NCBI GenBank assembly: GCA_965205025.1 | Contig: CBDBFU010000015.1 | Span: 413,501 to 477,500 of the forward strand | Length of the DNA: 64,000 nt | Direction of reading: 5' to 3' | Origin: Candidatus Poribacteria bacterium | GTDB lineage: Bacteria; Poribacteria; WGA-4E; WGA-3G | In this document: positions 1-64,000 of the stretch, in pieces | How the letters are laid out: each line of letters opens with the position of its first letter | Numbering within the stretch: the first letter of the stretch is position 1 | The notes under the pieces: generated by a model | Databases searched by the model: none | What the model was told of the DNA's origin: nothing | What the model saw: only the letters and a program-made list of their open reading frames with translations | Program-made: the position numbers and the translations under genes

Positions 1-664
1 TGAATGTTGCTACATTATTATGAAGTTTCGAATTTAGTTCCTTATCGTCTGCACCAAAGAGTGATATTCCTACTAAATTGATAACCATTGGCGAATCGGG
101 ATTGATCACATCAAATGACAACGATGCGAGCGTGCCATCGCCACCTGAAAATGTGACCGTGCCATCTGAAGCAAGTGGCGCTGAACTCAACACAGTTATG
201 ACTTGAAACTTTAAATCAGACGGATCCACATCGGTGTCTACATCTGGCAATATTCCAATCAACGCGGGATCCGGTATTTTAAAAAAGAAATCTGATAATG
301 AAAGCGTCTGGGCGTCTTCACCTGGTCCAAAAGCAACAGACTGTCCCGTGGTTGTTGTTTTGTCGATGCTGAGTTGAAGTTCGTAGGTATCATTGTCCCC
401 CAACGCAGGACGAATAAAGATGCCATCGGGAGGCAGGTAATCTCCTTGTGTGGTGTCAACATATTTCAAGACAGTTGGATCATAGGCAACCAGTAGATTA
501 TAACCTGCGACTCCTTTCCCGTCTGCCAAGTGAATATCAACTTTTATTTTTGGTAAAGTCACGTTGGTATCATGTTTAAGAGATACCACCATTTCAGCAT
601 AACTCAGTGCTGTCCAGCCTAATAACAAGATGGTTGTCAATAAACCGCAAAATGTTTTTCTCAC
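1..664 (-). CDS. Secreted cohesin-like domain protein, 3' end beyond window
   Basis: Manual translation from GTG 664 (RBS AGGAG): signal peptide, then IKVDIHLADGKGVAGYNLLVAYDPTVLKY...GGDGTLASLSFDV; frame open to position 1. Confidence 0.7.
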   Translation of the reverse strand, partial: MRKTFCGLLTTILLLGWTALSYAEMVVSLKHDTNVTLPKIKVDIHLADGKGVAGYNLLVAYDPTVLKYVDTTQGDYLPPDGIFIRPALGDNDTYELQLSIDKTTTTGQSVAFGPGEDAQTLSLSDFFFKIPDPALIGILPDVDTDVDPSDLKFQVITVLSSAPLASDGTVTFSGGDGTLASLSFDVINPDSPMVINLVGISLFGADDKELNSKLHNNVATF

Positions 665-753
665 GATTATGTTCTCCTATGTTTGTACCGTAAACTTTCC
701 AGTTTGCGGTCTTTTCTGTAGAATGTTTTTCTCACGATTATGTTCTCCTATGT
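651..753. repeat. 32-bp direct repeat duplicating RBS and start codon (period 71)
   Basis: aatgtttttctcacgattatgttctcctatgt at 651 and 722. Confidence 0.9.
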
Positions 754-760
754 ATATGCA

Positions 761-855
761 CGGGTTTTGTGTCTCCCCGCAGGTGTTGAATCGTTTTTTG
801 TTCATTTTCACATGTGCCAGTTTTTTTTACACGCCACTGGCGGGGACGAGGTGTT
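761..855 (-). ncRNA. Candidate structured RNA, motif A (816-855) + motif B (761-786)
   Basis: Similar elements at 7050-7131 and 8337-8423 with compensatory stem changes. Confidence 0.6.
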
Positions 856-920
856 CAGATAGGCGTCTGGTCTATGGGTTAGGGGAAGAGGTATAGACCA
901 GACATAAGGACGTGCAACTT

Positions 921-1424
921 TTACCAACCTCTGCGTTTCTTGATGATGGCATGAATATCAGTGTGGCAGTCCTTACAGAGCGAGACAAGATCGGATAGCG
1001 GTTCTTTGCCAATGTTGTCATAGCGTTTGTGATGCACGACGGAGGCGTTGGCACCACATACACATAAGTATCCATCGCGTTCTAAGACAGTTATCCGTTT
1101 GGCACGCCATGTATCCGTTTCTATATATCGCGGATAATGCTTGTCCCAGTTTCTGCTGATAAGTTCGTGCCAGTTTATTTGTGTTCCTATCCCTTTCAAT
1201 ATATCTCGTCCATCCGATGTAAGCCTGTATTTCCCTCTGCTGACAAACTCTATCGCCTCCATATCGCGTAGCTGGGTTAACGTACATAAGACGGTGACAG
1301 TCGGTGTGCTGGCGTTGGGATATTTCTCTATCAAACGATCGAGGTATTTCCATATATCTTTTGATGTGAATTCCTCCTGATTTATTTCTAATATAATTTG
1401 TGCGACTTCGCTTTTCCAACTCAT
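921..1424 (-). CDS. DpnI-like winged helix + HNH endonuclease
   Basis: N-term W..EFT...YPN...LRD..IEF..RGKYR; C-term CVC..VHH.RY...LVSLCKDCH. Confidence 0.75.
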   Translation of the reverse strand: MSWKSEVAQIILEINQEEFTSKDIWKYLDRLIEKYPNASTPTVTVLCTLTQLRDMEAIEFVSRGKYRLTSDGRDILKGIGTQINWHELISRNWDKHYPRYIETDTWRAKRITVLERDGYLCVCGANASVVHHKRYDNIGKEPLSDLVSLCKDCHTDIHAIIKKRRGW

Positions 1425-1426
1425 TT

Positions 1427-1507
1427 TTAGTTATCGTCTGTTCCACATCCTAAAATTGTGATGGTAAGTATGCCAAAAATACTTGTGCCTAAAGTTCTCA
1501 TAAACAT
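1427..1507 (-). pseudogene. Orphan lipoprotein signal-peptide fragment (26 aa)
   Basis: MFMRTLGTSIFGILTITILGCGTDDN*, lipobox ILGC. Confidence 0.55.
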
Positions 1508-1528
1508 AATTTCTTCTTTCTTTGAGTA

Positions 1529-1611
1529 CGGGGGTTTTTTCGTCTCCCCGAAGGACGCCTTAGGAGGAGTAGATTGTTTTTTAGAGACCCCACACAATCT
1601 ACAAAGCGAGG
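1529..1611 (-). ncRNA. Candidate structured RNA, motif C (1569-1611) + motif B (1529-1557)
   Basis: GUAGAUUGU/ACAAUCUAC stem crossed by CCUCGC/GUGGGG, then CGUCCUUCGGGGAGACGAAAAAACCCCC. Confidence 0.6.
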
Positions 1612-1625
1612 AAGCGAAAGTACTA

Positions 1626-4600
1626 TTACTTTAGAATCAACATCCTGCGCGTGGCGGTGAACTCACCCGCAGTCAACATATAAAAATACAAACCACTTGC
1701 CACAGGTTCACCGTGTGCATTTCTGCCATCCCAATACGCAGCACGACTCGGACTATTATAAAAGCCTGCGGATTGAAAACCGAGCGAAAGGGTACGTATC
1801 AGTTTCCCCGAAGTATCATAAATGGAAATAGATACATGACTCTTTTCTGTGAGTTGATAAGGTATCCAGGTTTCGGGGTTGAACGGGTTCGGGTAGTTCT
1901 GCAACAACTTATTCTGTTGCGGTTTACCGATGCTATCAAACTTGACAGATAATAGTGCGTTTGCCAGGTTCTCAGGTGTCACTTTAATACTGCGGGTTTG
2001 TGATTCAACATTGCCTCCCGGACCTATGACGCGTAATTCAATCACGTCTCCAACTTTGACAACGCTCCGCCGCGCTAAGTCGGCAGTTGCAGCAGCAAAG
2101 TAATTACCTCGCACCGAGGCGGTTATCTTGCCGTTTGTTCTCAAGTTACGGACGATGACCTTGTAACCGTCAAACGTTGGTTTGCCTTCCAATTGTCCAC
2201 TTACCACGAATGCCCAGGCTTCTTGGACAACATCCCCTGTCAAGGGGGTAATGGCAGATGGTGCAGCAGAAGTCTCCGTTTGATTTGTCCATCGTGAGCC
2301 GACAAAGGCAAAATTGCGAGTCTGTGGGACATTGACAATGTACCCTTTTCCACCTTCAATAGCGAATCCATCGTTTGGTGCATCTGGTGTCCACCCGATG
2401 AACCGTTGTTTTTCAGCATCAAGTGCTATGACAATAGTCGCACCAGCTATCCCAGCAAGTGATTTTGCAGTCATCGGTTTCGGTGGTGCTAAAGGCACAG
2501 AAAGCATGTTTAAACCTTTCGTCAACGTGACGTTGAAGATGTTGCCAAACTGATCGCTTTCCTCCTTGGGAGTTGGTCTCGCGATAAATCCATGTCTGCG
2601 TCCATCCGATGAGTCATAGTGTCCGACAATGGAACCATCCTGATTGATATTCCACCCCTCCGTGCTGATGCTGCCGGGAAACCGCAACTCACGTAGGTTA
2701 AGGGGATTGCCGAAATAGGTGCGCGGGACATCTCCTATTGCTTTAGCTCTGCCAACGACGGTCCTTGACTCGTTGAGACCGTGTAGAAAAAAGTATTCCA
2801 GATTCAGTGCATCTGGAAGGTCAATATATAAGAACCTACCCGTCGGGCCACGCACAAATGCATGATATATGCCTTCAGCATCCGTGTGACTCCCCACGAT
2901 ACTGCCCGTCCAACTCACAAAATCGGCATAAGTTTCCGATGCCCCGGGGACCTCAACGATTGTGTCGCCTGAGAACCCGCGGCGAACACCTGAAGCATCT
3001 ATAAAATTACCCGTTAGGGCACCCGTTGCATCACTAATGCCGTATATCTCCGTTTGGACGGCATTCGGGAAATCGTATCGGGCGCAACTCACCGTTTTCT
3101 AAGACGACACCGTGGTACAAGCCATTGCTATCCTCATAGTGTCCCGCGACTGTCCCATCATTCCCCAACGCATAGAAGTAAGTGTTCTTTGAATCCGGGA
3201 AATCATGACGCGTAAAAACACCATCAATAAGCGTAAAGCCGACAGTTTTAGTGCCATCTTCACTTTTCGTGTTTCCTGCATAGTCTCCATAGTCACTGCT
3301 GGCGGTCAACGCTAAAAAATGGACACCCGGAACATCAATACTCTCATAAGTAAAGCCGATGGGTGTGCCAATGCGTCTATTACTGGTTCTTGTATCAGTG
3401 CTCTCTATGGGTCTTGCGATAAATCCGTATCTGCGGCCATCGGGTGTGTCATAGTGTCCGACGACGGATCCGTCCTGATTGATATTCCAACCCTCTGTGC
3501 CAACGCTATCCGGAACGCGCAATTCTTGTAGGTTGAGGGGGTTGCCGACATAAGTGCGTGGGACACCATCCACCGGTTTGGCGCGACCAACAGCAATCAG
3601 TGCATCGTTGAGACCGTGGAGGAAAAAGTAGTCCAACTCTCCTTTTAGTGGAAGGTCGAGTGTTGCCAAACTACCCCCTGGACCACGGAAGTATGCATGA
3701 TATGTCCCTGCAGCATCCACGTAGCTACCCACGGTATTACCTAACCCGCTCACAAAATCGGCATAAGTTGCCGATGCGCCGGGAAACTCAATGATTGTGT
3801 CGCCTGAGAACCCGCGGCGAACACCAGAAGCATCTACCATATTACCCGTTAGTCTCCCTGTGGAGTCACTATAACCGAAGATTTGGGTTTCGACTGCACC
3901 CGGAAAATCGTATTGGCGTAGTACTCCATCTTCTCCTAAGATGACACCGTGGTAGAGTCCATCGCTATCCTGGTAGTGTCCGGCGGCGACCCCATTGTTA
4001 CCGAGCGCGTAGAAATAAGTGCCTTGTGCCCCAGGGAAATCGTAGGTGGTAAAGACACCATCAATTAGCGTAAAACCAACCATTTTTTCGCCATCGGCAC
4101 TCGGGGTGTTGCCTGCGTAGTCCTCAAAGTCGCTACTCGCTGTCACGGCTAAAAACTCTACACCCGGCACCGCAATTGTCTCGAATGTATAGTTGACATT
4201 AGCGGGGGCAACGGGTTCTTCTACAACAGGTTCTTCGGTGTCCATTATAGGTCTGGCGACAAACCCGTATCTATGTCCATCCGCTGAGTCATAGTGCCCG
4301 ACGACCGAACCATCCTGATTAATATTCCACCCCTCCGTGCTAACGGCACCCGGGAACTGCAATTCATGTAAACCTTCGGCACCGCCGACATAAGTGCGCG
4401 GGACATCATCCACCGCTTTGGATCGAGCCACGATAACACCAGCATCGCTGATACCATGCAAAAATATGTATTCAAACTCTGGTGTGTCTGTAAAACGTTG
4501 TAGGTCTGCCCTATTTCTATAGTCCAAAGATAGAAACCTTTCATCCGAGGTCCGCACGTATCCCTCATATTTCCCTTCAGCATCTACGTAACTGCCAACG

Positions 4601-6969
4601 ATACTGCCGTGCTCATTCACAAAATCGGCATAAGTTTCCGCTGCTCCAGGGAATTCAACGATGATGTCGCCTGAGAACCCGCGGCGAACCCCGGAAGCAT
4701 CTATATAATTACCGGTCAATGCCCGGTCGCATCAGAAATGCCGTGTATGAACGTTTCAACGGCATCCGGGAAATCATATTGGCGCAACTCGCCATCTTCC
4801 AAGATGACACCGTGGTGCAGACCGTCGCTGTCCTCGTAGTATCCAGCAGCGATACCTGTATTACCCAGGGCATAGAAATAAGTGTTCTTTGCACCAGGGA
4901 AATGATATGTCGTAAACACCCCGTCAATGAGCGTAAAGCCGACTATATTTTCACCATCAGCACTTTTCGTGTAGCCAGCGTAATCCTCATGGTCACTACT
5001 CGCCGTCACCTGTAAAAAATCTATACCTGGAACATCAATACTCTCAAAAGTATAGCTTGCCCCGGCGAGGTCGAGTTCAATAGGTTCGTGGCTAACATGT
5101 GGAGCGGTGTCCGCATCGGGTCTGGCGATAAACCCGTGTCGTTTTCCATCCGCTGTGTCATAGTACCCAACGACAGAACCATCCTCATTGATATTCCAAC
5201 CCTCTGTGCTGACGCTGCCCGGGAACCGAAACTCATAGACACCGTGGCTCCCACCGACATAAGTGCGTGGCACATCATCCACACGTTTGATGCGGACAAC
5301 GTAAATCAATGCTTGATTGACACCGTGCGCAAAAAGATATTCTATATTTTCTGCATGTGGAAAGTTTAAAGATGTAATCCTGCCTGGGGAAATCATATAC
5401 ATGTGATAGATACCTTCACCGTCTACGTAGCTGCCCACGACGCGACCTGTAGCATTGACAAAATCTGCGTAGGTCTCAGATGCCCCGGGAATCTCAATGA
5501 TTGTCTCGCCTGAGAACCCGCGACGTACACCGGAAGTATCTATATAATTACCGGTCAATACACCGGTCGCATCAGAAATGCCGTGTATGAACGTTTCGAC
5601 GGCACCCGGAAAATCGTATTGGCGCAACTCACCGTCTTCCAAGATGACACCGTGATGCAGACCGTCGCTGTCCTCGTAATGTCCGGCAGCGATGCCTGTA
5701 TTACCCAGGGCATAGAAATAGGTGTTCTTTGCACCAGGGAAATGATATGTCGTAAACACCCCATCAATAAGCGTAAAGCCGACTATATTTTCACCATCAG
5801 CACTTCGGGCGTTGCCTGCGTAATCCTCAAGATCGTTACTCGCTGTCAACTCTAAAAAATCTACACCCGGAACTTCAATGCTCTCAAAAGTATAATTGAA
5901 GTCCGAACTCGCCGTCAGCTCTAAGAACGCTATACTCGGAATATCAGCATTCACAAAGGTATAATCGGAGTCAGCGTGTGTATCAACATGTTCATCGTCA
6001 ACAGGTGGAGTAGTATCGCCTTCAGGTCTGGCGATAAATCCGTATCTATGCCCATCTGCTGTGTCATAGTACCCGACGACGGAGTCGTCCTGATTGATAT
6101 TCCAACCCTCTGTGCTCACACTGCCCGGAAATTGCAATTCATGAAGCGTTGAGACCACCTGTTCCGCAGACAAGTCCTGATCGCTCGAAAACTGAAAATC
6201 CTCTAATCCTTGGATGAGTTTGCCGACATAAGTGCGCGGGACATCACCCAACGCTTTGTTTCGGACAATGTAACTCAATGTATCATTGAGACCGTGAAGA
6301 AAAAAGTACTCAAGAAATTCTGCCCCCGGAATCTTGACAAATGTAAACTTGCCGTTCGGATTATACACATAAGGATGGTATATTCCATCAACATCTACGT
6401 AGCTACCCACGACGGCACCTGACGCATTGACAAAATCGGCATAAGTCTCACGCGCTCCGGGCACCTCAATGATGGTCTCCCCAGTAAAGCCGCGACGAAT
6501 ACCAGAAGCATCTATAAAATTACCTGTCAATACCCCGGTCGCATCACTAATTCCGAGTATTTGCGTTTCAACGGCACCCGGATAATCGTATTGACGCAAC
6601 TCGCCATTTTCCAAGATGACACCATGGTATAGCCCCTCACTGTCTTCGTAGTGTCCTGCAGCGCGTCCATCATTACCAAGGGCGTAGAAGTAAGTGTTCT
6701 TTGCATCGGGGAAATGGTATGTTGTGAAAAACGCCATCAATGAGCGTAAAAGCGACATTTTTTTCGCCATCAGCACTTTTCGTGTAGCCAGCGTAGTCCT
6801 CAAAGTCGCTACTCGCTGTCAACGCTAAATAGTCTACACCGGGGACATCTATTGTCTCAAAAGTGTAGTTGGGGTCGCTGGATTCATCGTTAACTTGTGC
6901 TAAGGAATTGGCGCACATCAACAGTATAAATATGAAATACATAAAGCTAAGTTTCATTGGATTTCTCAT
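1626..6969 (-). CDS. Large secreted protein, five ~280-aa beta-propeller-like (HAF-like) units + FlgD-Ig/T9SS-like tail; split by 3 frameshifts (~1780 aa reconstructed)
   Basis: Four collinear ORFs match the intact paralog 22972-25671; shifts at ~6727-6731, ~4722-4724, ~3080-3082; tail LLQNYPNPFNPETWIPYQL. Confidence 0.85.
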
Positions 6970-7049
6970 GATGAAAGTCTCCCTAAATTATTTTGTTAAT
7001 TTCAAATATTCCTTTTTCCAATTCATTGCGTCCCTGATATTGTATAGTG

Positions 7050-7131
7050 CGGGGGGTTTTCGTCTCCCCGCAGGACGTTTCAGATAACCCTATGGCAGCT
7101 ATTTATGATACGCCACTACCGGGCGAAGTAT
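7050..7131 (-). ncRNA. Candidate structured RNA, motif A (7094-7131) + motif B (7050-7077)
   Basis: P1 AUAC/GUAU and P2 GGUAG/CUGCC versus ACAC/GUGU and GCCAG/CUGGC in other copies. Confidence 0.6.
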
Positions 7132-7138
7132 GAAAACC

Positions 7139-8311
7139 TTATTCAGTCGTAGTCGCGCCAGCAACAAATGTATGTGGCACTATTTGCCCATTTTCAATCT
7201 TCATAATACCAACACCTTTGACGGCATGGCGTTGTGCATCAAAATGAGAAATAAAGGTGGCTCCCATGTAGTTTTGCGTTGCAGCAATCGCGTCTCGGAC
7301 GATGACCGGATCAGTGGATTGTGTTGTCGCAATTGCCATCGCCAATAAGCGCACATTATCATACCCTGATGCAGCGACACCATCAGCCACTTCACCGAAC
7401 TTCGTTTGATAGGCTTGTATGAATTGTTTTGTGCTCGGATCTTCTGATGTTAGGTCAAGGTTGGTTGTATAGTAAGTGCCTTCAAGCGGCGTGTTATCCT
7501 GGAGAGTGCCGAACATATTTTCAGGGTCTTCCATACCATCACCCCCGATAAATATAGCTTCAATCTCCATCGCTCTGGCAGCTTCCATGATGCGCGGTAC
7601 TTCTGGGGCAAAACTGGCGAGGAATAGCACATCCGGATCGGCTGCTTTGATAGCGGTGAGTTGTTGTGTGAAATCCATCGCACCGGCTTGGTACAACTGT
7701 TCATCAGCGAGGGTGCCACCGAGTTTTTGAAATTCGGTATCAAAAGCATCAGCGATGCCTCTTGAATAGACATCTTGATCTTGCAATATTATCGCTGCGG
7801 TTGCTGCTTTGAGCTCCTCAACAGCGAAATTTGCCATCAACTCACCATGTAAAACATTGGAACCAGTCACAAGGAAAATAAAATCGTTGGTTTGGGTGAC
7901 ACGACGCGCATCGGCTGCACCGGCAAGCATCGGGACTTGAATATTCGGATCAATTTTTACCGCATGGCTGGAAAACACGGGACCGATGATACCCACGACT
8001 TTTTCAACTTCAACCAATTCCGTGAGGGTATCGGTAAGGGTGTCCGTGAGTTCATCTTTGTGGACGAGCTCCACTTGCATGCCGTTCACACCACCGGCAG
8101 CGTTGATGACATCTCGGGCGAGTTCCGCTCCTCTGGTGAAACTTGGATAATAGTTCGGGGGTTGAAGGATACCTACTTTCAATGTGGTATCTGTGGGTGT
8201 ATCCGTCATAGCTGACATCAGCACATTTTTCGTTTTGTCGCACCCGAACATAAATGTAACTGTGAACATAAATGTAATACTTAAAAGTAATCTCAAAACT
8301 ATCGTTCTCAT
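7139..8311 (-). CDS. Branched-chain amino-acid type ABC substrate-binding lipoprotein (LivK/LivJ family)
   Basis: Lipobox MFGC; INAAGGVNG, IIGP.FS, DFTQQLTAIKAADPD. Confidence 0.9.
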   Translation of the reverse strand: MRTIVLRLLLSITFMFTVTFMFGCDKTKNVLMSAMTDTPTDTTLKVGILQPPNYYPSFTRGAELARDVINAAGGVNGMQVELVHKDELTDTLTDTLTELVEVEKVVGIIGPVFSSHAVKIDPNIQVPMLAGAADARRVTQTNDFIFLVTGSNVLHGELMANFAVEELKAATAAIILQDQDVYSRGIADAFDTEFQKLGGTLADEQLYQAGAMDFTQQLTAIKAADPDVLFLASFAPEVPRIMEAARAMEIEAIFIGGDGMEDPENMFGTLQDNTPLEGTYYTTNLDLTSEDPSTKQFIQAYQTKFGEVADGVAASGYDNVRLLAMAIATTQSTDPVIVRDAIAATQNYMGATFISHFDAQRHAVKGVGIMKIENGQIVPHTFVAGATTTE

Positions 8312-8336
8312 TGATTGTCTCCTTTTATTTTTAGTG

Positions 8337-8423
8337 TGGGGATTTTGCGTCTCCCCGCAGAACGTGGTAGTAGTATATAAGCCAGTGATTTTGTATACAC
8401 GCGACTGGCAGCGGCGAGGTGTT
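8337..8423 (-). ncRNA. Candidate structured RNA, motif A (8381-8423) + motif B (8337-8364)
   Basis: Third A+B copy, ending ~12 nt before the RBS of gene 8311. Confidence 0.6.
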
Positions 8424-8485
8424 ATGGCTTTACGACAATATTGACAGCGTATAAGTTGTCTCTCTATTTTCGCTCAACAAATGCA

Positions 8486-9103
8486 TCATTTATCATTGTT
8501 TGGTAATAATTGTAATTTGAGTAGCAACCATTTTGCACACCATGGATCGAAGATATTACCATCTACTGATGCTTTTTCAGCATCAGAAAGTAGCCGCTGT
8601 GCCTCTTCGTTAGTTAGTGTCACTGCTTTGTGTATTGGAAGCCCAGTAATGTTTTCAATAGCGTCTATATAGTAAACATGGTAAGGAAACATATTATCTC
8701 TTAGATATGTTTCTTCCAATGTGTAATCCGCTCCATCCCCACCTGATTCTCCACAGGGACTGCGAAGTGTCAACAACATACCACGAAGCACTGGAAGACA
8801 GGATTCTAACTTTAGGTGTCCTGCGACTAAAACTGCTGGAGTAGAATAATCCTGGATAAAAATAGCAATTTCCTTTTCAATTTCCATTTTATTCCTTTCA
8901 AGCCATATCAACTCCTGATCACTAAAATTTCTATCAACAGGATCAACCGTCCAATCATAATATGCTAACTTTCTTGCTATCCGAAAACCAATTACCTCAT
9001 CAGACAATGTAGTTTTTTCTGAGGGCACCATGCAACCACCCAGCAACAAACAAACAAGTGCGTAACTTATTGCGATACAAATAATCAATCTTGATATTTT
9101 CAT
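8486..9103 (-). CDS. Hypothetical lipoprotein
   Basis: Start MKISRL after AAGGA; lipobox LGGC. Confidence 0.65.
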   Translation of the reverse strand: MKISRLIICIAISYALVCLLLGGCMVPSEKTTLSDEVIGFRIARKLAYYDWTVDPVDRNFSDQELIWLERNKMEIEKEIAIFIQDYSTPAVLVAGHLKLESCLPVLRGMLLTLRSPCGESGGDGADYTLEETYLRDNMFPYHVYYIDAIENITGLPIHKAVTLTNEEAQRLLSDAEKASVDGNIFDPWCAKWLLLKLQLLPNNDK

Positions 9104-9116
9104 AGAGTATTCCTTT

Positions 9117-9617
9117 TTAATTGTTTGTTGGTTCACGGAACACTGATAACAGGATGTCATCCGTTTCCGCCCCGTGTTCCTCTGCAAGTTGCTCAATTGA
9201 CATTTCGGGGTCGCTGACTGTATAACCGTCATTGCCAAGTCGTTTCACAAGGGTGTCCACGTCCAGGTCAACAATCGGTGCCATTCGCGTAATAGACGTT
9301 TGCTCCATTTTCTCCATTATCAATTCTTCAGGTTCGCCTTGACTGAAAATGGCAGTTCTTGCGACCAGTCCGACACCTATCAACCACGCCACTGTGATGA
9401 TAATCACACTGCGCTGAGAGAAATACTTTTTGAAGGGTCTCCAATTCGTGTAGATGTGAAGCACAATTGCAACTGAAAATCCGAGACCAACGATCTCATG
9501 TGCAGACAGGAAAGGTTGTTCCGTAGTAAAGAACATAAGCAGTCCTGTCATCGCTGAAATAATACCTGCCCCTATAATGAGAGGCGTAGCAAATCGTCTA
9601 ATGTTTAGTTTTTTCAT
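9117..9617 (-). CDS. DUF4405-like membrane protein
   Basis: TGLLMFF...HEIVGL...LHIYTNWRPF, three TM segments with conserved His. Confidence 0.75.
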   Translation of the reverse strand: MKKLNIRRFATPLIIGAGIISAMTGLLMFFTTEQPFLSAHEIVGLGFSVAIVLHIYTNWRPFKKYFSQRSVIIITVAWLIGVGLVARTAIFSQGEPEELIMEKMEQTSITRMAPIVDLDVDTLVKRLGNDGYTVSDPEMSIEQLAEEHGAETDDILLSVFREPTNN

Positions 9618-9653
9618 GTTTATCACCATATCTATCAGATTACTAATGAAGTT

Positions 9654-9686
9654 GAATCGGTTACAATATCCTGTTATAACCGATTC
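9654..9686. terminator. Intergenic hairpin
   Basis: gaatcggtta...taaccgattc inverted repeat. Confidence 0.5.
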
Positions 9687-9707
9687 GCCTTTAGGTTGTG
9701 TATAACA

Positions 9708-10763
9708 CTACTGCCCTATATCAGGAGCGATACCGGGCGAACCAATATCGTTTTTATTTCCGTAGTATGTGCGTTGTTTTTCTGTTAGATTTGCCTTTGT
9801 AGCAGGGATCCAACTCTCTTTTTTGGTGCCATCAAGTGCGACACCTTTGCTGTAAAGGCGCATCACAGAAATACGGTGTCCATCACGGCTCAAACCTCTG
9901 TGTCCGAGATCGAACTGCCAGAGCCGAGTCTCTCCATCAAAGTTGCCAGCTTTGTCCACCACATTCCCTTCACTATTTATCAGTTTTATAGAGAATGCTT
10001 CTACGCTGAGCATAGAACCCCACAGACCCAACGATGAATCGCTATCCCAATAAAGGTCGTAAACCTTGTGTTCAGGAATGGCTTGGTGCTCGTCATCAGA
10101 TGCTGCCCCTGATGAAATAATCAGAACAGTCTCATACGGGTACACCGTGGGGACATCATTATGGAGATTATCCTCAAAGGTGATTTCCACTGTTGCATTT
10201 TCTGAATCGGTTAAATCTGGCGTGTTTTGATTTTCAATAAGCACTGTCCACCCCCTAAGACTGATTGGCTTACTACCAGAATTGTATAATTCTATCCATT
10301 GCGGTGGTGAAAACGATTTTTCCGCTGCATACATGATTTCACTAATAGAGAGGGTGCCTGGTGTTCCTATCATCATTGGCGGTTCAGGTTCATCATCCAC
10401 ATTGGTATTAGATGGTCCCGTAACAGCAGTCTCAGGCGTGTCATCTGTCGGTGCAGCAACACTTCTACCGAAAGCACCTGCCACCAAGACAAGATCCAGG
10501 ATATTGACAACCCCATCATCGTTCACATCTGCATCATTCTCTCCGCGCTCTCCAAAACTTGATGCAACTAACACAAGGTCTAATATATTTATAGTCCCAT
10601 CGTCATTGAGATCCAGTTTTGGGTCTGCTTCCTCCTGGATAACTTCTTCTTGGATAGCTTCAGATGTGTCCTGAGCGTAACAAACACCTAACAGTCCACA
10701 TATTAACAACAATACTGCGAAAATAGACAGTATTCTATTTGCATTTACAACTTTCATTTTCAT
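9708..10763 (-). CDS. Secreted dockerin + lamin-tail-domain protein
   Basis: DLNDDGTINILDLVLV and DVNDDGVVNILDLVLV; ISEIMY...QWIELYN...GSPG. Confidence 0.85.
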   Translation of the reverse strand: MKMKVVNANRILSIFAVLLLICGLLGVCYAQDTSEAIQEEVIQEEADPKLDLNDDGTINILDLVLVASSFGERGENDADVNDDGVVNILDLVLVAGAFGRSVAAPTDDTPETAVTGPSNTNVDDEPEPPMMIGTPGTLSISEIMYAAEKSFSPPQWIELYNSGSKPISLRGWTVLIENQNTPDLTDSENATVEITFEDNLHNDVPTVYPYETVLIISSGAASDDEHQAIPEHKVYDLYWDSDSSLGLWGSMLSVEAFSIKLINSEGNVVDKAGNFDGETRLWQFDLGHRGLSRDGHRISVMRLYSKGVALDGTKKESWIPATKANLTEKQRTYYGNKNDIGSPGIAPDIGQ

Positions 10764-10788
10764 ACAAAACTCCTTTTGATTGTTTGTT

Positions 10789-13700
10789 CTATTTCAAATC
10801 TGCCCATTGCGTTATCATTTTCCCTTTGGCAGAAATCAAACCCCGCAAGCGCGTTGTCGTCAGCGTTTTATGCACACCAGCATAAGACACATCTTCTATT
10901 TGATAGTAGTAGACAGTGTTAGGTTTCGCGGTGGTATCCATCCACGTATATTCAGTGCGTTCACCCGTTGTACCTGTGCCTTGGATAAGTTTGGTATTAA
11001 CTCGCTGAAACTTGCCTGCCTTTGTTTGACTTCGGTAGATGTAAAACCCCGCATTGTCTACCTCTGATTCAGTTGTCCAGTTGATGACAACACCGTCAGG
11101 TGTATGCTCCGCTGTGAAACTCGACAGCGTCACAGGGAGTGGCGTACCCTTGCGATACCCAGGATTACCCACATCCGTGGCATCTCCGTAATAGGTGATG
11201 ATTTTCGGTGGAACGGTTGCTGTGGACACCCACGCTGTGACCTGCCTACCATCCAAAGGCAGCCGTTTTTTGTATAACCGTCGAATAGATGCACGTTCGC
11301 CATCGTTCGTTTCACCGGATGGCAGCGTCCATGCAGGTATGTCTTTGGTGTGCGGGTAGCCATCTAAGTTGCCGACAGTATCCACGACGTTGCCGGTGTC
11401 ATCTGTGAGTTGTACCAGAAATCCGTCACTGCTGATCAGGCGAAACCGATTTGGCATGGGTGAAAAAGCCTTCGGGTGACGCTGAAACAGGTTGTAGGTG
11501 TGGTTATCAGGTAAATGCTTCGAATGCACACCGCGTGCGGTTATGAGCAGCGCTGTCTGGTTCGGTAACACATCAAACGCTTCAAGGGTCATAACAATCT
11601 GCTGATGTTCACCTTCTTGCCGCGTTTCAACGATGAGTTGATAACCTAATAGTTTAACCGAATCGGTAAAGGATGGATTATAGAGTTCAATCCACTGTGG
11701 CAAGGTTCGGGATCGGGTTTTTGTCTCAAACATTATCTCACTGATACTCAAGGCAACCGTTGGACTTGTACCGGGAACGATCTGATGCAAAAATAAGGGT
11801 GTAGAAATATCTGTCGGGTGTCCGTAATATGCGTTTATGCCAATGGCGACCGATACGGCAGACATCCATCCCGAAGCCTTTGTGCCTTTTAGCACATCAC
11901 CATCAAAACGACGCAGCAGTGAAAAGCGGTGTCCTTGTGGTGTCATACTATTGGGTAGCGTCCATGTCGGTTGATCATTTTTTGTGTCTTTATTACCATC
12001 AAGGTTGCCGACGCGGTCAACGACGCGTCCGGTAGGGTGTAGCAGTTTTAGAGAAAAACCCTCTGTACCGAAGATAGTGTTTTTGAGGTGTCGTCTGAAC
12101 GTATCTCGGTGTACTTCAGAAAGATCATAAACCCGTTCGGTTGGCAGTGCATCCGATCTTTCACCCTGCCCGGTCACCAAAAGTCCTGTCTGTTTCGGTG
12201 GCAGCACAAGGGTCTTGAGCGTTAGGGTAGCATGTCGATGTGTTCTGTCTGTCCGGGTTTCAACACCTAACTGCCAACCTTTCAAATCTACAGGTGTTTG
12301 AGACGCGTTATACAACTCTATCCATTGGGGAGATGCACCCGAGAAATCATACATGAGTTCTGTGATCCGGACCTCATCGGGTAAGGTCGGGTTGAAAACA
12401 ACCGCTGCTGCATTCGCGTTAGGGACGAATAGGGCATTCTCTCCATCATCAAGTGCGTTGGGGGCGGATCCGATACCCGGTGGCGATTGGATTTCTGTCC
12501 ATGCAGTGGCAAGATACCCGCGTTCGCGTATGTCTTTGCGCTGCCAAACACCTACCCAGTTCAACTCGGCTACAGGCACACTTGGACGATGTGTATCGGC
12601 AAGAGGCCAGACCCCCATATTGTTGTCAACAGTGTTTCGGAAATAACTACCCGCAACATCTTCAATCGACTCTGGGGTGCTGTTCTTCTCACGCGCATGC
12701 CGTAAGATCAGCAGAAAAGGTGTGTCCGGTAATTTCAAGTCAGGCGCAACAAAATACGGATACCGCGCGTCTGTCTCCTGCTCACTTGCAGCAATATCCA
12801 ACCCACTCGCAAGCCATGTCTCGCTTGGATCGGTGCTGGTAATTAACAACAGGCCTTGTGTAGGCAATATATAATCCGGGAAAGATACAATGTCCACATC
12901 TTGATCCACATACTCCCCCGTGCTCGTGACGATGCTGATTTCCCAATCTCTGAGTCTAACATCCATATCACATACATTCTTGAGTTCTATATAGTCGTTT
13001 GTGTCGTCAGAGGCATTGCGTATCTTGTTGAAAACAACATGGGACACCAAAGGCAGCACGGGTGAGGAATCCCGTAGGTAACCGGGTGTACCAAGACACA
13101 TCGACGCTGGGGCATGCCGATCATAACCGAGGTGCGCATGATACCCGCTCGGTATCCACGCAGCAGCAAGATACCCTGGCTGTTCTAAATGCTGACGCTG
13201 CCACGCACCGAATTGGGCTAACGGGGCTGTTGCTTCTGTCGGATTAGGCTTGTAGGAATGCGGATAAACTTCGGTGACGTCGTACAATACCGGCCAAAGA
13301 TAATTACCAACAACATCTTCAATCGTTCTTACGAAGTCTCCATCTTTCTCCTGCACATGTCGTAAAATCAGTAGATACGGTGTGCTTGGCAGCTTCAAGT
13401 CAGAAGCAACAAAATAGAGATGCTGCGCACCTTTCTGCTTTGCACCTGTAGCAATATTCAAACCGCCAGCAACCACCGTTTGACTCGGATCGGTGTTGGT
13501 AATTAACAACACACCACCCATCGACAATGTATAATCGGGGAACGATATTATGTCCGCATCTTGATTCGTATACTTACCCTCGCTTGTGACGATGCTGATT
13601 TCCCAATCTCTGAGCCGGACTCCCTCGCCACATACATTCTTCAGTTCTATCCAGTCGTTTGTGTCGTCAGAGGCATTGCGTATTTCGTTAAAAACAAGAC

Positions 13701-16700
13701 GATGTGCCACAGGTTGAGAAGGTGAAGGATCAAGCCGGTAACCGGGTGTGCCAAGACACGTCCATGCCGGAGCATGTCGATCATAACCGAGGTACGCATG
13801 ATAACCGCTCGGCACCCATGCAGCAGCAAGATACCCCGGCTGTTCCAAACGCTGACGCTGCCACGCACCAAATTGTGTCAACGGGGCTGTTTCCTCTGTC
13901 GAATACGCCGCTTCAAAGAAGGGATAAACTTCGGGACCGTCGGACAATACCTCCCAAAAATAATTGCCAGCAACATCCGCAATCGTCGAGGCTTTGTCTG
14001 CCCAGGTTGTGCGTTGTAAAATCAGCAGAAAAGGTGTGTCCGGCAACTTCAGACGTTTCGCAACGAAATATAGATGCTGCGCACCCGATTCCCGCGCACC
14101 TGTGGCGATATTCAACCCACTCGCAAGATGATTCTCGCTCGGATCCGTATTCGCAACTAACAACACACCCTGTGCAGGTAACACAAAGCCGGGGAGCGAC
14201 ACAATATCTATTTCGGCACCAGACTCGACTTTTTCAGTTGTGATAAGACGAATCTGCCATTCAGAGAGGTCAAGCGGGGTATTACACACGTTCTTCAGTT
14301 CTATCCAATCGTTGGTATCGTCCCAAAGGTTACCGATTTCGTTGAAGATTAAGGACTGTGTTTCCAGAGGAATAGGTGGACGCAGGGATGGCGGATAGTC
14401 TATAGGTGTGGGTTGTTCTACGGGTGGTTCTACAGGCGGTTGGACAGGTGGCTCTATCGGTGGCTCCACAGGTGGCTCAACGGGCGGGTCCACAGGTGGT
14501 TCTACGGGTGGCTCAACGGGCGGGTCCACAGGTGATTCGGGTTCTACAGGCGGGTCAACAGGGGGCCGGACAGGTGGGACTATGGGTTCGTCAACATCTG
14601 TCACGGTGACGATCAGTGTCTGGGTCGCTGTGAGTTCGCGATCCCCGACACCGCTTGTGGCGGTGAGGATTAATGTATAGACGTTGCTATTCGCTGCACT
14701 CCCCGGCATCTCAAAGTCAGGGGCAGTCTTGAAACGCAACATATCCGCCGGGGTGCTCGCACCACCGATCTCAAATAACGCAGCATCTGCACCACCCGTA
14801 ATCGCATACCCGGTAATCTCATCCTCCGCATCGGGGTCTTCCGCAATAATCGTGATAACCGCTGTTGTGTTCTCTGCAACATTCACTGCCGAGGCACTCC
14901 TGAAAACCGGCGGATGATTCACGGGTGCTGGCGGATCAGGTGGGGGGTCCGGTGGACGTGGTCCCGGAGGTGTTCGCGATAGGGTGCTGGCTGTCAGCAC
15001 ATTGCTCCCAGGTTCAATCTGACTCTCGCCTCGCAAGGCAAACAACTGGAAGTCATACGAGGTCCCCGGTTCAAGATCTAAATGGACAAAACTGAATCGA
15101 CGCGGCAATCGTCCAAGATCTGCGTGCTCCATCCAAGCACTCTCTGCACTTTTCTTAAAATAATATGCGTATGCCTGGGGTAAGGTGCCTGATACGTCAG
15201 CGATCCATTGGATGTGTGTATATCCGACATCATCGAGCGTAAGCGTAATAACAGGCGGTGCGACAGCCGTTGCCGTGAATGCTACCTTGAGTTCGTCATG
15301 TGAGGGTCCCGCTGCTTCTGCGCGTGTATTCTCAGGGACGATTGCCTCTACGGTGTGTGTCTCACCATCATTGCCGAGGGTGAACGTAAAGGATGACAAT
15401 CCATCGGCGCCCGTTCTTACGGGTTCCTCAGTTTCCGTTACCGTGCCATCGGGTGCGGTAACCTTCCACGTAACTGGTACACCCTCGAATTCCTCGTTTA
15501 CCTTTTCTGCTGTATAACGATTCCCGGGCCAGGCAGCTCGGTAATCCTCGAAAGTACTATAGGCAGACACGCGAAAGGTATGCCTGCTTTGAGGGTTCCC
15601 TACATGATGTTCCTGTTCCTCAGATCCTCTCCGAAGTCCAGGCACGACGGGGGAATACGCAACAACCCCTGGCATTGAAAAGTCCGTAATGAGGGCTGGA
15701 ATGTCTGTATAGATGGAGTCATAGTCCAGGTTCCAATTGAGCCTAACCTCAATACGGCTTTGGCTATCTTGATTTACTAACTTTCCACTCTCCATGAGTT
15801 CTACCAAGGGTGTGAGATCCTTCAGGAGCCAACCTCTGTCATCCTGTGCACCAGGTGGATCATGTATATGACGCACGGACAAATTTTCCATAGACGCACC
15901 TGCCGGTAAACGGTCCAGCACCGATAGGTCAGAGATACGCGTCCCATCAAGAATCAAGTAGGTCAGTGATGAGAAAGACGGAAGCACTTCTGCTAACCCC
16001 TCAGTCGTGATGTTGGTCGAATGGAGCCATAGGAGTTCTAAATTTGTTAAGTTTTTCAGTGCAGATATATCCGATATCTGGCTATTGCTCGTAAGATGCA
16101 GACCGTCTAACGCTGTGAGACTACCCAAGGGCGATATATCGGTAAGGAAATAATTGAACGTAAGGTCTAACTTTGTTAGTGCCGTGAGGCTGCTCAAGGG
16201 CGATATATCGCTAAAATGATTATATTGAAGATATAACTCTTTTAACGCCGTGAGGGTCCCCAAAATGGATAAATCTCTAATAGCCCAGACATTAAGCTTC
16301 AAATATTCCAATTTGGTTAACTTGGTGAGGAAGGATAGGTCTGCAGGTGTCGGCCCGTTGTAGTTTGCCTGAGTTAAGGGGCGCCCAGCGTAGAGAAGCG
16401 TCAGGTTTGTGAGATTACTAAGAGCCGATAGGTCCGTCATCAGGTTGAGATCCAGATCCAGAGATGTCAATTGGGTCAGACCACTGAGAGGCGATAGGTC
16501 CGAGATCTTATTCCGGGAAAGTTGCAGGCTGCCCATCCCGGTTGCGTGTTCAAGACCAGTGAGACTGCGAATGTTTTTGCTCCCCGCGGAGAGTTGTCCA
16601 GTCATCCCATTCATCTCAGCCTCGGTGATTGTGGCTCCCGAGCTCTTACCGAGTTTGGTTTCGATTGCAGCACGGAGGTTAGCATCGGGGATAGTTACAG

Positions 16701-16782
16701 GATCCATCGGTGCGGCATCAATGGGTAACACACTGCTCAGCATCAGTCCAAAACAACAAAATATACCGAAAAGAAATTTCAT
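10789..16782 (-). CDS. LRR/Ig/FN3/cadherin/Pro-rich/5x lamin-tail secreted protein (paralog 1)
   Basis: IPDANLR cap, 22-aa ISDLSPL LRRs, VAEN..DPD cadherin motif, PPVE repeats, five LTD motifs, C-term GKMITQW. Confidence 0.9.
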   Translation of the reverse strand: MKFLFGIFCCFGLMLSSVLPIDAAPMDPVTIPDANLRAAIETKLGKSSGATITEAEMNGMTGQLSAGSKNIRSLTGLEHATGMGSLQLSRNKISDLSPLSGLTQLTSLDLDLNLMTDLSALSNLTNLTLLYAGRPLTQANYNGPTPADLSFLTKLTKLEYLKLNVWAIRDLSILGTLTALKELYLQYNHFSDISPLSSLTALTKLDLTFNYFLTDISPLGSLTALDGLHLTSNSQISDISALKNLTNLELLWLHSTNITTEGLAEVLPSFSSLTYLILDGTRISDLSVLDRLPAGASMENLSVRHIHDPPGAQDDRGWLLKDLTPLVELMESGKLVNQDSQSRIEVRLNWNLDYDSIYTDIPALITDFSMPGVVAYSPVVPGLRRGSEEQEHHVGNPQSRHTFRVSAYSTFEDYRAAWPGNRYTAEKVNEEFEGVPVTWKVTAPDGTVTETEEPVRTGADGLSSFTFTLGNDGETHTVEAIVPENTRAEAAGPSHDELKVAFTATAVAPPVITLTLDDVGYTHIQWIADVSGTLPQAYAYYFKKSAESAWMEHADLGRLPRRFSFVHLDLEPGTSYDFQLFALRGESQIEPGSNVLTASTLSRTPPGPRPPDPPPDPPAPVNHPPVFRSASAVNVAENTTAVITIIAEDPDAEDEITGYAITGGADAALFEIGGASTPADMLRFKTAPDFEMPGSAANSNVYTLILTATSGVGDRELTATQTLIVTVTDVDEPIVPPVRPPVDPPVEPESPVDPPVEPPVEPPVDPPVEPPVEPPIEPPVQPPVEPPVEQPTPIDYPPSLRPPIPLETQSLIFNEIGNLWDDTNDWIELKNVCNTPLDLSEWQIRLITTEKVESGAEIDIVSLPGFVLPAQGVLLVANTDPSENHLASGLNIATGARESGAQHLYFVAKRLKLPDTPFLLILQRTTWADKASTIADVAGNYFWEVLSDGPEVYPFFEAAYSTEETAPLTQFGAWQRQRLEQPGYLAAAWVPSGYHAYLGYDRHAPAWTCLGTPGYRLDPSPSQPVAHRLVFNEIRNASDDTNDWIELKNVCGEGVRLRDWEISIVTSEGKYTNQDADIISFPDYTLSMGGVLLITNTDPSQTVVAGGLNIATGAKQKGAQHLYFVASDLKLPSTPYLLILRHVQEKDGDFVRTIEDVVGNYLWPVLYDVTEVYPHSYKPNPTEATAPLAQFGAWQRQHLEQPGYLAAAWIPSGYHAHLGYDRHAPASMCLGTPGYLRDSSPVLPLVSHVVFNKIRNASDDTNDYIELKNVCDMDVRLRDWEISIVTSTGEYVDQDVDIVSFPDYILPTQGLLLITSTDPSETWLASGLDIAASEQETDARYPYFVAPDLKLPDTPFLLILRHAREKNSTPESIEDVAGSYFRNTVDNNMGVWPLADTHRPSVPVAELNWVGVWQRKDIRERGYLATAWTEIQSPPGIGSAPNALDDGENALFVPNANAAAVVFNPTLPDEVRITELMYDFSGASPQWIELYNASQTPVDLKGWQLGVETRTDRTHRHATLTLKTLVLPPKQTGLLVTGQGERSDALPTERVYDLSEVHRDTFRRHLKNTIFGTEGFSLKLLHPTGRVVDRVGNLDGNKDTKNDQPTWTLPNSMTPQGHRFSLLRRFDGDVLKGTKASGWMSAVSVAIGINAYYGHPTDISTPLFLHQIVPGTSPTVALSISEIMFETKTRSRTLPQWIELYNPSFTDSVKLLGYQLIVETRQEGEHQQIVMTLEAFDVLPNQTALLITARGVHSKHLPDNHTYNLFQRHPKAFSPMPNRFRLISSDGFLVQLTDDTGNVVDTVGNLDGYPHTKDIPAWTLPSGETNDGERASIRRLYKKRLPLDGRQVTAWVSTATVPPKIITYYGDATDVGNPGYRKGTPLPVTLSSFTAEHTPDGVVINWTTESEVDNAGFYIYRSQTKAGKFQRVNTKLIQGTGTTGERTEYTWMDTTAKPNTVYYYQIEDVSYAGVHKTLTTTRLRGLISAKGKMITQWADLK

Positions 16783-16785
16783 TTT

Positions 16786-17041
16786 TCAAACCTCACTTTT
16801 ATAGTTCATCAGGTAATCTCCTTGTGTCGTGTCAACATATTTCAAAACAGCTGGATTATTATAGGCTACCAGCAGATTATAGCCAGCGACACCTTTACCA
16901 TCTGCCAAGTGAATATCAACTTCTATTTTTGGTAAAGTCACGTCGGTATCCCGTTTTAGGGATGCCACCATTTCAGAATAACTCAGTGACACCAAGCTAA
17001 TAACAAGATGGCTGTAAACAAGGCAAAAAATGTATTTTCAT
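16786..17041 (-). pseudogene. Truncated, frameshifted copy of the 5' part of the cohesin gene at 1-664
   Basis: DVTLPKIEVDIHLADGKGVAGYNLLVAY..LKYVDTTQGDYL nearly identical; RBS retained, frameshift in signal peptide. Confidence 0.85.
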
Positions 17042-17244
17042 GATTATGGTCTCCTTTGTAGACTATTGATATTTTATTCAGGATACACACGATTCCTTTT
17101 TGGGTCATTGTGTAATCTTTTTTCGTATCCATGGGTTCGTGGACGGATTAACGCTACCTATTCACAAGATAGATTCCCATTGCCACCAATCCAGTGCCTG
17201 CCAACAAACCGGAGGTCAGTTTATCGCCTAAAAACACATAACTA

Positions 17245-18149
17245 TAGTAAACTTTAGAATTAATGATACATGTTTATAACTTCATCAATGGTTATATCAG
17301 CATTGTATTCTCTGAGACGTTTGATATTCGCAAAGTCGTGTTCAATCGGGTTGTAGTCCGGTGAATAAGGTGGTAAAAACAATACCTCTGCTCCCGATGC
17401 TTCTATCAACTCACGCGTCCGAAGCGTCTTGTGGATCTTCGCATTATCAAGAACAACCACGTCTGAGACAGACAGCCGTGGACATAAATAGGCTTCAAGC
17501 CACGCATTGAAACACGCAGAATCGCAGCTTCCATCAAACAAACAAGGTGCCGTAAAAGTCGAACCGATACGCGCTGCGACCAGCGTCGTTGTTCGTGTTC
17601 TTGTGCCTGAGATCAAACCTAAGACACATTCACCTTTCGGGGCATAGCCATGACGCCTATAACTTTCAGCACGAAAACCGCATTCATCAACATAAACTAT
17701 CTTTTTACCAGCGGCGTGTTTCTCGGTGAGTGTCTGACGGTAGCCCCTCCGTTTCTCATCGCACCGCTCCTTATATCCGATTGTTTTTTTTTCGTGTGAT
17801 GCCGAGTTTCCGCAACCCATAGGCTATAGAAGACTCTGAAACACCGAAATGTGAGGCGCGTTCGTTTTGCGTCAAGTCTGGGAAATCAGCGACATGTTTT
17901 TTCAGTGCTGCCTCGTCAAGCACTCTCATGCTTTTGGGCCCCGGTTTTTGGGTCGAAAGCGGGTCTTCAGCGGCTAACCATCTATAAATCGTTGAACGAT
18001 TCAGAGAAAAACGACGGGCAGCTTCGGCTTTTTTCCCGCCAGCTTCAATAAAATCTAAAACGCGTTTGCGTAAATCTGTTGAATATGCCATAATAGACAC
18101 ATTCTACTACAAAATACAAAAAATGTCTCTTTAATTCTGATAGTCACTA
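17245..18149 (-). mobile_element. IS630-family insertion sequence
   Basis: TA duplication; imperfect IRs TAGTAAACTTTAGAATTAA / TTAATTCTGATAGTCACTA; MAYSTDLR HTH ORF + DDE ORF. Confidence 0.95.
17260..18091 (-). CDS. IS630 transposase, two ORFs joined by a frameshift at an A9 run (~17784-17792)
   Basis: YVDE, LDNA.IH, LPPYSPDYNPIE motifs. Confidence 0.9.
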
Positions 18150-19057
18150 TAAATAGAACACCCGATATCGGCATCAGGAAACTGAAGACGACCAATTTGT
18201 TTGCTTTATATGTTCTTAGCAACCATATCCATCCTAAAAGGCATAAACCTGTGAAAATCCAGCCTTGATAGATAAGACCCACCATACTTGCCAGCGTCCA
18301 TTTAACGGGCTGCCCTTGTTCAAAAAGATAGCTGAGTCCCAAAAAACACGGCAGGCTTAAACCTAACATCCATGCAAGAAGTCGATAGGGATAAATATCC
18401 TGAACGAAGATCTTTGCGAAGACAATACGGAGCGCGATGAAGCACGCTGCAAGTATGACAATTAGGTCACCGATGAGGGATTTCCCGCCATCTTGAAAGT
18501 CCGGGGCGACGGCTATAATAGTCCCACCGAATGCAATGAGCATTCCCAATATTTTTGTTACAGAAAGCCGCTGGTCGGGAAGGTAGAAATGCCCGAATAG
18601 AATCGTGAAAAGCGGATAGAGCGTAAAAAAAATAGTAGCTCGAGAGGCTGTTGTCAACTGCGTACCCACGTTCAAGGTAATTATGCGTAAGATGTAAAGT
18701 GCTGCAAGCACAAGCAGCCGCGGTACTTCCTTGAAACGTAATCGCATTGACATCCCAAAGTAGAACCCTAACCCCGCAACGACGACGAGTCCTAATAGAC
18801 ATTGGAAAAATGCCATTATTAGCGGTGGAAAACCCAGCAAACCGAGCTTAACAGCAAATGCCCCTCCACCCATGAAAAAAACAATAAGCAACATAAGGGC
18901 AACAGTCTTGCCTGAAGGGTCTTCGTTCCGAAATTCTTTTTCAAGCATAAATGTAAATGAGTCCCGACAAGAGGGGCAATGTGCACCATTATTTCTGCGG
19001 TGCAGGTATAAAAGAAAACCTGCTTGCTACCATAATTATGGCAATCGCCTGTTTTGC

Positions 19058-19837
19058 CTACGGTTGTCCCGTGTTGATGTAATCTGAACGCAACTCAAAA
19101 CGATGTTGTTTCCAGTCCGCTGTTCGTGTGTCCAATTCAGCTTCAATCATCCTTATCTCTTCGATTTGCTCATAGGCATTGGCATCTGCTTGCGTGGCAA
19201 ATTCCAACGTAGCCAGCCGATGTGGTGTTTCATCATAATAGTTGTCATAAGAAGCATTCGCTTTCAACTCATCGGGAGTGATCAGTGTTGCCATAACCGA
19301 CTCAATCCAGTCAAGATAGGTTTGTTTCCCGCCCAAAGGATAGTCAATAAGATAGATGATTTTTATTTTCCAGTCGTCTACTGCTTCTTTGGAGTAGACA
19401 GAACGTTGTATGAATGTGAATGTCCGAGCATTGCTTGTACCATCCGGTAGGTTTTCAAGAATAGCAGAGATCTCCGGACGGTTCAGATAACTTTCCGCAT
19501 CACTAAAACTGCCAAACTCAAACTCAACCATCCGGTCCGGACGCATGGATGAATCAAGATTGTCGTAAGACCTTATCCGAACAATCTCTTGCGGTGCCTG
19601 CAGTGTTGATGCAACCGAGGCTACCCACTCAAGATAAGTTTCCTTACCACCCGCTGGATAGTCAGCGAACATGACTAACTTCACTGGTGTCGATTCCATA
19701 TCAAGTGATGACATACTTGGGGTTTTTGATGGCATGCTATCAATGAGCACCTTTTGAGTCCGCTCACAACCCGTAAATACGACAAAACTCATGAAAAATA
19801 TAATAAACACTTTTGCAAACTTGAAAATCATCAACAT
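19058..19837 (-). CDS. Lipoprotein with two EthD-like alpha/beta barrel repeats
   Basis: Lipobox FTGC; duplicated DYP.GGK.TYL.W...SYDN...P.R...EF. Confidence 0.6.
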   Translation of the reverse strand: MLMIFKFAKVFIIFFMSFVVFTGCERTQKVLIDSMPSKTPSMSSLDMESTPVKLVMFADYPAGGKETYLEWVASVASTLQAPQEIVRIRSYDNLDSSMRPDRMVEFEFGSFSDAESYLNRPEISAILENLPDGTSNARTFTFIQRSVYSKEAVDDWKIKIIYLIDYPLGGKQTYLDWIESVMATLITPDELKANASYDNYYDETPHRLATLEFATQADANAYEQIEEIRMIEAELDTRTADWKQHRFELRSDYINTGQP

Positions 19838-19882
19838 AACTCCTTTGATTGTTTTTGGCGTTATTCGTAGGTTCCTAATACA

Positions 19883-19908
19883 GTAGAGGCAAGTTTCCTC
19901 ACCTCTAC
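19883..19908 (-). terminator. GAAA-tetraloop hairpin after the stop codon
   Basis: GUAGAGGUGAG-GAAA-CUUGCCUCUAC. Confidence 0.5.
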
Positions 19909-19919
19909 ATTATTCGGTA

Positions 19920-21905
19920 TTACTCATCTTCCCCATTGGGAGCTTCTGGTATTTCTTCAGGGGCAGGTGGTTGTGGCACCTCCGGTTCCCCCGTGAGAGG
20001 CGTTTCCAGATCAGAAAAATCAACAATGGCAACGGTAATCTCTTTCGCCCCGGTAACAATGAACCCCTTGATGATGATTTCTTTTTCAATCGGTTCGGGT
20101 GGCTCTACATCTTCAGGGAATGGTATATCATCTTCCTCTGGGAAAACAAAATCTTCAGGAAGTTGCGGTATATCAACACCTGCGTCAAATGGTCCCCAGT
20201 CATCAAATAGGAAATCATCACCAAACCCGGCTGGAGATAGCGTGATAGTAATGAGACCCTGTTCTATCTGATTTTCTTCCATCTGTTTGATGAAATCCTC
20301 AAGGGTTTCAGGCAGACGGGGTTCTTCAATGGGTTCATCATCAAAGAAACTGTTGTCTATAAATAAAAAGTCATTTTCGTTGCTGGTAGCAACACGCAAC
20401 TGTGCATCACCTATAGGAAAGTCTTGCGGAATATCAAGCGTTACTTCTCGTTGGAGCGTCCGTTCTCCCTGTGCAGCACTCCAGTGTGGAAGTAGCACGA
20501 CCTTGAACGTGGCAGTTTCACCGGGGATAATGACTTCGGGGACAATCACATCGTGAACAGCTGCGCGCATGACAATAGGAGTTTCGGTAACCGAAATAGA
20601 CACCTCCGCTACCGTCGCCCTTTCTGCGTTATTCGCGAACATATTTGTGAAAGAATAGATAACCGAGTCAACGTTTAATAATGTATCAAGAAAAAGTTCT
20701 GGTGATGCGACACGATAGGATTTCGTATAAGTTTTTTCTGTTTCTTTGAATCGGAGCGTGATCGTGCCGTCCACAGTACCGGGACTGTTCTCTTGCCGTA
20801 TCGTATCCACCGTAACAGTGGCGACAATAGCGATGAACGCTTCTTGCCCATAGGCAACTTCGTGATGTTTCTCTACGACCACACCATCATCAATTTGATA
20901 ACTAACCTTCACCGGTATCATCTCTGGCAACACACCAAGCTGTCCAACAATTGCGGGTGTCAAATCTTTGGTGATCATGCCGATAGGATTACCAAAGGCA
21001 GCTGCAGATTTATAGGATGCCTCTAAGTTTGGAACGATCCCGCGAACGACGGCTCTATACACCGGCAATGATGCTTGTCCATCCCCATTCATCGGGTGAC
21101 CGAAAGCAACAAACTTATCATCATAGACCTGTGTCACCGTGCCAAACCCGATCGAGTTGACAACATCACCTCGCGTAACAGCGACACCAATCATATCACC
21201 AGCAGCAAGCCCGGTTGTGTTGTGAACGGGTGCGTCTACCGTGCCACCGGCATCCGAAAATATCTCAATGAAATCATAACGAGACCCTTTCAGATGTGAA
21301 GCAAGTTGCTGAAGCCGATGCGGTTGTATCCCCGTAATCATCAATGGTGTTTTTACAGGCGTATACACTGAGTTTATTTTACCTGACGGTGCAGCGGGTA
21401 CATGTCGCGCATCCAGCAAATCACCAAAGGTTTGATGCGTTATCGTGGCGTCCATCGCACCAATCGAAGTGACCAAAAATCGGTGGGGTGTCCCAGCAAA
21501 ACTCTCGCCGTAAGCCAACGCCCCCATAATACGTCCAGGCGGTCCCACAGGGCTGCCTGACATGCCTTTCGCTATACCACCCATCGCCTGAGCATCCGCA
21601 TCGGCAAGTTCACATTCATAAAGCGGAAAACCGAGACCTAAATCCCGCACACCGCGAAAACGCGCATCAAGCGTCACGCGTCCCGTGCCTTCAATAACAG
21701 TTACAATTTGAACATACGTTTTATCTGCTAACGTAGCCGCTTCCGCTGCATACATATTTTCAAACACCACATCATCACCAAGCGGTGCCGCAGACAATTC
21801 AAGTGGCGCATCAAGATCCGTTGGATTTTCTAAAACTTCGTCTGAAGAACAGCCGATAACACATAACATTATGGCAATGCCAATAAACACAAAATAGTTT
21901 TTCAT
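19920..21905 (-). CDS. SpoIVB/S55-like peptidase lipoprotein with acidic tail
   Basis: Lipobox VIGC; GIAKGMSGSPV, FVAFGHP. Confidence 0.8.
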   Translation of the reverse strand: MKNYFVFIGIAIMLCVIGCSSDEVLENPTDLDAPLELSAAPLGDDVVFENMYAAEAATLADKTYVQIVTVIEGTGRVTLDARFRGVRDLGLGFPLYECELADADAQAMGGIAKGMSGSPVGPPGRIMGALAYGESFAGTPHRFLVTSIGAMDATITHQTFGDLLDARHVPAAPSGKINSVYTPVKTPLMITGIQPHRLQQLASHLKGSRYDFIEIFSDAGGTVDAPVHNTTGLAAGDMIGVAVTRGDVVNSIGFGTVTQVYDDKFVAFGHPMNGDGQASLPVYRAVVRGIVPNLEASYKSAAAFGNPIGMITKDLTPAIVGQLGVLPEMIPVKVSYQIDDGVVVEKHHEVAYGQEAFIAIVATVTVDTIRQENSPGTVDGTITLRFKETEKTYTKSYRVASPELFLDTLLNVDSVIYSFTNMFANNAERATVAEVSISVTETPIVMRAAVHDVIVPEVIIPGETATFKVVLLPHWSAAQGERTLQREVTLDIPQDFPIGDAQLRVATSNENDFLFIDNSFFDDEPIEEPRLPETLEDFIKQMEENQIEQGLITITLSPAGFGDDFLFDDWGPFDAGVDIPQLPEDFVFPEEDDIPFPEDVEPPEPIEKEIIIKGFIVTGAKEITVAIVDFSDLETPLTGEPEVPQPPAPEEIPEAPNGEDE

Positions 21906-21919
21906 TTTGCTCCTTTTTT

Positions 21920-22040
21920 AACGTGAGTTTGATAATAGGTATATAAACTTTATTTTACAAGAATATGATAACCATATACCCGGTAGGTGCTGTTTCTAAC
22001 TGCACCGAATTACAAAATCATGATTTTTCAAACTCACGTT
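21920..22040. mobile_element. MITE with AACGTGAGTTTGA terminal inverted repeats carrying a GTAG-type REP
   Basis: 13-bp perfect TIR; internal cggtaggtgctgtttctaactgcaccg. Confidence 0.8.
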
Positions 22041-22054
22041 CCTTTATAAAATGT

Positions 22055-22100
22055 GTAGATTGTCCTTAGGAGTGAAACTCACACAATCTACAAAGCGAGT
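22055..22100 (-). ncRNA. Candidate pseudoknot motif C
   Basis: ACUCGC/GUGAGU crossed with GUAGAUUGU/ACAAUCUAC. Confidence 0.6.
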
Positions 22101-22114
22101 TCGGTATATTTTAA

Positions 22115-22672
22115 TTACATTGTAAATTTATAGACAAGTTCACTTTCAGGGGCATCTTTGAGTTGCAAAATAATGGTTCCTGCATCCTGCAGGTAGCGTT
22201 TTTGATACAGGTTCTTGATCAACGTAAGATTGAAGTGATAATCTTCAGTTGGATAAGCCTCACAGGTGTCACCGTTAGCGTTGTGTGCAATATAAATGGG
22301 TAGTTGTACGGGATCTGATTCATGAAACAAATCAGAAGCAACTAAAGTAAATTGGTGATCTTCACATCCACCGCTGTATGATAAGTTCACCTTCAGTATA
22401 TCACCTTCTATCGTGGCAGTATTCAAATCGAATTCATCTGCACCAAACCGATTACCTGCATCACCAATGAAAACATCACCAATATAAGTAATGTCGACTG
22501 GTGGAATGTCATCAACGGAAACGGAAATGAGACGACCATCATGGTCTGTGTTCCTCTGACATCCAATCACAAATAGAATGAATACATACAGATATATAAC
22601 TTTAATGTTGATTAGGTTTATGTGTTTTCCGACACCTAAAGGCGTGGGATTTTTAGCTCTTATATTAGACAT
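22115..22672 (-). CDS. Lipoprotein with NigD-like C-terminal domain
   Basis: RBS GGAG before ATG 22672; VIGC lipobox; YSGGCEDHQFTLV...HNANGDTCEA. Confidence 0.65.
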   Translation of the reverse strand: MSNIRAKNPTPLGVGKHINLINIKVIYLYVFILFVIGCQRNTDHDGRLISVSVDDIPPVDITYIGDVFIGDAGNRFGADEFDLNTATIEGDILKVNLSYSGGCEDHQFTLVASDLFHESDPVQLPIYIAHNANGDTCEAYPTEDYHFNLTLIKNLYQKRYLQDAGTIILQLKDAPESELVYKFTM

Positions 22673-22687
22673 ATTGACATACTCCCT

Positions 22688-22880
22688 TAGTGGATAGTCC
22701 ACGCTAATTTTATGAGTAGTTCTCTTCTGTAGGAGCGACCTCCTGGTCGCGACACGATTTAATGATACATATAGTGGATAGTCCACGCTAATTTTATGAG
22801 TAGTTCTCTTCTGTAGGAGCGACCTCCTGGTCGCGACACGATTTATTGATACATATAATTTTAGGATGGACTCTCCACTA
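22688..22880. mobile_element. MITE (TAGTGGATAGTCCA/TGGACTCTCCACTA) with internal 84-bp tandem duplication and GTAG REP
   Basis: Units at 22688-22771 and 22772-22855; REP gtaggagcgacctcctggtcgc. Confidence 0.8.
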
Positions 22881-22971
22881 GTTGCCCATCTGTCGTGTAA
22901 CCGAATATCAGTTTCCCGACACCACGATGGTAATAATCTTTCGCATTATCAAGCCTCAGTTTGGTAGCGTC

Positions 22972-25671
22972 TTATTTCATTATTAACATCTTTCGCGTTG
23001 CAGAAAATTCGTCTGCCGTAAGCGTATAGAAATAAACACCGCTTGCCACCTTTTCACCGACTGCGTTTTTCCCATCCCAATACGCAGCACGATTCCGGCT
23101 ATTATAAAAGCCTGCGGATTGAAAACCGAGCGAAAGTGTGCGAATTAACTGACCCGTTGTATCATAAATAGAGACAGATACTGGACTCTCTTCTGTGAGT
23201 TGATAAGGTATCCACGTCTCCGGGTTAAACGGGTTTGGGAAGTTTTGTAGCAACTGATTATGGTTCGGTTTACCAATACTATCAAACTTGACAGACAATA
23301 GTGCGTTAGCGAGATGCTCAGGGTTCACTTTGAAAGTACGGGTTTGTGACTCAATATTGCCATCCGGACCGATGACACGTAATTCAATCACATCTCCAAC
23401 CTTGACAACGCTACGACGTGCTAAGTCGGCTGTTGCAGCAGCAAAATAATCACCTTGCACCGAGGCGGTTATCGTGCTGTTTGTTCTCAGGTTGCGGACG
23501 ATGACGTTGTAGCCGTCAAACGTTGTTTTCCCCTGCAATTGCCCACTTACCACGAATGCCCAGGCTTCTTGGACAACCCCCCTGTCCCTCCTTGTCAAGG
23601 GGGTAATGGCAGATGGTGCTGCAGCCGCCTCCGTTTGATTTGTCCACCGTGATCCGACAAAGGCAAAATTGCGCACTTGTGGAACATTGACAATATAGCC
23701 TTGTCCACCCTCAATGGGGAATCCATCGTTGGGTGCATCTGGTGTCCAGGCGACGAACTTTTGGTTTACCGCATCAAGTGCTATGACAATTGTTGCTCCC
23801 GCTATTCCAGCAAGTGATTTTGCAGTCATCGGTTTCGGCGGTGCTAAAGGTAAAGAAAGCATGTTTAAACCTTTGGTCAGCGTGACGGAGTAGGCATTGC
23901 TGAAGGCATCACTCTCTTCCTTGGTACCGATTCTGGCAATAAACCCATGTCTGCGTCCATCAGGGGAGTCATAGTGTCCAACGACAGAAGCGTCCTGATT
24001 GATATTGTAGCCTTCCGTTCTAACGCTGCCAGGAACTTTCAATTCATGAAGCCCTCCAAGGAATGTACCGACATAAGTGCGGGTAACCTCGCCGACAACT
24101 TTGCCTCGGGAAACGGAAATCTTTGTATCGGTGAAACCGTGCACAAAAAAGAATTCATAAGTTTCTTGGGTTGGAGGGGTGAAAGATACATACCTGCCAT
24201 CCGGCGCGCGTAGGTATGGCGTATATGTACCTTCGTCATCTACGTAGCTACCAAACATACCCCCTAACGCGTTGATAAAATCGGCATAAGTTTCCACTGC
24301 CCCCGGATACTCAACGATGATGTCCCCTGTGAATCCGCGACGCACACCCGAAGTATCTGTCCAATTACCTGTCAGATTCCCCGTCGCATCACTGATACCC
24401 CATATCTCCGTTTCAACGGATCCCGGAAAATCGTATGGGTGTAACTCACCATCTTGTAGGATGATACCGCGGTGGCGCCCCTCGCTATCCTCGTAGTGTC
24501 CGGCAGCACGTCCATCATTACCGAGGGCATAGAAATAGGTGTTCTGTGAACCCGGAAAATCATAAGTCATAAAAACGCCATCAATCAGCGTAAAGGCGAC
24601 CATTTTTCCACCATCGGCACTTTTCGTGTAACCCGCATAATCTTCAAAGTCAGAACTCGCTGTCAAGGCTAAAAAATCTACGCCCGGAACATCAATACTC
24701 TCGTAAGTATAGTTGAAACCACTGATTTGGAAAACAGGTTGATTAACGACTTTAATGGGTTTGGCGATAAACCCGTGTCTACGTCCATCAGGGGTGTCAT
24801 AGAACCCGACAACAGAACCATCCTGATTGATATTATAACCTTGTGTGCTAACACTGTCCGGAACCTTCAATTCTCGTAGACCGTCAGTAAATGTACCAAG
24901 ATAAGTGCGAATGACATCACCGAACACTTTACCTCGAGCGATCCTTACTAATGCATCGTTAACACCATGAACATAAAAGAATTCAAGATTTTCTGCATTT
25001 GTGAGTTCGAAAGTTACATACCTGCCATCCGAGGAATATGCATATTCTTGAAACACCCCGTTAGCATCTATGTAGCTGGCAAACAAATTACCATCCGAGT
25101 TGACAAAATCGGCGAATGTTGCTATTGCCCCGGGGAACTCAAGGATTGTGTCTCCTGTAAAGCCACGCCGAACACCCGCAGCATCTATCCAATTCCCTGT
25201 CAATACTCCCGTTGCGTCAGAAATACCGTAAATCTCTGTTTGCACAGCATTGGGGAAATCGTATTGACGTAACTCGCTATCTTCCAAGATAATACCATGG
25301 TGCAAACCCTCGCTATCTTCGTAGTAGCCCGCAGCGCGACCATCATTACCGAGTGCATAGAAATAAGTATTCTGTGCGTCTGGGAAATCGTAGGTCGTAA
25401 AAACACCATCAATGAGTGTAAAGGCGACATCTTTTTCACCATTGGCACTTTTCGTGTAGCCGGCGTAGTCCTCAAAATCGCTACTCGCTGTCAGTGCTAA
25501 GAAGTCTACACCCGGAACATCTATCGTCTCAAAAGTATAGTTGTCATCAGCTACTGCAGCATCGTCTTGTGCAGCAGTATTCATGAGGAAAAAGGTATTG
25601 AAACTCATAAACAACGTTAACATGTAAAGAAAAAAATTGGTTTTAGTCTGTATAAACATATAGTTTTTCAT
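22972..25671 (-). CDS. Secreted protein, two beta-propeller-like units + FlgD-Ig/T9SS-like tail
   Basis: Intact paralog of 1626-6969. Confidence 0.9.
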   Translation of the reverse strand: MKNYMFIQTKTNFFLYMLTLFMSFNTFFLMNTAAQDDAAVADDNYTFETIDVPGVDFLALTASSDFEDYAGYTKSANGEKDVAFTLIDGVFTTYDFPDAQNTYFYALGNDGRAAGYYEDSEGLHHGIILEDSELRQYDFPNAVQTEIYGISDATGVLTGNWIDAAGVRRGFTGDTILEFPGAIATFADFVNSDGNLFASYIDANGVFQEYAYSSDGRYVTFELTNAENLEFFYVHGVNDALVRIARGKVFGDVIRTYLGTFTDGLRELKVPDSVSTQGYNINQDGSVVGFYDTPDGRRHGFIAKPIKVVNQPVFQISGFNYTYESIDVPGVDFLALTASSDFEDYAGYTKSADGGKMVAFTLIDGVFMTYDFPGSQNTYFYALGNDGRAAGHYEDSEGRHRGIILQDGELHPYDFPGSVETEIWGISDATGNLTGNWTDTSGVRRGFTGDIIVEYPGAVETYADFINALGGMFGSYVDDEGTYTPYLRAPDGRYVSFTPPTQETYEFFFVHGFTDTKISVSRGKVVGEVTRTYVGTFLGGLHELKVPGSVRTEGYNINQDASVVGHYDSPDGRRHGFIARIGTKEESDAFSNAYSVTLTKGLNMLSLPLAPPKPMTAKSLAGIAGATIVIALDAVNQKFVAWTPDAPNDGFPIEGGQGYIVNVPQVRNFAFVGSRWTNQTEAAAAPSAITPLTRRDRGVVQEAWAFVVSGQLQGKTTFDGYNVIVRNLRTNSTITASVQGDYFAAATADLARRSVVKVGDVIELRVIGPDGNIESQTRTFKVNPEHLANALLSVKFDSIGKPNHNQLLQNFPNPFNPETWIPYQLTEESPVSVSIYDTTGQLIRTLSLGFQSAGFYNSRNRAAYWDGKNAVGEKVASGVYFYTLTADEFSATRKMLIMK

Positions 25672-25690
25672 TTTATCTCCTTTGTAAATA

Positions 25691-25734
25691 TGTAGATTGT
25701 TTTAGGAGAGACTCGCACAATCTACAAAACGAGT
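25691..25734 (-). ncRNA. Candidate pseudoknot motif C directly upstream of RBS
   Basis: ACUCG/CGAGU crossed with GUAGAUUGU/ACAAUCUAC; CUCCU in loop. Confidence 0.6.
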
Positions 25735-25760
25735 AAGGAGAAAGTCAAATGTATATTGAA

Positions 25761-25950
25761 CAGGACTTACGCATTTCATCTTAAAGTCCCCCTGATAAGG
25801 GGCGGGGAATGCCCTAAGGCATTCATACCCGGGGAATGCTAAATAGCATTCATACCGTTGATTCCTTGATTCTTTAGGGGGTTAAAACACCGAAATGACG
25901 GATTTTTAAGTCAAATTTTACCTTTTTTTGCTTAAGTTGCGTAAGTCCTG
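25761..25950. mobile_element. MITE with CAGGACTTACGCA TIRs and TTGAA flanking duplication, containing nested hairpin repeats
   Basis: Perfect 13-bp TIR; ttgaa on both sides. Confidence 0.85.
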
Positions 25951-26028
25951 TTGAATTTCAAGTGTGGATATTTAAAAACGCCTCCACGGGGCGAGACCTT
26001 AAGTCCTTTCTTAAATATCCTCTGATTC

Positions 26029-27822
26029 CTATTTCATTATCAACATCTTTCGCGTTGCAGAAAAGTCACCTGCGGTGAGTGTATAAAAATACAAACCGCT
26101 TGCCACAGTTTCACCCAACGCATTTTTCCCATCCCAATATGCCGCACGGTCTCTGCTTTGATAGAGGCCCGCAGACTGATTGCCTATCGCAAGTGTCCGA
26201 ACCAAATTCCCATCTGCAGCGTAGATGGATAATGTAACATCCGCAGATGTCGCCAACTGATACGGTATCCATGTTTCCGGATTGAATGGATTCGGGTAGT
26301 TTGCGAGTAAGACACTCTTTTTTGGCACAACGTTTGATGAGATCAGGGGTGCTGCGGCATTGACTTTGTAAAGATAGAGTCTATCTCTACGCCAATTGAA
26401 GCTAAAATAGTAAGTAGGGACATCTTCGTTCTGCCCTTGAAATCGCAAAGCAGCATCAAGGTTATATGAGCGATAGGTGACGGCATTATCACCTGCAATC
26501 CAATCAAATCGGATTTTTGGAAACCCTTGAGCAAGACTTTCTTCATCTGACCTATGAGTATAGACATACCCAGTTTCAAGCGAATACTTCTGCCAAGAAT
26601 CGTTCTGTGTCCACCTCATTTGATAATGTACACGCACCCCTGTCGTGTTTCTAATTTTTACTGTCCACCTCTGGCGTAAAGTGTCAAGTAATGCCTTTAT
26701 GTTTTGGGTCGTTGCGGCCCCAGAGGAAGTTTCATCCGATCCCGCACTCAGGACACCGATAAGCACACCTTGACCGTTGAGGACGGGACCGCCACTATTG
26801 CCTTCATGCGTATCACCTTCCATTACTAAACACCCTACTAACTCACCTTCTTCGACTGGACAACTTGCTTGTGGCCCAAGGAAGGTTCCCTGTGTATAGT
26901 TCCACAACCGGTCCCCTGGATTTCCCAAGATATGAATCTTATCACCTCGTTTCATGCTATCTTCAACGTTCCGGCTAAAGTCGTGCTGAATCTCGCGGGC
27001 TGTCGACGGCAGCCGATCCAGTTGGAGAATTGCAAGGTCGTTTTCCACATTTTGTGCAATGACCTGTGCTTCTTCGGTAGCATACTTATTGGCTACAAGC
27101 CATTCCATATTGTCCAGGTAGAAATCCTCATCCTTCCGCAATCTTCCTTGATCTCTGTAAGGAAAAAACACAGAGATCCGCTCAGCATTCTCTATAACAT
27201 GCTGGTTGGTAACAATAAGCTTGCGATCCTTGTCAATCAAAAACCCACTTCCTTTACCAATCCAATTGCCCTTACCTGTACGTATCCACACAACAGAATG
27301 AATCGCTTGATCATAGATTTCCTGTGCTGGCAGATCAGCGGGCCCAACCGGATCACAGTCGGTACGTTTCGTAATGATATGTATACCGTCGTCCGTGTTG
27401 AATTCGTAGAGTGTAGCTGTATCTAAAGACGCTTGATTGTGATCACTATCCAAGTATTCCCCTGTTTCCGTCTCCACAACCGTAAATTTCCTTGTCGGAT
27501 GCAGCCAAAAAAAATAACTATCTCGCGTTTCATGGTCAAGTGGTTTAATTTCGTTACCATTAGGATCTTCTACACGAATATACACAAAATCATTATCAAC
27601 TGGGACCGATAGATTTATAAAACCGCCAGGTTCAATCTCATACCAACCTTCTGTCCGATAGCCTGCGGGTAAATCATCGCTTGCCTCTCTCCATGTGGAA
27701 TATATGACCCAGGCATCCTCTGTCGCGCTGCCATTAGCAACAAGGAAGTCCGCGGCTGCTAATTGTGTTAGAAGAAGTGTTGTTGTTAGAAAAATAAATA
27801 TGTAAAATATTTTCTTATACAT
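26029..27822 (-). CDS. Secreted trypsin-like serine protease (DUF1036-like N-term, FlgD-Ig tail)
   Basis: TNQHV, NDLAIL, GNSGGPV triad motifs; NYPNPFNPETW. Confidence 0.9.
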   Translation of the reverse strand: MYKKIFYIFIFLTTTLLLTQLAAADFLVANGSATEDAWVIYSTWREASDDLPAGYRTEGWYEIEPGGFINLSVPVDNDFVYIRVEDPNGNEIKPLDHETRDSYFFWLHPTRKFTVVETETGEYLDSDHNQASLDTATLYEFNTDDGIHIITKRTDCDPVGPADLPAQEIYDQAIHSVVWIRTGKGNWIGKGSGFLIDKDRKLIVTNQHVIENAERISVFFPYRDQGRLRKDEDFYLDNMEWLVANKYATEEAQVIAQNVENDLAILQLDRLPSTAREIQHDFSRNVEDSMKRGDKIHILGNPGDRLWNYTQGTFLGPQASCPVEEGELVGCLVMEGDTHEGNSGGPVLNGQGVLIGVLSAGSDETSSGAATTQNIKALLDTLRQRWTVKIRNTTGVRVHYQMRWTQNDSWQKYSLETGYVYTHRSDEESLAQGFPKIRFDWIAGDNAVTYRSYNLDAALRFQGQNEDVPTYYFSFNWRRDRLYLYKVNAAAPLISSNVVPKKSVLLANYPNPFNPETWIPYQLATSADVTLSIYAADGNLVRTLAIGNQSAGLYQSRDRAAYWDGKNALGETVASGLYFYTLTAGDFSATRKMLIMK

Positions 27823-27894
27823 TGATGATAAATAACTCCTTTATGGTATGATGAAAATTAAATTGTTGTCGCTAAGAGCCTCATTTATATAGGA

Positions 27895-28563
27895 TTACGA
27901 TAAAAATACCGCAATAAATGTTACATCAAGACTTACTCTAAATAGCCAAATAATGAGTGCTACGCAAAATGCCTTACCTTTGCTGACTTCTGCAAAAATA
28001 TGGATACCGATTGTCAACACAAAAACATACCACACAGCCACGAGGTTTATGTAGGAGAGGAACACTAGAACATGTTGATTTTGCAGGAATCCTCCTAATA
28101 TATGCAACCCTGGAATAACTCTCGTATCTATTCCGGATTGAATGTCCTCAATATCTCTAAAAATTGGAAGCAGACCCACATTCACGAAAAATGTCATTGT
28201 ACGAAGCAGCATGATATGCACAAAGGCTGCGTAGATATGTTTAAATTTTACTGCACTTGCTATCTTGCACAATCTGACTAAGACTGTGAGTACAATACTC
28301 AACAAAATCGTCATCAAGAAACTGTAACTCATTGAAAATACCGTAGTAGATACAACAGAAGGCGGTTTCTTAAGTGGTAATGTATTCGCGGAGCGAGCTG
28401 CGAGAAGCTGCTGCGTATATGGCACGAGTGCCCACGCTAAAATGACAGAAATTAAACAATAAAGTATAAAAACAACTACCCACTTCGGCTCGGATTTTAG
28501 CCGAGTAAACGCTGCCTTCGGGTTCATGATGATGTCAGTGAGGTTTTGTAGGCTTTCTTTCAT
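27895..28563 (-). CDS. Yip1-family membrane protein
   Basis: IMNPKAAF..LK..P.W start, multiple TM helices. Confidence 0.8.
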   Translation of the reverse strand: MKESLQNLTDIIMNPKAAFTRLKSEPKWVVVFILYCLISVILAWALVPYTQQLLAARSANTLPLKKPPSVVSTTVFSMSYSFLMTILLSIVLTVLVRLCKIASAVKFKHIYAAFVHIMLLRTMTFFVNVGLLPIFRDIEDIQSGIDTRVIPGLHILGGFLQNQHVLVFLSYINLVAVWYVFVLTIGIHIFAEVSKGKAFCVALIIWLFRVSLDVTFIAVFLS

Positions 28564-28584
28564 TAGTCTTCGTTATAAGGGCAG

Positions 28585-29100
28585 CTACAATTCAAAGATA
28601 GAAAAGATTGGTAAATTCCCGACCTTTTCTCGTCCGTTGAGTTCCGTGAGTTCTATTAACAAGGCAATGCCTACAATGTCTCCGTCCAGCTTCTCAACAA
28701 GTTCAACCGTTGCCGCAAGTGTGCCGCCAGTTGCCAAGAGATCATCACATAACAGCACCCGACTCCCCTTTGGAAATGCGTCTTGATGAATAGTCAGACT
28801 ATCAGTGCCATACTCAAGTTCATAGGTCACTTGATATGTGTCGTAGGGTAATTTCCCTCTTTTACGTACCGGTGCAAAACCTGCCCCCATACGATATGCA
28901 AGTGCAGACGCAAAAATAAACCCTCTGGCTTCGGGGCCCACAATTATGTCAACTCCCGCATCTTTGTAATGATTCGCGTAGACCTCAATTACAGCGTTGA
29001 AGACAGGGGCATTCCCTAAAAGGGGTGTAATGTCTTTAAATGCAATACCCGGCTTCGGAAAATCAGGTATCGTACGGATAAACTTCGTTAGATCGTTCAT
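28585..29100 (-). CDS. apt: Adenine phosphoribosyltransferase
   Basis: IPDFPKPGIAFKDITPL, EARGF, LEYG, DDLLATGGT. Confidence 0.97.
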   Translation of the reverse strand: MNDLTKFIRTIPDFPKPGIAFKDITPLLGNAPVFNAVIEVYANHYKDAGVDIIVGPEARGFIFASALAYRMGAGFAPVRKRGKLPYDTYQVTYELEYGTDSLTIHQDAFPKGSRVLLCDDLLATGGTLAATVELVEKLDGDIVGIALLIELTELNGREKVGNLPIFSIFEL

Positions 29101-29160
29101 AAAATCGTAAAACCTCTTGGTATTTATGGTAGCGTTTAAAATACTTGAAAATAGACATAA

Positions 29161-29342
29161 TACCATTTCTATTTAAATAGTTCACATTACGATCACTCTT
29201 AGTAGTCCCCCTGATAAGGGGCGGGGAATGCCCTAAGGCATTCATACCCGGGGAATGCTAAATAGCATTCATACCGTTGATTCCTTGATTCTTTAGGGGG
29301 TTTCTTCAATTTGTAATGAGTAATCATCATTTAGAAATGGTA
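29161..29342. mobile_element. MITE with TACCATTTCTA TIRs carrying the same core as 25761-25950
   Basis: taccatttcta / tagaaatggta; identical gtccccctgataagggg...tttagggggtt core. Confidence 0.75.
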
Positions 29343-29440
29343 TAACTATTGATATTTTACTATTCCGCGATACGCGGATAACCTTGTTTCTCAAATAGGT
29401 CCCTGTGTGCCACGGTTAAGAGGACTTGTATTGTTGTATC

Positions 29441-32400
29441 CTATTCCCGTCCCTTCTTGAAAGATGCCCATTGCGTTGTCATTTTCCCTTTAGCAGAAAT
29501 CAAACCGCGCAAGCGCGTTGTCGTAAGCGTTTGATGCACACCAGCATAAGACACATCTTCAATTTTATAGTAGTAAACAGTATTCGCCTTCGCGGTGTTA
29601 TCCATCCACGTATATTCAGTGCGTTCTCCCGTTGTGCCAGCGCCTTGTATCAGCTCGGTATTAACTCGCTGAAACTTGCCTGCCTTTGTTTGACTTCGGT
29701 AGATGTAGAACCCCGCATTGTCTACTTCTGATTCAGTTGTCCAGTTGATGACAACACCGTCAGCTGTATGCTCCGCTGTGAAACTGGATAGCGTCACAGG
29801 AAGTGGCGTACCCTTGCGATACCCAGGATTACCCACATCCGTGGCATCCCCGTAATAGGTGATGATTTTCGGTGGAACGTCTGCTGTAGACACCCACGCT
29901 TTGACATGCCTACCATCTAAAGGCAGCCGTTTTTTGTATAACCGTCGCAGAGATGCACGTGCACCATCGCTTGTTTCGCCGGGTGGTAATGTCCATGCAG
30001 GCGTGTCTTTGGTGTACGGGTAGCCGTCTAAGTTGCCGATAGTATCCACGACGTTGCCGGTAGCATCTGTGAGTTGGATCAGAAACCCGTCACTGCTGAG
30101 CAGGCGGAACCGATTTGGCATGGGTGAAAAAGTCTTCGGGTGCCGCTGAAACAGGTTGTAGGTGCGGTTAGCAGGTAAATGCTTCGAATGCACACCGCGT
30201 GCAGTTATGAGCAGCGCTGTCTGGTTCGGTAGCACATCAAACGCCTCAAACGTCATAACAATCTGCTGATGTTTGCCCTCTTGCAGCGTCTCAACAACAA
30301 GCTGATAGTCTTTGAGTTTCACAGAATCGGTAAAGGATGGATTATAGAGTTCAATCCACTGAGGCAAGGTTCGGGATCGGGTTTTTGTCTCAAACATTAT
30401 CTCACTGATACTCAAGGCAACCGTCGGACTTGTGCCGGGAACGATCTGGTGCAAAAATAACGGGGTAGCAATATCTGTCGGGTGTCCGTAATATGCGTTT
30501 ATGCCAATGGCGACCGATACGGCAGACATCCATCCCGAAGCCTTTGTGCCTTTCAACACATCGCCATCTTCAAAATTGCGGAGCAGTGAAAAACGGTGTC
30601 CTTGTGGTGTCATACTATCGGGTAGCGTCCATGTCGGCAGATCGTCCGTGTGTTCGTCGCCATCAAGGTTACCGACGCGGTCAACGACGCGACCAGTAGG
30701 ATGTATCAGTTTTAAAGAAAAACCCTCTGTGCCGAAGATTTTATTTTTGAGTTGTCGACTGAACACACCTGGCTGTGTCGAAGAGAGATGAAAAATCCGC
30801 TCGGTTGGCAGCGCATCCGAACTTTCACCCGACCGCCCAGTCCCCAAAAGCACCGTCTGTTTCGGCGGCAGCGAGAACGACTTGAGCACCAGACGAGCGT
30901 GTCGGTGTGTTCCGTCTGTCCGGGTTTCGATATCTAACTGATAGTCTTTCAAATTTATAGGTGTTTGAGAAGCGTTATACAACTCAATCCATTCAGAGGA
31001 TGCCCCCGAGAAATCATACATGAGTTCGCTGATTCGGACTTCATCAGGTAAAGTCGGAGTGAGAACACGGAGCGCACCATAGCCAGGCGTGCCCGGGCCG
31101 CTTGTGTTAGGGTCGTATCCGAGACCCGACTGTGATTCGCTCACTGTCCATGCCGCAGCAAGGTAGCCGGGTAACCGAACATCGCTGCGCTGCCAAGTGC
31201 CTTCCTCAGTCAGAGGGGCTACCGGGGCGAGGGGACGACGGGTATTAGCGAGAGGCCAGACCTCTGTGCTGCCATAGCCACGCAAATAATTGCCAGCAAC
31301 ATCCTCAATGGATGCTGGGGTGCCGTTTTTATCCCGGGCATGCCGTAAAATCAACAGATACGGTGTACCCGGTAGTTTCAAATCAGGGGCAACGAGATAC
31401 GGATGCTGTGCACCCTTCTGACGCGCACCTGTCGCTATATTCAACCCACTTGCAAGACGCGTTTCGCTCGGATCCGTATTCGTAATCAATAACACACCAC
31501 CACTCGGCAACCTATAGTCAGGGAACGATACAATGTCCACATCTTGATCCGCTGCGTCCCCTCTGTTCGCAACAATGCTGATCTCCCAATCCTTAAGCCG
31601 AATTTCCGCAGCATAAAGGTTTTTGAGTTCAATCCAATCGTTTGAATCCTCCCCAACGTTGTTGATCTCGTTGAAGATAAAGCAATGGGTTGCAAGTGGA
31701 ATAGGGGGCACAGTGACGGGTGGTGTGTCTACAGGTGGCACATCCCCTGGCGGGTAAATCGACGGCTCATCAGGTGGATCTACGGGTGGTTCGGGTTCTA
31801 CAGGTGGCTCTACAGGCGGGTCCACAGGTGGCTCAACGGGCGGTTCTACAGGCGGTTCCACAGGTGGCTCAACGGGCGGTTCTTCGGGTGGCTCTACAGG
31901 CGGTTCTACGGGTTCGTCAACATCTGTCACGGTGACGATCAATGTCTGGGTCGCTGTCAATTCGCGATCCCCGACACCACTCGTTGCCGTGAGGATTAAT
32001 GTATAGACGTTGCTATTCGCTGCACTCCCCGGCATCTCAAAGTCAGGGGCAACCTTGAAACGCAACATATCCGCCGGGGTGCTCGCACCACCGATCTCAA
32101 ATAACGCAGCATCTGCACCACCCGTAATCGCATACCCGGTAATCTCATCCTCCGCATCGGGGTCTTCCGCAATAATCGTGACAACCGCTGTTGTGTTCTC
32201 TGCAACATTCACTGCCGAGGCACTCCTGAAAACCGGCGGATGATTCACGGGTGCTGGCGGTTCAGGTGGTGGTTCCGGTGGGCGTGGTCCCGGGGGCGTT
32301 CGCGATAGGGTGCTGGCTGTCAGCACATTGCTCCCAGGTTCAATCTGACTCTCGCCTCGCAAGGCAAACAACTGGAAGTCATACGAGGTCCCCGGTTCAA

Positions 32401-34003
32401 GATCTAAATTAACATAACTAAATCGAGAAGGCAATCGCCCCAACTTCACGTGTTTTATCCACGCGCTATCCGCACTTTTCTTATAATAATGTTGGTATGC
32501 CGGGGGTAGAGTGCCGGTTACGTCAGCGATCCATTGCAAGCTTGTCTGCGTAACAGTTCCACGATCAAGCGTCAGCGTAATAACAGGCGGTGCGACAGCC
32601 GTTGCGGTGAATGTTTCCTTGAGTTCGGTATGTGTGGGACCCGCTGCGGGCATCTTCTCAGGGACAATTGCCTCTATGGTGTGCTTCTCGCCATCAGCGC
32701 CGAGGGTGATCGTCCACGATGACAACCCATCCTCGCCTGTTGGGACTATGTTTTCAGTTACTGTGCCGTCGGGGGCGGTAACCTTCCATGTGACAGGCAC
32801 TTCGTTGAATGTACGGTTTCGAGTTCTTTCAAGTGGATAGGTGCTGTAAGGGGTGTCATTAATGGCACGCACGACAAACGTTGCGCGTGATTCGGGGGTT
32901 CCTTCGTAATTATCAGCTGTCGGAGATTCCTTCACCAGACTCGGCGTAGAATCGAGATACTCGACTCTACGAACCGTTCCTAAGAGGGTTGGTATGTCTT
33001 CGTAGAGGGACGCATAGTCCAGTCTGAAGTTCCAATTCAATCTAATAGAGGTGTCTGCACTTACGACCTTCTCCTTGTTCATAAGCTCCACTAAAGGGGT
33101 GAGATCCTTCAGCAGAAAAAAGCGAGTCCCAGTGGCACTGGTACCCATGTATTGCAGATACAGGTTATGCATAAACACGCCGTCGGGTATCTTGTCTAAC
33201 ACAGAGAGGTCCGAGATCTCGGTGTTCGTAATATCTAAGCTCGCCCAATACGTTATTCCGTCTACTGGCTCCCTCGCACCCTCTAACGCAGGTAGCACGG
33301 CGGATAGACCTTCCTGGGTGATGGCAGTACTATTCATCCTTAAATCTCTCAAAGTACTTAAATTCGCCAAGGGCGAGATATCCCGCAGGTTCCAGTTTAC
33401 CCCGATCCGAAGCACTTCCAAGTTTGTTAGCGTTCCGATCGCTGTTATGTCCGTGATGCTACAACGATCAACGTAAACCCTCTTCAAACTCGTTAAATTT
33501 TGTAGGGGAGAGAGATCTGCAAGCTCGGAATTGGATGTAAGCACTAACTCTTCTAACGCCGATAAAGTCGCTAGGGGTGAGAGGTCTGTAACCCTATGTG
33601 TGTTAAGGCTCAGGAGGGTCAACTTTGATAGGTTCGTAAGGGGGCTCAAATCCGAAAGGGTGTTTGCTGTTGTTCTGGAACTGGGCGGATGTCGTATGCG
33701 ATTGCGCCCGATGTCCACCCTAACTAAATTGGTTGCATGCTCCAACCCCGTTAGACTATTAATGTCTGGACTGTCTTTGACGACTTCATCGAGTCCGCGC
33801 GTCTCCCCAACTCCCGCTATCTCGTTTGCGGTGATGGAGGCTCCAGCAGCCTTGTTGAGTCGATCTTCAATAATTTCACGAAGAGCCGCATTCGGAATAT
33901 CTACCGGGTGATTATCTTCACCACTTACGGTGTGCGGGTGCGCTGGGTACAGCGGTGTCAGAAAAAGTAGACCTATCAGAAAAGCAAGGAAAAGTTTTGT
34001 CAT
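29441..34003 (-). CDS. LRR/FN3/cadherin/Pro-rich/3x lamin-tail protein (paralog 2)
   Basis: Same architecture as 10789-16782; C-term GKMTTQW. Confidence 0.9.
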   Translation of the reverse strand: MTKLFLAFLIGLLFLTPLYPAHPHTVSGEDNHPVDIPNAALREIIEDRLNKAAGASITANEIAGVGETRGLDEVVKDSPDINSLTGLEHATNLVRVDIGRNRIRHPPSSRTTANTLSDLSPLTNLSKLTLLSLNTHRVTDLSPLATLSALEELVLTSNSELADLSPLQNLTSLKRVYVDRCSITDITAIGTLTNLEVLRIGVNWNLRDISPLANLSTLRDLRMNSTAITQEGLSAVLPALEGAREPVDGITYWASLDITNTEISDLSVLDKIPDGVFMHNLYLQYMGTSATGTRFFLLKDLTPLVELMNKEKVVSADTSIRLNWNFRLDYASLYEDIPTLLGTVRRVEYLDSTPSLVKESPTADNYEGTPESRATFVVRAINDTPYSTYPLERTRNRTFNEVPVTWKVTAPDGTVTENIVPTGEDGLSSWTITLGADGEKHTIEAIVPEKMPAAGPTHTELKETFTATAVAPPVITLTLDRGTVTQTSLQWIADVTGTLPPAYQHYYKKSADSAWIKHVKLGRLPSRFSYVNLDLEPGTSYDFQLFALRGESQIEPGSNVLTASTLSRTPPGPRPPEPPPEPPAPVNHPPVFRSASAVNVAENTTAVVTIIAEDPDAEDEITGYAITGGADAALFEIGGASTPADMLRFKVAPDFEMPGSAANSNVYTLILTATSGVGDRELTATQTLIVTVTDVDEPVEPPVEPPEEPPVEPPVEPPVEPPVEPPVDPPVEPPVEPEPPVDPPDEPSIYPPGDVPPVDTPPVTVPPIPLATHCFIFNEINNVGEDSNDWIELKNLYAAEIRLKDWEISIVANRGDAADQDVDIVSFPDYRLPSGGVLLITNTDPSETRLASGLNIATGARQKGAQHPYLVAPDLKLPGTPYLLILRHARDKNGTPASIEDVAGNYLRGYGSTEVWPLANTRRPLAPVAPLTEEGTWQRSDVRLPGYLAAAWTVSESQSGLGYDPNTSGPGTPGYGALRVLTPTLPDEVRISELMYDFSGASSEWIELYNASQTPINLKDYQLDIETRTDGTHRHARLVLKSFSLPPKQTVLLGTGRSGESSDALPTERIFHLSSTQPGVFSRQLKNKIFGTEGFSLKLIHPTGRVVDRVGNLDGDEHTDDLPTWTLPDSMTPQGHRFSLLRNFEDGDVLKGTKASGWMSAVSVAIGINAYYGHPTDIATPLFLHQIVPGTSPTVALSISEIMFETKTRSRTLPQWIELYNPSFTDSVKLKDYQLVVETLQEGKHQQIVMTFEAFDVLPNQTALLITARGVHSKHLPANRTYNLFQRHPKTFSPMPNRFRLLSSDGFLIQLTDATGNVVDTIGNLDGYPYTKDTPAWTLPPGETSDGARASLRRLYKKRLPLDGRHVKAWVSTADVPPKIITYYGDATDVGNPGYRKGTPLPVTLSSFTAEHTADGVVINWTTESEVDNAGFYIYRSQTKAGKFQRVNTELIQGAGTTGERTEYTWMDNTAKANTVYYYKIEDVSYAGVHQTLTTTRLRGLISAKGKMTTQWASFKKGRE

Positions 34004-34313
34004 CTGAAACTCCTATGTTTTTGAAAGAATCCTGGTCCTTATCTAAATCGTTTTTTTCACTGCATTGAAGGCAAAACAGAAGAAACTACTACAACTACTA
34101 ATTTCAGCAGGTTTGAGAGCCGGTTCAACAACTAAAACATTAAGGACTGCGGATTTTTGATAAATTAACTTGATTGCCGTTAACTCAGTCGGCTGTAACA
34201 TCATAGAAACATACTCCTTCTGATGGCTATTCCGCAATACGCGGATAACCTTGTTTTCAAATAGATAGATCGTTGAGTGTCTCAGTTAAAGGGACTTGTG
34301 TTGTTGCATCCTG

Positions 34314-37300
34314 TTACCGTCCCTTCTTGAAAGATGCCCATTGCGTTATCATTTTCCCTTTAGCAGAAATTAATCCGTGCAGGCGCGTTGTCGTAAGCGT
34401 TTGATGCACACCCGCATAAGACACATCTTCAATTTTATAGTAGTAAACAGTATTCGCCTTCGCGGTGGTATCCATCCACGTATATTCAGTGCGTTCTCCC
34501 GTTGTGCCAGCACCTTGTATCAGCTCGGTATTAACTCGCTGAAACTTGCCTGCCTTTGTTTGACTTCGGTAGATGTAAAACCCCGCATTGTCTACCTCTG
34601 ATTCAGTTGTCCAGTTGATAATAACCCCGTCAGGTGTATGCTCCGCTGTGAAACTCGACAACGTCACAGGAAGTGACGTGCCTTTGCGATACCCAGGATT
34701 ACCCATATCCGTGGCATCCCCGTAATAGGTGATGATTTTCGGTGGAACGTCTGCTGTAGACACCCATGCTTTGACATGCCTACCATCTAAAGGCAGCCGT
34801 TTTTTGTATAACCGTCGGATAGATGCGCGGGCACCATCGCTTGTTTCACCGAGTGGCAGCGTCCATGCAGGTATGTCTTTGGTGTGCGGGTAGCCATCTA
34901 AGTTGCCGACAGTATCCACAACGTTGCCGGTAGCATCAGTGAGTTGTATCAGAAACCCATCACTGCTGAGCAGGAGAAACCGATTTGGCATGGGTGAAAA
35001 AGCCTTCGGGTGACGCTGAAACAGGTTGTAGGTGCGGTTATCAGGTAAATGCTTCGAATGCACACCGCGTGCAGTTATGAGCAACGCTGTCTGGTTCGGT
35101 AACACATCAAACGCCTCAAGCGTCATAACAATCTGCTGATGCTCATCCTCTTGCCGCGTCTCAACAACAAACTGGTAGTCTTTTAGTTTCACCGAATCGG
35201 TAAAGGACGGATTATAGAGTTCAATCCACTGAGGCAAGGTTCGGGATCGGGTTTTTGTCTCAAACATTATCTCACTGATACTCAAGGCAACCGTCGGACT
35301 TGTGCCGGGAACGATCTGGTGCAAAAATAACGGGGTAGCAATATCTGTCGGGTGTCCGTAATATGCGTTTATGCCAATGGCGACCGATACGGCAGACATC
35401 CATCCCGAAGCCTTTGTGCCTTTTAGCACATCACCATCAAAACGACGTAGCAGCGAAAAACGGTGTCCCTGTGGTGTCTTACTATCGGGTAGCGTCCATG
35501 TCGGCTGATCATTTTTTGTATCTTTATCACCATCAAGGTTACCGACGTGGTCAACGACGCGACCGGTAGGGTGTATCAGTTTTAGAGAAAAACCCTCTGT
35601 ACCGAAGATAGTGTTTTTGAGGTGTCGTCTGAACACATCTCGGTGTGCCTCAGAGATATCATAAATCCTTTCGGTCGGCAGTGCATCCGAACTTTCACCC
35701 GGTCCTGCCACCAAAAGTCCTGTCTGTTTCGGCGGCAGCACAAGGGTCTTGAGCGTTAGGGTAGCATGTCGATGTGTTCCGTCTGTCCGGGTTTCAACAC
35801 CTAACTGCCAACCTTTCAAATCAACGGGTGTTTGAGACGCGTTATACAACTCTATCCATTGGGGAGATGTACCCGAGAAATCATACATGAGTTCTGTGAT
35901 CCGAACTTCATCGGGTAAGGTCGGGTTGAAAACAACCTCTGCTGCATTCGCGTTAGGGGAGAATAGGACATTCTCTCCATCATCAAGTGCGTTGGGGGCG
36001 GATCCGATACCCGGTGGTGATTGGTTCACTGTCCATGCAATGGCAAGATACCCACGTTCGCTGGCATCTTTGCGCTGCCAATTGCCTACCTCGCTCAGCA
36101 GCGCTGCAGGCGCACTTGGACGACGCGTATTCGCAAGGGGCCAGACCTCCGTGCTATTATTGTTCTCAACAGCACTTCGGAAATAATTGCCTGCGACATC
36201 TTCAATCGACTCTGGAGTGCCGTTTCTACTGCGCGCATGCCGTAAGATCAATAAATACGGTGTACTCGGCAGCTTCAAATCAGAAGCAACAAGATACGGA
36301 TGGTGTGCACCCTGCTGCCGCCTTTCACCTGGAGCAATATTCAGTCCATCAATCATCACCGTCTCATCTGGATCGGTATTGGTAATAAGCAGCACACCAC
36401 CCACCGACAATGTGTAGTCTGGAAACGATGCAATGTCCACATCTTGATCCGCATACTCCCCCTCGCTCGCGACGATACTAATTTCCCAATCCTTAAGCCG
36501 GACATCCGTGCCACATACATTCTTGAGTTCTATATAGTCGTTTGTGTTATCAGAGGCGTTGCGTATCTTGTTGAAAATAACACGATACACCAACGGCAGT
36601 GTGACAGATGTGAAAGGGTCATAATAGGGGTCATACTGCGATTGGATTTCTGTCCATGCAGTGGCAAGATACCCGCGTTCGCGTATGTCTTTGCGCTGCC
36701 AAACACCTACCCAGTTCAACTCGGCTACAGGCACACTTGGACGATGTGTATCGGCAAGAGGCCAGACCCCCACAGTGTTGTTAACAGTGTTGTCAACAGT
36801 GGTTCGGAAATAACTACCCGCAACATCTTCAATCGACTCTGGGGTGCCGTTCTTCTCACGCGCATGCCGTAAGATCAGCAGAAAAGGTGTGTCCGGTAAT
36901 TTCAAGTCAGGCGCAACAAAATACGGATACAGCGCGTCTGTCTCCTGCTCACTTGCACCAATATCCAACCCACTCGCAAGCCATGTCTCGCTTGGATCGG
37001 TGCTGGTAATTAACAACAGGCCTTGTGTAGGCAATATATAATCCGGGAAAGATACAATGTCCACATCTTGATCCGCATACTCACCCGTGCTCGTGACGAT
37101 GCTGATTTCCCAATCTCTGAGTCTAACATCCATATCACATACATTCTTGAGTTCTATATAGTCGTTTGTGTTATCAGAGCCATTGCGTATCTTGTTGAAA
37201 ACAACACGGGACACCACCGGCAGCACGGGTGAGGAATCACGTAGGTAACCGGGTGTGCCAAGACACATTGAGACTGGGGCATGCCGATCATAACCGAGGT

Positions 37301-40300
37301 GCCCATGATACCCGCTCGGTATCCACGCAGCAGCAAGATACCCCGGCTCTTCCAAACGCTGACGCTGCCACGCACCAAATTGGGATAACGGTGCTGTTGC
37401 TTCTGTCGGATTAGGCTTGTAGGAATGCGGATAAACTTCGGTATTATCATACAATACTGGCCAAATGTAATTACCAACAGCATCTTCAATTGTTCTTACG
37501 AAGTCTCCATCTTTCTCCTGCACATACCGTAAAATCAGTAGATACGGTGTGCTTGGTAGTTTTAGACGCTCCGCGACGAAATACGGATGCTGTGCACCGT
37601 GCTGCCTTACACCTGTCGCAATATTTAGTCCACCAGCAACCACCGTCTTGTCCGGATCGGTGTTCGCAATCAGCAGCACACCACCCATCGACAATGTATA
37701 ATCGGGGAACGATATTATGTCCGCATCTTGATTCGTATACTTACCCTCGCTCGTGACGATGCTGATTTCCCAATCTCTGAGCCGGACACCCTCGCCACAG
37801 ACATTCTTCAGTTCTATCCAGTCGTTTGTGTCGTCAGAGGCATTGCGTATTTCGTTGAAAACAAGACGATGTGTTACCGGCTGAGAAGGTGAGGGATCAA
37901 GATCGTAGCCGGGTGTGCCAAGACATACCCACGCTGGGGCATGCCGATCATAACCGAGGTGCCCATGATACCCGCTTGATACCCAAGCCTCTGCGAGATA
38001 CCCTGGCTGTTCCAAACGCTGACGCTGCCACGCACCGAAATCCGTCAATGGGGCTGTTTCCTCCGTCTGGGGTGACGCTTCAGAAATGGATAAACAAAGG
38101 GATAAACTTCGGGACCGTCGGACAACACTTCCCAAAAATAATTACCAGCCACATCCGCAATCGTCGGGTCTTTGTCTGCCGATACTGTTCGTTGTAAAAT
38201 CAGCAGAAAAGGTGTGCTCAGTAGTTTCAGACGTTTCGCAACGAAATATAGATGCTGCGCACCTGATTCCCGCGCACCTGTGGCGATATTCAACCCACTC
38301 GCAAGATGATTCTCGCTCGGATCCGTATTCGCAACTAGCAACAATCCCTGTGCAGGTAACACAAAGCCGGGGAGCGACACAACAGCTATTTCAGCAACAG
38401 ACTCATTTTTGTCGGTTGTGATAAGACGTATCTGCCATTCAGAGAGGTCAAGCGGCGTATTACACACGTTCTTCAGTTCTATCCAATCGTTGCTATCGTC
38501 CCAGACGTTACCGATTTCGTTGAAGATAAGGGACTGTGTTTCCATAGGAATAGGTGGGCGTGCCGCACCGCTACCGACAACAGACGGTTCCACAGGCGGG
38601 TCAACGGGTGGTTTTTCAGGTGAATCAACGGGTGGTTTTTCAGGTGGATCAACGGGTGGTTCTACAGGTGGTTCTACAGGTGGTTCTACAGGTGGTTCTA
38701 CAGGTGGTTCTACGGGTTGTTCTACAGGTGGGTCTACAGGTGGGTCTACGGGTTGTTCTACAGGTGGCTCAACGGGCGGTTCTATAGGCGGGTCAATGGG
38801 TGGTTCTACGGGTTCGTCAACATCTGTCACAGTAATCGTCAGTGTCTGGGTTGCTGCCAACTCACGATCCCCAACACCACTCGTTGCTGTGAGGATAAGA
38901 ATACAGACGTTGTCCTTATCGGCATCTTGAGGGGTCTCAAAATCCGGTGCAGCTTTGAAACGCAACATATCGGATGGGCTCCGCGCGCCACCAATCTCAA
39001 GCATTGCTCGATCTGCGCCACCGGTAATCGCATAACTCGTAATCTCATCATCCGCGTCAGGGTCTTCGGCGACGATTGTGACGACTGCTGTTGTGTTCTC
39101 TGCAACATTCACCGACGAGGCACTCCTGAAAACCGGCGGATGATTCACGGGTGCTGGCGGCTCAGGCGGTGGTTCCGGGGGCGGTGGTCTCGGAGGCGTT
39201 CGTGATAGGGTGCTGGCTGTCAGCACATTACTTTCAATCCGATCCTCGCCTCGCAAGCCAAACAGCTGGAAGTCATACGAAGTTCCCGGTTGAAGATCTG
39301 AGTGAATAAAACTAAATCGACGCGCCCTATGTTCAAGATGTGCCACCTTTATCCACTCTCTATCCGCACTTTTCTTGTAATAATATGCGTATGACCCGGG
39401 TAGGGGGCGGCCTGATACGTCAGCGATCCATTGGATGTCTGTATGGGTGGCATTGTCGAGCGTAAGCGTAATAGTAAGCGGCGTGACGGCTTCTGCCGTG
39501 AATGTTACCTTGAGTTCTCCATGCGAGAGTGCCGTATTGGGATTAGGGTAATTAGGGTTAAGGGGCACAGGTAGGCCGGAAGTCGTCTTTGCTGGCACAA
39601 TGGCTTCCACCGTATGTGTCTCGCCATCATCGCCGAGGGTGAGCGGGAAGGATGACAATCCATCATCGCCCGTTAGGACTGTTCGTTCAGTCATCGTGCC
39701 ATCGGGTGCGGTAACCTTCCACGTAACAGGTACCTTCGCGAATTGCCGGTTGTGGCCAGTGCCATGTGGCGTATAAGGTACCCAACCGGCAGGGAATTCG
39801 GGATTTGTATTAATGGCACGCACCTTAAACGTGTATTGTGTTCTGGAGACACCCGTGTAAGATGCCGCTGCCGGAAATTCCCTCTCAAGCATAGGGTTAG
39901 GTTGCGCATATTCGACCTTTGGATGGCTGACTGTACGACCCGTGGTATCGGCTAAGAGTGCAGGTATGTCTTCGTAGAGAGACTCATAGTCGAGTCCATA
40001 GTTATGCAGCAAGTAAATAGAGGTCTTGCCATTTATGAGCTTCCCCTTGTTCATGAGGTCCACCAAAGGGGTAAGATCCTTCAGATGGAAAGGAAATGTC
40101 CTGTCAGGTATGGAGCCCAGGAAGCGCAGATACAGACCCCATAAGAACACGTCGGGTAAGCTGTCTAACACGGATAGGTCAGAGATGTTGGTGCCAGAAA
40201 TTCCAAATTCACCCGATGTAATGCTCGTCGGCGGGTATTCGTCTACCGTCATCTGATCAATTTCTGTTGACATAAAGGGGAGCACAGCGGATAAAGATTC

Positions 40301-40978
40301 GTGGGTGACGAGGGTATTATCAAGCCGTAGAATCTCTAAAGTGCTTAACTCCGTCAGGGGCGTGATGTCCGAGAGATTCCGATTGCTCTCAAGCCTGAGT
40401 TGCCTCAAATTTGTCAGACCGCTGACCCCTGATATGTCCGTGATCCGATTGTGTTCAAGTCGTAGGTGAACGAGCTCTGTGAGTTTCGATAGGTCTGGGA
40501 TCCGGCTAATGCCATAGGTATAAACAAGGGCCACATCTCTAAGGTTTGTTAAATTCGCGATGGGTGTCATGTCGAAAACGACAGATCCTTGAATCGTCAG
40601 ATGTTCCAAGTTCGTGAGTTTTGTTAGAGGCTCGAGATCCGCCGTCCGCCAACGCGGACGGGCGTTTAATTCTGCCTGGGTTTGAGGAGGAGGCTGACGT
40701 AATGTCAGTCTCGTGAGGTTGACAGCATGCTCCAAACCTCTCAGATGACGAATGTCTGGGCCATTTGCGAAGACATTCGCCAGTGTCTTCATATCGTCTG
40801 CGGTGATCGGATCCGTAGGTGCCTTAGCGAGGCGGCCTGCGACGATTTTACGGAGCTCAGGATCCAGTATATCCACCATGCTGTGATTCTCTACACCATT
40901 TACGGCGTGCGGGTATGCCTGGTGCAGCGATGTCAGAAAAAGTAGACCTATCAGAAAAGCAAGGAAAAGTTTTGTCAT
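34314..40978 (-). CDS. LRR/FN3/cadherin/Pro-rich/6x lamin-tail protein (paralog 3), one frameshift (~2221 aa reconstructed)
   Basis: ORFs 38045-40978 and 34314-38135 join collinearly with paralog 1 if one base is added near 38084-38086. Confidence 0.85.
38585..38815. repeat. 12-bp coding tandem repeats (PPVE/PPVD linker); also ~14410-14570 and ~31765-31915
   Basis: ggttctacaggt units. Confidence 0.9.
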
Positions 40979-41116
40979 TTGAAACCCCTTTGTTTTTGAA
41001 AGAATCCTGGTCCTTATCTAAATCGTTTTTTCACTACATTAATGTACAAACAGCAGAAACAACTACAACTCATGCCAGATATGGTATAATTAATTATATA
41101 GTTATAATACGTCAAT

Positions 41117-41608
41117 TTGCAGTTTTAATCAAATTATATATTTAGTTATATGACGTCAACTATTTTTTATTATTCTGTAATAATTTTTTAGTCGTTTATA
41201 ACTAACTACTAACGTGAGTTTGATAAATAGTTAGATCTTCCACATTTCCTCTTAAAGTCCCCCTGATAAGGGGTGGGGAATCCTAAATAACATTCATACC
41301 CGGGGAATGCCTAATGAAGATTAATTTTTAAATTCGGTAATTTTGGAGAAAGATCCAGTGCGGTTAGGAAACCGCACCTACCGGGTTTGGGAAAATTAGA
41401 ATTACCGAAATATTTAGTTAATCTTCATATGGCATTCATACCGTTGATTCCTTGATTCTTTAGGGGGGTAAAACACCGAAATGACGGCTTTTTAAGTCAA
41501 ATTTCACCTTTTTCTGCTTGCAGTTTTAATCAAATTATATATCTTTAGTTGTATAACGCCAACTATTTTTTATTATTCTGTAATAATTTTTTAGTCGTTT
41601 ATTACTTA
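41117..41608. repeat. ~90-bp AT-rich direct repeat (41117-41206, 41518-41608)
   Basis: ttgcagttttaatcaaattatata...aactattttttattattctgtaataattttttagtcgttta twice. Confidence 0.85.
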
Positions 41609-42180
41609 CAAAGGACTTACGCATTTCATCTTAAAATCCCCCTGATAAGGGGTGATTCAGAAAAACACCTCTTTGTACCACAAACTTGGTAGGTTCGGTT
41701 TCCTAACCACGGGGAATGCTAAATGAAGATTAACTTTTAAAATCGGTAATTCTAATACCTCCAGACTTGGTTGGTATTGAGTCCCGTAGGGACGGAATGT
41801 CTATAGCAAAGGTACATATCCACATAATTGAGTCCCGTAGGGACGGAATGTGTATTGAAGTCGTTATCTCCAATATTCTAAGCCCCGGTGAATGCCATAA
41901 GGCATTCACCGGGGAATGACTAAATGTCGTTCATACCGTTGATTCCTTGATTCGCGGGGCGAAAGGTGTGTAGAAAACGTACTAAACCACTAAACCTAAG
42001 CCCCGGTGAATGCCATAAGGCATTCATACCGTTGATTTGCGGGGCGAAAGGTGTATCCTTAACCAGTATAATACCGATAACCCGTATAATACCGAATTAT
42101 TATTTTAATCTTCATTTAGTTTGTAATCTTACCCTTTCCCCTCTCAAAACACTCTTATCCGCGTAATCCGTGATTCAGAA
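41211..42180. repeat. Cluster of nested MITE/REP-like elements
   Basis: TIR pairs ATGAAGATTAA/TTAATCTTCAT (41314-41428, 41723-42115), GAATGC hairpins, REP doublets. Confidence 0.85.
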
Positions 42181-42272
42181 TAATATTCGTAGGTCGGTAG
42201 AGCGGAGCGAAAACCGTCATCTTCAACGGGAGATTCTAAAACTAAATAACCCTATATGCAAATGAACAAAAC

Positions 42273-42301
42273 TTGACAAAAAATAGGATTCTTGATAATA
42301 T
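42273..42301 (+). promoter_or_regulatory. Putative sigma70 promoter
   Basis: TTGACA-17 bp-TAATAT with TG extension. Confidence 0.5.
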
Positions 42302-42350
42302 ATACTCATAAATTATGTAAAAATTCGACATTTGTGAGTGTCTACATACC

Positions 42351-45236
42351 ATGAAAACCAATATTCTACAAAATATTATCTCACGTTGCCACCAGCGACA
42401 TAAGAACCCGCTTTCGCAACGACGGACGACTATAAGACCTCTGCATTACAAAGGACTTCCTTACCATTTCAAAGTCTATTGTGCATTCAAATACCGTGTG
42501 ATGCTCCATGAATTGGAAGCGGCAGATATTTCCTTTATGCCGATGGGAGAATTTCCTGGCAATGACCGGCCCCCGCGTTCTTTTGACGTCGAACGTTCCT
42601 TGAAACGCCAAGAGGCGAATGACTGGGAAGCCTTCCGTTGGCATAGGTCTTGGGGAATCCTAATATGTACGGGTATTCCGTCAGCACGCAATGGCGCGGC
42701 ATGGCACGACATAGACTTTAAATATGAAGCTATCTGTGCTGCACCTGATGTTGTTCTTACCTGTATTCAAGCACTTGTTGACGCCGTTGCGAACCCATTG
42801 TTAACGATGACAATATCTGGTGGGCTGCGCTTTTCTTGCAGGATACCGGACTACCTACACCCGAACACCAAGGAAGAACGGCTGTATGTTCATAAGCATG
42901 CGCCGACGGCGGAAAATCCCCACCAGCACACTACCTATCTTGAAATTTTGGGGGAGAAGGGATATGGACGTTGGGATGCACGCCACGAACTTCTACTTGG
43001 CGATCTGTCAGACCCACCTGTGATTTCCAAAGATGTGCTTTTTCCGTCTATTAGTGCTCTTCGAGATGCACTTCACGAACCGATTCCGCAAGACCTCCCA
43101 CCCGAAGAACCCATCATCGAAGCACCAAAGTATCTCGGATCGGGTAAACTTGACCTCGCTAAAGAGGCATTTTTCAAGCGCGGGTTTTCTTACCTCAAAC
43201 AAGAGGATGAATGCCACTACTGGAGCAGGCGATATAGCAAAGTTGAAACACAGGTATCGTTGTGGGAAAGCGAAGGAAAGGTGTGGATACGTGCCTCCAC
43301 CCCTGATACTGGACTGCCTGTGCAGGCAACGCTCATCACAGATGTTTGGGAAGATACCGGCATCCTCCCCTCAATCCCCGAGACAGGGAAGCCTATGGAC
43401 GAGAAAGTACCCCCCATACGAGCTGGAGAACTCAGCCCGCTGGCAATAAAACGTTATCGTCCCGTGGTACACAAGGCAGAACATCCCATAAAGATTGATG
43501 AAACACGCGAAGAATTTTCTGTTCTGATGCAACGCGCCCTCAATAGCAGGATTAGTGCTCTTAGATTCATTCCCAATGCAGATTCAGAGAAAGACAGTGA
43601 AGTAGAATCCATCCTGCGTAATAGTGGAGCAATATGTCTAAATGTGTCAGGGGATAAGCTTACAAAAGTAAATATTCTTGAGGATCACCGAGTGTTTTTG
43701 GACCCGCAACACACAAAAATAGCGGAACAAATTCTGGAACAGCGTGATGAAACACAGCAGCTTTGTATCATCAATGTCACAAGAGAAGATGAACTCTATT
43801 TTCAATGCGAACTATCAAAAACTACATTGGAAAATTGGATCGTCAACTGGAAAGGTCATGCCTTAGGAAACTTTGCCACAGCCCTACTGAATGTAACTGA
43901 AATCATAGATAAATCTCATGACATTTCTATCAGACGACTTCGGACAGTGATACAAACCTATGAATGGCTGGAACAAGAACTCATTCGACAGATGTGTCAC
44001 GACGTTGAGGATAATCAAGAGGCACCAACAGTTTGTACGGACCCAAACTGGACCTTTTGGCATCAACTCAAACGTTTCTTTGCACATTACACAAGCGATG
44101 CTAATGCACCGATGCTGTGGGAGGACAAAGAACTCCGATTCTGGTTACCGCCAATGCTGCATCCAAACATCAAACACCTTTTGGTCACATCGCCAACTCT
44201 CAACGACGATCATCTACGACGAGTGTTTTTGGATGAGGAAACTGAGATTTTTCCCATCCAACCGATGGCGTGGGCTCCCGGAACACGCGTTTTTCAGTTT
44301 CGCTCCGATGTTTATTTACGAAAGACAATTTTAGATCTCTACAACACATGGGACGTTTTTGGGGTGTCTGAAACCGGGCAGCACATTTTTTCCAGAATAC
44401 AAAATGAAATAGAAAGGGATCCAAATGTTAAGCATGGAATTATAACCCACGTTCACACAATTAGATATTTAGATCATATCGCGAAAAATGAAAATGTCTG
44501 TTTCTTGACAGCGTTCCGACATAGAGAAGGATTAGATGCAGCTTTTCAAGAGGCGCAGATCATCTGGATTGTTGGCATGCCGGAAGTGGGAGCACGCGCC
44601 ATTTCGGATCGAAGTCAGAAATTGTTCGGAAACGACGAGAAACCCCTCTCCTATCTGACGGAACCTAAGTTTTACCCTTACCTAGATCATAGGCATTACC
44701 GGTACAAAGACGACCGCGTTCAGACCGTTTATGAGAAAGAAGCCATTCATATATTCACACAGGTTTTACAAATGGCTCAAATAAACCGTTTGCCAAACAA
44801 GACAATCATGTTGATTACGAGTTTGCGAATCCCTGAAATCACCGATAGACCCGAAACAACCCTTTTTGACTGGGGAGATCTTGATGTTGCCGGTGAGATA
44901 GACAAACTCCTCGATGTGATACCCACACGCATACATTTTGAGCAGGAAAGTGAAAAACTGACAGTTGAATCAACCAGAATAGAGGTAGAAAGGGTTTTGG
45001 GATGCTCCACGAGGCAGGCACAACGAGTGATGCAAAAACTAAGAGGTGGTGGATTAGCACGTGTCCCCTTCCGTAAACAAATTGTTGAATTTCTCGCTGA
45101 CGGAGAGAAAAAAACACCGGAAATCGTTGCGGCGATTAAAGGACATCCAAAAGCAATAAATTCAGAACTCACACGCATGGCAAAAGCAGGTACGATTGTA
45201 AAGGTCAAACGAGGGTTATATCGATTGCCTGATTGA
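42351..45236 (+). CDS. Large hypothetical protein; PrimPol-like N-terminus, C-terminal winged helix
   Basis: WHDIDF, TISGGLRF, LEILGEKGY motifs; C-term SELTRMAKAGTIVKVKRGLYRL. Confidence 0.55.
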   Translation: MKTNILQNIISRCHQRHKNPLSQRRTTIRPLHYKGLPYHFKVYCAFKYRVMLHELEAADISFMPMGEFPGNDRPPRSFDVERSLKRQEANDWEAFRWHRSWGILICTGIPSARNGAAWHDIDFKYEAICAAPDVVLTCIQALVDAVANPLLTMTISGGLRFSCRIPDYLHPNTKEERLYVHKHAPTAENPHQHTTYLEILGEKGYGRWDARHELLLGDLSDPPVISKDVLFPSISALRDALHEPIPQDLPPEEPIIEAPKYLGSGKLDLAKEAFFKRGFSYLKQEDECHYWSRRYSKVETQVSLWESEGKVWIRASTPDTGLPVQATLITDVWEDTGILPSIPETGKPMDEKVPPIRAGELSPLAIKRYRPVVHKAEHPIKIDETREEFSVLMQRALNSRISALRFIPNADSEKDSEVESILRNSGAICLNVSGDKLTKVNILEDHRVFLDPQHTKIAEQILEQRDETQQLCIINVTREDELYFQCELSKTTLENWIVNWKGHALGNFATALLNVTEIIDKSHDISIRRLRTVIQTYEWLEQELIRQMCHDVEDNQEAPTVCTDPNWTFWHQLKRFFAHYTSDANAPMLWEDKELRFWLPPMLHPNIKHLLVTSPTLNDDHLRRVFLDEETEIFPIQPMAWAPGTRVFQFRSDVYLRKTILDLYNTWDVFGVSETGQHIFSRIQNEIERDPNVKHGIITHVHTIRYLDHIAKNENVCFLTAFRHREGLDAAFQEAQIIWIVGMPEVGARAISDRSQKLFGNDEKPLSYLTEPKFYPYLDHRHYRYKDDRVQTVYEKEAIHIFTQVLQMAQINRLPNKTIMLITSLRIPEITDRPETTLFDWGDLDVAGEIDKLLDVIPTRIHFEQESEKLTVESTRIEVERVLGCSTRQAQRVMQKLRGGGLARVPFRKQIVEFLADGEKKTPEIVAAIKGHPKAINSELTRMAKAGTIVKVKRGLYRLPD

Positions 45237-45269
45237 AAGTTGTAGGTAAACTCTGTTTGCTATCAATCT

Positions 45270-48086
45270 TTAGAAAGTTTGCGCTAACCTCGCTATGGCT
45301 AACCGGCCAATTATAGGTGAACCCACAAATTGTTGGTGTTTATGATTGAGTAAGTTTTGAATCGTTAACGATAACCTCGGTTTAGGACCTAATGGAATAT
45401 CATACCCAGCATTTAAATCCACTGTGTAATACGAATCTACCTCACCAACATAAACACCGGATCTTACAGGGAATCCTTGGACGTATCGTGTTCGGAGACC
45501 CATACCTAACCCCAATCCTGGGTTTGTATATTGAATATTGGCTCCAAACTTATTTTTCGGTGCATTCAGTGCGATATTAACTTCTTCAAAGAAATCATTA
45601 CTTACGAAGGAGTAATTAGCACCAAGACTCCAATTCATATTAAGGAACAACGTTAAATTCAGATCTAATCCGTTGACTGATATGTCACCATAGTTCCGGT
45701 AAGTCAACATGACTGCGTTTGGATCAACTGCCTGTTCAGGTGTTACTGTACCGAATGGTATAAACGCAGCACCATTATTATCTGTACCTGCAACGAAGAG
45801 AGAAACTAATTCGTCCACTGCGGAACCATTACCATTTCCTCCCTGAGTAGGTGAATCAAATGCAAGTAGGGCTTGGACAAGTCCATCATTCTCAGGATCA
45901 GTTAAAGATTCCCTAATCTGTTGTTCAAGCGAAGCAGCTAATGTATCGGCATCTAAAAACACATTTGGTGTTTCAACAAACAATGGACCGATAAGATTAT
46001 TAATCCTTGAGTGGTAGACATCAGCAGAAAATGCCAATTGGTTTAGAAGGATTCCTTTATAACCAATTTCATAGGTCTGGGTAATTGTTGGCTCAAGAAC
46101 GTCAACATCATTTACATCTTCAACATCTATGAAACTTGATGTCTGCGGATCAAGTGAACGTAGTACATTCTCTACCCCTGTTACCTGTTGAGGAATAACA
46201 TTATCAAACCCCTCTAAAAGTGCTGTAACCATATCAGGGGGAAGTCCCTGTGCTGTTAAACCCGCTTCAAATACCGGCTTTGCACCACTCATCACAGCAC
46301 TTCTGGCAACACCCCACATCACATTGGTAAAAACTGGATCATTAAGAGGGAAGTATGTACCATTAGGTTGTTCAGCCAAAGCTGAGAAGGGAGATCTAAA
46401 CAATGGGGTGCCGTTTTCACTTCTCTTGAATGTAAAACCGGAATCCGAGGGTACACCTTGGGCACGGATATCGATATTTGGACTATAACCTAATGCAGGT
46501 TGGAAGTTTGCCCCTAATTTGAATGCATCGACAGATGATAAAATATCAAGGAATAGGTTTGATGTTCCTGGAGTATTAAATGCACGGTTATAGGTGATTC
46601 TAACGTTGTGATCTTCATTTGGTTGTAAGGCAAGGGCAACCCGTGGTGATAGAACAATATCATTGAGATGATTGTGCTGATCTGCTCTACCGGCGGCAAG
46701 GAACTTCAGTTGCGGCAATATATTGGTTTCCGATTGTAGATACACACCTAATTCGTTAATGTCATCTTTTTCTTCATTTACACCATTGATTGTACCTTCG
46801 GTATCTGGACGGGTTAGCAAGGCATCGAATCCGTATGTAAATCGTTGTATTTCTCCCAATCCAATACTATGCTGTATCTGTCCTACATGCAGGTTTGAAT
46901 TGTCAATAGTAGGTAAACCCGTTCTGATAACATAGGTATCACCTGCATCACTTCGATTGGTAAAAACTTGCGCGAATAAGTCTTTATAGATAAAACGTGC
47001 TTGCGCATATCCGTAATTCCAGTTCTTTGCTTGTCCAGCACCAATTCCTGTTAGTTCTATTCCTGAGGCTTGGGTTAAACCGCTTGCAAGAATAACAGTG
47101 ACATCATCACCAGGACTATAATCTACGCGAAATTCACCTCGAGCATGTGAAGTATCAAATAGAGGTGCTTGTTTCCCTTCAACATCCTCTTTTGCACGGC
47201 CCTCTTCCCAATCGTGTCCTCGAGTATAATTGCCTGTTAGTTTATATCCAACAGAATCGTTTATCACCCCCGCATGTCTAAGGGATCCAATAAATATATT
47301 ACGTTCACCTCCTCCTAAACTAACTGTTGTGCCTTGTGAAGTAAAGGGTGATCGTGTGAGAATATGCATCACACCATTGGCACTATTTGGACCGTATAAC
47401 GCTGCGCCGGGACCAGATACGACCTCTATCTGCTCAATATCTTCACTAATCGTTGGTATCAGTGTATACGCGTTAACACGAAGTGAAGGTACACTTGCAA
47501 TCCTATTATCAACAAGGGATAAGAGATTTCCTGAGAACACATTATTGAAACCACGGACAACAACATAGGATGTACCAATTCCAGATGTAATAACATCTAC
47601 TGCGCGTAAAGATTTTAGGTGTTCAGTAACACTCATTGCAGCACGATCCTGTATCTGGGTGTTATCAATTACCGCAACCGAAGCAGGTGCTTCGAGTACT
47701 TTCTCTTTACGACGAGAGGCTGTCACTGAAACTTTCTCAAGTTCAAGGATCTCTGAAGTGAGGGGTGAAAGTGCAATCTCTACAGATTTAGTTTCATCTG
47801 AAGCAAGTCGAATGTTCTTCATAATCCCTTCAGCATATTTTGTTGAAGATGTGGTAATGGTATAGTTCCCAACAGTTAATTCTTGAATTTTCAGAGAGCC
47901 ATTTACATCACTGTTCCCTTGAGCAACATTTCCGACTTCAGAATTGATTGTTATAGATACACCCATGATCGGTTTTCCTGTTTGTGAATCTTTGATTGCG
48001 ATGTCCAATGTTGCTGCGTCTGCTATTCCGACCAGTATGAATAAGGATAAAAAAAATAAAATACAAAATGCGATAGATAGTTTCAT
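45270..48086 (-). CDS. TonB-dependent receptor
   Basis: VSVTASRR, GPGAALYGPNSANGV plug motif, NLLN, terminal F. Confidence 0.95.
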   Translation of the reverse strand: MKLSIAFCILFFLSLFILVGIADAATLDIAIKDSQTGKPIMGVSITINSEVGNVAQGNSDVNGSLKIQELTVGNYTITTSSTKYAEGIMKNIRLASDETKSVEIALSPLTSEILELEKVSVTASRRKEKVLEAPASVAVIDNTQIQDRAAMSVTEHLKSLRAVDVITSGIGTSYVVVRGFNNVFSGNLLSLVDNRIASVPSLRVNAYTLIPTISEDIEQIEVVSGPGAALYGPNSANGVMHILTRSPFTSQGTTVSLGGGERNIFIGSLRHAGVINDSVGYKLTGNYTRGHDWEEGRAKEDVEGKQAPLFDTSHARGEFRVDYSPGDDVTVILASGLTQASGIELTGIGAGQAKNWNYGYAQARFIYKDLFAQVFTNRSDAGDTYVIRTGLPTIDNSNLHVGQIQHSIGLGEIQRFTYGFDALLTRPDTEGTINGVNEEKDDINELGVYLQSETNILPQLKFLAAGRADQHNHLNDIVLSPRVALALQPNEDHNVRITYNRAFNTPGTSNLFLDILSSVDAFKLGANFQPALGYSPNIDIRAQGVPSDSGFTFKRSENGTPLFRSPFSALAEQPNGTYFPLNDPVFTNVMWGVARSAVMSGAKPVFEAGLTAQGLPPDMVTALLEGFDNVIPQQVTGVENVLRSLDPQTSSFIDVEDVNDVDVLEPTITQTYEIGYKGILLNQLAFSADVYHSRINNLIGPLFVETPNVFLDADTLAASLEQQIRESLTDPENDGLVQALLAFDSPTQGGNGNGSAVDELVSLFVAGTDNNGAAFIPFGTVTPEQAVDPNAVMLTYRNYGDISVNGLDLNLTLFLNMNWSLGANYSFVSNDFFEEVNIALNAPKNKFGANIQYTNPGLGLGMGLRTRYVQGFPVRSGVYVGEVDSYYTVDLNAGYDIPLGPKPRLSLTIQNLLNHKHQQFVGSPIIGRLAIARLAQTF

Positions 48087-48199
48087 TATACTATCTCCTT
48101 TCAATCTTACGAATTGTGCTAAATAACTTTTAGTAATCAATAGTTTCACATAAATATGGCTTTGTATGAATATCCTTCATTAAGTTAATACTATCTTTA

Positions 48200-48543
48200 G
48201 TCCCGGGGAATACCTAATAAAGATTAAGTTTTAAATTCGGTAATTCCCATTTTCCCAAATCCGGTAGGCGGGGAATGCTAAATAGCATTCATACCGTTGA
48301 TTTGCGGTTTCCTAACCACGGGGAATGCTAAATAGCATTCATACCGTTGAACCGAATTTCTAACACATTACCGAATTATTATTTTAATCTTCATATGTCA
48401 TTCATACCCGGGGAATGACTTAATGGCATTCATACCGTTGATTCCTTGATTTGGTAGGGACGAAATGTTTATAGCACAAATTAAAAATCCGTGAAAACAA
48501 CAAATACAATTAAATGTAGCCCCAGCGGGGCGAAATGTGTATT
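48200..48543. repeat. Nested MITE/REP cluster
   Basis: gtccc|...|ggtagggacg hairpin split by nested elements; partner REP at 48517-48543. Confidence 0.85.
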
Positions 48544-48611
48544 CCTAAAATATCTGATAATTGTCCAAACTATAGTAATTATTTTACATAGAGATCTTAG
48601 TGTCTGTAGTA

Positions 48612-49565
48612 CTAACTTAAGAAATCTACAATTTCTTCATGAGTTGGTAGGGATGGAATTACACCGACTTTCTGAGTTGCTAATGCTCCTGCTGCGTTGG
48701 CATACCGCATGATGAAATCCAATTGATCTTTTTGCAGTGATGATAGGTTCCCATGTTTTATCAACTTACTGAGCATAGCTGCAACGAACGCATCACCTGC
48801 CCCGAGTGTGTCCACGACTTCAACATTGTAACCATCTACATATCCATCAGCATTTCCATTAGTATAATAACAACCCCGTTCTCCTAATGTTACAACAAGC
48901 AACTTCACACCGAGTTCAAGTATCCGTTCAATCCCTTGTGATAATTTCACATCACCAGTAACAAACTCCCATTCCTCTTCTGAAATCTTGACGACATCCG
49001 CGTAAGGCATCACTTCCCAAATCCATTGTTTTGCATCATCTGCGTTGTCCCACAACATCAACCGCAAATTCGGATCATAGGAGATGAATGCACCTGCTGA
49101 CTTGGCAGCTTGAATCGCTGTGAGTGTTGCTTCACGCGTCGGTGAATGGCTAAGACTAACTGACCCGTAATGAAACAATTCCGCTGACTGGATATATGTT
49201 ATATCAATTTCATCCGGTGAGAGTTGTATATCTGCCCCCGGGTGCCGGTAGAATGTAATATCTTTCATACCATCGGAACGCGTAGCTACGAAAGCTAATG
49301 TGGTTCGAGAATCCTCTCCAGCTATAAGATATTCTGTGTCGACGTTTGTTTGTTTAAGTGTTTCTGTCAAAAAGTCCCCAAACGGATCCGCACCGACTTT
49401 ACCAATGAAGCCGGCTTCTATACCAAATTTTGCCAATCCGACAGCGACGTTCGCAGGAGCACCACCAGGTGCTTTAACAAAACCTTGCGCATCAGTAAGA
49501 GTTACATCCGGTGTTGTGGAAACAAAATCAATGAGGAGTTCACCGATACATAGTGCTTTTGGCAT
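48612..49565 (-). CDS. PfkB-family carbohydrate kinase (fructokinase-like)
   Basis: GGAPANVA, YDPNLR, DTLGAGDAF. Confidence 0.95.
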   Translation of the reverse strand: MPKALCIGELLIDFVSTTPDVTLTDAQGFVKAPGGAPANVAVGLAKFGIEAGFIGKVGADPFGDFLTETLKQTNVDTEYLIAGEDSRTTLAFVATRSDGMKDITFYRHPGADIQLSPDEIDITYIQSAELFHYGSVSLSHSPTREATLTAIQAAKSAGAFISYDPNLRLMLWDNADDAKQWIWEVMPYADVVKISEEEWEFVTGDVKLSQGIERILELGVKLLVVTLGERGCYYTNGNADGYVDGYNVEVVDTLGAGDAFVAAMLSKLIKHGNLSSLQKDQLDFIMRYANAAGALATQKVGVIPSLPTHEEIVDFLS

Positions 49566-50460
49566 GGTTTTTTCCTAATCACATGGTTTCTGCAGATAAG
49601 TTCTCGCTCTCAATTTCAAATTGTTGATCGGATGCTAATTATGGCAGTAAGTTTATCAAAAGTACATTCAATTTTAAGGTGTAAAGTTTTTCCCATAAAT
49701 GGATTTAATTGTCAGGAATATCTATAATAAATCGTATTCTTACCTAATAAATTATACATGCAATTAGGAGAGGATACCGATTTATAGTATATCATTAGTC
49801 CATTGTGGAGTCAATGAAGATAGAGAGTGTGAAGTGTGTAAACTTTTTGGCATTAACAAGCATTAAATGAAACGGATCAAACATTATTATAAAATTTTTA
49901 AAAGAAATTGAAGAAAACACCCATCAATAACAACTAACATACATATATCGCAAAACAGAAGTACATATTAAGAATATCCATCAAAATGAAAATAAAATTA
50001 AAGGTTAGAACACAAACTAAAACCAATAACTATAAACAAATGACTATCCATAAAAACGATCCTAATTACAAAGTTTCATATACATCAAAAAAGCATACCT
50101 TTTTAACCGTTCGGAATCTCAAAATCAGGAAGGACAACAAAAACACAAAATCACACATTTTAGAAATTCTTATAAAGTCAATTCAAAGTGGAGTAAACCC
50201 AGTCTATGACAAGGGTTACAGGGGTAAATTACCCCAATTTCAATGTCACACCGTGTGACAAAAAGTGTAACTTTTTTCATGTTTTCTATGCATAGAGAAT
50301 GCAACAGCAACACGATCTACTGTCTGAGTATTTAGGATTAAATAACTGTTTTTAGACCTTATTTTTTATCTGTATATTAGGATTAACAATTCTAATTCAT
50401 GGGAAACTGAGTCTCTAATGATAAGTCTATTTTTATACAGTTTTGTATATCAAAAATACC

Positions 50461-50535
50461 GTACTCCAACGGGGTACTATGTGTCTATAGAAAACAATAT
50501 CTGAACAGTCTGGCACTCCAGCGGAGTGCTATGTG
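50461..50535. repeat. REP-like hairpin doublet
   Basis: gtactccaacggggtactatgtg and gcactccagcggagtgctatgtg. Confidence 0.65.
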
Positions 50536-51168
50536 CCAATACACTTCGTAGGAAAACATATAAGTACTCAATACACAATTAAGTTATATAAATATTAACG
50601 TATGTGATTCACGGAGAATTGGGCAATTAAAATTATAAACCCTTATAGAATAAGGGCTCGTAAAATTGCTCCGTGAAGGTTTCCGTGAAAGTGCTATCAT
50701 CTCAAAACGATAAATATTAACACTTTTTCCATTCACAATAATATGGATTGCAATCGTAAGTGTTTTCATATCATCAAAGGTGAAGATTGACATTGTATTA
50801 TAGAGATGCAAGATGTAAAGTCCAATATAATTGATTTCAAACTTAAGATACCCTATAATACTCATCAGATTAAGATTCGTATTTGAAGACTCATCTAATA
50901 GTACAAAAATATGATCCTGCAATAATAGGATCTGGTAGGCTTGATAGAACAATAATTACCAATCGTACACCTATCCTTTTGCCGGGTAGAATTCGTGAAA
51001 ATAAGATTTATCGTTTTAAAACTGCAGTACAGTATTAAAGGAAATAACGTATACGATCACGGTATGTACGGTTTTCTAATCGTACCAAATTAACCATACA
51101 CCTTCACACCATTAGTTCTGAGATTGCTCCTATACAAAATGTCTATTCAATTTGAAAGGTTAATCTGT

Positions 51169-52911
51169 ATGAAAACATTTACGAAAATAGCAATTATCTT
51201 AGCATTCTTACTAATTACTACAGCATACGCAGCGAATATTACAGAAGACGTAAATAACGATGGTGTCGTCAATATCCTTGACTTAACATTCATCGCTTCA
51301 CGTTTTGGTGAAAACATCGATCCATCAGAACAACCGAACCCAGATGCCAACGGTGATGGCATCGTCAACATCCGTGACTTAGTACTTGTTGCCAGCAGAC
51401 TCGGACAAAACGTATCAGATAATACTCTTATTTTTGGGCGCGGTGGTGACTCAATCACACTTGATCCCGCCAACATCGAAGATGGTGAATCAGCGAAAGT
51501 TTGTGATATGATCTACGACACACTCGTGCAATATAGAGAGAACACAACGGACCTTGAACCTGCCTTAGCCACAGCGTGGACACACTCTCCAGACGGTTTG
51601 ACATGGAAATTCAACCTACGAGAAGGGGTATATTTCCACGACGGCACTCCGTTTAACGCTGACGCTGTTGTTTTTTCATTTACACGTCCACTCGTACTGT
51701 TCCGCAATTTTCATGAAGAATTTATTAGTCAAATTATCGCACTTGATCCGTTGACAGTACAGATTCAACTCAAGACACCTTATGCACCTTTTATTAGCAC
51801 TTTAGCAGGTACATCATTCTCCATTGTCAGTCCGACAGCCGTTCACAGTCTTGGTGAAAACCCAATAGGAACGGGACCTTTCAAATTCGATCAGTGGGAT
51901 AAAGACGACAAAATCGTCCTGAATGCAAATGATGTATATTGGGCAGGCCCACCAGAATTAGATTGCCTCATCTTCCGATCCATCCCTGATAACGCTATGC
52001 GGCTAACTGAACTTCAGGCAGGAAACCTACACGTGATGGAATTTCCCAATCCAGAGGATATCTCGCTGATTCAAGCTGACATGCAACTTGAACTGCTTAT
52101 GCAGCCCAGTCTGAATGTAGGCTATTTAGCAATGAACATGGAAAAGCCACCATTTGACAACCTCAAAGTTAGACTTGCAATTAACCATGCGATTAACAAA
52201 GTTGACATAGTTGAGCGACTTTATCAAGGATTAGCCATCCCTGCAAAGAATCCTATCCCACCAACACTATGGAGCTATGACGATTCTATAAAGGACTACG
52301 AATATAATCCTGAACTCGCAAAACAACTCCTCAGGGACGCAGGTTACCCTAACGGTTTTGAGACAACGCTTTGGTCATTACCCGTGCCACGACCTTACAT
52401 TCCAGACGGGATGGCACTTGCTGAAGCGATCCAATCAGACCTGCAAAATATCGGGATTAACGCAAATATCGTTACCTTTGACTGGGGAACTTATCTAAAT
52501 AAAACGGCGTATGGAGAACACGATATGGCGATGTTAGGTTGGATCGCAGATGTAGCAGATCCGGATAACTTTTTCTATTCTCTTTTGAGTATCCCCAATG
52601 CAGAAAAACCCGCATATAATATCGCATTCTATAGAAACGAAGAGTTGCAGAAACTTCTGGATCGTGCCAGAATGAGCACTAATGAGGATGTACAAGAGTT
52701 AGATACACTTGATTTAGGTAGGGGTAGCGTGATAACTGACCGAGATATACGTACCAGACTCTATCAACAGGCACAAGCCATCATCCACAGAGACGCACCA
52801 TGGGTGCCTTTAGCACATGCACAAAGGATTTTGGTTATTAGCAAAGATGTCAAAAATCTCAGACTTTCACCGTTAGGATGGAAATACATACGCACTGCAT
52901 CATTTGAATAG
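51169..52911 (+). CDS. Dockerin-fused dipeptide/oligopeptide ABC substrate-binding protein (family 5)
   Basis: DVNNDGVVNILDL, DANGDGIVNIRDL; LREGVYFHDGTPFNADAV, PIGTGPF. Confidence 0.9.
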   Translation: MKTFTKIAIILAFLLITTAYAANITEDVNNDGVVNILDLTFIASRFGENIDPSEQPNPDANGDGIVNIRDLVLVASRLGQNVSDNTLIFGRGGDSITLDPANIEDGESAKVCDMIYDTLVQYRENTTDLEPALATAWTHSPDGLTWKFNLREGVYFHDGTPFNADAVVFSFTRPLVLFRNFHEEFISQIIALDPLTVQIQLKTPYAPFISTLAGTSFSIVSPTAVHSLGENPIGTGPFKFDQWDKDDKIVLNANDVYWAGPPELDCLIFRSIPDNAMRLTELQAGNLHVMEFPNPEDISLIQADMQLELLMQPSLNVGYLAMNMEKPPFDNLKVRLAINHAINKVDIVERLYQGLAIPAKNPIPPTLWSYDDSIKDYEYNPELAKQLLRDAGYPNGFETTLWSLPVPRPYIPDGMALAEAIQSDLQNIGINANIVTFDWGTYLNKTAYGEHDMAMLGWIADVADPDNFFYSLLSIPNAEKPAYNIAFYRNEELQKLLDRARMSTNEDVQELDTLDLGRGSVITDRDIRTRLYQQAQAIIHRDAPWVPLAHAQRILVISKDVKNLRLSPLGWKYIRTASFE

Positions 52912-53107
52912 GTGTTTGAACCAAACTTCCCAAGATTAGCAAAATTCCAGTGTTGATTCCTTGAGTCCCGGGTATGAACGCCTACAGCCGTTGATTCCGG
53001 TAAGTTTCGCGTAATGGATGTTGATTCATGAGACTAAAAAAGAAAATGTAAACTCTTAAATTGACGCTTATGGTGAACATAATCGGTTCTCTGATACTTC
53101 TATTCAG

Positions 53108-54190
53108 TTAAAATGTCGTACGGAGTACTTGTGCTTGTCCTGTTTCTGCCGATCTATATCCTGCATCAAAAATCTCAATAACATGTCGTGCATGTTCGGC
53201 TGTAACGATAGTAGGTTTATCTTCACGGATCCAATCTACCAGTTGCATGATATCTTCATATACATGAGCTTCTTGAATATTCCGATGCGGTCCAACGACG
53301 TGTGGTAACTCCCTTTTTGGTGCATCAATCGTTTCACCATTCAAAGTACTTCCTTCAATAGCACCAGTTGTTCCGTGAATTGCTAATCCACCTTTAATCC
53401 CGTGTCCTGCCGCAGCACCATAGATAAAACCAAAGAACGCATCACCGAAGTCCAATAAAATGAAGGTATTATCATCCATGTCACACGGCAGCATTTCACC
53501 TCTAAATTCTCGTTCTTTAACACGGACACCTGAGAAAGCAGTCACACGTTTTACAGGTCCAAGTATACCAGTCATCGTATGTAATCCGTAGACAGTCATA
53601 TCGTAGAGAGGACCACCACCAGGTTTACGAAAATACCACGCTGGATTTATATTAGAAAGGACATCGTCGCCATGCCGAACTGACTCACTCTCGTGGTATC
53701 TTCCAAAAGCAGAACCGGTTGCTGCCCAGGTGAGGGTTCCAATCGCACCATCATCAATGAGTCTTTTGATTTCTTGATGAATTGGACGAAGCATCTGCCC
53801 CGGTGAAGCTACTAATTTTACACCTTTCTCCGATGCAGATTCAATCAAATCATCTGCTTCATCAACAGTAGTTGTCATTGTTTTATTGAAATGAGCGTGC
53901 ACACCATGCTCAATAGCAAGTTTACCTTGCTCGTAATGAAGCCCAATCGGAGAAGCTATACTTACAGCATCTACATGTCCATCTACTAACATTTCTTCAA
54001 ACGTCTTATATGCATTCGGTACGTTAAATTTTTCTGATGCGGCTACTGCTCTACCCGGTACTGGATCGCAAACTGCAGTCACCTGTAATCTGTCTTGTAC
54101 ATCATCCTGGGTAAGATGTGGAAGAATACCCCGCACAGCTATACTTCCAACACCTACAACCCCAATGCGTATTCTGTCATTATCCGACAT
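53108..54190 (-). CDS. Gfo/Idh/MocA oxidoreductase
   Basis: IGVVGVGSIA, GGGPLYDM. Confidence 0.92.
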   Translation of the reverse strand: MSDNDRIRIGVVGVGSIAVRGILPHLTQDDVQDRLQVTAVCDPVPGRAVAASEKFNVPNAYKTFEEMLVDGHVDAVSIASPIGLHYEQGKLAIEHGVHAHFNKTMTTTVDEADDLIESASEKGVKLVASPGQMLRPIHQEIKRLIDDGAIGTLTWAATGSAFGRYHESESVRHGDDVLSNINPAWYFRKPGGGPLYDMTVYGLHTMTGILGPVKRVTAFSGVRVKEREFRGEMLPCDMDDNTFILLDFGDAFFGFIYGAAAGHGIKGGLAIHGTTGAIEGSTLNGETIDAPKRELPHVVGPHRNIQEAHVYEDIMQLVDWIREDKPTIVTAEHARHVIEIFDAGYRSAETGQAQVLRTTF

Positions 54191-54286
54191 AATTCTTCTC
54201 CAATTTATAGAAATTGATGTCAGTATCAACGCTAACGAAATAGCAACTGAAACTATTGTAGTGAACTGGGTTTAGGAATCTACAAA

Positions 54287-55063
54287 CTACCACATTTTCA
54301 GATGTACCCATTTTGTTGTCAGTTTACCAACTGCTTTGACATCGGCAAATTCTTCAACATGAAGCAGTAAATTATGCATAAACAGCTTAGCCATATCTTT
54401 TGTATGGTTATCGTTGCCAGCAATATGGTATTTATCAGGTGCAAGTGCCATCATTAGGAATTTACCTTTCCCGTATTTCGCTTCCATAATAACAGGTTTT
54501 CCCAAACTTTCCATCAATACATCGAATCCTTTCTGTGAAGCAATAACCTCCCAAACAGTTGGCCATCCTTGATGTCCCCATCCATCGAAAGTTTTCTCTG
54601 TCATTTTATTGGGTTCATTAAAGAGTTGATGATCGGGTTTAATTATATTAACAACTGCCTGATCAGCATCACTTCGTACACAACTCAATTCAGGCGGTAA
54701 CCAATCCACATTAGCTTCATTCTGGTCAGCTTGTGTTGGCTCCCATACAATACCACCTTTTTCAACGAAATCTTGGATCGCTTTTGCATTCTTGTCAAGG
54801 CTTTGGTGTAATGCAACATTGTTGGTCACCATACTACCTATTAAGAAGATTTTATTATCTGCTTTAAAAGGAAGCGTACCATTTTCAAGGGCATTTGTCA
54901 GATCATCGTATTCAACCTTGAATTCATCTAATGTCTGCCGTAATGCATCTACCTTTGTCCACTGGTCCGCAAAATCAACGATAGCAATCTGAGCCGCATC
55001 TACAGTCGTACCGATAACAATCATGCCCAAAATACAATACAAGGTTAACAATCGGGGTGACAT
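54287..55063 (-). CDS. Secreted hypothetical protein with GKLTTKW C-terminal motif
   Basis: Signal peptide; FVEKGG; ends VKAVGKLTTKWVHLK. Confidence 0.7.
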   Translation of the reverse strand: MSPRLLTLYCILGMIVIGTTVDAAQIAIVDFADQWTKVDALRQTLDEFKVEYDDLTNALENGTLPFKADNKIFLIGSMVTNNVALHQSLDKNAKAIQDFVEKGGIVWEPTQADQNEANVDWLPPELSCVRSDADQAVVNIIKPDHQLFNEPNKMTEKTFDGWGHQGWPTVWEVIASQKGFDVLMESLGKPVIMEAKYGKGKFLMMALAPDKYHIAGNDNHTKDMAKLFMHNLLLHVEEFADVKAVGKLTTKWVHLKMW

Positions 55064-55186
55064 GTGTTAATCTCCTATAGGTAGTGGTTTAAAATTGGTG
55101 TGTTCTGAGTAATTTACATCAACGTTGCCTTAGTTTCCAAGTGATATGGGTTATAAGCACCCAACCCACTAAAGTATAAGTTTTTA

Positions 55187-56068
55187 TTACCGCCACGAGG
55201 TTTCATGTTGCCAACCGACAGCATTCTTGAGTTTATCACAATTGATAAATGATTGATGTCCATGAAGTTCTTTTACTTTTGGCAGAAACTCAGGTTTGAA
55301 ACGCTCCACCAGTTCCAGTGAAGGTTCCAAAGCTGCCGTATCATCAGCATTAAGAAAATACACATCATGGAAAGGTAATGTGTCAGCTTTCTCCATGATC
55401 AGCCGATGTGCACTCGCGACATCTTCACTCCCCACCCAACACCAAAGCCATGGACTCCAACCAGATATCGGTTTAATGTTTTGTGCCATTTGTTTTCTTC
55501 GTTCTTCTGGTGTTATACCTGCTGGTCGTGTGATATATGTTCGTATACCGTATGCCCGCGTATAACTCGCTAATAGGTCTTCACCACATCTTTTTGAGAA
55601 ACTATAAGAATCTTCTGGATAACAAGGATGTTCTTCATCTAAAGGGAGGTAGTCAATAGGTATATGAGTCTTGCTAATTCGGAACCCATGTCCTAATGCA
55701 CAATTACTACCGGACATTACAACAGTTTTTACGTCTGCTTCAATCGCTGCTTGCATCAGATAGTATGTACCAAGCATATTCGTTTTGAATGTAGCATCAA
55801 ATGATATGCCGTTCTCTTCTGCTCCAGCACGGAAATCTGGATGGTCGACGGGACCAGGTTGTGCCCCAAGATGCTGAATTGCATTTACTCCTTCGACCGC
55901 ACGTTGGCAGTCCTTAAAGTTGTTTAAGTCACCTTGAATAAAAGGCAGATGTGAGAATTCATCAGGTGGTGTTCTACGCGACATCAGGACCAGAGAGTGC
56001 TCCGATGCTAATTCTCGGATTACATACTCACCAAGTCTCCCACTCGCTCCGGTTATTAGTACTTTCAT
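55187..56068 (-). CDS. NAD-dependent epimerase/dehydratase family protein
   Basis: TGASGRLG, YSFSK. Confidence 0.92.
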   Translation of the reverse strand: MKVLITGASGRLGEYVIRELASEHSLVLMSRRTPPDEFSHLPFIQGDLNNFKDCQRAVEGVNAIQHLGAQPGPVDHPDFRAGAEENGISFDATFKTNMLGTYYLMQAAIEADVKTVVMSGSNCALGHGFRISKTHIPIDYLPLDEEHPCYPEDSYSFSKRCGEDLLASYTRAYGIRTYITRPAGITPEERRKQMAQNIKPISGWSPWLWCWVGSEDVASAHRLIMEKADTLPFHDVYFLNADDTAALEPSLELVERFKPEFLPKVKELHGHQSFINCDKLKNAVGWQHETSWR

Positions 56069-56116
56069 TAGATTCCTTTCGTATTGAACTCAACATGTAG
56101 TCTTCGTTGAATTCGG

Positions 56117-56145
56117 TTGACAGGTGTTTAGGTGTTATCTATTAT
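56117..56145 (+). promoter_or_regulatory. Putative sigma70 promoter, overlapping a divergent one (TTGACA at 56178-56173)
   Basis: TTGACA-17 bp-TATTAT. Confidence 0.55.
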
Positions 56146-56206
56146 TATATCATATAGTACTACTACAGATTTTGTCAACAGAACTGAATCGTAATAGGAG
56201 AACAAT

Positions 56207-57241
56207 ATGTATAATGCTGACAAACATTTTGAGAACTTATATGCTTCTGTGCCACGAAAGTATGAGTTTAATGCGACTACATCTGAAGGTGTAACATCGT
56301 GGCAAGCAAACTTTCGACCTGAGTTAAGGCAAATCCTCGGATTAGATAATATGGAATCTGATCTGGCAGGATATACACCAAAAGCGGAACAGCTTGATAT
56401 ATTAGATATGGATAACCATTTTCGTGAAAGTTGGTATCTGTGGGTGGAACCGACTGTGCCGTTACCATTTTATCTGCTTCGTCCAAAAACCGTTGAAGAT
56501 AGAGTGCCATTGATCCTTGCACCGCATGGACATAATCATCCCCACATCTATGCAGGTATTGCCAACTCTGAGAATGAGGAACAGGAAATGTTAGAAGGAG
56601 AACGTGATATCGCACGTCAAGCAGTTGTAGAAGAAGGATATATTGCTATAGCACCCACGACTCGTGCTTTCGGAGAAACGCGGACTGATGTAGACAAACA
56701 GAACAACAGGACACATTCTTGCCGTCATCAGTTAGTACATAGCATGCTTGTTGGTCGAACACCAATCGGTGAACGGGTCTGGGATATGTCTCGTCTTATT
56801 GATTGGTCAATAGAAAATCTACCGATAGATTCTGAACGTATTGCGATAACAGGAAATTCTGGTGGAGGTACCGTATCCCTTTTTGCAGCAGCTTGCGAAA
56901 CCCGTATTGCCGTTGCGATACCCAGTTGCTATTTCTGCACCTTTGAAGGAAGTATAGGAACAATTCGGCATTGTGATTGCAACTATGTGCCGGGTGTGAT
57001 GCGGTTAGGAGAAATGTATGATGTTGCAGGTTTAATCGCACCTCGCCCATTTTGTGCCATTGCTGGACAAAGCGATGGTATTTTTCCCATAGACCAGGTT
57101 AAGTTTGCTTTTGAACGTTTGAAAGAAATTTATACTGCTGCAGGGGTTGCGGATAGGTGCCAATTGTACATTGGTGATGGTGGACACCGATATTACAAAG
57201 CAGGAGCATGGCCCTTTGTTAGAAAATATTTTGGGGAATAA
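56207..57241 (+). CDS. Alpha/beta hydrolase (carbohydrate esterase-like)
   Basis: PHGH, TGNSGGG, LIAPRP, GGHRY. Confidence 0.88.
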   Translation: MYNADKHFENLYASVPRKYEFNATTSEGVTSWQANFRPELRQILGLDNMESDLAGYTPKAEQLDILDMDNHFRESWYLWVEPTVPLPFYLLRPKTVEDRVPLILAPHGHNHPHIYAGIANSENEEQEMLEGERDIARQAVVEEGYIAIAPTTRAFGETRTDVDKQNNRTHSCRHQLVHSMLVGRTPIGERVWDMSRLIDWSIENLPIDSERIAITGNSGGGTVSLFAAACETRIAVAIPSCYFCTFEGSIGTIRHCDCNYVPGVMRLGEMYDVAGLIAPRPFCAIAGQSDGIFPIDQVKFAFERLKEIYTAAGVADRCQLYIGDGGHRYYKAGAWPFVRKYFGE

Positions 57242-57254
57242 CGTAATCCTATAG

Positions 57255-58667
57255 CTAACCTTTTTTGATGGCCCACAAAGTTCTCAATATGATCTTTATA
57301 TCTAAAGCAAGTGTCCAATTTTCAATATAGAATCGGTCATAGTTAACCCTATCTTCAAGAGAGGTATTTCCTCGTAAACCGTTGACTTGAGCCCAACCTG
57401 TCATACCAGATTTAACACGATGTCTCGCAAGATAGTGTGGAATTGATTCCTGGAACGTATCAATTAATCCCGACATCTCAGGACGAGGACCAACAAGACT
57501 CATATCACCTTTGAGGACATTGAAGAATTGGGGTAATTCGTCAAGACTCCAACGTCTCAAAAATTTACCAAGTGTTGTCTGGCGCGGGTCGTCAGTTTTT
57601 GCCCAGACATGTCCGATATTGTATTCTGCATCCGCTTGCATAGAACGAAATTTATAGATATTAAATCGCTTACCTGCTCTACTAACGCGTTCCTGTCGAA
57701 AAATTACTTTACCCGGAGAATCTAAGCGAATCATAATAGCAAGGATTAACATCAGAGGGCTTAATACTATCAAAGCAAACAAACTGAAAACAATGTCCAT
57801 GATACGTTTAATGATTCCGCTAACTCCTTGCATTGGAACTTCAGATAGTTGTAATACCGGTAAGCCATCAAAAAATGTGACTGACGTTCCACCTTTAATA
57901 AATTCAGAAAGTTCTGGTAGAAGATTGATTTGAACTGGTGTTCCTTCACAAGTGTGCAATATTTGCATAACAGTGTCATTCGGTACTGTAGGAGAGACGA
58001 TGAAGAGCGTATCAATACGATGTTTTTCTACGAGTTCGAGAATCTCATCAATTTTTCCAAGATGTTGTATTGATGTATCACCATCCTGACTCAATTCTAT
58101 AGTTTCTGAATTTCCAATAATTCCTACTAAATTATAGCCATCATCCGGTTTAGTATTTATCGCATCTATAAGTTGCTTTCCTCTTTCATCATAACCCACC
58201 AGTGCTACACGATTCACTCCAACCCCATGGGATTGTATTGCTTGTCGAAATCGGTAAATGACTAACCTTCCAATGTATAACCACACGAGATTAAATCCTG
58301 TTGCCAGTAGCATTACCCAACGTGAATACGCTTCATAATGGTAAATAAAAAATAATGTGGCTAATGTTGCAATAAGAGCAAATAGGGACGCTTTAATAAG
58401 CTGCCAGAAGGTTCTAAATGTAGGACTGTATTCTGGATTGTAGAGTTTAAAACCTTGAAGTATCATTATCCAGATCACAACCGTAACTGGGATAAGACGT
58501 AAATAATCTTGAAAAGGAGGTGTGCCCCCTTTATGTACTGCAATTGCATCTAACCAACCTGTTTCAAATCGCATCCAGTATGCAATAACAATTGCTGTAG
58601 CGATGAAACATAGATCACATAGAACAGTGAATAGTATTAATAGATGGTCAAGAGTTTTCTTACTCAT
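57255..58667 (-). CDS. Undecaprenyl-phosphate glucose phosphotransferase (WcaJ-like)
   Basis: KFRSM, SLDELPQFFNVLKGDMSLVGPRP, GWAQVNG.RG. Confidence 0.93.
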   Translation of the reverse strand: MSKKTLDHLLILFTVLCDLCFIATAIVIAYWMRFETGWLDAIAVHKGGTPPFQDYLRLIPVTVVIWIMILQGFKLYNPEYSPTFRTFWQLIKASLFALIATLATLFFIYHYEAYSRWVMLLATGFNLVWLYIGRLVIYRFRQAIQSHGVGVNRVALVGYDERGKQLIDAINTKPDDGYNLVGIIGNSETIELSQDGDTSIQHLGKIDEILELVEKHRIDTLFIVSPTVPNDTVMQILHTCEGTPVQINLLPELSEFIKGGTSVTFFDGLPVLQLSEVPMQGVSGIIKRIMDIVFSLFALIVLSPLMLILAIMIRLDSPGKVIFRQERVSRAGKRFNIYKFRSMQADAEYNIGHVWAKTDDPRQTTLGKFLRRWSLDELPQFFNVLKGDMSLVGPRPEMSGLIDTFQESIPHYLARHRVKSGMTGWAQVNGLRGNTSLEDRVNYDRFYIENWTLALDIKIILRTLWAIKKG

Positions 58668-58885
58668 ATAGTGGAGAATGTAGGATTTAGGTAATTACAC
58701 AGTAAATGTCAATATCTAATTAGGAATGTTCTATAATTATACAACTAATGATTATATAAATCAATTCAGTGTCTGATGAGAGAATCTTGTTTGGTTACTG
58801 ACTTATTCCTTGCTATATGATATGCTATCATAGACTTTCCACAAAATAAGGGTTGAAACCTTTCAAATCGAAGGAGATATGTATC

Positions 58886-59974
58886 GTGGATAAAATAAGA
58901 GTCGGGATTGTTGGAGCACACCGAGGGAGTTCATATTTTCAACCGTTTGCTACGATTACCGAAACAGAAGTTACTGCAATATGTGATATCAATGAAGACA
59001 CACTCCAGAACGTTGCTGAACGGTACAACGTGGCACAAAAGTTTACAAATTATACAGAGATGTTGGATACTGTAGACCTTGTAGTGCTTGCTACACCAGA
59101 AAATCTTCATGTGCCTCAGTCGATTGAAGCATTAGAAGCTGGCAAGCATGTTATTAGTGAGGTTACCGCTGCTGTAAAACTGGAGGAGTGTTATGACCTT
59201 GTTCGTGCCGTTCGGAAGTCATCAGCTCAATATACGATGGCTGAAAATACATGCTATTCTCAATCTAATGTATTAATCCGTAGTCTCGTAGAAAATGGAT
59301 TGTTTGGTGATGTGTATTTCGGTGAAGGTGAGTATCTTCACAACATCAAATCTCTTCATCACGATGCAAGTGGAAATCCGACCTGGCGTTACTATTGGCA
59401 GGTAGGTATTAATCGATGTAATTATGCGACCCATAGTCTTGGTCCTGTCCTTCAATGGTTTGGAGAACGTGTTATTAGTGTATGTTGTCTTGGCACAGGT
59501 GTAATAACCGATCCTGAACATGCTATGGAAGATACAGTGATGATGCTCTGTAAAACGGAGGGTGGAGGTTTAATTAAGATACGTATTGATATGCTCTCGA
59601 ATCGACCTGCAAATTCTTATTTTAGTTTACAAGGGACAAAAGGATGTTATGAGAGTTCTCGCGGTTTTGGGGCACAAGGCAAGATTTGGTTAAGCGAGTT
59701 TGAATCTGGTGAACAGTGGAAACCTGTTTCTGAATTGGAATCTGTTTTTTTACCGGATAGATGGAAAAATCCACCTGGAGAAGCACAAAACGAGGGAAAT
59801 CTTGGCGAGTACTTTAAGGTACGGGATTTTGTTGATAGTATTCTAAACGATACACAACCACCGATTGATGTATATACAGCAATGGATTACACGGTCCCGG
59901 GTTTGGTATCGGAACAATCAATTGCAAATGGAGGAAAACCCGTAGAAGTTCCAGATTTTCGTAAGATTGAATAG
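58886..59974 (+). CDS. Gfo/Idh/MocA oxidoreductase
   Basis: GTG after AAGGAG; ATP..LH, GKHVISEV. Confidence 0.92.
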   Translation: MDKIRVGIVGAHRGSSYFQPFATITETEVTAICDINEDTLQNVAERYNVAQKFTNYTEMLDTVDLVVLATPENLHVPQSIEALEAGKHVISEVTAAVKLEECYDLVRAVRKSSAQYTMAENTCYSQSNVLIRSLVENGLFGDVYFGEGEYLHNIKSLHHDASGNPTWRYYWQVGINRCNYATHSLGPVLQWFGERVISVCCLGTGVITDPEHAMEDTVMMLCKTEGGGLIKIRIDMLSNRPANSYFSLQGTKGCYESSRGFGAQGKIWLSEFESGEQWKPVSELESVFLPDRWKNPPGEAQNEGNLGEYFKVRDFVDSILNDTQPPIDVYTAMDYTVPGLVSEQSIANGGKPVEVPDFRKIE

Positions 59975-59997
59975 TTTAATGTATACTTGATTCAGTT

Positions 59998-60183
59998 TTA
60001 ACAGGACGTTGACTCTTCCTCTACAGGTTTAAAGACGAGTCCACAACTACTGCACCGATAACCGCTTTTTGGTTGGGAATCTACGACTGGAAGTAGCATT
60101 CCACAGCAGGTTGGACAGGGTTCATCAATTTCCATTTCAGCTTGTTCCATATCCCCGGAACGATTTTCAAATTCGACAAGCAT
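59998..60183 (-). CDS. Small zinc-ribbon protein
   Basis: CPTC...CSSC; 3-nt gap after upstream gene. Confidence 0.65.
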   Translation of the reverse strand: MLVEFENRSGDMEQAEMEIDEPCPTCCGMLLPVVDSQPKSGYRCSSCGLVFKPVEEESTSC

Positions 60184-60186
60184 GAT

Positions 60187-60519
60187 TTAATATCTCCTTA
60201 GTGTTGTATCTATTTCAGCAGCCCACTGGTCTATACCACCGGATAGGTTTTTAGCTCCACTATATCCTTTTTTATGAAGAAAAGCAGTTGCGTAAAGGCT
60301 GCGTGTTCCATGATGGCAATATACCACTATTTCTTGATCAGAAGGAATATCGTCAAGATTGTATGGCAGAGTGTTTAAAGGAATTAGGTGTGCATCATCA
60401 AGATGAACAATGTCGTATTCATTCTGCTCTCTGACATCCAATAGGAATAGAGATGGGTCATCGTCTAATTTTTGTTTTAGTTCAGATGCGGTTATTTCAG
60501 GGATTTCAGAATTCTGCAT
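60187..60519 (-). CDS. Rhodanese-like sulfurtransferase
   Basis: LDVRE, YCHHGTRS, LSGGIDQW. Confidence 0.93.
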   Translation of the reverse strand: MQNSEIPEITASELKQKLDDDPSLFLLDVREQNEYDIVHLDDAHLIPLNTLPYNLDDIPSDQEIVVYCHHGTRSLYATAFLHKKGYSGAKNLSGGIDQWAAEIDTTLRRY

Positions 60520-60902
60520 TAATTAGTATCCTCTAATTCATCAGATTGTAGTGGCATGCATTCTGGACATGGACATGTTTCACGCAAAACTTCAAATGGA
60601 TAGATTCCGGTGTTATGTCCGTCATTCCAACTAAATTGTACTGCGTAACGTCCCACCAACTGTACATCAATCGGTTGTATATCTTCTGACACATCAATTA
60701 ATGATATATCACCATCACCTTGCGGGGAAAAGAGTGAATGGACATCCTTCCCTTCGTGTCGTATGATTGCACATTCTGCACACGGACACATCTGTCTGAG
60801 ATACCGATACGGATACCAACTGGTGTGTCCATCTTTCCATTCAACCTGAAAGGCATTATCATGTTTTTTGAGTGTTTTAGGGCTTTTACTAACCGTGTTC
60901 AT
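60519..60902 (-). CDS. DUF971 / GBBH N-terminal-like protein
   Basis: W.DGH, LRQMCPCAEC, VGRYA..F.W.DGH.TGIY. Confidence 0.9.
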   Translation of the reverse strand: MNTVSKSPKTLKKHDNAFQVEWKDGHTSWYPYRYLRQMCPCAECAIIRHEGKDVHSLFSPQGDGDISLIDVSEDIQPIDVQLVGRYAVQFSWNDGHNTGIYPFEVLRETCPCPECMPLQSDELEDTN

Positions 60903-60995
60903 AGGACTTATTGTCACACAAATTTGATAAGACACTGAAAATATCAAGAAAACAGTAGGTGTCAAAACAAACTATAGCAGGTCCTATAAGAACAC

Positions 60996-61352
60996 CTATA
61001 CTATTTTCAAGAGAACTCCAATTCTTTTTAAAACGGCATCAACTGTCTCTGTTGGTAGAGAACAAATAAACTCTACATTTCTTGCTCTCCAATCCATAGT
61101 CCGAATTTGATCTACAAGAATAACTCCATCTACTGCTAATCCATGTGGAATTTCAATTGCAAACGGATTTCCCTGTTCTCTTGTGCTGCTCCGAGTGATC
61201 GGACAAAGAACGACTAAGCTGGTTTTATCGTTAAAATCTTTTGTGGTGAGTACAATAGCAGGTCGTGGACCAGCTTGCTCGTGTCCCACTTGTGGATTGA
61301 AGTCAATCCATATCGCATCTCCGCGCAATGGGACGTTTGTGAATCCTACCAT
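60996..61352 (-). CDS. mazF: MazF/PemK toxin
   Basis: RGDAIWIDFNPQVGHEQAGPRPA, CPIT, DQIRTMDWRAR. Confidence 0.95.
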   Translation of the reverse strand: MVGFTNVPLRGDAIWIDFNPQVGHEQAGPRPAIVLTTKDFNDKTSLVVLCPITRSSTREQGNPFAIEIPHGLAVDGVILVDQIRTMDWRARNVEFICSLPTETVDAVLKRIGVLLKIV

Positions 61353-61733
61353 ACTTCATTGCCCACTGGCGGACCTGTTTCTATTTCATCCTGTGAACTA
61401 TTATCTGTTATCTTGTCCAATAGGTCTTGCAGTGTATAGTCAGGGCGTTTCAGAGGATAACTCCCTTTTTCTGTTCGCGGGGGACCAAATGGCTTATCTT
61501 TCGCTTTCTTGTTATTTGTGTTATCCTCTGGTATTTGTGCCAACAAGTCTTCTAACGTATAGTCGGGGTGTTTTATAGAATCACTCCCTTTTTCGTTGCG
61601 AGGGGGGGCCAAACTCACTTTCTTCTTTCTCTACTGGAAACCGATCTGCCTGCTCTTGATTAACGGACTGTATATAACAGAAATATGCTATAACAATCAA
61701 ACATTCATTGAGAGTAAACGTTTGTTCTGACAT
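61346..61733 (-). CDS. Atypical MazE-like antitoxin, three tandem C-terminal modules; frameshift at G7 run 61602-61608
   Basis: Joined 128-aa frame; ends YTLQDLLDKIT...GPPVGNEVW, overlapping mazF. Confidence 0.7.
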
Positions 61734-61792
61734 GATTCTTCTCCTTATCCGTTTATACTTGTAATAGATGGTCCCCATTAGTGGAGAAAGTG

Positions 61793-62002
61793 CTACACGA
61801 CTACCCCAATCTGGATATTTTCTGGCACTGAACGTCCTAACTCTTGATAGAGTTCAATAACTGCCTTAAAAGCGTCTTTGACGTTTTCTAACGATTCACC
61901 TAATGAATCACCTTCAGTGACCAATTCTGGAAACAGTAGTGAAGTCACTGTGTACCCACCTTCGGGTTGTAGTGTGAAAATAAGGGGTATTTTGTATTCC
62001 AC
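61793..62002 (-). CDS. HicB-like antitoxin (no hicA adjacent)
   Basis: EGGYTVT...PELVTEGDS..E.LEN.KDA. Confidence 0.8.
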   Translation of the reverse strand: MEYKIPLIFTLQPEGGYTVTSLLFPELVTEGDSLGESLENVKDAFKAVIELYQELGRSVPENIQIGVVV

Positions 62003-62016
62003 TAAAAAGCTCCAAT

Positions 62017-62316
62017 TTAAAAAATACCAAGTTCATCTCTCGCATCTTCAGTCATCATCTCAGGTGTCCAACGTGGATTCCAAACGACATTGACGTTAAC
62101 CTCTTCAACACCGTCCATCTGTTGTGTGACATGTTGTGCACCATTGACAATTTGTCCACCCGCTGGACAACCGGGACTGGTTAAAGTCATTGTTATATCA
62201 ACCGTTGTATCGTCAATATCAACTTCGTAGATTAATCCCATGTCAACAATGTTAATACCTAATTCTGGATCAATGATTTCCTTTATACTTTCTAAGACAG
62301 ATTCTTCAGTTAGCAT
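62017..62316 (-). CDS. sufT: DUF59 Fe-S cluster assembly factor (SufT-like)
   Basis: DPELGINIVDMGLIY, TLTSPGCP. Confidence 0.85.
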   Translation of the reverse strand: MLTEESVLESIKEIIDPELGINIVDMGLIYEVDIDDTTVDITMTLTSPGCPAGGQIVNGAQHVTQQMDGVEEVNVNVVWNPRWTPEMMTEDARDELGIF

Positions 62317-62369
62317 TTTTAATTCCTCCTATGGTAGAAAACTCATGCCATATTGGTAAAACCGGTATG

Positions 62370-62681
62370 TTAATCTATACTGACATATATTTCATCATCT
62401 TCTATTTTGACGGGAAAACATTCAATGTCTTCAACAGCCGGCATACAAAGTGCTTTACCAGTTTTGATACAAAATCGAGCACCGTGTCGAGGACATTCTA
62501 TCTCTTCACCATCTAAAAAACCTTCACCTAAAGGACCTCCATCATGTGTACATACATCTTCCATAGCGAAAAATTCACCATCAACGTTAAAGAGTAGCAC
62601 AGGAACAAAATCAACTTCAATCAGTTTTTTTGTTCCTGGTAGTACTTCACTAACCTTCGCTGCTTTGTAAAATTCTGCCAT
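62370..62681 (-). CDS. Rieske [2Fe-2S] ferredoxin
   Basis: CTH...CPRH. Confidence 0.95.
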   Translation of the reverse strand: MAEFYKAAKVSEVLPGTKKLIEVDFVPVLLFNVDGEFFAMEDVCTHDGGPLGEGFLDGEEIECPRHGARFCIKTGKALCMPAVEDIECFPVKIEDDEIYVSID

Positions 62682-62760
62682 TATCTTCCTTTCTTATTCG
62701 TCTTCTTCTCCGGACTAACTATTGATCTTAATAGTTTAGTATGAATGCAAGCATCCTGTT

Positions 62761-63087
62761 TTAATTCATCATATAAGCCCGATCATGCGGACCTACGGTC
62801 AAGAAAACCACTGCCCTGTCTGATCTTTCCTCACAGAAACAGTACTGGCATTCTGGGATAAGTCGGCACTCTTCACATACAACAAATATGATCCGAAAAT
62901 TCTTATCTACCCGTGAACTACGGCAACCTCGTAAGTCTAATCCTCCAGATACTTGTCCGAGCCGTTCTGTGTGATGATAAGGTTTGGCAAGTATTTGTTC
63001 AACTCTTCGTTGGATACGTTGTCTTAAACCTGAGTAACGTGTAAGGTTGCGTACAAATTGATTTTTCATAAAACGCTTGATATTCAT
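62761..63087 (-). CDS. RelE/ParE-superfamily toxin-like protein with Cys-rich insertion
   Basis: RSSRVDKNFRIIF...LTVGPHDRAY; basic; overlaps upstream small gene. Confidence 0.7.
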   Translation of the reverse strand: MNIKRFMKNQFVRNLTRYSGLRQRIQRRVEQILAKPYHHTERLGQVSGGLDLRGCRSSRVDKNFRIIFVVCEECRLIPECQYCFCEERSDRAVVFLTVGPHDRAYMMN

Positions 63088-63317
63088 TCATTCCAAATTT
63101 CTTCGTGGGTATGAAATTTCAACTTACCATTTCTTTTCCGTTCAAGAATATCTTCCATATCCTCATAAAGTGGGGATTCCTTATCAAGATGAAAAATACC
63201 GAGTTCTTGTGCCCCGAATTCCATTAATTCTTCACGTACTACTTTACGGATAAGGTTTTCCAATTGCTGAACACTTAGTGTAACTTTAGTTTCCTGTGTT
63301 GTTACATTGTCGCTCAT
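63084..63317 (-). CDS. Putative antitoxin
   Basis: 77 aa, IRKVVREEL, ends THEEIW; ATGA overlap with toxin. Confidence 0.6.
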   Translation of the reverse strand: MSDNVTTQETKVTLSVQQLENLIRKVVREELMEFGAQELGIFHLDKESPLYEDMEDILERKRNGKLKFHTHEEIWNE

Positions 63318-63332
63318 TGTATTGTCTCCTTA

Positions 63333-64000
<668 letters not shown>

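What the first reader, a model, noticed from the sequence alone, without database searches (positions are those of the whole stretch)
761..8423. Recurring two-part pseudoknot RNA (motifs A+B) with compensatory changes in the spacers of the secreted-protein island
Seen, on the minus (sense) strand: motif A at 816-855, 7094-7131 and 8381-8423 reads AYAC-YUCGYC..-[P2]-U(G/C)GC-GURU-A-rich-[P2']. Both stems covary: ACAC/GUGU vs AUAC/GUAU, and GCCAG/CUGGC vs GGUAG/CUGCC, where a U.G pair works only on the sense strand. Motif B follows 16-30 nt later and also occurs at 1529-1557: CGUY-C-UKCGGGG-A-GACG-AAAA-CCCCRYA, a minimal H-type pseudoknot with 1-nt loops (P1 broken in the 761 copy). The A-B linker and flanking genes are unrelated, so this is not plain duplication. 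B always lies just upstream of an RBS or short ORF. Inference: a modular cis-regulatory RNA family (riboswitch-like, protein-binding, or processing/stability element). I could not match it to a riboswitch or ribozyme consensus I know.
Basis: partly seen in the sequence, partly recalled or inferred. Interest (0 to 1): 0.85.

Follow-up and report, generated by a model that had tools for sequence, protein, structure and literature searches.

The report
Paired pseudoknot RNA leaders in Poribacteria
Two small knotted RNA structures recur just ahead of the ribosome-binding sites of many, mostly secreted-protein, genes in one family of sponge-symbiont bacteria; they match no described RNA family and probably tune how those genes are translated.

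Summary
The repeats are real. Motif B has 4 matches in the window against 0 expected. It has 17 model hits in this Candidatus Poribacteria genome. B was found in 31 of 37 genomes of the genus and 12 of 57 of a sister genus. Elsewhere in the phylum sample it was found in 1 of 56 genomes.

Both motifs are H-type pseudoknots with compensatory changes. B is CGUC/GACG plus UGCGGGG/CCCCGCA. The real stem is CUCGCC/GGCGUG with an invariant U.U. A's second stem varies freely but stays paired.

The modules combine as B, A-B, A-B-B and A-B-A-B, and always lie on the gene's strand. An SD, start codon and ORF follow within 60 nt at 51 of 101 sites in sense, against 6 in antisense. B ends 4-14 nt before the Shine-Dalgarno sequence. 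Downstream proteins are enriched for signal-peptide-like N-termini: 50 of 71, against 27% background.

There was no Rfam match and no integron integrase. No paper was found.

My best reading is that these are cis-acting leader or intercistronic RNA operators acting at translation initiation. The mechanism is inferred. No RNA data were available.

The parts
8377..8422 (-). Motif A, copy 3. It is an H-type pseudoknot. P1a CUCGCC 8413-8418, L1 8410-8412, P2a GCCAGU 8404-8409, P1b CGCGUG 8398-8403, A-rich L3 8387-8397, P2b ACUGGC 8381-8386.
   Evidence: R2 52.6 bits and R3 51.1 bits. Sequence read. Pair statistics.
8335..8364 (-). Motif B, copy 4. S1a CGUU 8361-8364, L1 C 8360, S2a UGCGGGG 8353-8359, L2 A 8352, S1b GACG 8348-8351, L3 CAAAAU 8342-8347, S2b CCCCACA 8335-8341 (one C.A mismatch). 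The SD AAGGAG and the ATG at 8311 follow.
   Evidence: R1 49.2 bits; start 23 nt after S2b.
7139..8311 (-). Downstream gene of copy 3/4. It encodes a lipoprotein-like periplasmic binding protein of 390 aa.
   Evidence: Pfam Peripla_BP_6, E 7.9e-40; N-terminus MRTIVLRLLLSITFMFTVTFMFGC.
7090..7131 (-). Motif A, copy 2. It starts 8 nt after the stop of the binding-protein gene. P1a UUCGCC 7122-7127 pairs with GGCGUA, so its first pair is U-A instead of C-G. P2 is GGUAG/CUGCC with a U.G pair.
   Evidence: R3 20.4 bits, E 0.031. Orthologous copies in G007, G036 and G028.
7048..7077 (-). Motif B, copy 3. It is a perfect consensus pseudoknot. It is followed by a 12-codon short ORF and then the 98-aa gene starting at 6969.
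   Evidence: R1 52.2 bits.
1568..1612 (-). A-like variant (A'), tentative. P2 is GUAGAUU (1596-1602) with AAUCUAC (1569-1575). P1 is divergent (CCUC/GGGG). A related copy lies near 25700-25740.
   Evidence: Read by eye. Not scored by any model.
1527..1557 (-). Motif B, copy 2. It lies 5' of a 26-codon signal-peptide remnant ORF whose ATG is at 1506.
   Evidence: R1 40.6 bits.
812..854 (-). Motif A, copy 1. P1a CUCGUC 845-850 (a U.G pair in P1). P2 is GCCAGU/ACUGGC. L3 is UAAAAAAA.
   Evidence: R3 43.7 bits.
757..786 (-). Motif B, copy 1, degenerate. S1 is broken (ACAC against GACA) and S2 has one G.G mismatch. A duplicated SD and GTG start follow, at 735 and 664.
   Evidence: R1 39.6 bits.
2..664 (-). 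Downstream gene of copy 1. It encodes a cohesin-domain secreted protein and runs off the window.
   Evidence: Pfam Cohesin, E 1.5e-05. Paralogues with the same N-terminus also follow B in C10 and in G007 and G036.
25959..25999 (-). Additional motif A copy (P2 GUGGA/UCCAC). No B follows it. It lies after a gene ending ...FSATRKMLIMK*.
   Evidence: R3 32.4 bits, E 5.3e-05; sequence.

Best explanation
A and B are sense-strand RNA modules of mRNA leaders and intercistronic spacers. Each folds on its own into a compact H-type pseudoknot: stem 1, a short loop, stem 2, a 0-1 nt junction and an A-rich third loop. Together they act as a translational operator for the downstream cistron.

B is a constitutively folded knot. 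It buries an SD-like GGGGAGA and sits 4-14 nt 5' of the real Shine-Dalgarno sequence. That places it inside the part of the mRNA that lies on the 30S platform during initiation.

I propose that a lineage-specific trans-acting factor recognises B's conserved surface. The factor is most likely an RNA-binding protein, or the 30S platform itself. Binding would set how often the downstream gene is translated. A lies 16-30 nt upstream. It has a conserved stem 1 with a U.U, a conserved A-rich loop and a free-varying stem 2. It would serve as a second, cooperative recognition or anchoring module.

Shown here: the repeats, both pseudoknot pairings by covariation, the strand, the position relative to SD and start, the taxonomic range, and the enrichment for exported proteins.

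Inferred: that the elements are transcribed, that they fold as knots in vivo, that a trans factor exists, and the direction of regulation.

I put about 0.75 on the general claim that this is a cis-acting RNA element working on the downstream or adjacent cistron. I put about 0.35 on the operator mechanism specifically.
For: Structure:
- B's S2 is 94.2% paired, with changes on both sides in 6 of 7 pairs.
- A's P2 is 93.8% paired, with 6 of 6 pairs changed on both sides. A's P1 closing pair reads CG 33, GC 6, UA 4, UG 3.
- In each motif the two helices interleave, which is the topology of a pseudoknot. No shuffle (0 of 500) reaches the observed covariation score, and slid-partner controls fall to 20-57% paired.

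Specific recognition rather than bare stability:
- B's loops and even its stems are sequence-conserved. GAGAC, L1 C, L2 A and most of L3 CAAAAC are conserved.
- A's P1, its U.U (51 of 51) and the loop UAnAnAAAAUA are conserved, while P2 is free to vary.

Position and strand:
- An SD, start and ORF lie within 60 nt at 51 of 101 sites in sense, against 6 of 101 in antisense. Distances cluster at 14-26 nt.
- The gap from the end of S2b to the SD is 4-14 nt in 32 of 39 strictly scored sites.
- The nearest upstream long ORF is co-directional at 74 of 79 evaluable sites.

Regulon-like set:
- 50 of 71 downstream N-termini look like signal peptides. The same heuristic scores 796 of 2970 (27%) background ORFs in this genome.
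- Pfam finds cohesin, dockerin, binding-protein and Por_Secre_tail proteins in the island.

Shared dependence:
- The six genus genomes without B (G001, G009, G018, G019, G025, G030) also lack A.
- In three of them checked, the homologues of the binding-protein gene are flanked instead by AT-rich, promoter-like upstream sequence (my reading). The two downstream regions with a gene end in view (G030, G019) also show hairpin-plus-T-run terminators. No modules are present.
Against: - No transcript data were available. No listed run is on record as RNA, so transcription, 5' ends and folding are untested.
- No candidate binding protein was identified.
- B's S1 is only 4 bp and barely varies, so the knot in B rests mainly on conservation.
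- About a third of B sites have no recognisable gene within 200 nt by my heuristic (32 of 101). Some copies follow a gene and precede nothing obvious, such as the C7 and C27 copies.
- The modules occur in variable numbers and orders. That fits additive structural building blocks or mosaic repeats at least as well as an operator.
- Downstream genes also include nucleases and orphan proteins, not only exported ones.
- The signal-peptide heuristic is crude, and many sites are orthologous, so the counts are not independent.
- The excess of G.U over A.C is modest (87 against 53).
- Both alignments were fitted to the second stems by the covariance models, which inflates their pairing percentages.
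Confidence: 0.35

Rival explanations
1. The modules are a constitutive intercistronic processing, stability or insulator element. Long co-directional transcripts would be cut in the spacers. The mechanically stable knots at the new 5' end would protect the downstream cistron from 5'-dependent decay by RNase J or RNase E and keep its RBS free of upstream pairing. No dedicated regulator would be needed.
For: - 74 of 79 evaluable sites have a co-directional upstream gene, often only 0-140 nt away.
- A starts 8 nt after a stop codon at 7131, which leaves no room for a promoter.
- B's S2 is 7 G+C-rich pairs, and no alternative fold or terminator was seen.
- The modules are additive: B-B, A-B-A-B.
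- A's P2 is constrained only to pair.
- RNase J (570 bits) and RNase E/G (507 bits) are encoded in this genome.
Against: - The strong sequence conservation of B's stems and loops, and of A's P1 and L3, exceeds what stability alone should need. Tertiary contacts could explain part of it.
- The enrichment for exported proteins is not predicted by this model.
- No processed ends have been observed.
Confidence: 0.3
2. The modules are a selfish or neutral interspersed mosaic repeat, comparable to BOX, BIME/REP or Correia elements. It would have spread through flexible islands in one poribacterial lineage. Its main consequence would be to provide homology for recombination and gene replacement.
For: - Copy number is lineage-specific and patchy: 0 to 23 B copies per genome within one genus, and A and B are lost together.
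- The module grammar is mosaic.
- Copies cluster in islands of orphan, nuclease and repeated gene sets.
- Among orthologous loci, homology stops exactly at B's 3' edge and the downstream genes differ.
- There are three near-identical copies in C7 and C27.
Against: - The strand and distance bias relative to downstream starts is strong: 51 against 6.
- Paralogous copies are old and diverged, yet keep pairing through compensatory changes. That is purifying selection on structure.
- Orthologous copies are retained across species.
- No transposase association was seen, though I did not search for RAYT-type genes.
Confidence: 0.12
3. One or both knots are aptamers of a riboswitch for a small molecule or signalling nucleotide that governs a secretome regulon.
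For: - The topology is that of the smallest pseudoknot riboswitches: short P1, A-rich L3, P2.
- Unpaired positions are conserved.
- The elements lie in 5' leaders of many genes.
- Tandem arrangements exist.
Against: - No expression platform was seen. The SD lies 4-14 nt outside the knot, and terminator-like hits in the window region were near shuffle expectation (11 found, shuffles 8.0, sd 3.0).
- Second stems of 6-7 pairs should fold without a ligand.
- The downstream genes share no metabolic theme.
- The free shuffling of modules is atypical.
- No Rfam aptamer matched.
Confidence: 0.1
4. The element acts at the DNA level. It would be a promoter (A's A-rich loop as a -10 element), a transcription-factor palindrome, or a recombination site such as an integron attC.
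For: - A sigma-70-like hit (TTCATA-18-TATCAT) overlaps A at 7134-7105.
- TTAGGT-like words recur at module borders and resemble TTRRRY.
- Arrays of co-oriented genes with 1-4 kb spacing exist.
- Tyrosine recombinase genes lie within about 3-12 kb of some arrays.
Against: - Two interleaved helices that covary are not expected of a promoter or a protein-binding palindrome.
- A transcript started at A's '-10' would lack A's 5' half, yet that half is constrained to pair.
- An integron integrase scored over the cut-off in 0 of 5 genomes.
- No R''/R' inverted core was seen around the elements (my reading).
- Promoter-like hits in the region are near shuffle expectation (22 against 16.1, sd 3.6).
Confidence: 0.05
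5. A or B is a small self-cleaving ribozyme that cuts polycistronic transcripts between genes.
For: - The elements are multi-copy and intercistronic, lie in gene arrays of unknown function, contain pseudoknots and have invariant unpaired nucleotides.
- Known small ribozymes share this kind of context (recalled from memory, not tested here).
Against: - B's core is about 31 nt with only about 8 unpaired positions. That is smaller and simpler than any known self-cleaving class.
- No match to any ribozyme model in Rfam 15.
- No conserved candidate cleavage dinucleotide stands out.
Confidence: 0.05

Closest known systems
Small H-type pseudoknot riboswitch aptamers (preQ1-I, SAM-II/SAM-V, guanidine-III)
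   Same: They share the topology: stem 1, a 1-3 nt loop, stem 2, a 0-1 nt junction and an A-rich third loop. In those aptamers that loop lies in the groove of stem 1. Size (30-46 nt) and location in 5' leaders close to the SD are also similar. These features of the riboswitches are recalled from memory.
   Different: - There is no sequence or model match in Rfam 15.
- The SD lies outside the knot.
- The second stems are long (6-7 bp) and should fold unaided.
- There are 10-20 copies per genome, upstream of unrelated genes.
Translational operators that sit on or next to the 30S platform (rpsO/S15 pseudoknot, thrS operator, T4 gene 32 leader pseudoknot)
   Same: In each case a folded structure lies just 5' of or around the SD. 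It is recognised by a protein and controls initiation. The position relative to the start codon is comparable. These systems are recalled from memory.
   Different: Those are single-gene autoregulatory sites. Here one structure serves dozens of unrelated genes. No binding protein is known, and two different knots are combined.
Interspersed mosaic intergenic repeats (pneumococcal BOX, enterobacterial BIME/REP, Neisseria Correia elements)
   Same: They are multi-copy and intergenic, are built from modules in variable order and number, are co-transcribed with neighbouring genes, and are lineage-restricted.
   Different: - Those repeats are hairpins rather than pseudoknots, and they occur in both orientations.
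- Here orientation and distance to the downstream start are fixed.
- Here copies are diverged with compensatory changes.
- No transposase link was seen here (I did not search for RAYT-type genes).
Type III toxin-antitoxin antitoxin RNAs (ToxI-like pseudoknot repeats)
   Same: They are pseudoknot units of about 36 nt with A-rich single strands. They are sometimes tandem, lie upstream of a protein gene, and are recognised by a protein. These features are recalled from memory.
   Different: The modules here are mostly single rather than near-identical tandem arrays. Downstream genes are diverse and mostly exported proteins. No ToxN-like family appeared among the 30 neighbouring proteins scanned.

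Membership tests
Any Rfam 15 family (4227 models, including riboswitches, ribozymes and the 2010/2017 candidate motifs) | A covariance-model match at or near the family's gathering score | tested here: not met
   There were 0 matches at gathering score in the 64-kb window. Only 4 noise hits with E 2.6-7.6 appeared in 500-9000. There were 0 matches at E<=0.1 in 64,444 bases of module-rich loci from relatives.
preQ1-I-type pseudoknot riboswitch | The SD or start is sequestered in P2, and the element is associated with queuosine or transporter genes | tested here: not met
   The SD lies 4-14 nt 3' of the knot in 32 of 39 strictly scored sites. Downstream genes encode cohesin and binding proteins, orphans and nucleases.
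Integron attC / gene cassette array | An integron integrase (IntI) in the genome | tested here: not met
   TIGR02249 scored over its cut-off in 0 of 5 genomes (G000, G002, G014, G036, G007). Only generic tyrosine recombinase tails of 23-52 bits were found.
Integron attC / gene cassette array | A single imperfect hairpin with inverted RYYYAAC ... GTTRRRY cores | tested here: inconclusive
   TTAGGT-like words occur at module borders, but I saw no matching inverted partner. The covarying helices interleave as pseudoknots. No attC model was available to run.
REP/BIME/BOX-like mosaic repeats | Multi-copy intergenic modules in variable combinations | tested here: met
   There are 17 B and 11 A hits at E<=1 in this genome. 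The grammar is B 49, AB 43, A 7, ABB 3, ABAB 1, ABA 1. The loci were picked by B hits, so A alone is under-counted.
REP/BIME/BOX-like mosaic repeats | No fixed orientation or distance relative to neighbouring genes | tested here: not met
   Sense 51 against antisense 6 of 101 sites with a gene start within 60 nt. Distances cluster at 14-26 nt.
H-type pseudoknot (structural class) | Two interleaved helices, each supported by covariation | tested here: met
   For A, both P1 and P2 covary. For B, S2 covaries strongly while S1 is 91% paired with few double changes (UA 3, AU 1). Coexistence of the helices in one molecule cannot be tested with these tools.
Intrinsic terminator / attenuator | A G+C-rich hairpin followed by a U tract | tested here: not met
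   No terminator-like site overlaps any A or B copy in 500-9500. 11 were found, against 8.0 (sd 3.0) in shuffles.

The most novel reading that the evidence does not exclude
A and B are two new ligand- or factor-responsive RNA classes that work together as a two-knot switch. Through it, sponge-symbiotic Poribacteria would co-regulate their exported 'interaction' proteome (cohesin/dockerin, Por_Secre_tail and lipoprotein genes) in response to a host- or community-derived signal. Alternatively, one of the knots could be the smallest self-cleaving ribozyme yet found.
Probability: 0.15. Interest if true: 0.85.

Novelty: new variant of a known kind. Interest (0 to 1): 0.62.

Why it matters
Poribacteria are uncultivated sponge symbionts, and nothing is known about their gene regulation.

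A covarying, high-copy pair of pseudoknots sits at the ribosome-binding sites of mostly exported proteins. It is a concrete handle on post-transcriptional control in this phylum that can be tested in vitro.

For RNA biology it adds two undescribed small pseudoknot families with clean covariation and an unusual modular grammar. Motif A has an invariant U.U in stem 1 and a freely varying stem 2.

The modules also mark the exact borders at which genes are replaced between species. That may help to explain how the flexible islands of these genomes are built.

Tried and rejected
- Rfam scans at gathering and permissive thresholds found nothing.
- Nested minimum-free-energy folding of two A-B-SD regions gave z-scores of -0.56 and 0.02. 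It recovers A's P2 and part of B's S2 but cannot model knots, so it is uninformative.
- ECF-type or sigma-70 promoter reading of A: the spacing and the -35 element do not fit across copies (my reading). The one scan hit is no better than chance.
- A fifth S1 pair in B (columns 5/25) is unpaired in 72 of 100 copies and was rejected.
- The integron idea was rejected.
- The look-up of sequencing runs listed 7 runs. Six hold part of the stretch and two hold over half of its words. No RNA holder was listed. I did not use read laying, because contigs of DNA runs cannot show transcript ends.
- Exact-pattern matches outside Poribacteria all have a broken S2 and score low: 28.6, 17.4, 21.1 and 10.6 bits. 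These are Chitinimonas, a Thermoanaerobaculia MAG and two viral contigs. I treat them as chance.
- Literature searches found no description:
  - 'Poribacteria' plus 'pseudoknot' gave 1 irrelevant paper, seen as a search listing only.
  - 'Poribacteria-1' gave 0 papers.
  - Six RNA terms with 'Poribacteria' gave no listed paper containing 'Poribacteria'.
  - The main text of PMC5737381 was searched with find and contains none of 'Poribacteria', 'sponge', 'tandem pseudoknot' or 'signal peptide'. Its supplements are closed and could list a poribacterial motif. The name 'Poribacteria-1' is recalled from memory, not seen in any call.
- R-scape is not available. I used the count of structure pairs with its controls instead.
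- I did not attempt a phyletic-profile search for a partner protein.

Full report
**What is there.**
On the minus strand of the window a 31-nt unit (motif B) occurs four times: CGUC-C-UGCGGGG-A-GACG-CAAAAC-CCCCGCA. Its cores lie at 757-786, 1527-1557, 7048-7077 and 8335-8364. A degenerate pattern finds exactly these four, and none of 100 dinucleotide shuffles gave any match.

A second unit (motif A) lies 16-29 nt upstream of three of them, at 812-854, 7090-7131 and 8377-8422. It also occurs once more, without a B, at 25959-25999.

The window is part of a 5.66-Mb, 38.5% G+C genome. A covariance model of B finds 17 hits in it at E<=1, 13 of them below 1e-5. A model of A finds 11 hits, 8 of them below 0.01.

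**Whose genome.**
An exact-pattern scan was run over one genome per GTDB species. It returned 35 stretches, and 33 are from MAGs or single-cell genomes titled Candidatus Poribacteria. The other two stretches, and two viral-contig matches, have a broken second stem and low scores.

With the models:
- B is found in 31 of 37 other genomes of the genus, 12 of 57 of a sister genus, 1 of 20 of one further genus, and 0 of 36 in the other 19 genera sampled. An earlier draw gave 31 of 36 in the genus and 0 of 24 in three other families.
- A is found in 30 of 37 in the genus, 2 of 57 in the sister genus and 0 of 56 elsewhere.
- The six genus genomes without B also lack A.

These are samples, and stricter filters apply above 40 genomes. 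The correct wording is therefore 'not found in those searched'.

**Structure of B.**
Cmsearch collected 102 matches (100 distinct) from 242,652 bases of the window and fetched loci. On these:
- The 7-bp helix UGCGGGG/CCCCGCA is 94.2% paired, with changes on both sides in 6 of 7 pairs. One pair, for example, reads GC 70, GU 10, CG 8, AU 1, UA 1.
- The interleaved 4-bp helix CGUC/GACG was not part of the model. It is about 91% paired but nearly invariant (first pair CG 67, UG 14, UA 3, AU 1).
- No shuffle (0 of 500) reaches the observed covariation score. Sliding the partners drops pairing to 21-57%.

The three C7 and C27 copies carry an inserted A-U pair in S2.

The alignment was fitted to S2, which favours it. 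S1 is independent of the model.

**Structure of A.**
The context listing showed A upstream of many B copies in relatives and revealed its true pairing. On 57 copies (54 distinct):
- P2 is 93.8% paired and every one of its 6 pairs changes on both sides. Two examples: CG 21, UA 15, GC 13; and AU 21, GC 12, CG 9, UA 7.
- P1 is CUCGCC/GGCGUG. Its closing pair covaries (CG 33, GC 6, UA 4, UG 3).
- P1's first pair is C-G in 42 copies and U-A in the 7090-7131 copy.
- The second position of P1 is a U.U in 51 of 51 copies.
- Loop 3 reads UAnAnAAAAUA and is 8-12 nt long.

A is therefore also an H-type pseudoknot. Its stem 1 and loop 3 are conserved, and its stem 2 is free to vary.

Copies inside a single array carry different P2 sequences. 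Orthologous copies in different species keep the same P2.

**RNA or DNA, and which strand.**
- Two interleaved, covarying helices per module fit a single-stranded fold.
- G.U exceeds A.C on the gene strand by 87 to 53 cells. This supports the sense strand but is not decisive.
- The strand bias relative to genes is strong. A Shine-Dalgarno sequence, a start codon and an ORF lie within 60 nt downstream at 51 of 101 distinct B sites. When the same test is run on the opposite strand the count is 6 of 101.
- Distances from the end of S2b to the start codon cluster at 14-26 nt (37 of 69 sites).
- In the 39 sites that pass a stricter SD-spacing rule, the SD core begins 4-14 nt after the knot in 32.
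- The nearest upstream long ORF is on the same strand at 74 of 79 evaluable sites and divergent at 3. Twenty-two sites had too little flank to evaluate.
- At 7131, A starts 8 nt after the stop codon of the binding-protein gene.

The elements are thus mostly intercistronic or lie between tandem genes.

**Module grammar.**
Grouping hits that lie within 120 nt of each other gives B alone 49, A-B 43, A alone 7, A-B-B 3, A-B-A-B 1 and A-B-A 1. The loci were chosen by B hits, so A alone is under-counted. A precedes B. The reverse order was seen only inside A-B-A and A-B-A-B groups.

Further parts exist:
- A 9-bp hairpin (UGCGUGCGG ... CCGCACGCA, itself covarying) abuts the 5' side of A in 9 of 56 distinct copies.
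- A small hairpin with the loop GGUUAUU occurs in some linkers.
- An A-like variant with P2 GUAGAUU/AAUCUAC precedes the B at 1527-1557.

**Genes.**
In the window the units precede three things:
- a Peripla_BP_6 lipoprotein gene;
- a 98-aa protein with a signal peptide;
- a cohesin-domain protein.

A fourth unit precedes a truncated signal-peptide ORF, which is followed by a DpnI_C-HTH/HNH-like gene. The island also holds FlgD_ig/Por_Secre_tail and LTD/dockerin proteins.

Across all sites, 50 of 71 downstream N-termini pass a crude signal-peptide test. The same test passes 796 of 2970 ORFs of at least 150 aa (27%) and 88 of 703 ORFs of 100-149 aa in this genome. Many sites are orthologues, so this is an enrichment and not a statistical test.

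Other downstream genes are orphans or nuclease-like: CoiA_N, T5orf172, and eight of ten proteins in one array with no Pfam family.

**What it is not.**
- No Rfam 15 family matches.
- No integron integrase scored over the cut-off in five genomes.
- No terminator-like site overlaps a module, and promoter-like hits are at shuffle level.
- No paper in the searched library mentions such an element in Poribacteria. Supplements could not be read.

**Evolutionary behaviour.**
I aligned the locus downstream of the binding-protein gene from four species. Homology runs through the gene end (in three of the four), through A, the linker and B. It stops right after B, and beyond that the SD and the genes are unrelated.

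In three of the motif-free genomes of the genus, the closest homologues of that gene are about 50% identical. Their upstream regions are AT-rich and promoter-like in my reading. The two downstream regions where the gene end is in view (G030, G019) carry hairpin-plus-T-run terminators. None carries modules.

The modules therefore belong to a lineage-specific way of organising gene arrays, and they mark the borders at which genes are exchanged.

**How it most likely works.**
B is a compact knot that should fold unaided, given its 7 G+C-rich pairs. It buries an SD-like GGGGAGA. The genome's 16S rRNA ends ...CACCUCCUUUCU. B sits 4-14 nt 5' of the real SD, within the stretch of mRNA held on the 30S platform during initiation.

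B's sequence is conserved well beyond what pairing requires, and so are A's stem 1, U.U and loop 3. A and B are present or absent together across genomes. The downstream genes form a set enriched in exported proteins.

I therefore favour a translational operator: a surface recognised by a lineage-specific RNA-binding protein or by the ribosome itself, with A as a second cooperative module (confidence 0.35).

A nearly equal rival is a constitutive processing, stability or insulator element of long co-directional transcripts (0.30). The intercistronic position, the additive modules and the presence of RNase J and RNase E/G support it. RNase Y was not found.

The remaining rivals:
- mosaic selfish repeat, 0.12;
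- riboswitch, 0.10;
- DNA-level site, 0.05;
- ribozyme, 0.05.

Everything beyond anatomy, strand, position, distribution and gene association is inference. No RNA holder was listed for this stretch.

**Verdict.**
One stem needed correction. This is an undescribed family of modular pseudoknot RNA elements, restricted to one poribacterial family among the genomes searched. Its function is unknown, but the evidence ties it to the start of the downstream cistron.

Noticed in passing
L055:5655-5700, L056:12200-12265, L072:2010-2072, L026:1385-1437 and others (relatives; not seen in the window): A third module (H0) abuts the 5' side of motif A in 9 of 56 distinct A copies. It is a hairpin with a covarying 9-bp stem, UGCGUGCGG ... 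CCGCACGCA, preceded by CUUA, with a 16-23 nt loop. With it the composite H0-A-linker-B reaches about 170 nt.
   Followed up: partly
L055:3725-3745 and L055:4755-4775: A small hairpin with the conserved loop GGUUAUU (AUUGGY-GGUUAUU-GCCRNU) sits in some linkers after A. It may be a fourth module.
   Followed up: no
window 651-750 (-): A 29-nt direct repeat containing the SD and GTG start (TAGGAGAACATAATCGTGAGAAAAACATT) occurs at 722-750 and 651-679. The first copy opens a 22-codon ORF that stops about 3 nt before the GTG start at 664, inside the second repeat copy just after its SD. The second copy starts the cohesin-domain gene.
   Followed up: no
window 921-1506 (-): The B at 1527-1557 is followed only by a 26-codon lipoprotein-signal-peptide ORF (ATG at 1506). 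Next comes a 167-aa DpnI_C-HTH protein with a C-terminal Cys/His (HNH-like) region. This looks like a nuclease gene inserted into, or replacing, an exported-protein gene.
   Followed up: partly
window 25770-25960 (-): The extra A copy at 25959-25999 is followed by a 14-nt inverted repeat, CAGGACTTACGCAA ... TTGCGTAAGTCCTG, about 160 nt apart. Inside it are repeats of GGTATGAATGC-N9-GCATTCCCCG. It could be a small mobile insertion between A and an A-like variant near 25700-25740.
   Followed up: no
G000 C7:207900-208100, C27:66830-67020, C27:40300-40500 (L022-L024): Three near-identical copies are present, each comprising the 3' end of a gene ending ...RKMLILK*, then A, then a B variant with an extra A-U pair. 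Two are followed by CCGCGTAATCCG-type short repeats, and none by an obvious gene.
   Followed up: partly
window 7043-7215 against L061, L062, L037: Among four species, homology stops exactly at the 3' edge of B, and the downstream SD and gene are unrelated. In G028 homology begins only in the middle of A. The module borders behave as recombination breakpoints.
   Followed up: partly
L058 (G014:C43:21000-39424): An 18-kb run of co-directional genes is present, almost all without a Pfam family. It includes three similar four-gene sets (about 110, 220-260, 220-280 and 290-430 aa). Two of the sets and several later genes are led by a B copy. One protein has a UVR motif.
   Followed up: partly
window 1626-3092, 26030-26150 and many loci: Many genes upstream of the modules end in ...G(D/E)F(T/S)ATR(K/R)MLI(L/R/M)K*. 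This is a FlgD_ig/Por_Secre_tail-type C-terminal sorting domain. That conserved gene end and the A-B unit often travel together.
   Followed up: partly
G002:C14:20057-20248 (-); G014:C54:21293-21484 (-); G000:C27:55494-55691 (-): Generic tyrosine-recombinase genes (46-52 bits to the integron-integrase model, far below its 265-bit cut-off) lie within about 3-12 kb of some module arrays.
   Followed up: no

Follow-up and report, generated by a model that had tools for sequence, protein, structure and literature searches.

Very small dispersed repeats of about 20-27 nt, SDR1-8, were reportedly described in Nostoc punctiforme and its relatives by Elhai et al. 2008 (Genome Res 18:1484). Passages in PMC2884548 put their size at "some 20 bp", a passage in PMC5861425 has them reported only in Nostocaceae, and part of PMC4390886 places SDR5 precisely inside the palindrome HIP1, between bases 3 and 4. 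SDRs are very small, non-coding, high in copy number, thought to be mobile and located inside other repeats, and no enzyme is known for them. The repeat unit that we analyse here likewise lies in other repeats, in palindromes and in itself, occurs as filled and empty copies, and makes no target site duplication (TSD). It differs from the SDRs in the length of the moving unit (35-36 nt, the hairpin module alone having 27 nt), in its hairpin-plus-tail build with one-tail-per-hairpin nesting, and in replacing 0-5 host bases. SDRs are the closest published analogue, and we read the unit as their Poribacteria counterpart; it is at most an analogue, because the host here belongs to the Poribacteria. 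A preliminary description of this DNA, made from the letters alone, had drawn on Nostoc, which is apt as an analogy but wrong as taxonomy (the genome is that of Candidatus Poribacteria and has only 9 HIP1 sites). Our literature search found no description of such repeats in Poribacteria, and eight works that cite Elhai 2008 include none on other phyla, judged by title.

The genome of this sponge symbiont (Candidatus Poribacteria) contains about 230 scattered copies of a 35-base hairpin-plus-short-tail unit whose behaviour is that of mobile DNA of one of the smallest known kinds. The unit of 35-36 nt has constant 5' and 3' limits and consists of one 27-nt hairpin (CGGKGAATG-stem/loop-CATTCATACC) and the 8-nt tail GTTGATTY; the hairpin foot (CGGKGAATG / CATTCATACC) is conserved in sequence and the upper stem and loop vary freely. 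In the window, the whole 64,000-nt stretch of DNA that was analysed, the core CATTCATACCGTTGA has 8 matches with at most 2 mismatches, all on the + strand, compared to 0.22 expected, and 0 of 100 shuffles reached 8. Genome-wide there are 228 exact cores (122 on the + strand and 106 on the - strand), and a slightly wider pattern finds 251 hairpins. Reading through the window gave 10 complete hairpins (25803, 25830, 29222, 29249, 41887, 41910, 42004, 48269, 48319 and 48409) and the split halves of units at 41431-41458, 41710-41724 and 48205-48218/48395-48408. In the 251 hairpins, the arm pair is T:A in 228, C:G in 17 and broken in 6; the first variable pair of the stem is C:G in 213, A:T in 19 and T:A in 7, and the second is C:G in 151 and T:A in 88. 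Twenty-five of 39 distinct middles pair, compared to a shuffle mean of 11.5 and a maximum of 19. These counts confirm the repeated hairpin with compensatory stems that the preliminary description had reported. The unit has no T-run for termination, no Rfam family matched positions 25000-49000 of the window, and the hairpin pattern had 0 matches in viral contigs. Two other readings were dropped, that of an integron attC site for lack of AAC...GTT pairing and that of a CRISPR repeat for lack of spacers. Like the REP, BIME and REPIN-RAYT sequences, which are extragenic palindromes of 20-40 nt, high in copy number, clustered and mosaic, the unit is mostly intergenic (211 of 214 arrays).

Table 1. 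Units, split units and host repeats in the window, numbered from its first letter.
Position	Strand	Feature	Details
25803..25872	+	Nested double unit in host c (ccccctgataagggg / tttaggggg)	Outer hairpin 25803-25829, inner hairpin 25830-25856, inner tail GTTGATTC 25857-25864, outer tail CTTGATTC 25865-25872; DNA fold -15.5 kcal/mol, z -4.8
29222..29291	+	Second nested double unit in host c	Architecture as 25803-25872
41431..41458	+	Unit 3' half (GGCATTCATACC) with two tail octamers	Preceded by the right end of an IS630-type MITE (ttaatcttcatat), then host c tttagggggg
41710..41724	+	Unit 5' half (CGGGGAATGCTAAAT) in GTAG palindrome arm	Cut off by the MITE left end (gaagattaac)
41779..41844	+	Two empty REP-a copies (gagtcccgtagggac, 41779-41793 and 41830-41844)	Unfilled host form
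41887..41953	+	Unit in REP-b loop (aagcccc / gcggggcg), second unit nested at its 3' foot (41910-41945)	Outer unit lacks 3 bases (CATTCA-C); outer tail 41946-41953
42004..42038	+	Single 35-nt unit in the loop of a second REP-b	Folded with host: -14.6 kcal/mol, z -4.1
48205..48453	+	Four-level nest in one REP-a (gtccc 48200-48204 ... gtagggac 48454-48461)	Outer unit loop split (48205-48218 / 48395-48408) by MITE 48219-48394, which carries a GTAG palindrome with two further units inside; another unit 48409-48444 at the outer unit's foot; outer tail 48445-48452
48269..48303	+	Unit between GTAG tag and stem of palindrome ggtagg / gcggtttcctaacc	
48319..48350	+	Unit in the 3' arm of the palindrome of 48269-48303 (taacca / accgaatttc)	Tail shortened to GTTGA; context class of 46-57 copies, nearly all one loop variant

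The preliminary description had placed intact copies inside other palindromes, and each placement was found again: two units in one GTAG palindrome (48269-48303 and 48319-48350), units in agcccc/gcggggcg (41887 and 42004), a unit in gtccc/ggtagggac (48205...48453, itself split by a larger element), and units in the ccccctgataagggg/tttaggggg element (25803 and 29222). In a genome-wide census, filled and empty copies coexist at seven host sites, including REP-a (160 empty, as GTCCC/GTAGGGAC, and about 22 filled), REP-b (109 empty, with A at the 42004 entry place, and about 25 filled), host c (40 empty, with GA at the 25803 entry place, and 14 filled), the loop of a GTAG palindrome (57 empty, about 11 filled), its arm (34 empty, 12 filled) and the tag-stem junction of the 48269 type (122 empty, with T, and 8 filled). 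At least 3 empty paralogues were found for 139 of 214 arrays, compared to 1 of 70 random intergenic controls, and all but 3 of 214 arrays are in contact with a recognisable repeat. The results support the view that the unit is a parasite of other repeats, as had been proposed. The absence of TSDs also held, with none at filled versus empty host sites. Entry of the unit costs the host 0-5 bases, so that the insertion is not a clean one; at six of the seven host sites the bases replaced are A, GA, TA/CA, T, G or 5 nt. The reading as a MITE, a cut-down DDE transposon, was dropped for want of a TSD and of a regularly adjacent gene family; of the 249 genes that lie no more than 600 nt away from a unit, none belonged to a multi-copy family with a regular place beside it.

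The earlier proposal that the unit targets structure stood in part: about 99 of 214 arrays, roughly half, lie in apical loops, and the others are found in hairpin arms or at hairpin feet, with about 76 in arms or beside the GTAG tag. These placements were counted by host class instead of by a closing-stem score, which under a simple first flank definition was weak in the own genome (a closing stem of at least 5 bp in 24 of 214 arrays compared to 9.3 in shuffles), partly because the first C of the unit overlaps the host stem. Other species have the unit in hairpins different again from these, and 12 of 50 sites there have a closing stem of at least 5 bp compared to a shuffle mean of 2.75. The endings of the left flanks are TCCC, GCCC, AGGGG, TTTCC, GTAGG, ATACC, ATGCC or AACCA; there is a preference for CC or GG, with no fixed tetra- or pentanucleotide, and the 50 sites of other species show CC in 18, GG in 15 and others in 17. 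The tip of a small hairpin repeat is also the target of IS1397 and ISKpn1, insertion sequences that aim at REP loops (references listed in PMC3116915), and of the genome's own IS630-type IS and MITE, but these are protein-coding or TIR-bounded and make TSDs, and the unit is and does neither. The IS630-type element targets the unit in turn, and its insertion into the unit explains the split units.

The unit also enters itself, and it does so by a rule of one tail per hairpin. Hairpin and tail numbers are 1:1 in 135 of 187 arrays and 2:2 in 19 of 25; in nested units the outer tail keeps its host-specific last base, the inner and outer loops differ, and the rule holds across many combinations of the two. 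The claim of insertion into itself is thereby borne out. Of 40 genomes, 33 have self-nested junctions, whose number follows that of the unit copies (rho 0.83). All entries of the unit share one orientation: in 40 of 40 multi-array clusters the arrays point the same way, and neighbouring arrays less than 300 nt apart are direct in 48 cases and inverted in 0.

Template switching, reportedly known from the work of Ripley and of Lovett on quasi-palindrome mutagenesis in E. coli, needs no transposase and could account both for upper stems that are perfect and co-vary and for junctions that are small and ragged; its action is confined to a single hairpin, however, and leaves the transfer of a constant 35-nt unit to unrelated sites unexplained. 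One may suppose that the unit itself is immobile, that a few ancient illegitimate events (template switching at stalled hairpins) put it into a small set of master repeats, and that host amplification and recombination or gene conversion did the rest. Each host class has one dominant loop variant; in the arm context, for example, it makes up 40 of 46 copies, and in REP-a 14 of 16. Identical loop variants are also shared by several host classes. Loop variant is strongly correlated with host class, and therefore many copies are passengers and the independent insertions number far below 228; some filled hosts, notably the IS630-type MITE, were amplified later with the unit as a passenger. In addition, 8 arrays have the left flank of one host and the right flank of another, as unit-to-unit recombination would give, the junctions are slightly ragged with loss of host bases, and no enzyme was found among the unit-neighbouring genes. 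Short-patch gene conversion between units could mimic some movements. An immobile unit is nevertheless quite unlikely in view of the at least nine distinct entry places in the own genome (seven in other repeats and two in the unit itself), with more in other species, of its constant limits and of the hairpin-to-tail rule. REP-b carries 9 loop variants at exactly one position, which also argues against it, as does the spread of copy numbers and the conservation across genera described below.

The exact 15-mer of the unit is conserved in 39 of 39 same-genus genomes and in 59 of 65 genomes of a second genus, compared to 0 of 7 genomes of four other genera of the family and 0 of 24 genomes of other families; among at least 93 matching contig stretches, the non-Poribacteria matches listed were lone 15-mers without a hairpin. 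Of the 112 genomes of the family, 99 carry the unit, and in 13 it was not found. Copy number ranges from 1 to 426 per genome, already within one genus. The foot and tail are exactly conserved over the two genera, which implies recognition. This conservation, together with the compensated stems, the intergenic position and the orientation of clusters, of which 103 compared to 49 (68%) run with the local genes, would also fit a unit that is kept as useful to the cell, whether by binding a protein or by forming, in RNA or DNA, a hairpin that acts on transcripts or on the structure of the chromosome; roles of this kind have been proposed for REPs, and the spread of the unit would then be secondary. 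We consider such a role very unlikely: several healthy genomes of the genus have only 1-9 copies, the unit piles up in other repeats and in itself rather than at defined gene positions, and it has neither a T-run for termination nor an Rfam family. Flanking genes of the 48.1-48.6 kb spacer are 85-90% identical in the three nearest same-genus genomes; as a point against a mobile unit, no base-level empty site was found at the orthologous spacer, which in the three relatives lacks the repeat nest or lies at contig ends. Two public runs cover the stretch (shares of 0.90 and 0.86) and eight others have small shares; four, compared as assembled contigs only, have contigs that stop at repeats, where repeat pieces from elsewhere pile up.

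Elements of the IS200/IS605 family and their miniature derivatives (PATEs) have two subterminal hairpins and a fixed left target of 4-5 nt, and they insert precisely. The preliminary description had proposed that an HUH enzyme of this type mobilises the unit in trans; in this reading a Y1 enzyme (IS200/IS605 TnpA or RAYT) would cut and paste the unit as a miniature transposon of the single-strand type, by way of TTGAT-like motifs in its tail. The preliminary description gave TTGAT and TCAA as cleavage motifs of these transposases; PMC6006769 mentions none of TTGAT, TTAC and TCAA. The unit does resemble these elements in bearing a hairpin, in lacking a TSD and terminal inverted repeats, and in its strand-biased orientation, and the genome has three Y1 genes in the classical REPtron arrangement, in which the gene lies between inverted REP-a arrays (REP_Tyr model of NCBIfam 32.7 bits with a cut-off of 80; IS200 model 84.3 bits with a cut-off of 55). 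Three host sites are at or adjoin the GTAG tag, and the tail octamer CTTGATTC is one base off the REP-a left flank CTTGAGTC. The Y1 genes were expected to be flanked by the unit's own hairpin, but in all three, and likewise in 5 orthologues from other species, the flanking hairpins are of the REP-a type instead. The unit, which begins with CGGKGAATG, has no GTAG (or GTGG) tag, the tag belonging to its hosts, and unlike REPs and REPINs it forms no inverted doublets (0 of 48 close neighbour pairs). It has a single hairpin and no fixed left-flank target, host bases are lost on its entry, and TnpB (PF07282) is absent from the genome.

The comparison of genomes points the same way. Four of 40 same-genus genomes, one of them only 73% complete, lack Y1 (PF01797), and these four keep 33-116 units, with 0-5 REP-a copies; one further genome has 195 REP-a copies and 3 Y1 matches but only 1 unit. 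Over 37 genomes, unit copies are not related to Y1 matches (rho -0.08), whereas REP-a copy number co-varies with Y1 genes. Perfect cores make up 53-60% in three genomes without Y1 and 63-77% in three with it, and this somewhat lower share in the former leaves room for a role of Y1, and REPtrons are known to be lost while REPs persist, according to part of PMC3733652. On this evidence we judge mobilisation by the genome's HUH enzymes to be unlikely.

Taken together, these results suggest that the unit is probably, though with considerable room for doubt, a selfish, non-coding and non-autonomous micro-element of 35-36 nt that is moved by a trans-acting factor other than Y1/RAYT. Such a factor would recognise the conserved foot and tail, and the single-stranded hairpin, tail included, would be copied or pasted as a whole where hairpin DNA is single-stranded or extruded, most likely at the replication fork. 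The perfect upper stems may be kept by selection for folding or by template-switch correction within the hairpin. A more speculative and rather doubtful version is that of a near-minimal replicator without a dedicated transposase, kept across two Poribacteria genera independently of REP-RAYT, which hijacks replication or repair at extruded hairpins or depends on a family of enzymes that has so far had no link to transposition; the hijack might run through template switching or through capture at nuclease-opened hairpin tips.

For Poribacteria genomes, the nests of repeats have practical consequences: they break assemblies, so that contigs of the nearest relatives and of the public runs end inside them, and they are recombination points, visible as chimeric hosts. 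Within one genus, where the Y1 transposase is missing the classical REP family goes too and the unit persists, which is a natural experiment; the contrast in Y1-less genomes narrows the search for the mobiliser and gives substrates for in-vitro or heterologous tests. Ever since the SDRs of Nostoc were described, the spread of repeats of 20-40 bases has called for an explanation, and the unit adds a second, unrelated phylum with SDR-like behaviour and a cleaner anatomy, with constant ends, a nesting rule and defined entry places of which many empty copies exist.

The unit is a 35-36-nt repeat, whose anatomy was read from four intergenic spacers of the window and comprises a hairpin of 27-28 nt (CGG(G/T)GAATG, two variable pairs, a loop and CATTCATACC), a tail of 8 nt (GTTGATT(C/T)) and sometimes one more base. 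Its single-stranded DNA form has folding energies of -5.7 to -9.8 kcal/mol (z -3.2 to -5.4). With up to 2 mismatches allowed, the window has 8 matches to CATTCATACCGTTGA, each of them on the + strand, against a chance expectation of 0.22; the whole genome (5.66 Mb, 33 contigs) holds 228 exact copies of the 15-mer core, or 251 hairpins by a slightly wider pattern. The compensatory stems reported in the preliminary description were confirmed, as 25 of the 39 distinct middles pair compared to a shuffle mean of 11.5 and a maximum of 19 (1000 shuffles). In the arm pair, T:A accounts for 228 copies and C:G for 17, with 6 copies broken; the first variable pair is C:G (213), A:T (19) or T:A (7), and the second is C:G (151) or T:A (88).

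Grouping of the genome copies gave 214 arrays, of which 211 are intergenic in a genome with about 82% coding sequence, as estimated from crude ORF calling; all but 3 arrays adjoin a recognisable repeat on at least one side. The recurrent hosts (REP-a, REP-b, host c and the GTAG palindrome) are other small repeats that were found both without the unit (empty) and with it (filled), and CTGTRGG is a further host site. Empty paralogues were sought by joining the 10 bases on each side of an array with a gap of 0-6 bases and at most 1 mismatch per side. The results show that 158 of the 214 arrays have at least one empty paralogue and 139 at least three, which bears out the idea of filled and empty sites; as a negative control, random intergenic 35-nt segments had at least one in 15 of 70 cases and at least three in 1 of 70. 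When filled and empty copies were compared, no target duplication was found at any recurrent host site, in line with the preliminary description; instead, 0-5 host bases are replaced, being 1-2 (A, GA, TA, T) in general, 5 at the arm site, and 0 or 1 in REP-a according to the parsing of the junction. A C always precedes the GGGG of the unit, and the two bases before that C are mostly CC or GG. The units had been placed inside palindromes, which holds, and in their loops, which is true of only about half, because ~99 of the 214 arrays occupy apical loops (those of REP-a, REP-b, host c and the palindrome, and in 7 cases that of another unit) and ~76 are found within an arm or next to the GTAG tag.

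Host sites and coordinates of features (window, position in the 64,000-nt stretch; C, contigs of the same genome; L, loci in this genome or relatives)
Feature	Position	Empty form	Empty copies	Filled copies
REP-a		GTCCC|GTAGGGAC	160	~22
REP-b		GCCCC-A-G(C/A)GGGGC	109	~25
Host c		CCCCTGATAAGGGG-GA-TTTAGGGG	40	14
GTAG palindrome, loop		GGTKCGGTTTCC-TA/CA-ACCGMACC	57	~11
GTAG palindrome, tag-stem junction		GGTAGG-T-GCGG	122	8
GTAG palindrome, 3' arm		TAACC-GCACT-GGAT	34	12
MITE in split units	window 48219-48394; 41395-41430 and 41725-41770			
MITE-split unit, permuted halves	window 41395-41770			
MITE right end and unit 3' half	window 41395-41458			
Unit 5' half and MITE left end	window 41710-41770			
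Lone left arm of host c, between permuted halves	window 41637-41655			
Spacer region with the 250-nt repeat nest	window 48150-48612			
IS630-type IS	C12:421400-423200 (L145)			
Tandem runs of hairpin modules and of tails	C2:253200-253700 (L146); C5:~36600; C20:~99000			
Sister hairpin	C23:~52860; C13			
REPtron Y1 copies	C27:72631-72975, 86996-87340, 53137-53481 (L001-L003)			
Junction-like motif before Y1	L001 1430-1460; L003			

The units also nest in themselves, as had been proposed, most commonly at the 3' foot, CATTCATACC^G. Hairpin number (h) and tail-octamer number (t) go together: among single arrays (h=1), t=1 in 135 of 187 (t=0 in 19, t=2 in 20, t=3 in 9, t=4 and t=5 in 2 each), among double arrays (h=2), t=2 in 19 of 25 (t=1 in 3, t=3 in 2, t=5 in 1), and h=5 goes with t=4 in one array. 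In the doubles, the two loops are usually unlike, the last octamer retains the host-specific final base, and the outer tail is always CTTGATTY, not GTTGATTY. This pattern fits the entry of a whole hairpin-plus-tail unit with replacement of one base. Insertion of a bare 27-mer was rejected, as it would give mostly t=1 and the doubles have mostly t=2. Elsewhere, five hairpin modules are repeated in tandem every 27 nt, and the 8-nt tail CCTTGATT, with variants CCGGGATT and CCTGGATT, forms arrays of up to five or more units.

Since loop variants correlate with host class, while REP-b has 9 of them at one position and identical variants recur across several hosts, independent entries are far below 228, yet above a handful. 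In the arm context, one variant makes up 40 of 46 copies; this context is part of a ~150-nt MITE (an IS630-type miniature derivative) and therefore reflects one event followed by MITE amplification. Passive spread of the unit after a few illegitimate events is quite unlikely in our judgement. In eight arrays, the left and right flanks come from different hosts, for instance REP-a on the left and REP-b on the right, as expected if units serve as recombination points. The units themselves receive insertions: the hairpin loop is occupied by an IS630-type element (395-aa DDE_3 + HTH transposase, ends tgaagattaa...ttaatcttca) or by MITE derivatives of it (130-167 nt), ~20 units being split by a MITE and 7 by the full 1.26-kb element. 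In one MITE-split unit, the halves are in permuted order, which suggests rearrangement between repeat copies.

Orientation is uniform within each of the 40 clusters that comprise more than one array, and clusters follow the local gene majority in 103 cases and oppose it in 49 (binomial p ~1e-5). This bias fits a strand-specific process, replication or transcription, and cannot tell an enzyme from a template switch. A host function, which could coexist with any other reading, appears very unlikely.

The exact 15-mer is present in all 39 other genomes of the genus (1-426 copies) and in 59 of 65 genomes of a second genus, and is absent from the 7 genomes of four further genera of the family and the 24 genomes of three other families of the order. 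Self-nested junctions were seen in 33 of the 40 genomes of the genus, tracking copy number (rho 0.83). Among the 93 stretches listed from species-representative genomes, ~50 or more Candidatus Poribacteria loci carry the hairpin, again within these hosts, and the remaining matches listed are lone 15-mers; the window is thus assigned to a genome of Poribacteria, which are sponge symbionts. In other species, the unit occupies additional hairpins, among them the loop of a sister hairpin family, and 12 of the 50 other-species sites listed have a closing stem of 5 bp or more (shuffle mean 2.75, max 9). The sister hairpin, CCGAATGCCATACGCGCATTCGGCGTTGATTTGG, has the same tail; it is rare in this genome (3 copies) and common in other Poribacteria, where the main unit lies in its loop (L073, L106, L112, L116). 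In the nearest relatives (L006, L139, L141), the corresponding spacer lacks the entire 250-nt repeat nest that stands between two conserved genes of the window, the contigs of one relative ending at that spacer.

The preliminary description had proposed mobilisation in trans by an IS200/IS605-type HUH enzyme. The genome has three Y1_Tnp genes of 157 aa each (100 bits in Pfam; 84 bits against the NCBIfam IS200 model; 32.7 bits against REP_Tyr, cut-off 80) and no TnpB. However, inverted REP-a arrays (gagtcccgtagggacggaatgtctatag), and not the unit hairpin, bracket all three, and five orthologues of other species lie likewise, one with a co-varied hairpin. The arrangement is that of a classical REPtron, with REP-a and not the unit as its repeat. 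A GTAG tag is missing from the unit, and among its neighbouring arrays less than 300 nt apart, 48 cases are direct and none is inverted. Unit count does not co-vary with Y1 matches (rho -0.08) or REP-a count (rho 0.20) across 37 genomes, in which kin are not independent. A Y1 match is lacking in 4 of 40 genomes (one a single contig, one 4 contigs, one only 73% complete); these have 0, 5, 2 and 3 REP-a copies compared to a median of 93 elsewhere, yet 98, 104, 116 and 33 units compared to a median of 57. Conversely, one genome with 195 REP-a copies and 3 Y1 matches has a single unit. Mobilisation by Y1 is therefore unlikely, even though perfect cores (among cores with up to 2 mismatches) make up 53-60% in three Y1-less genomes compared to 63-77% in three Y1-bearing ones, three entry places touch the GTAG tag, the tail octamer is one base away from the REP-a left flank, and REPtrons are described as vanishing while REPs persist (PMC3733652). 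All three Y1 genes are preceded, at about 45 nt from the start codon, by gttgatt(t/g)ggtaaggac, which is the right junction of a REP-a filled by a unit, minus the hairpin; it is not conserved in the other-species orthologues.

By the defining features of these classes, the unit is neither a REP/REPIN nor an IS200/IS605 derivative, and our literature search turned up no description of repeats of this kind from Poribacteria. In its behaviour, it most resembles the SDRs of Nostoc: SDR5 is described as inserting precisely within the HIP1 palindrome (PMC4390886), and SDRs are not known outside Nostocaceae (PMC5861425). HIP1 has only 9 sites in this genome, which is therefore not that of a typical cyanobacterium. 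Recent movement of the unit is argued from paralogous empty sites, nesting and the spread of copy number. Taken together, we somewhat favour the view that the unit is a non-autonomous micro-element, the whole hairpin-plus-tail of which would enter hairpin DNA through recognition at its conserved foot and tail, with a mobiliser that is probably other than the Y1 enzyme.
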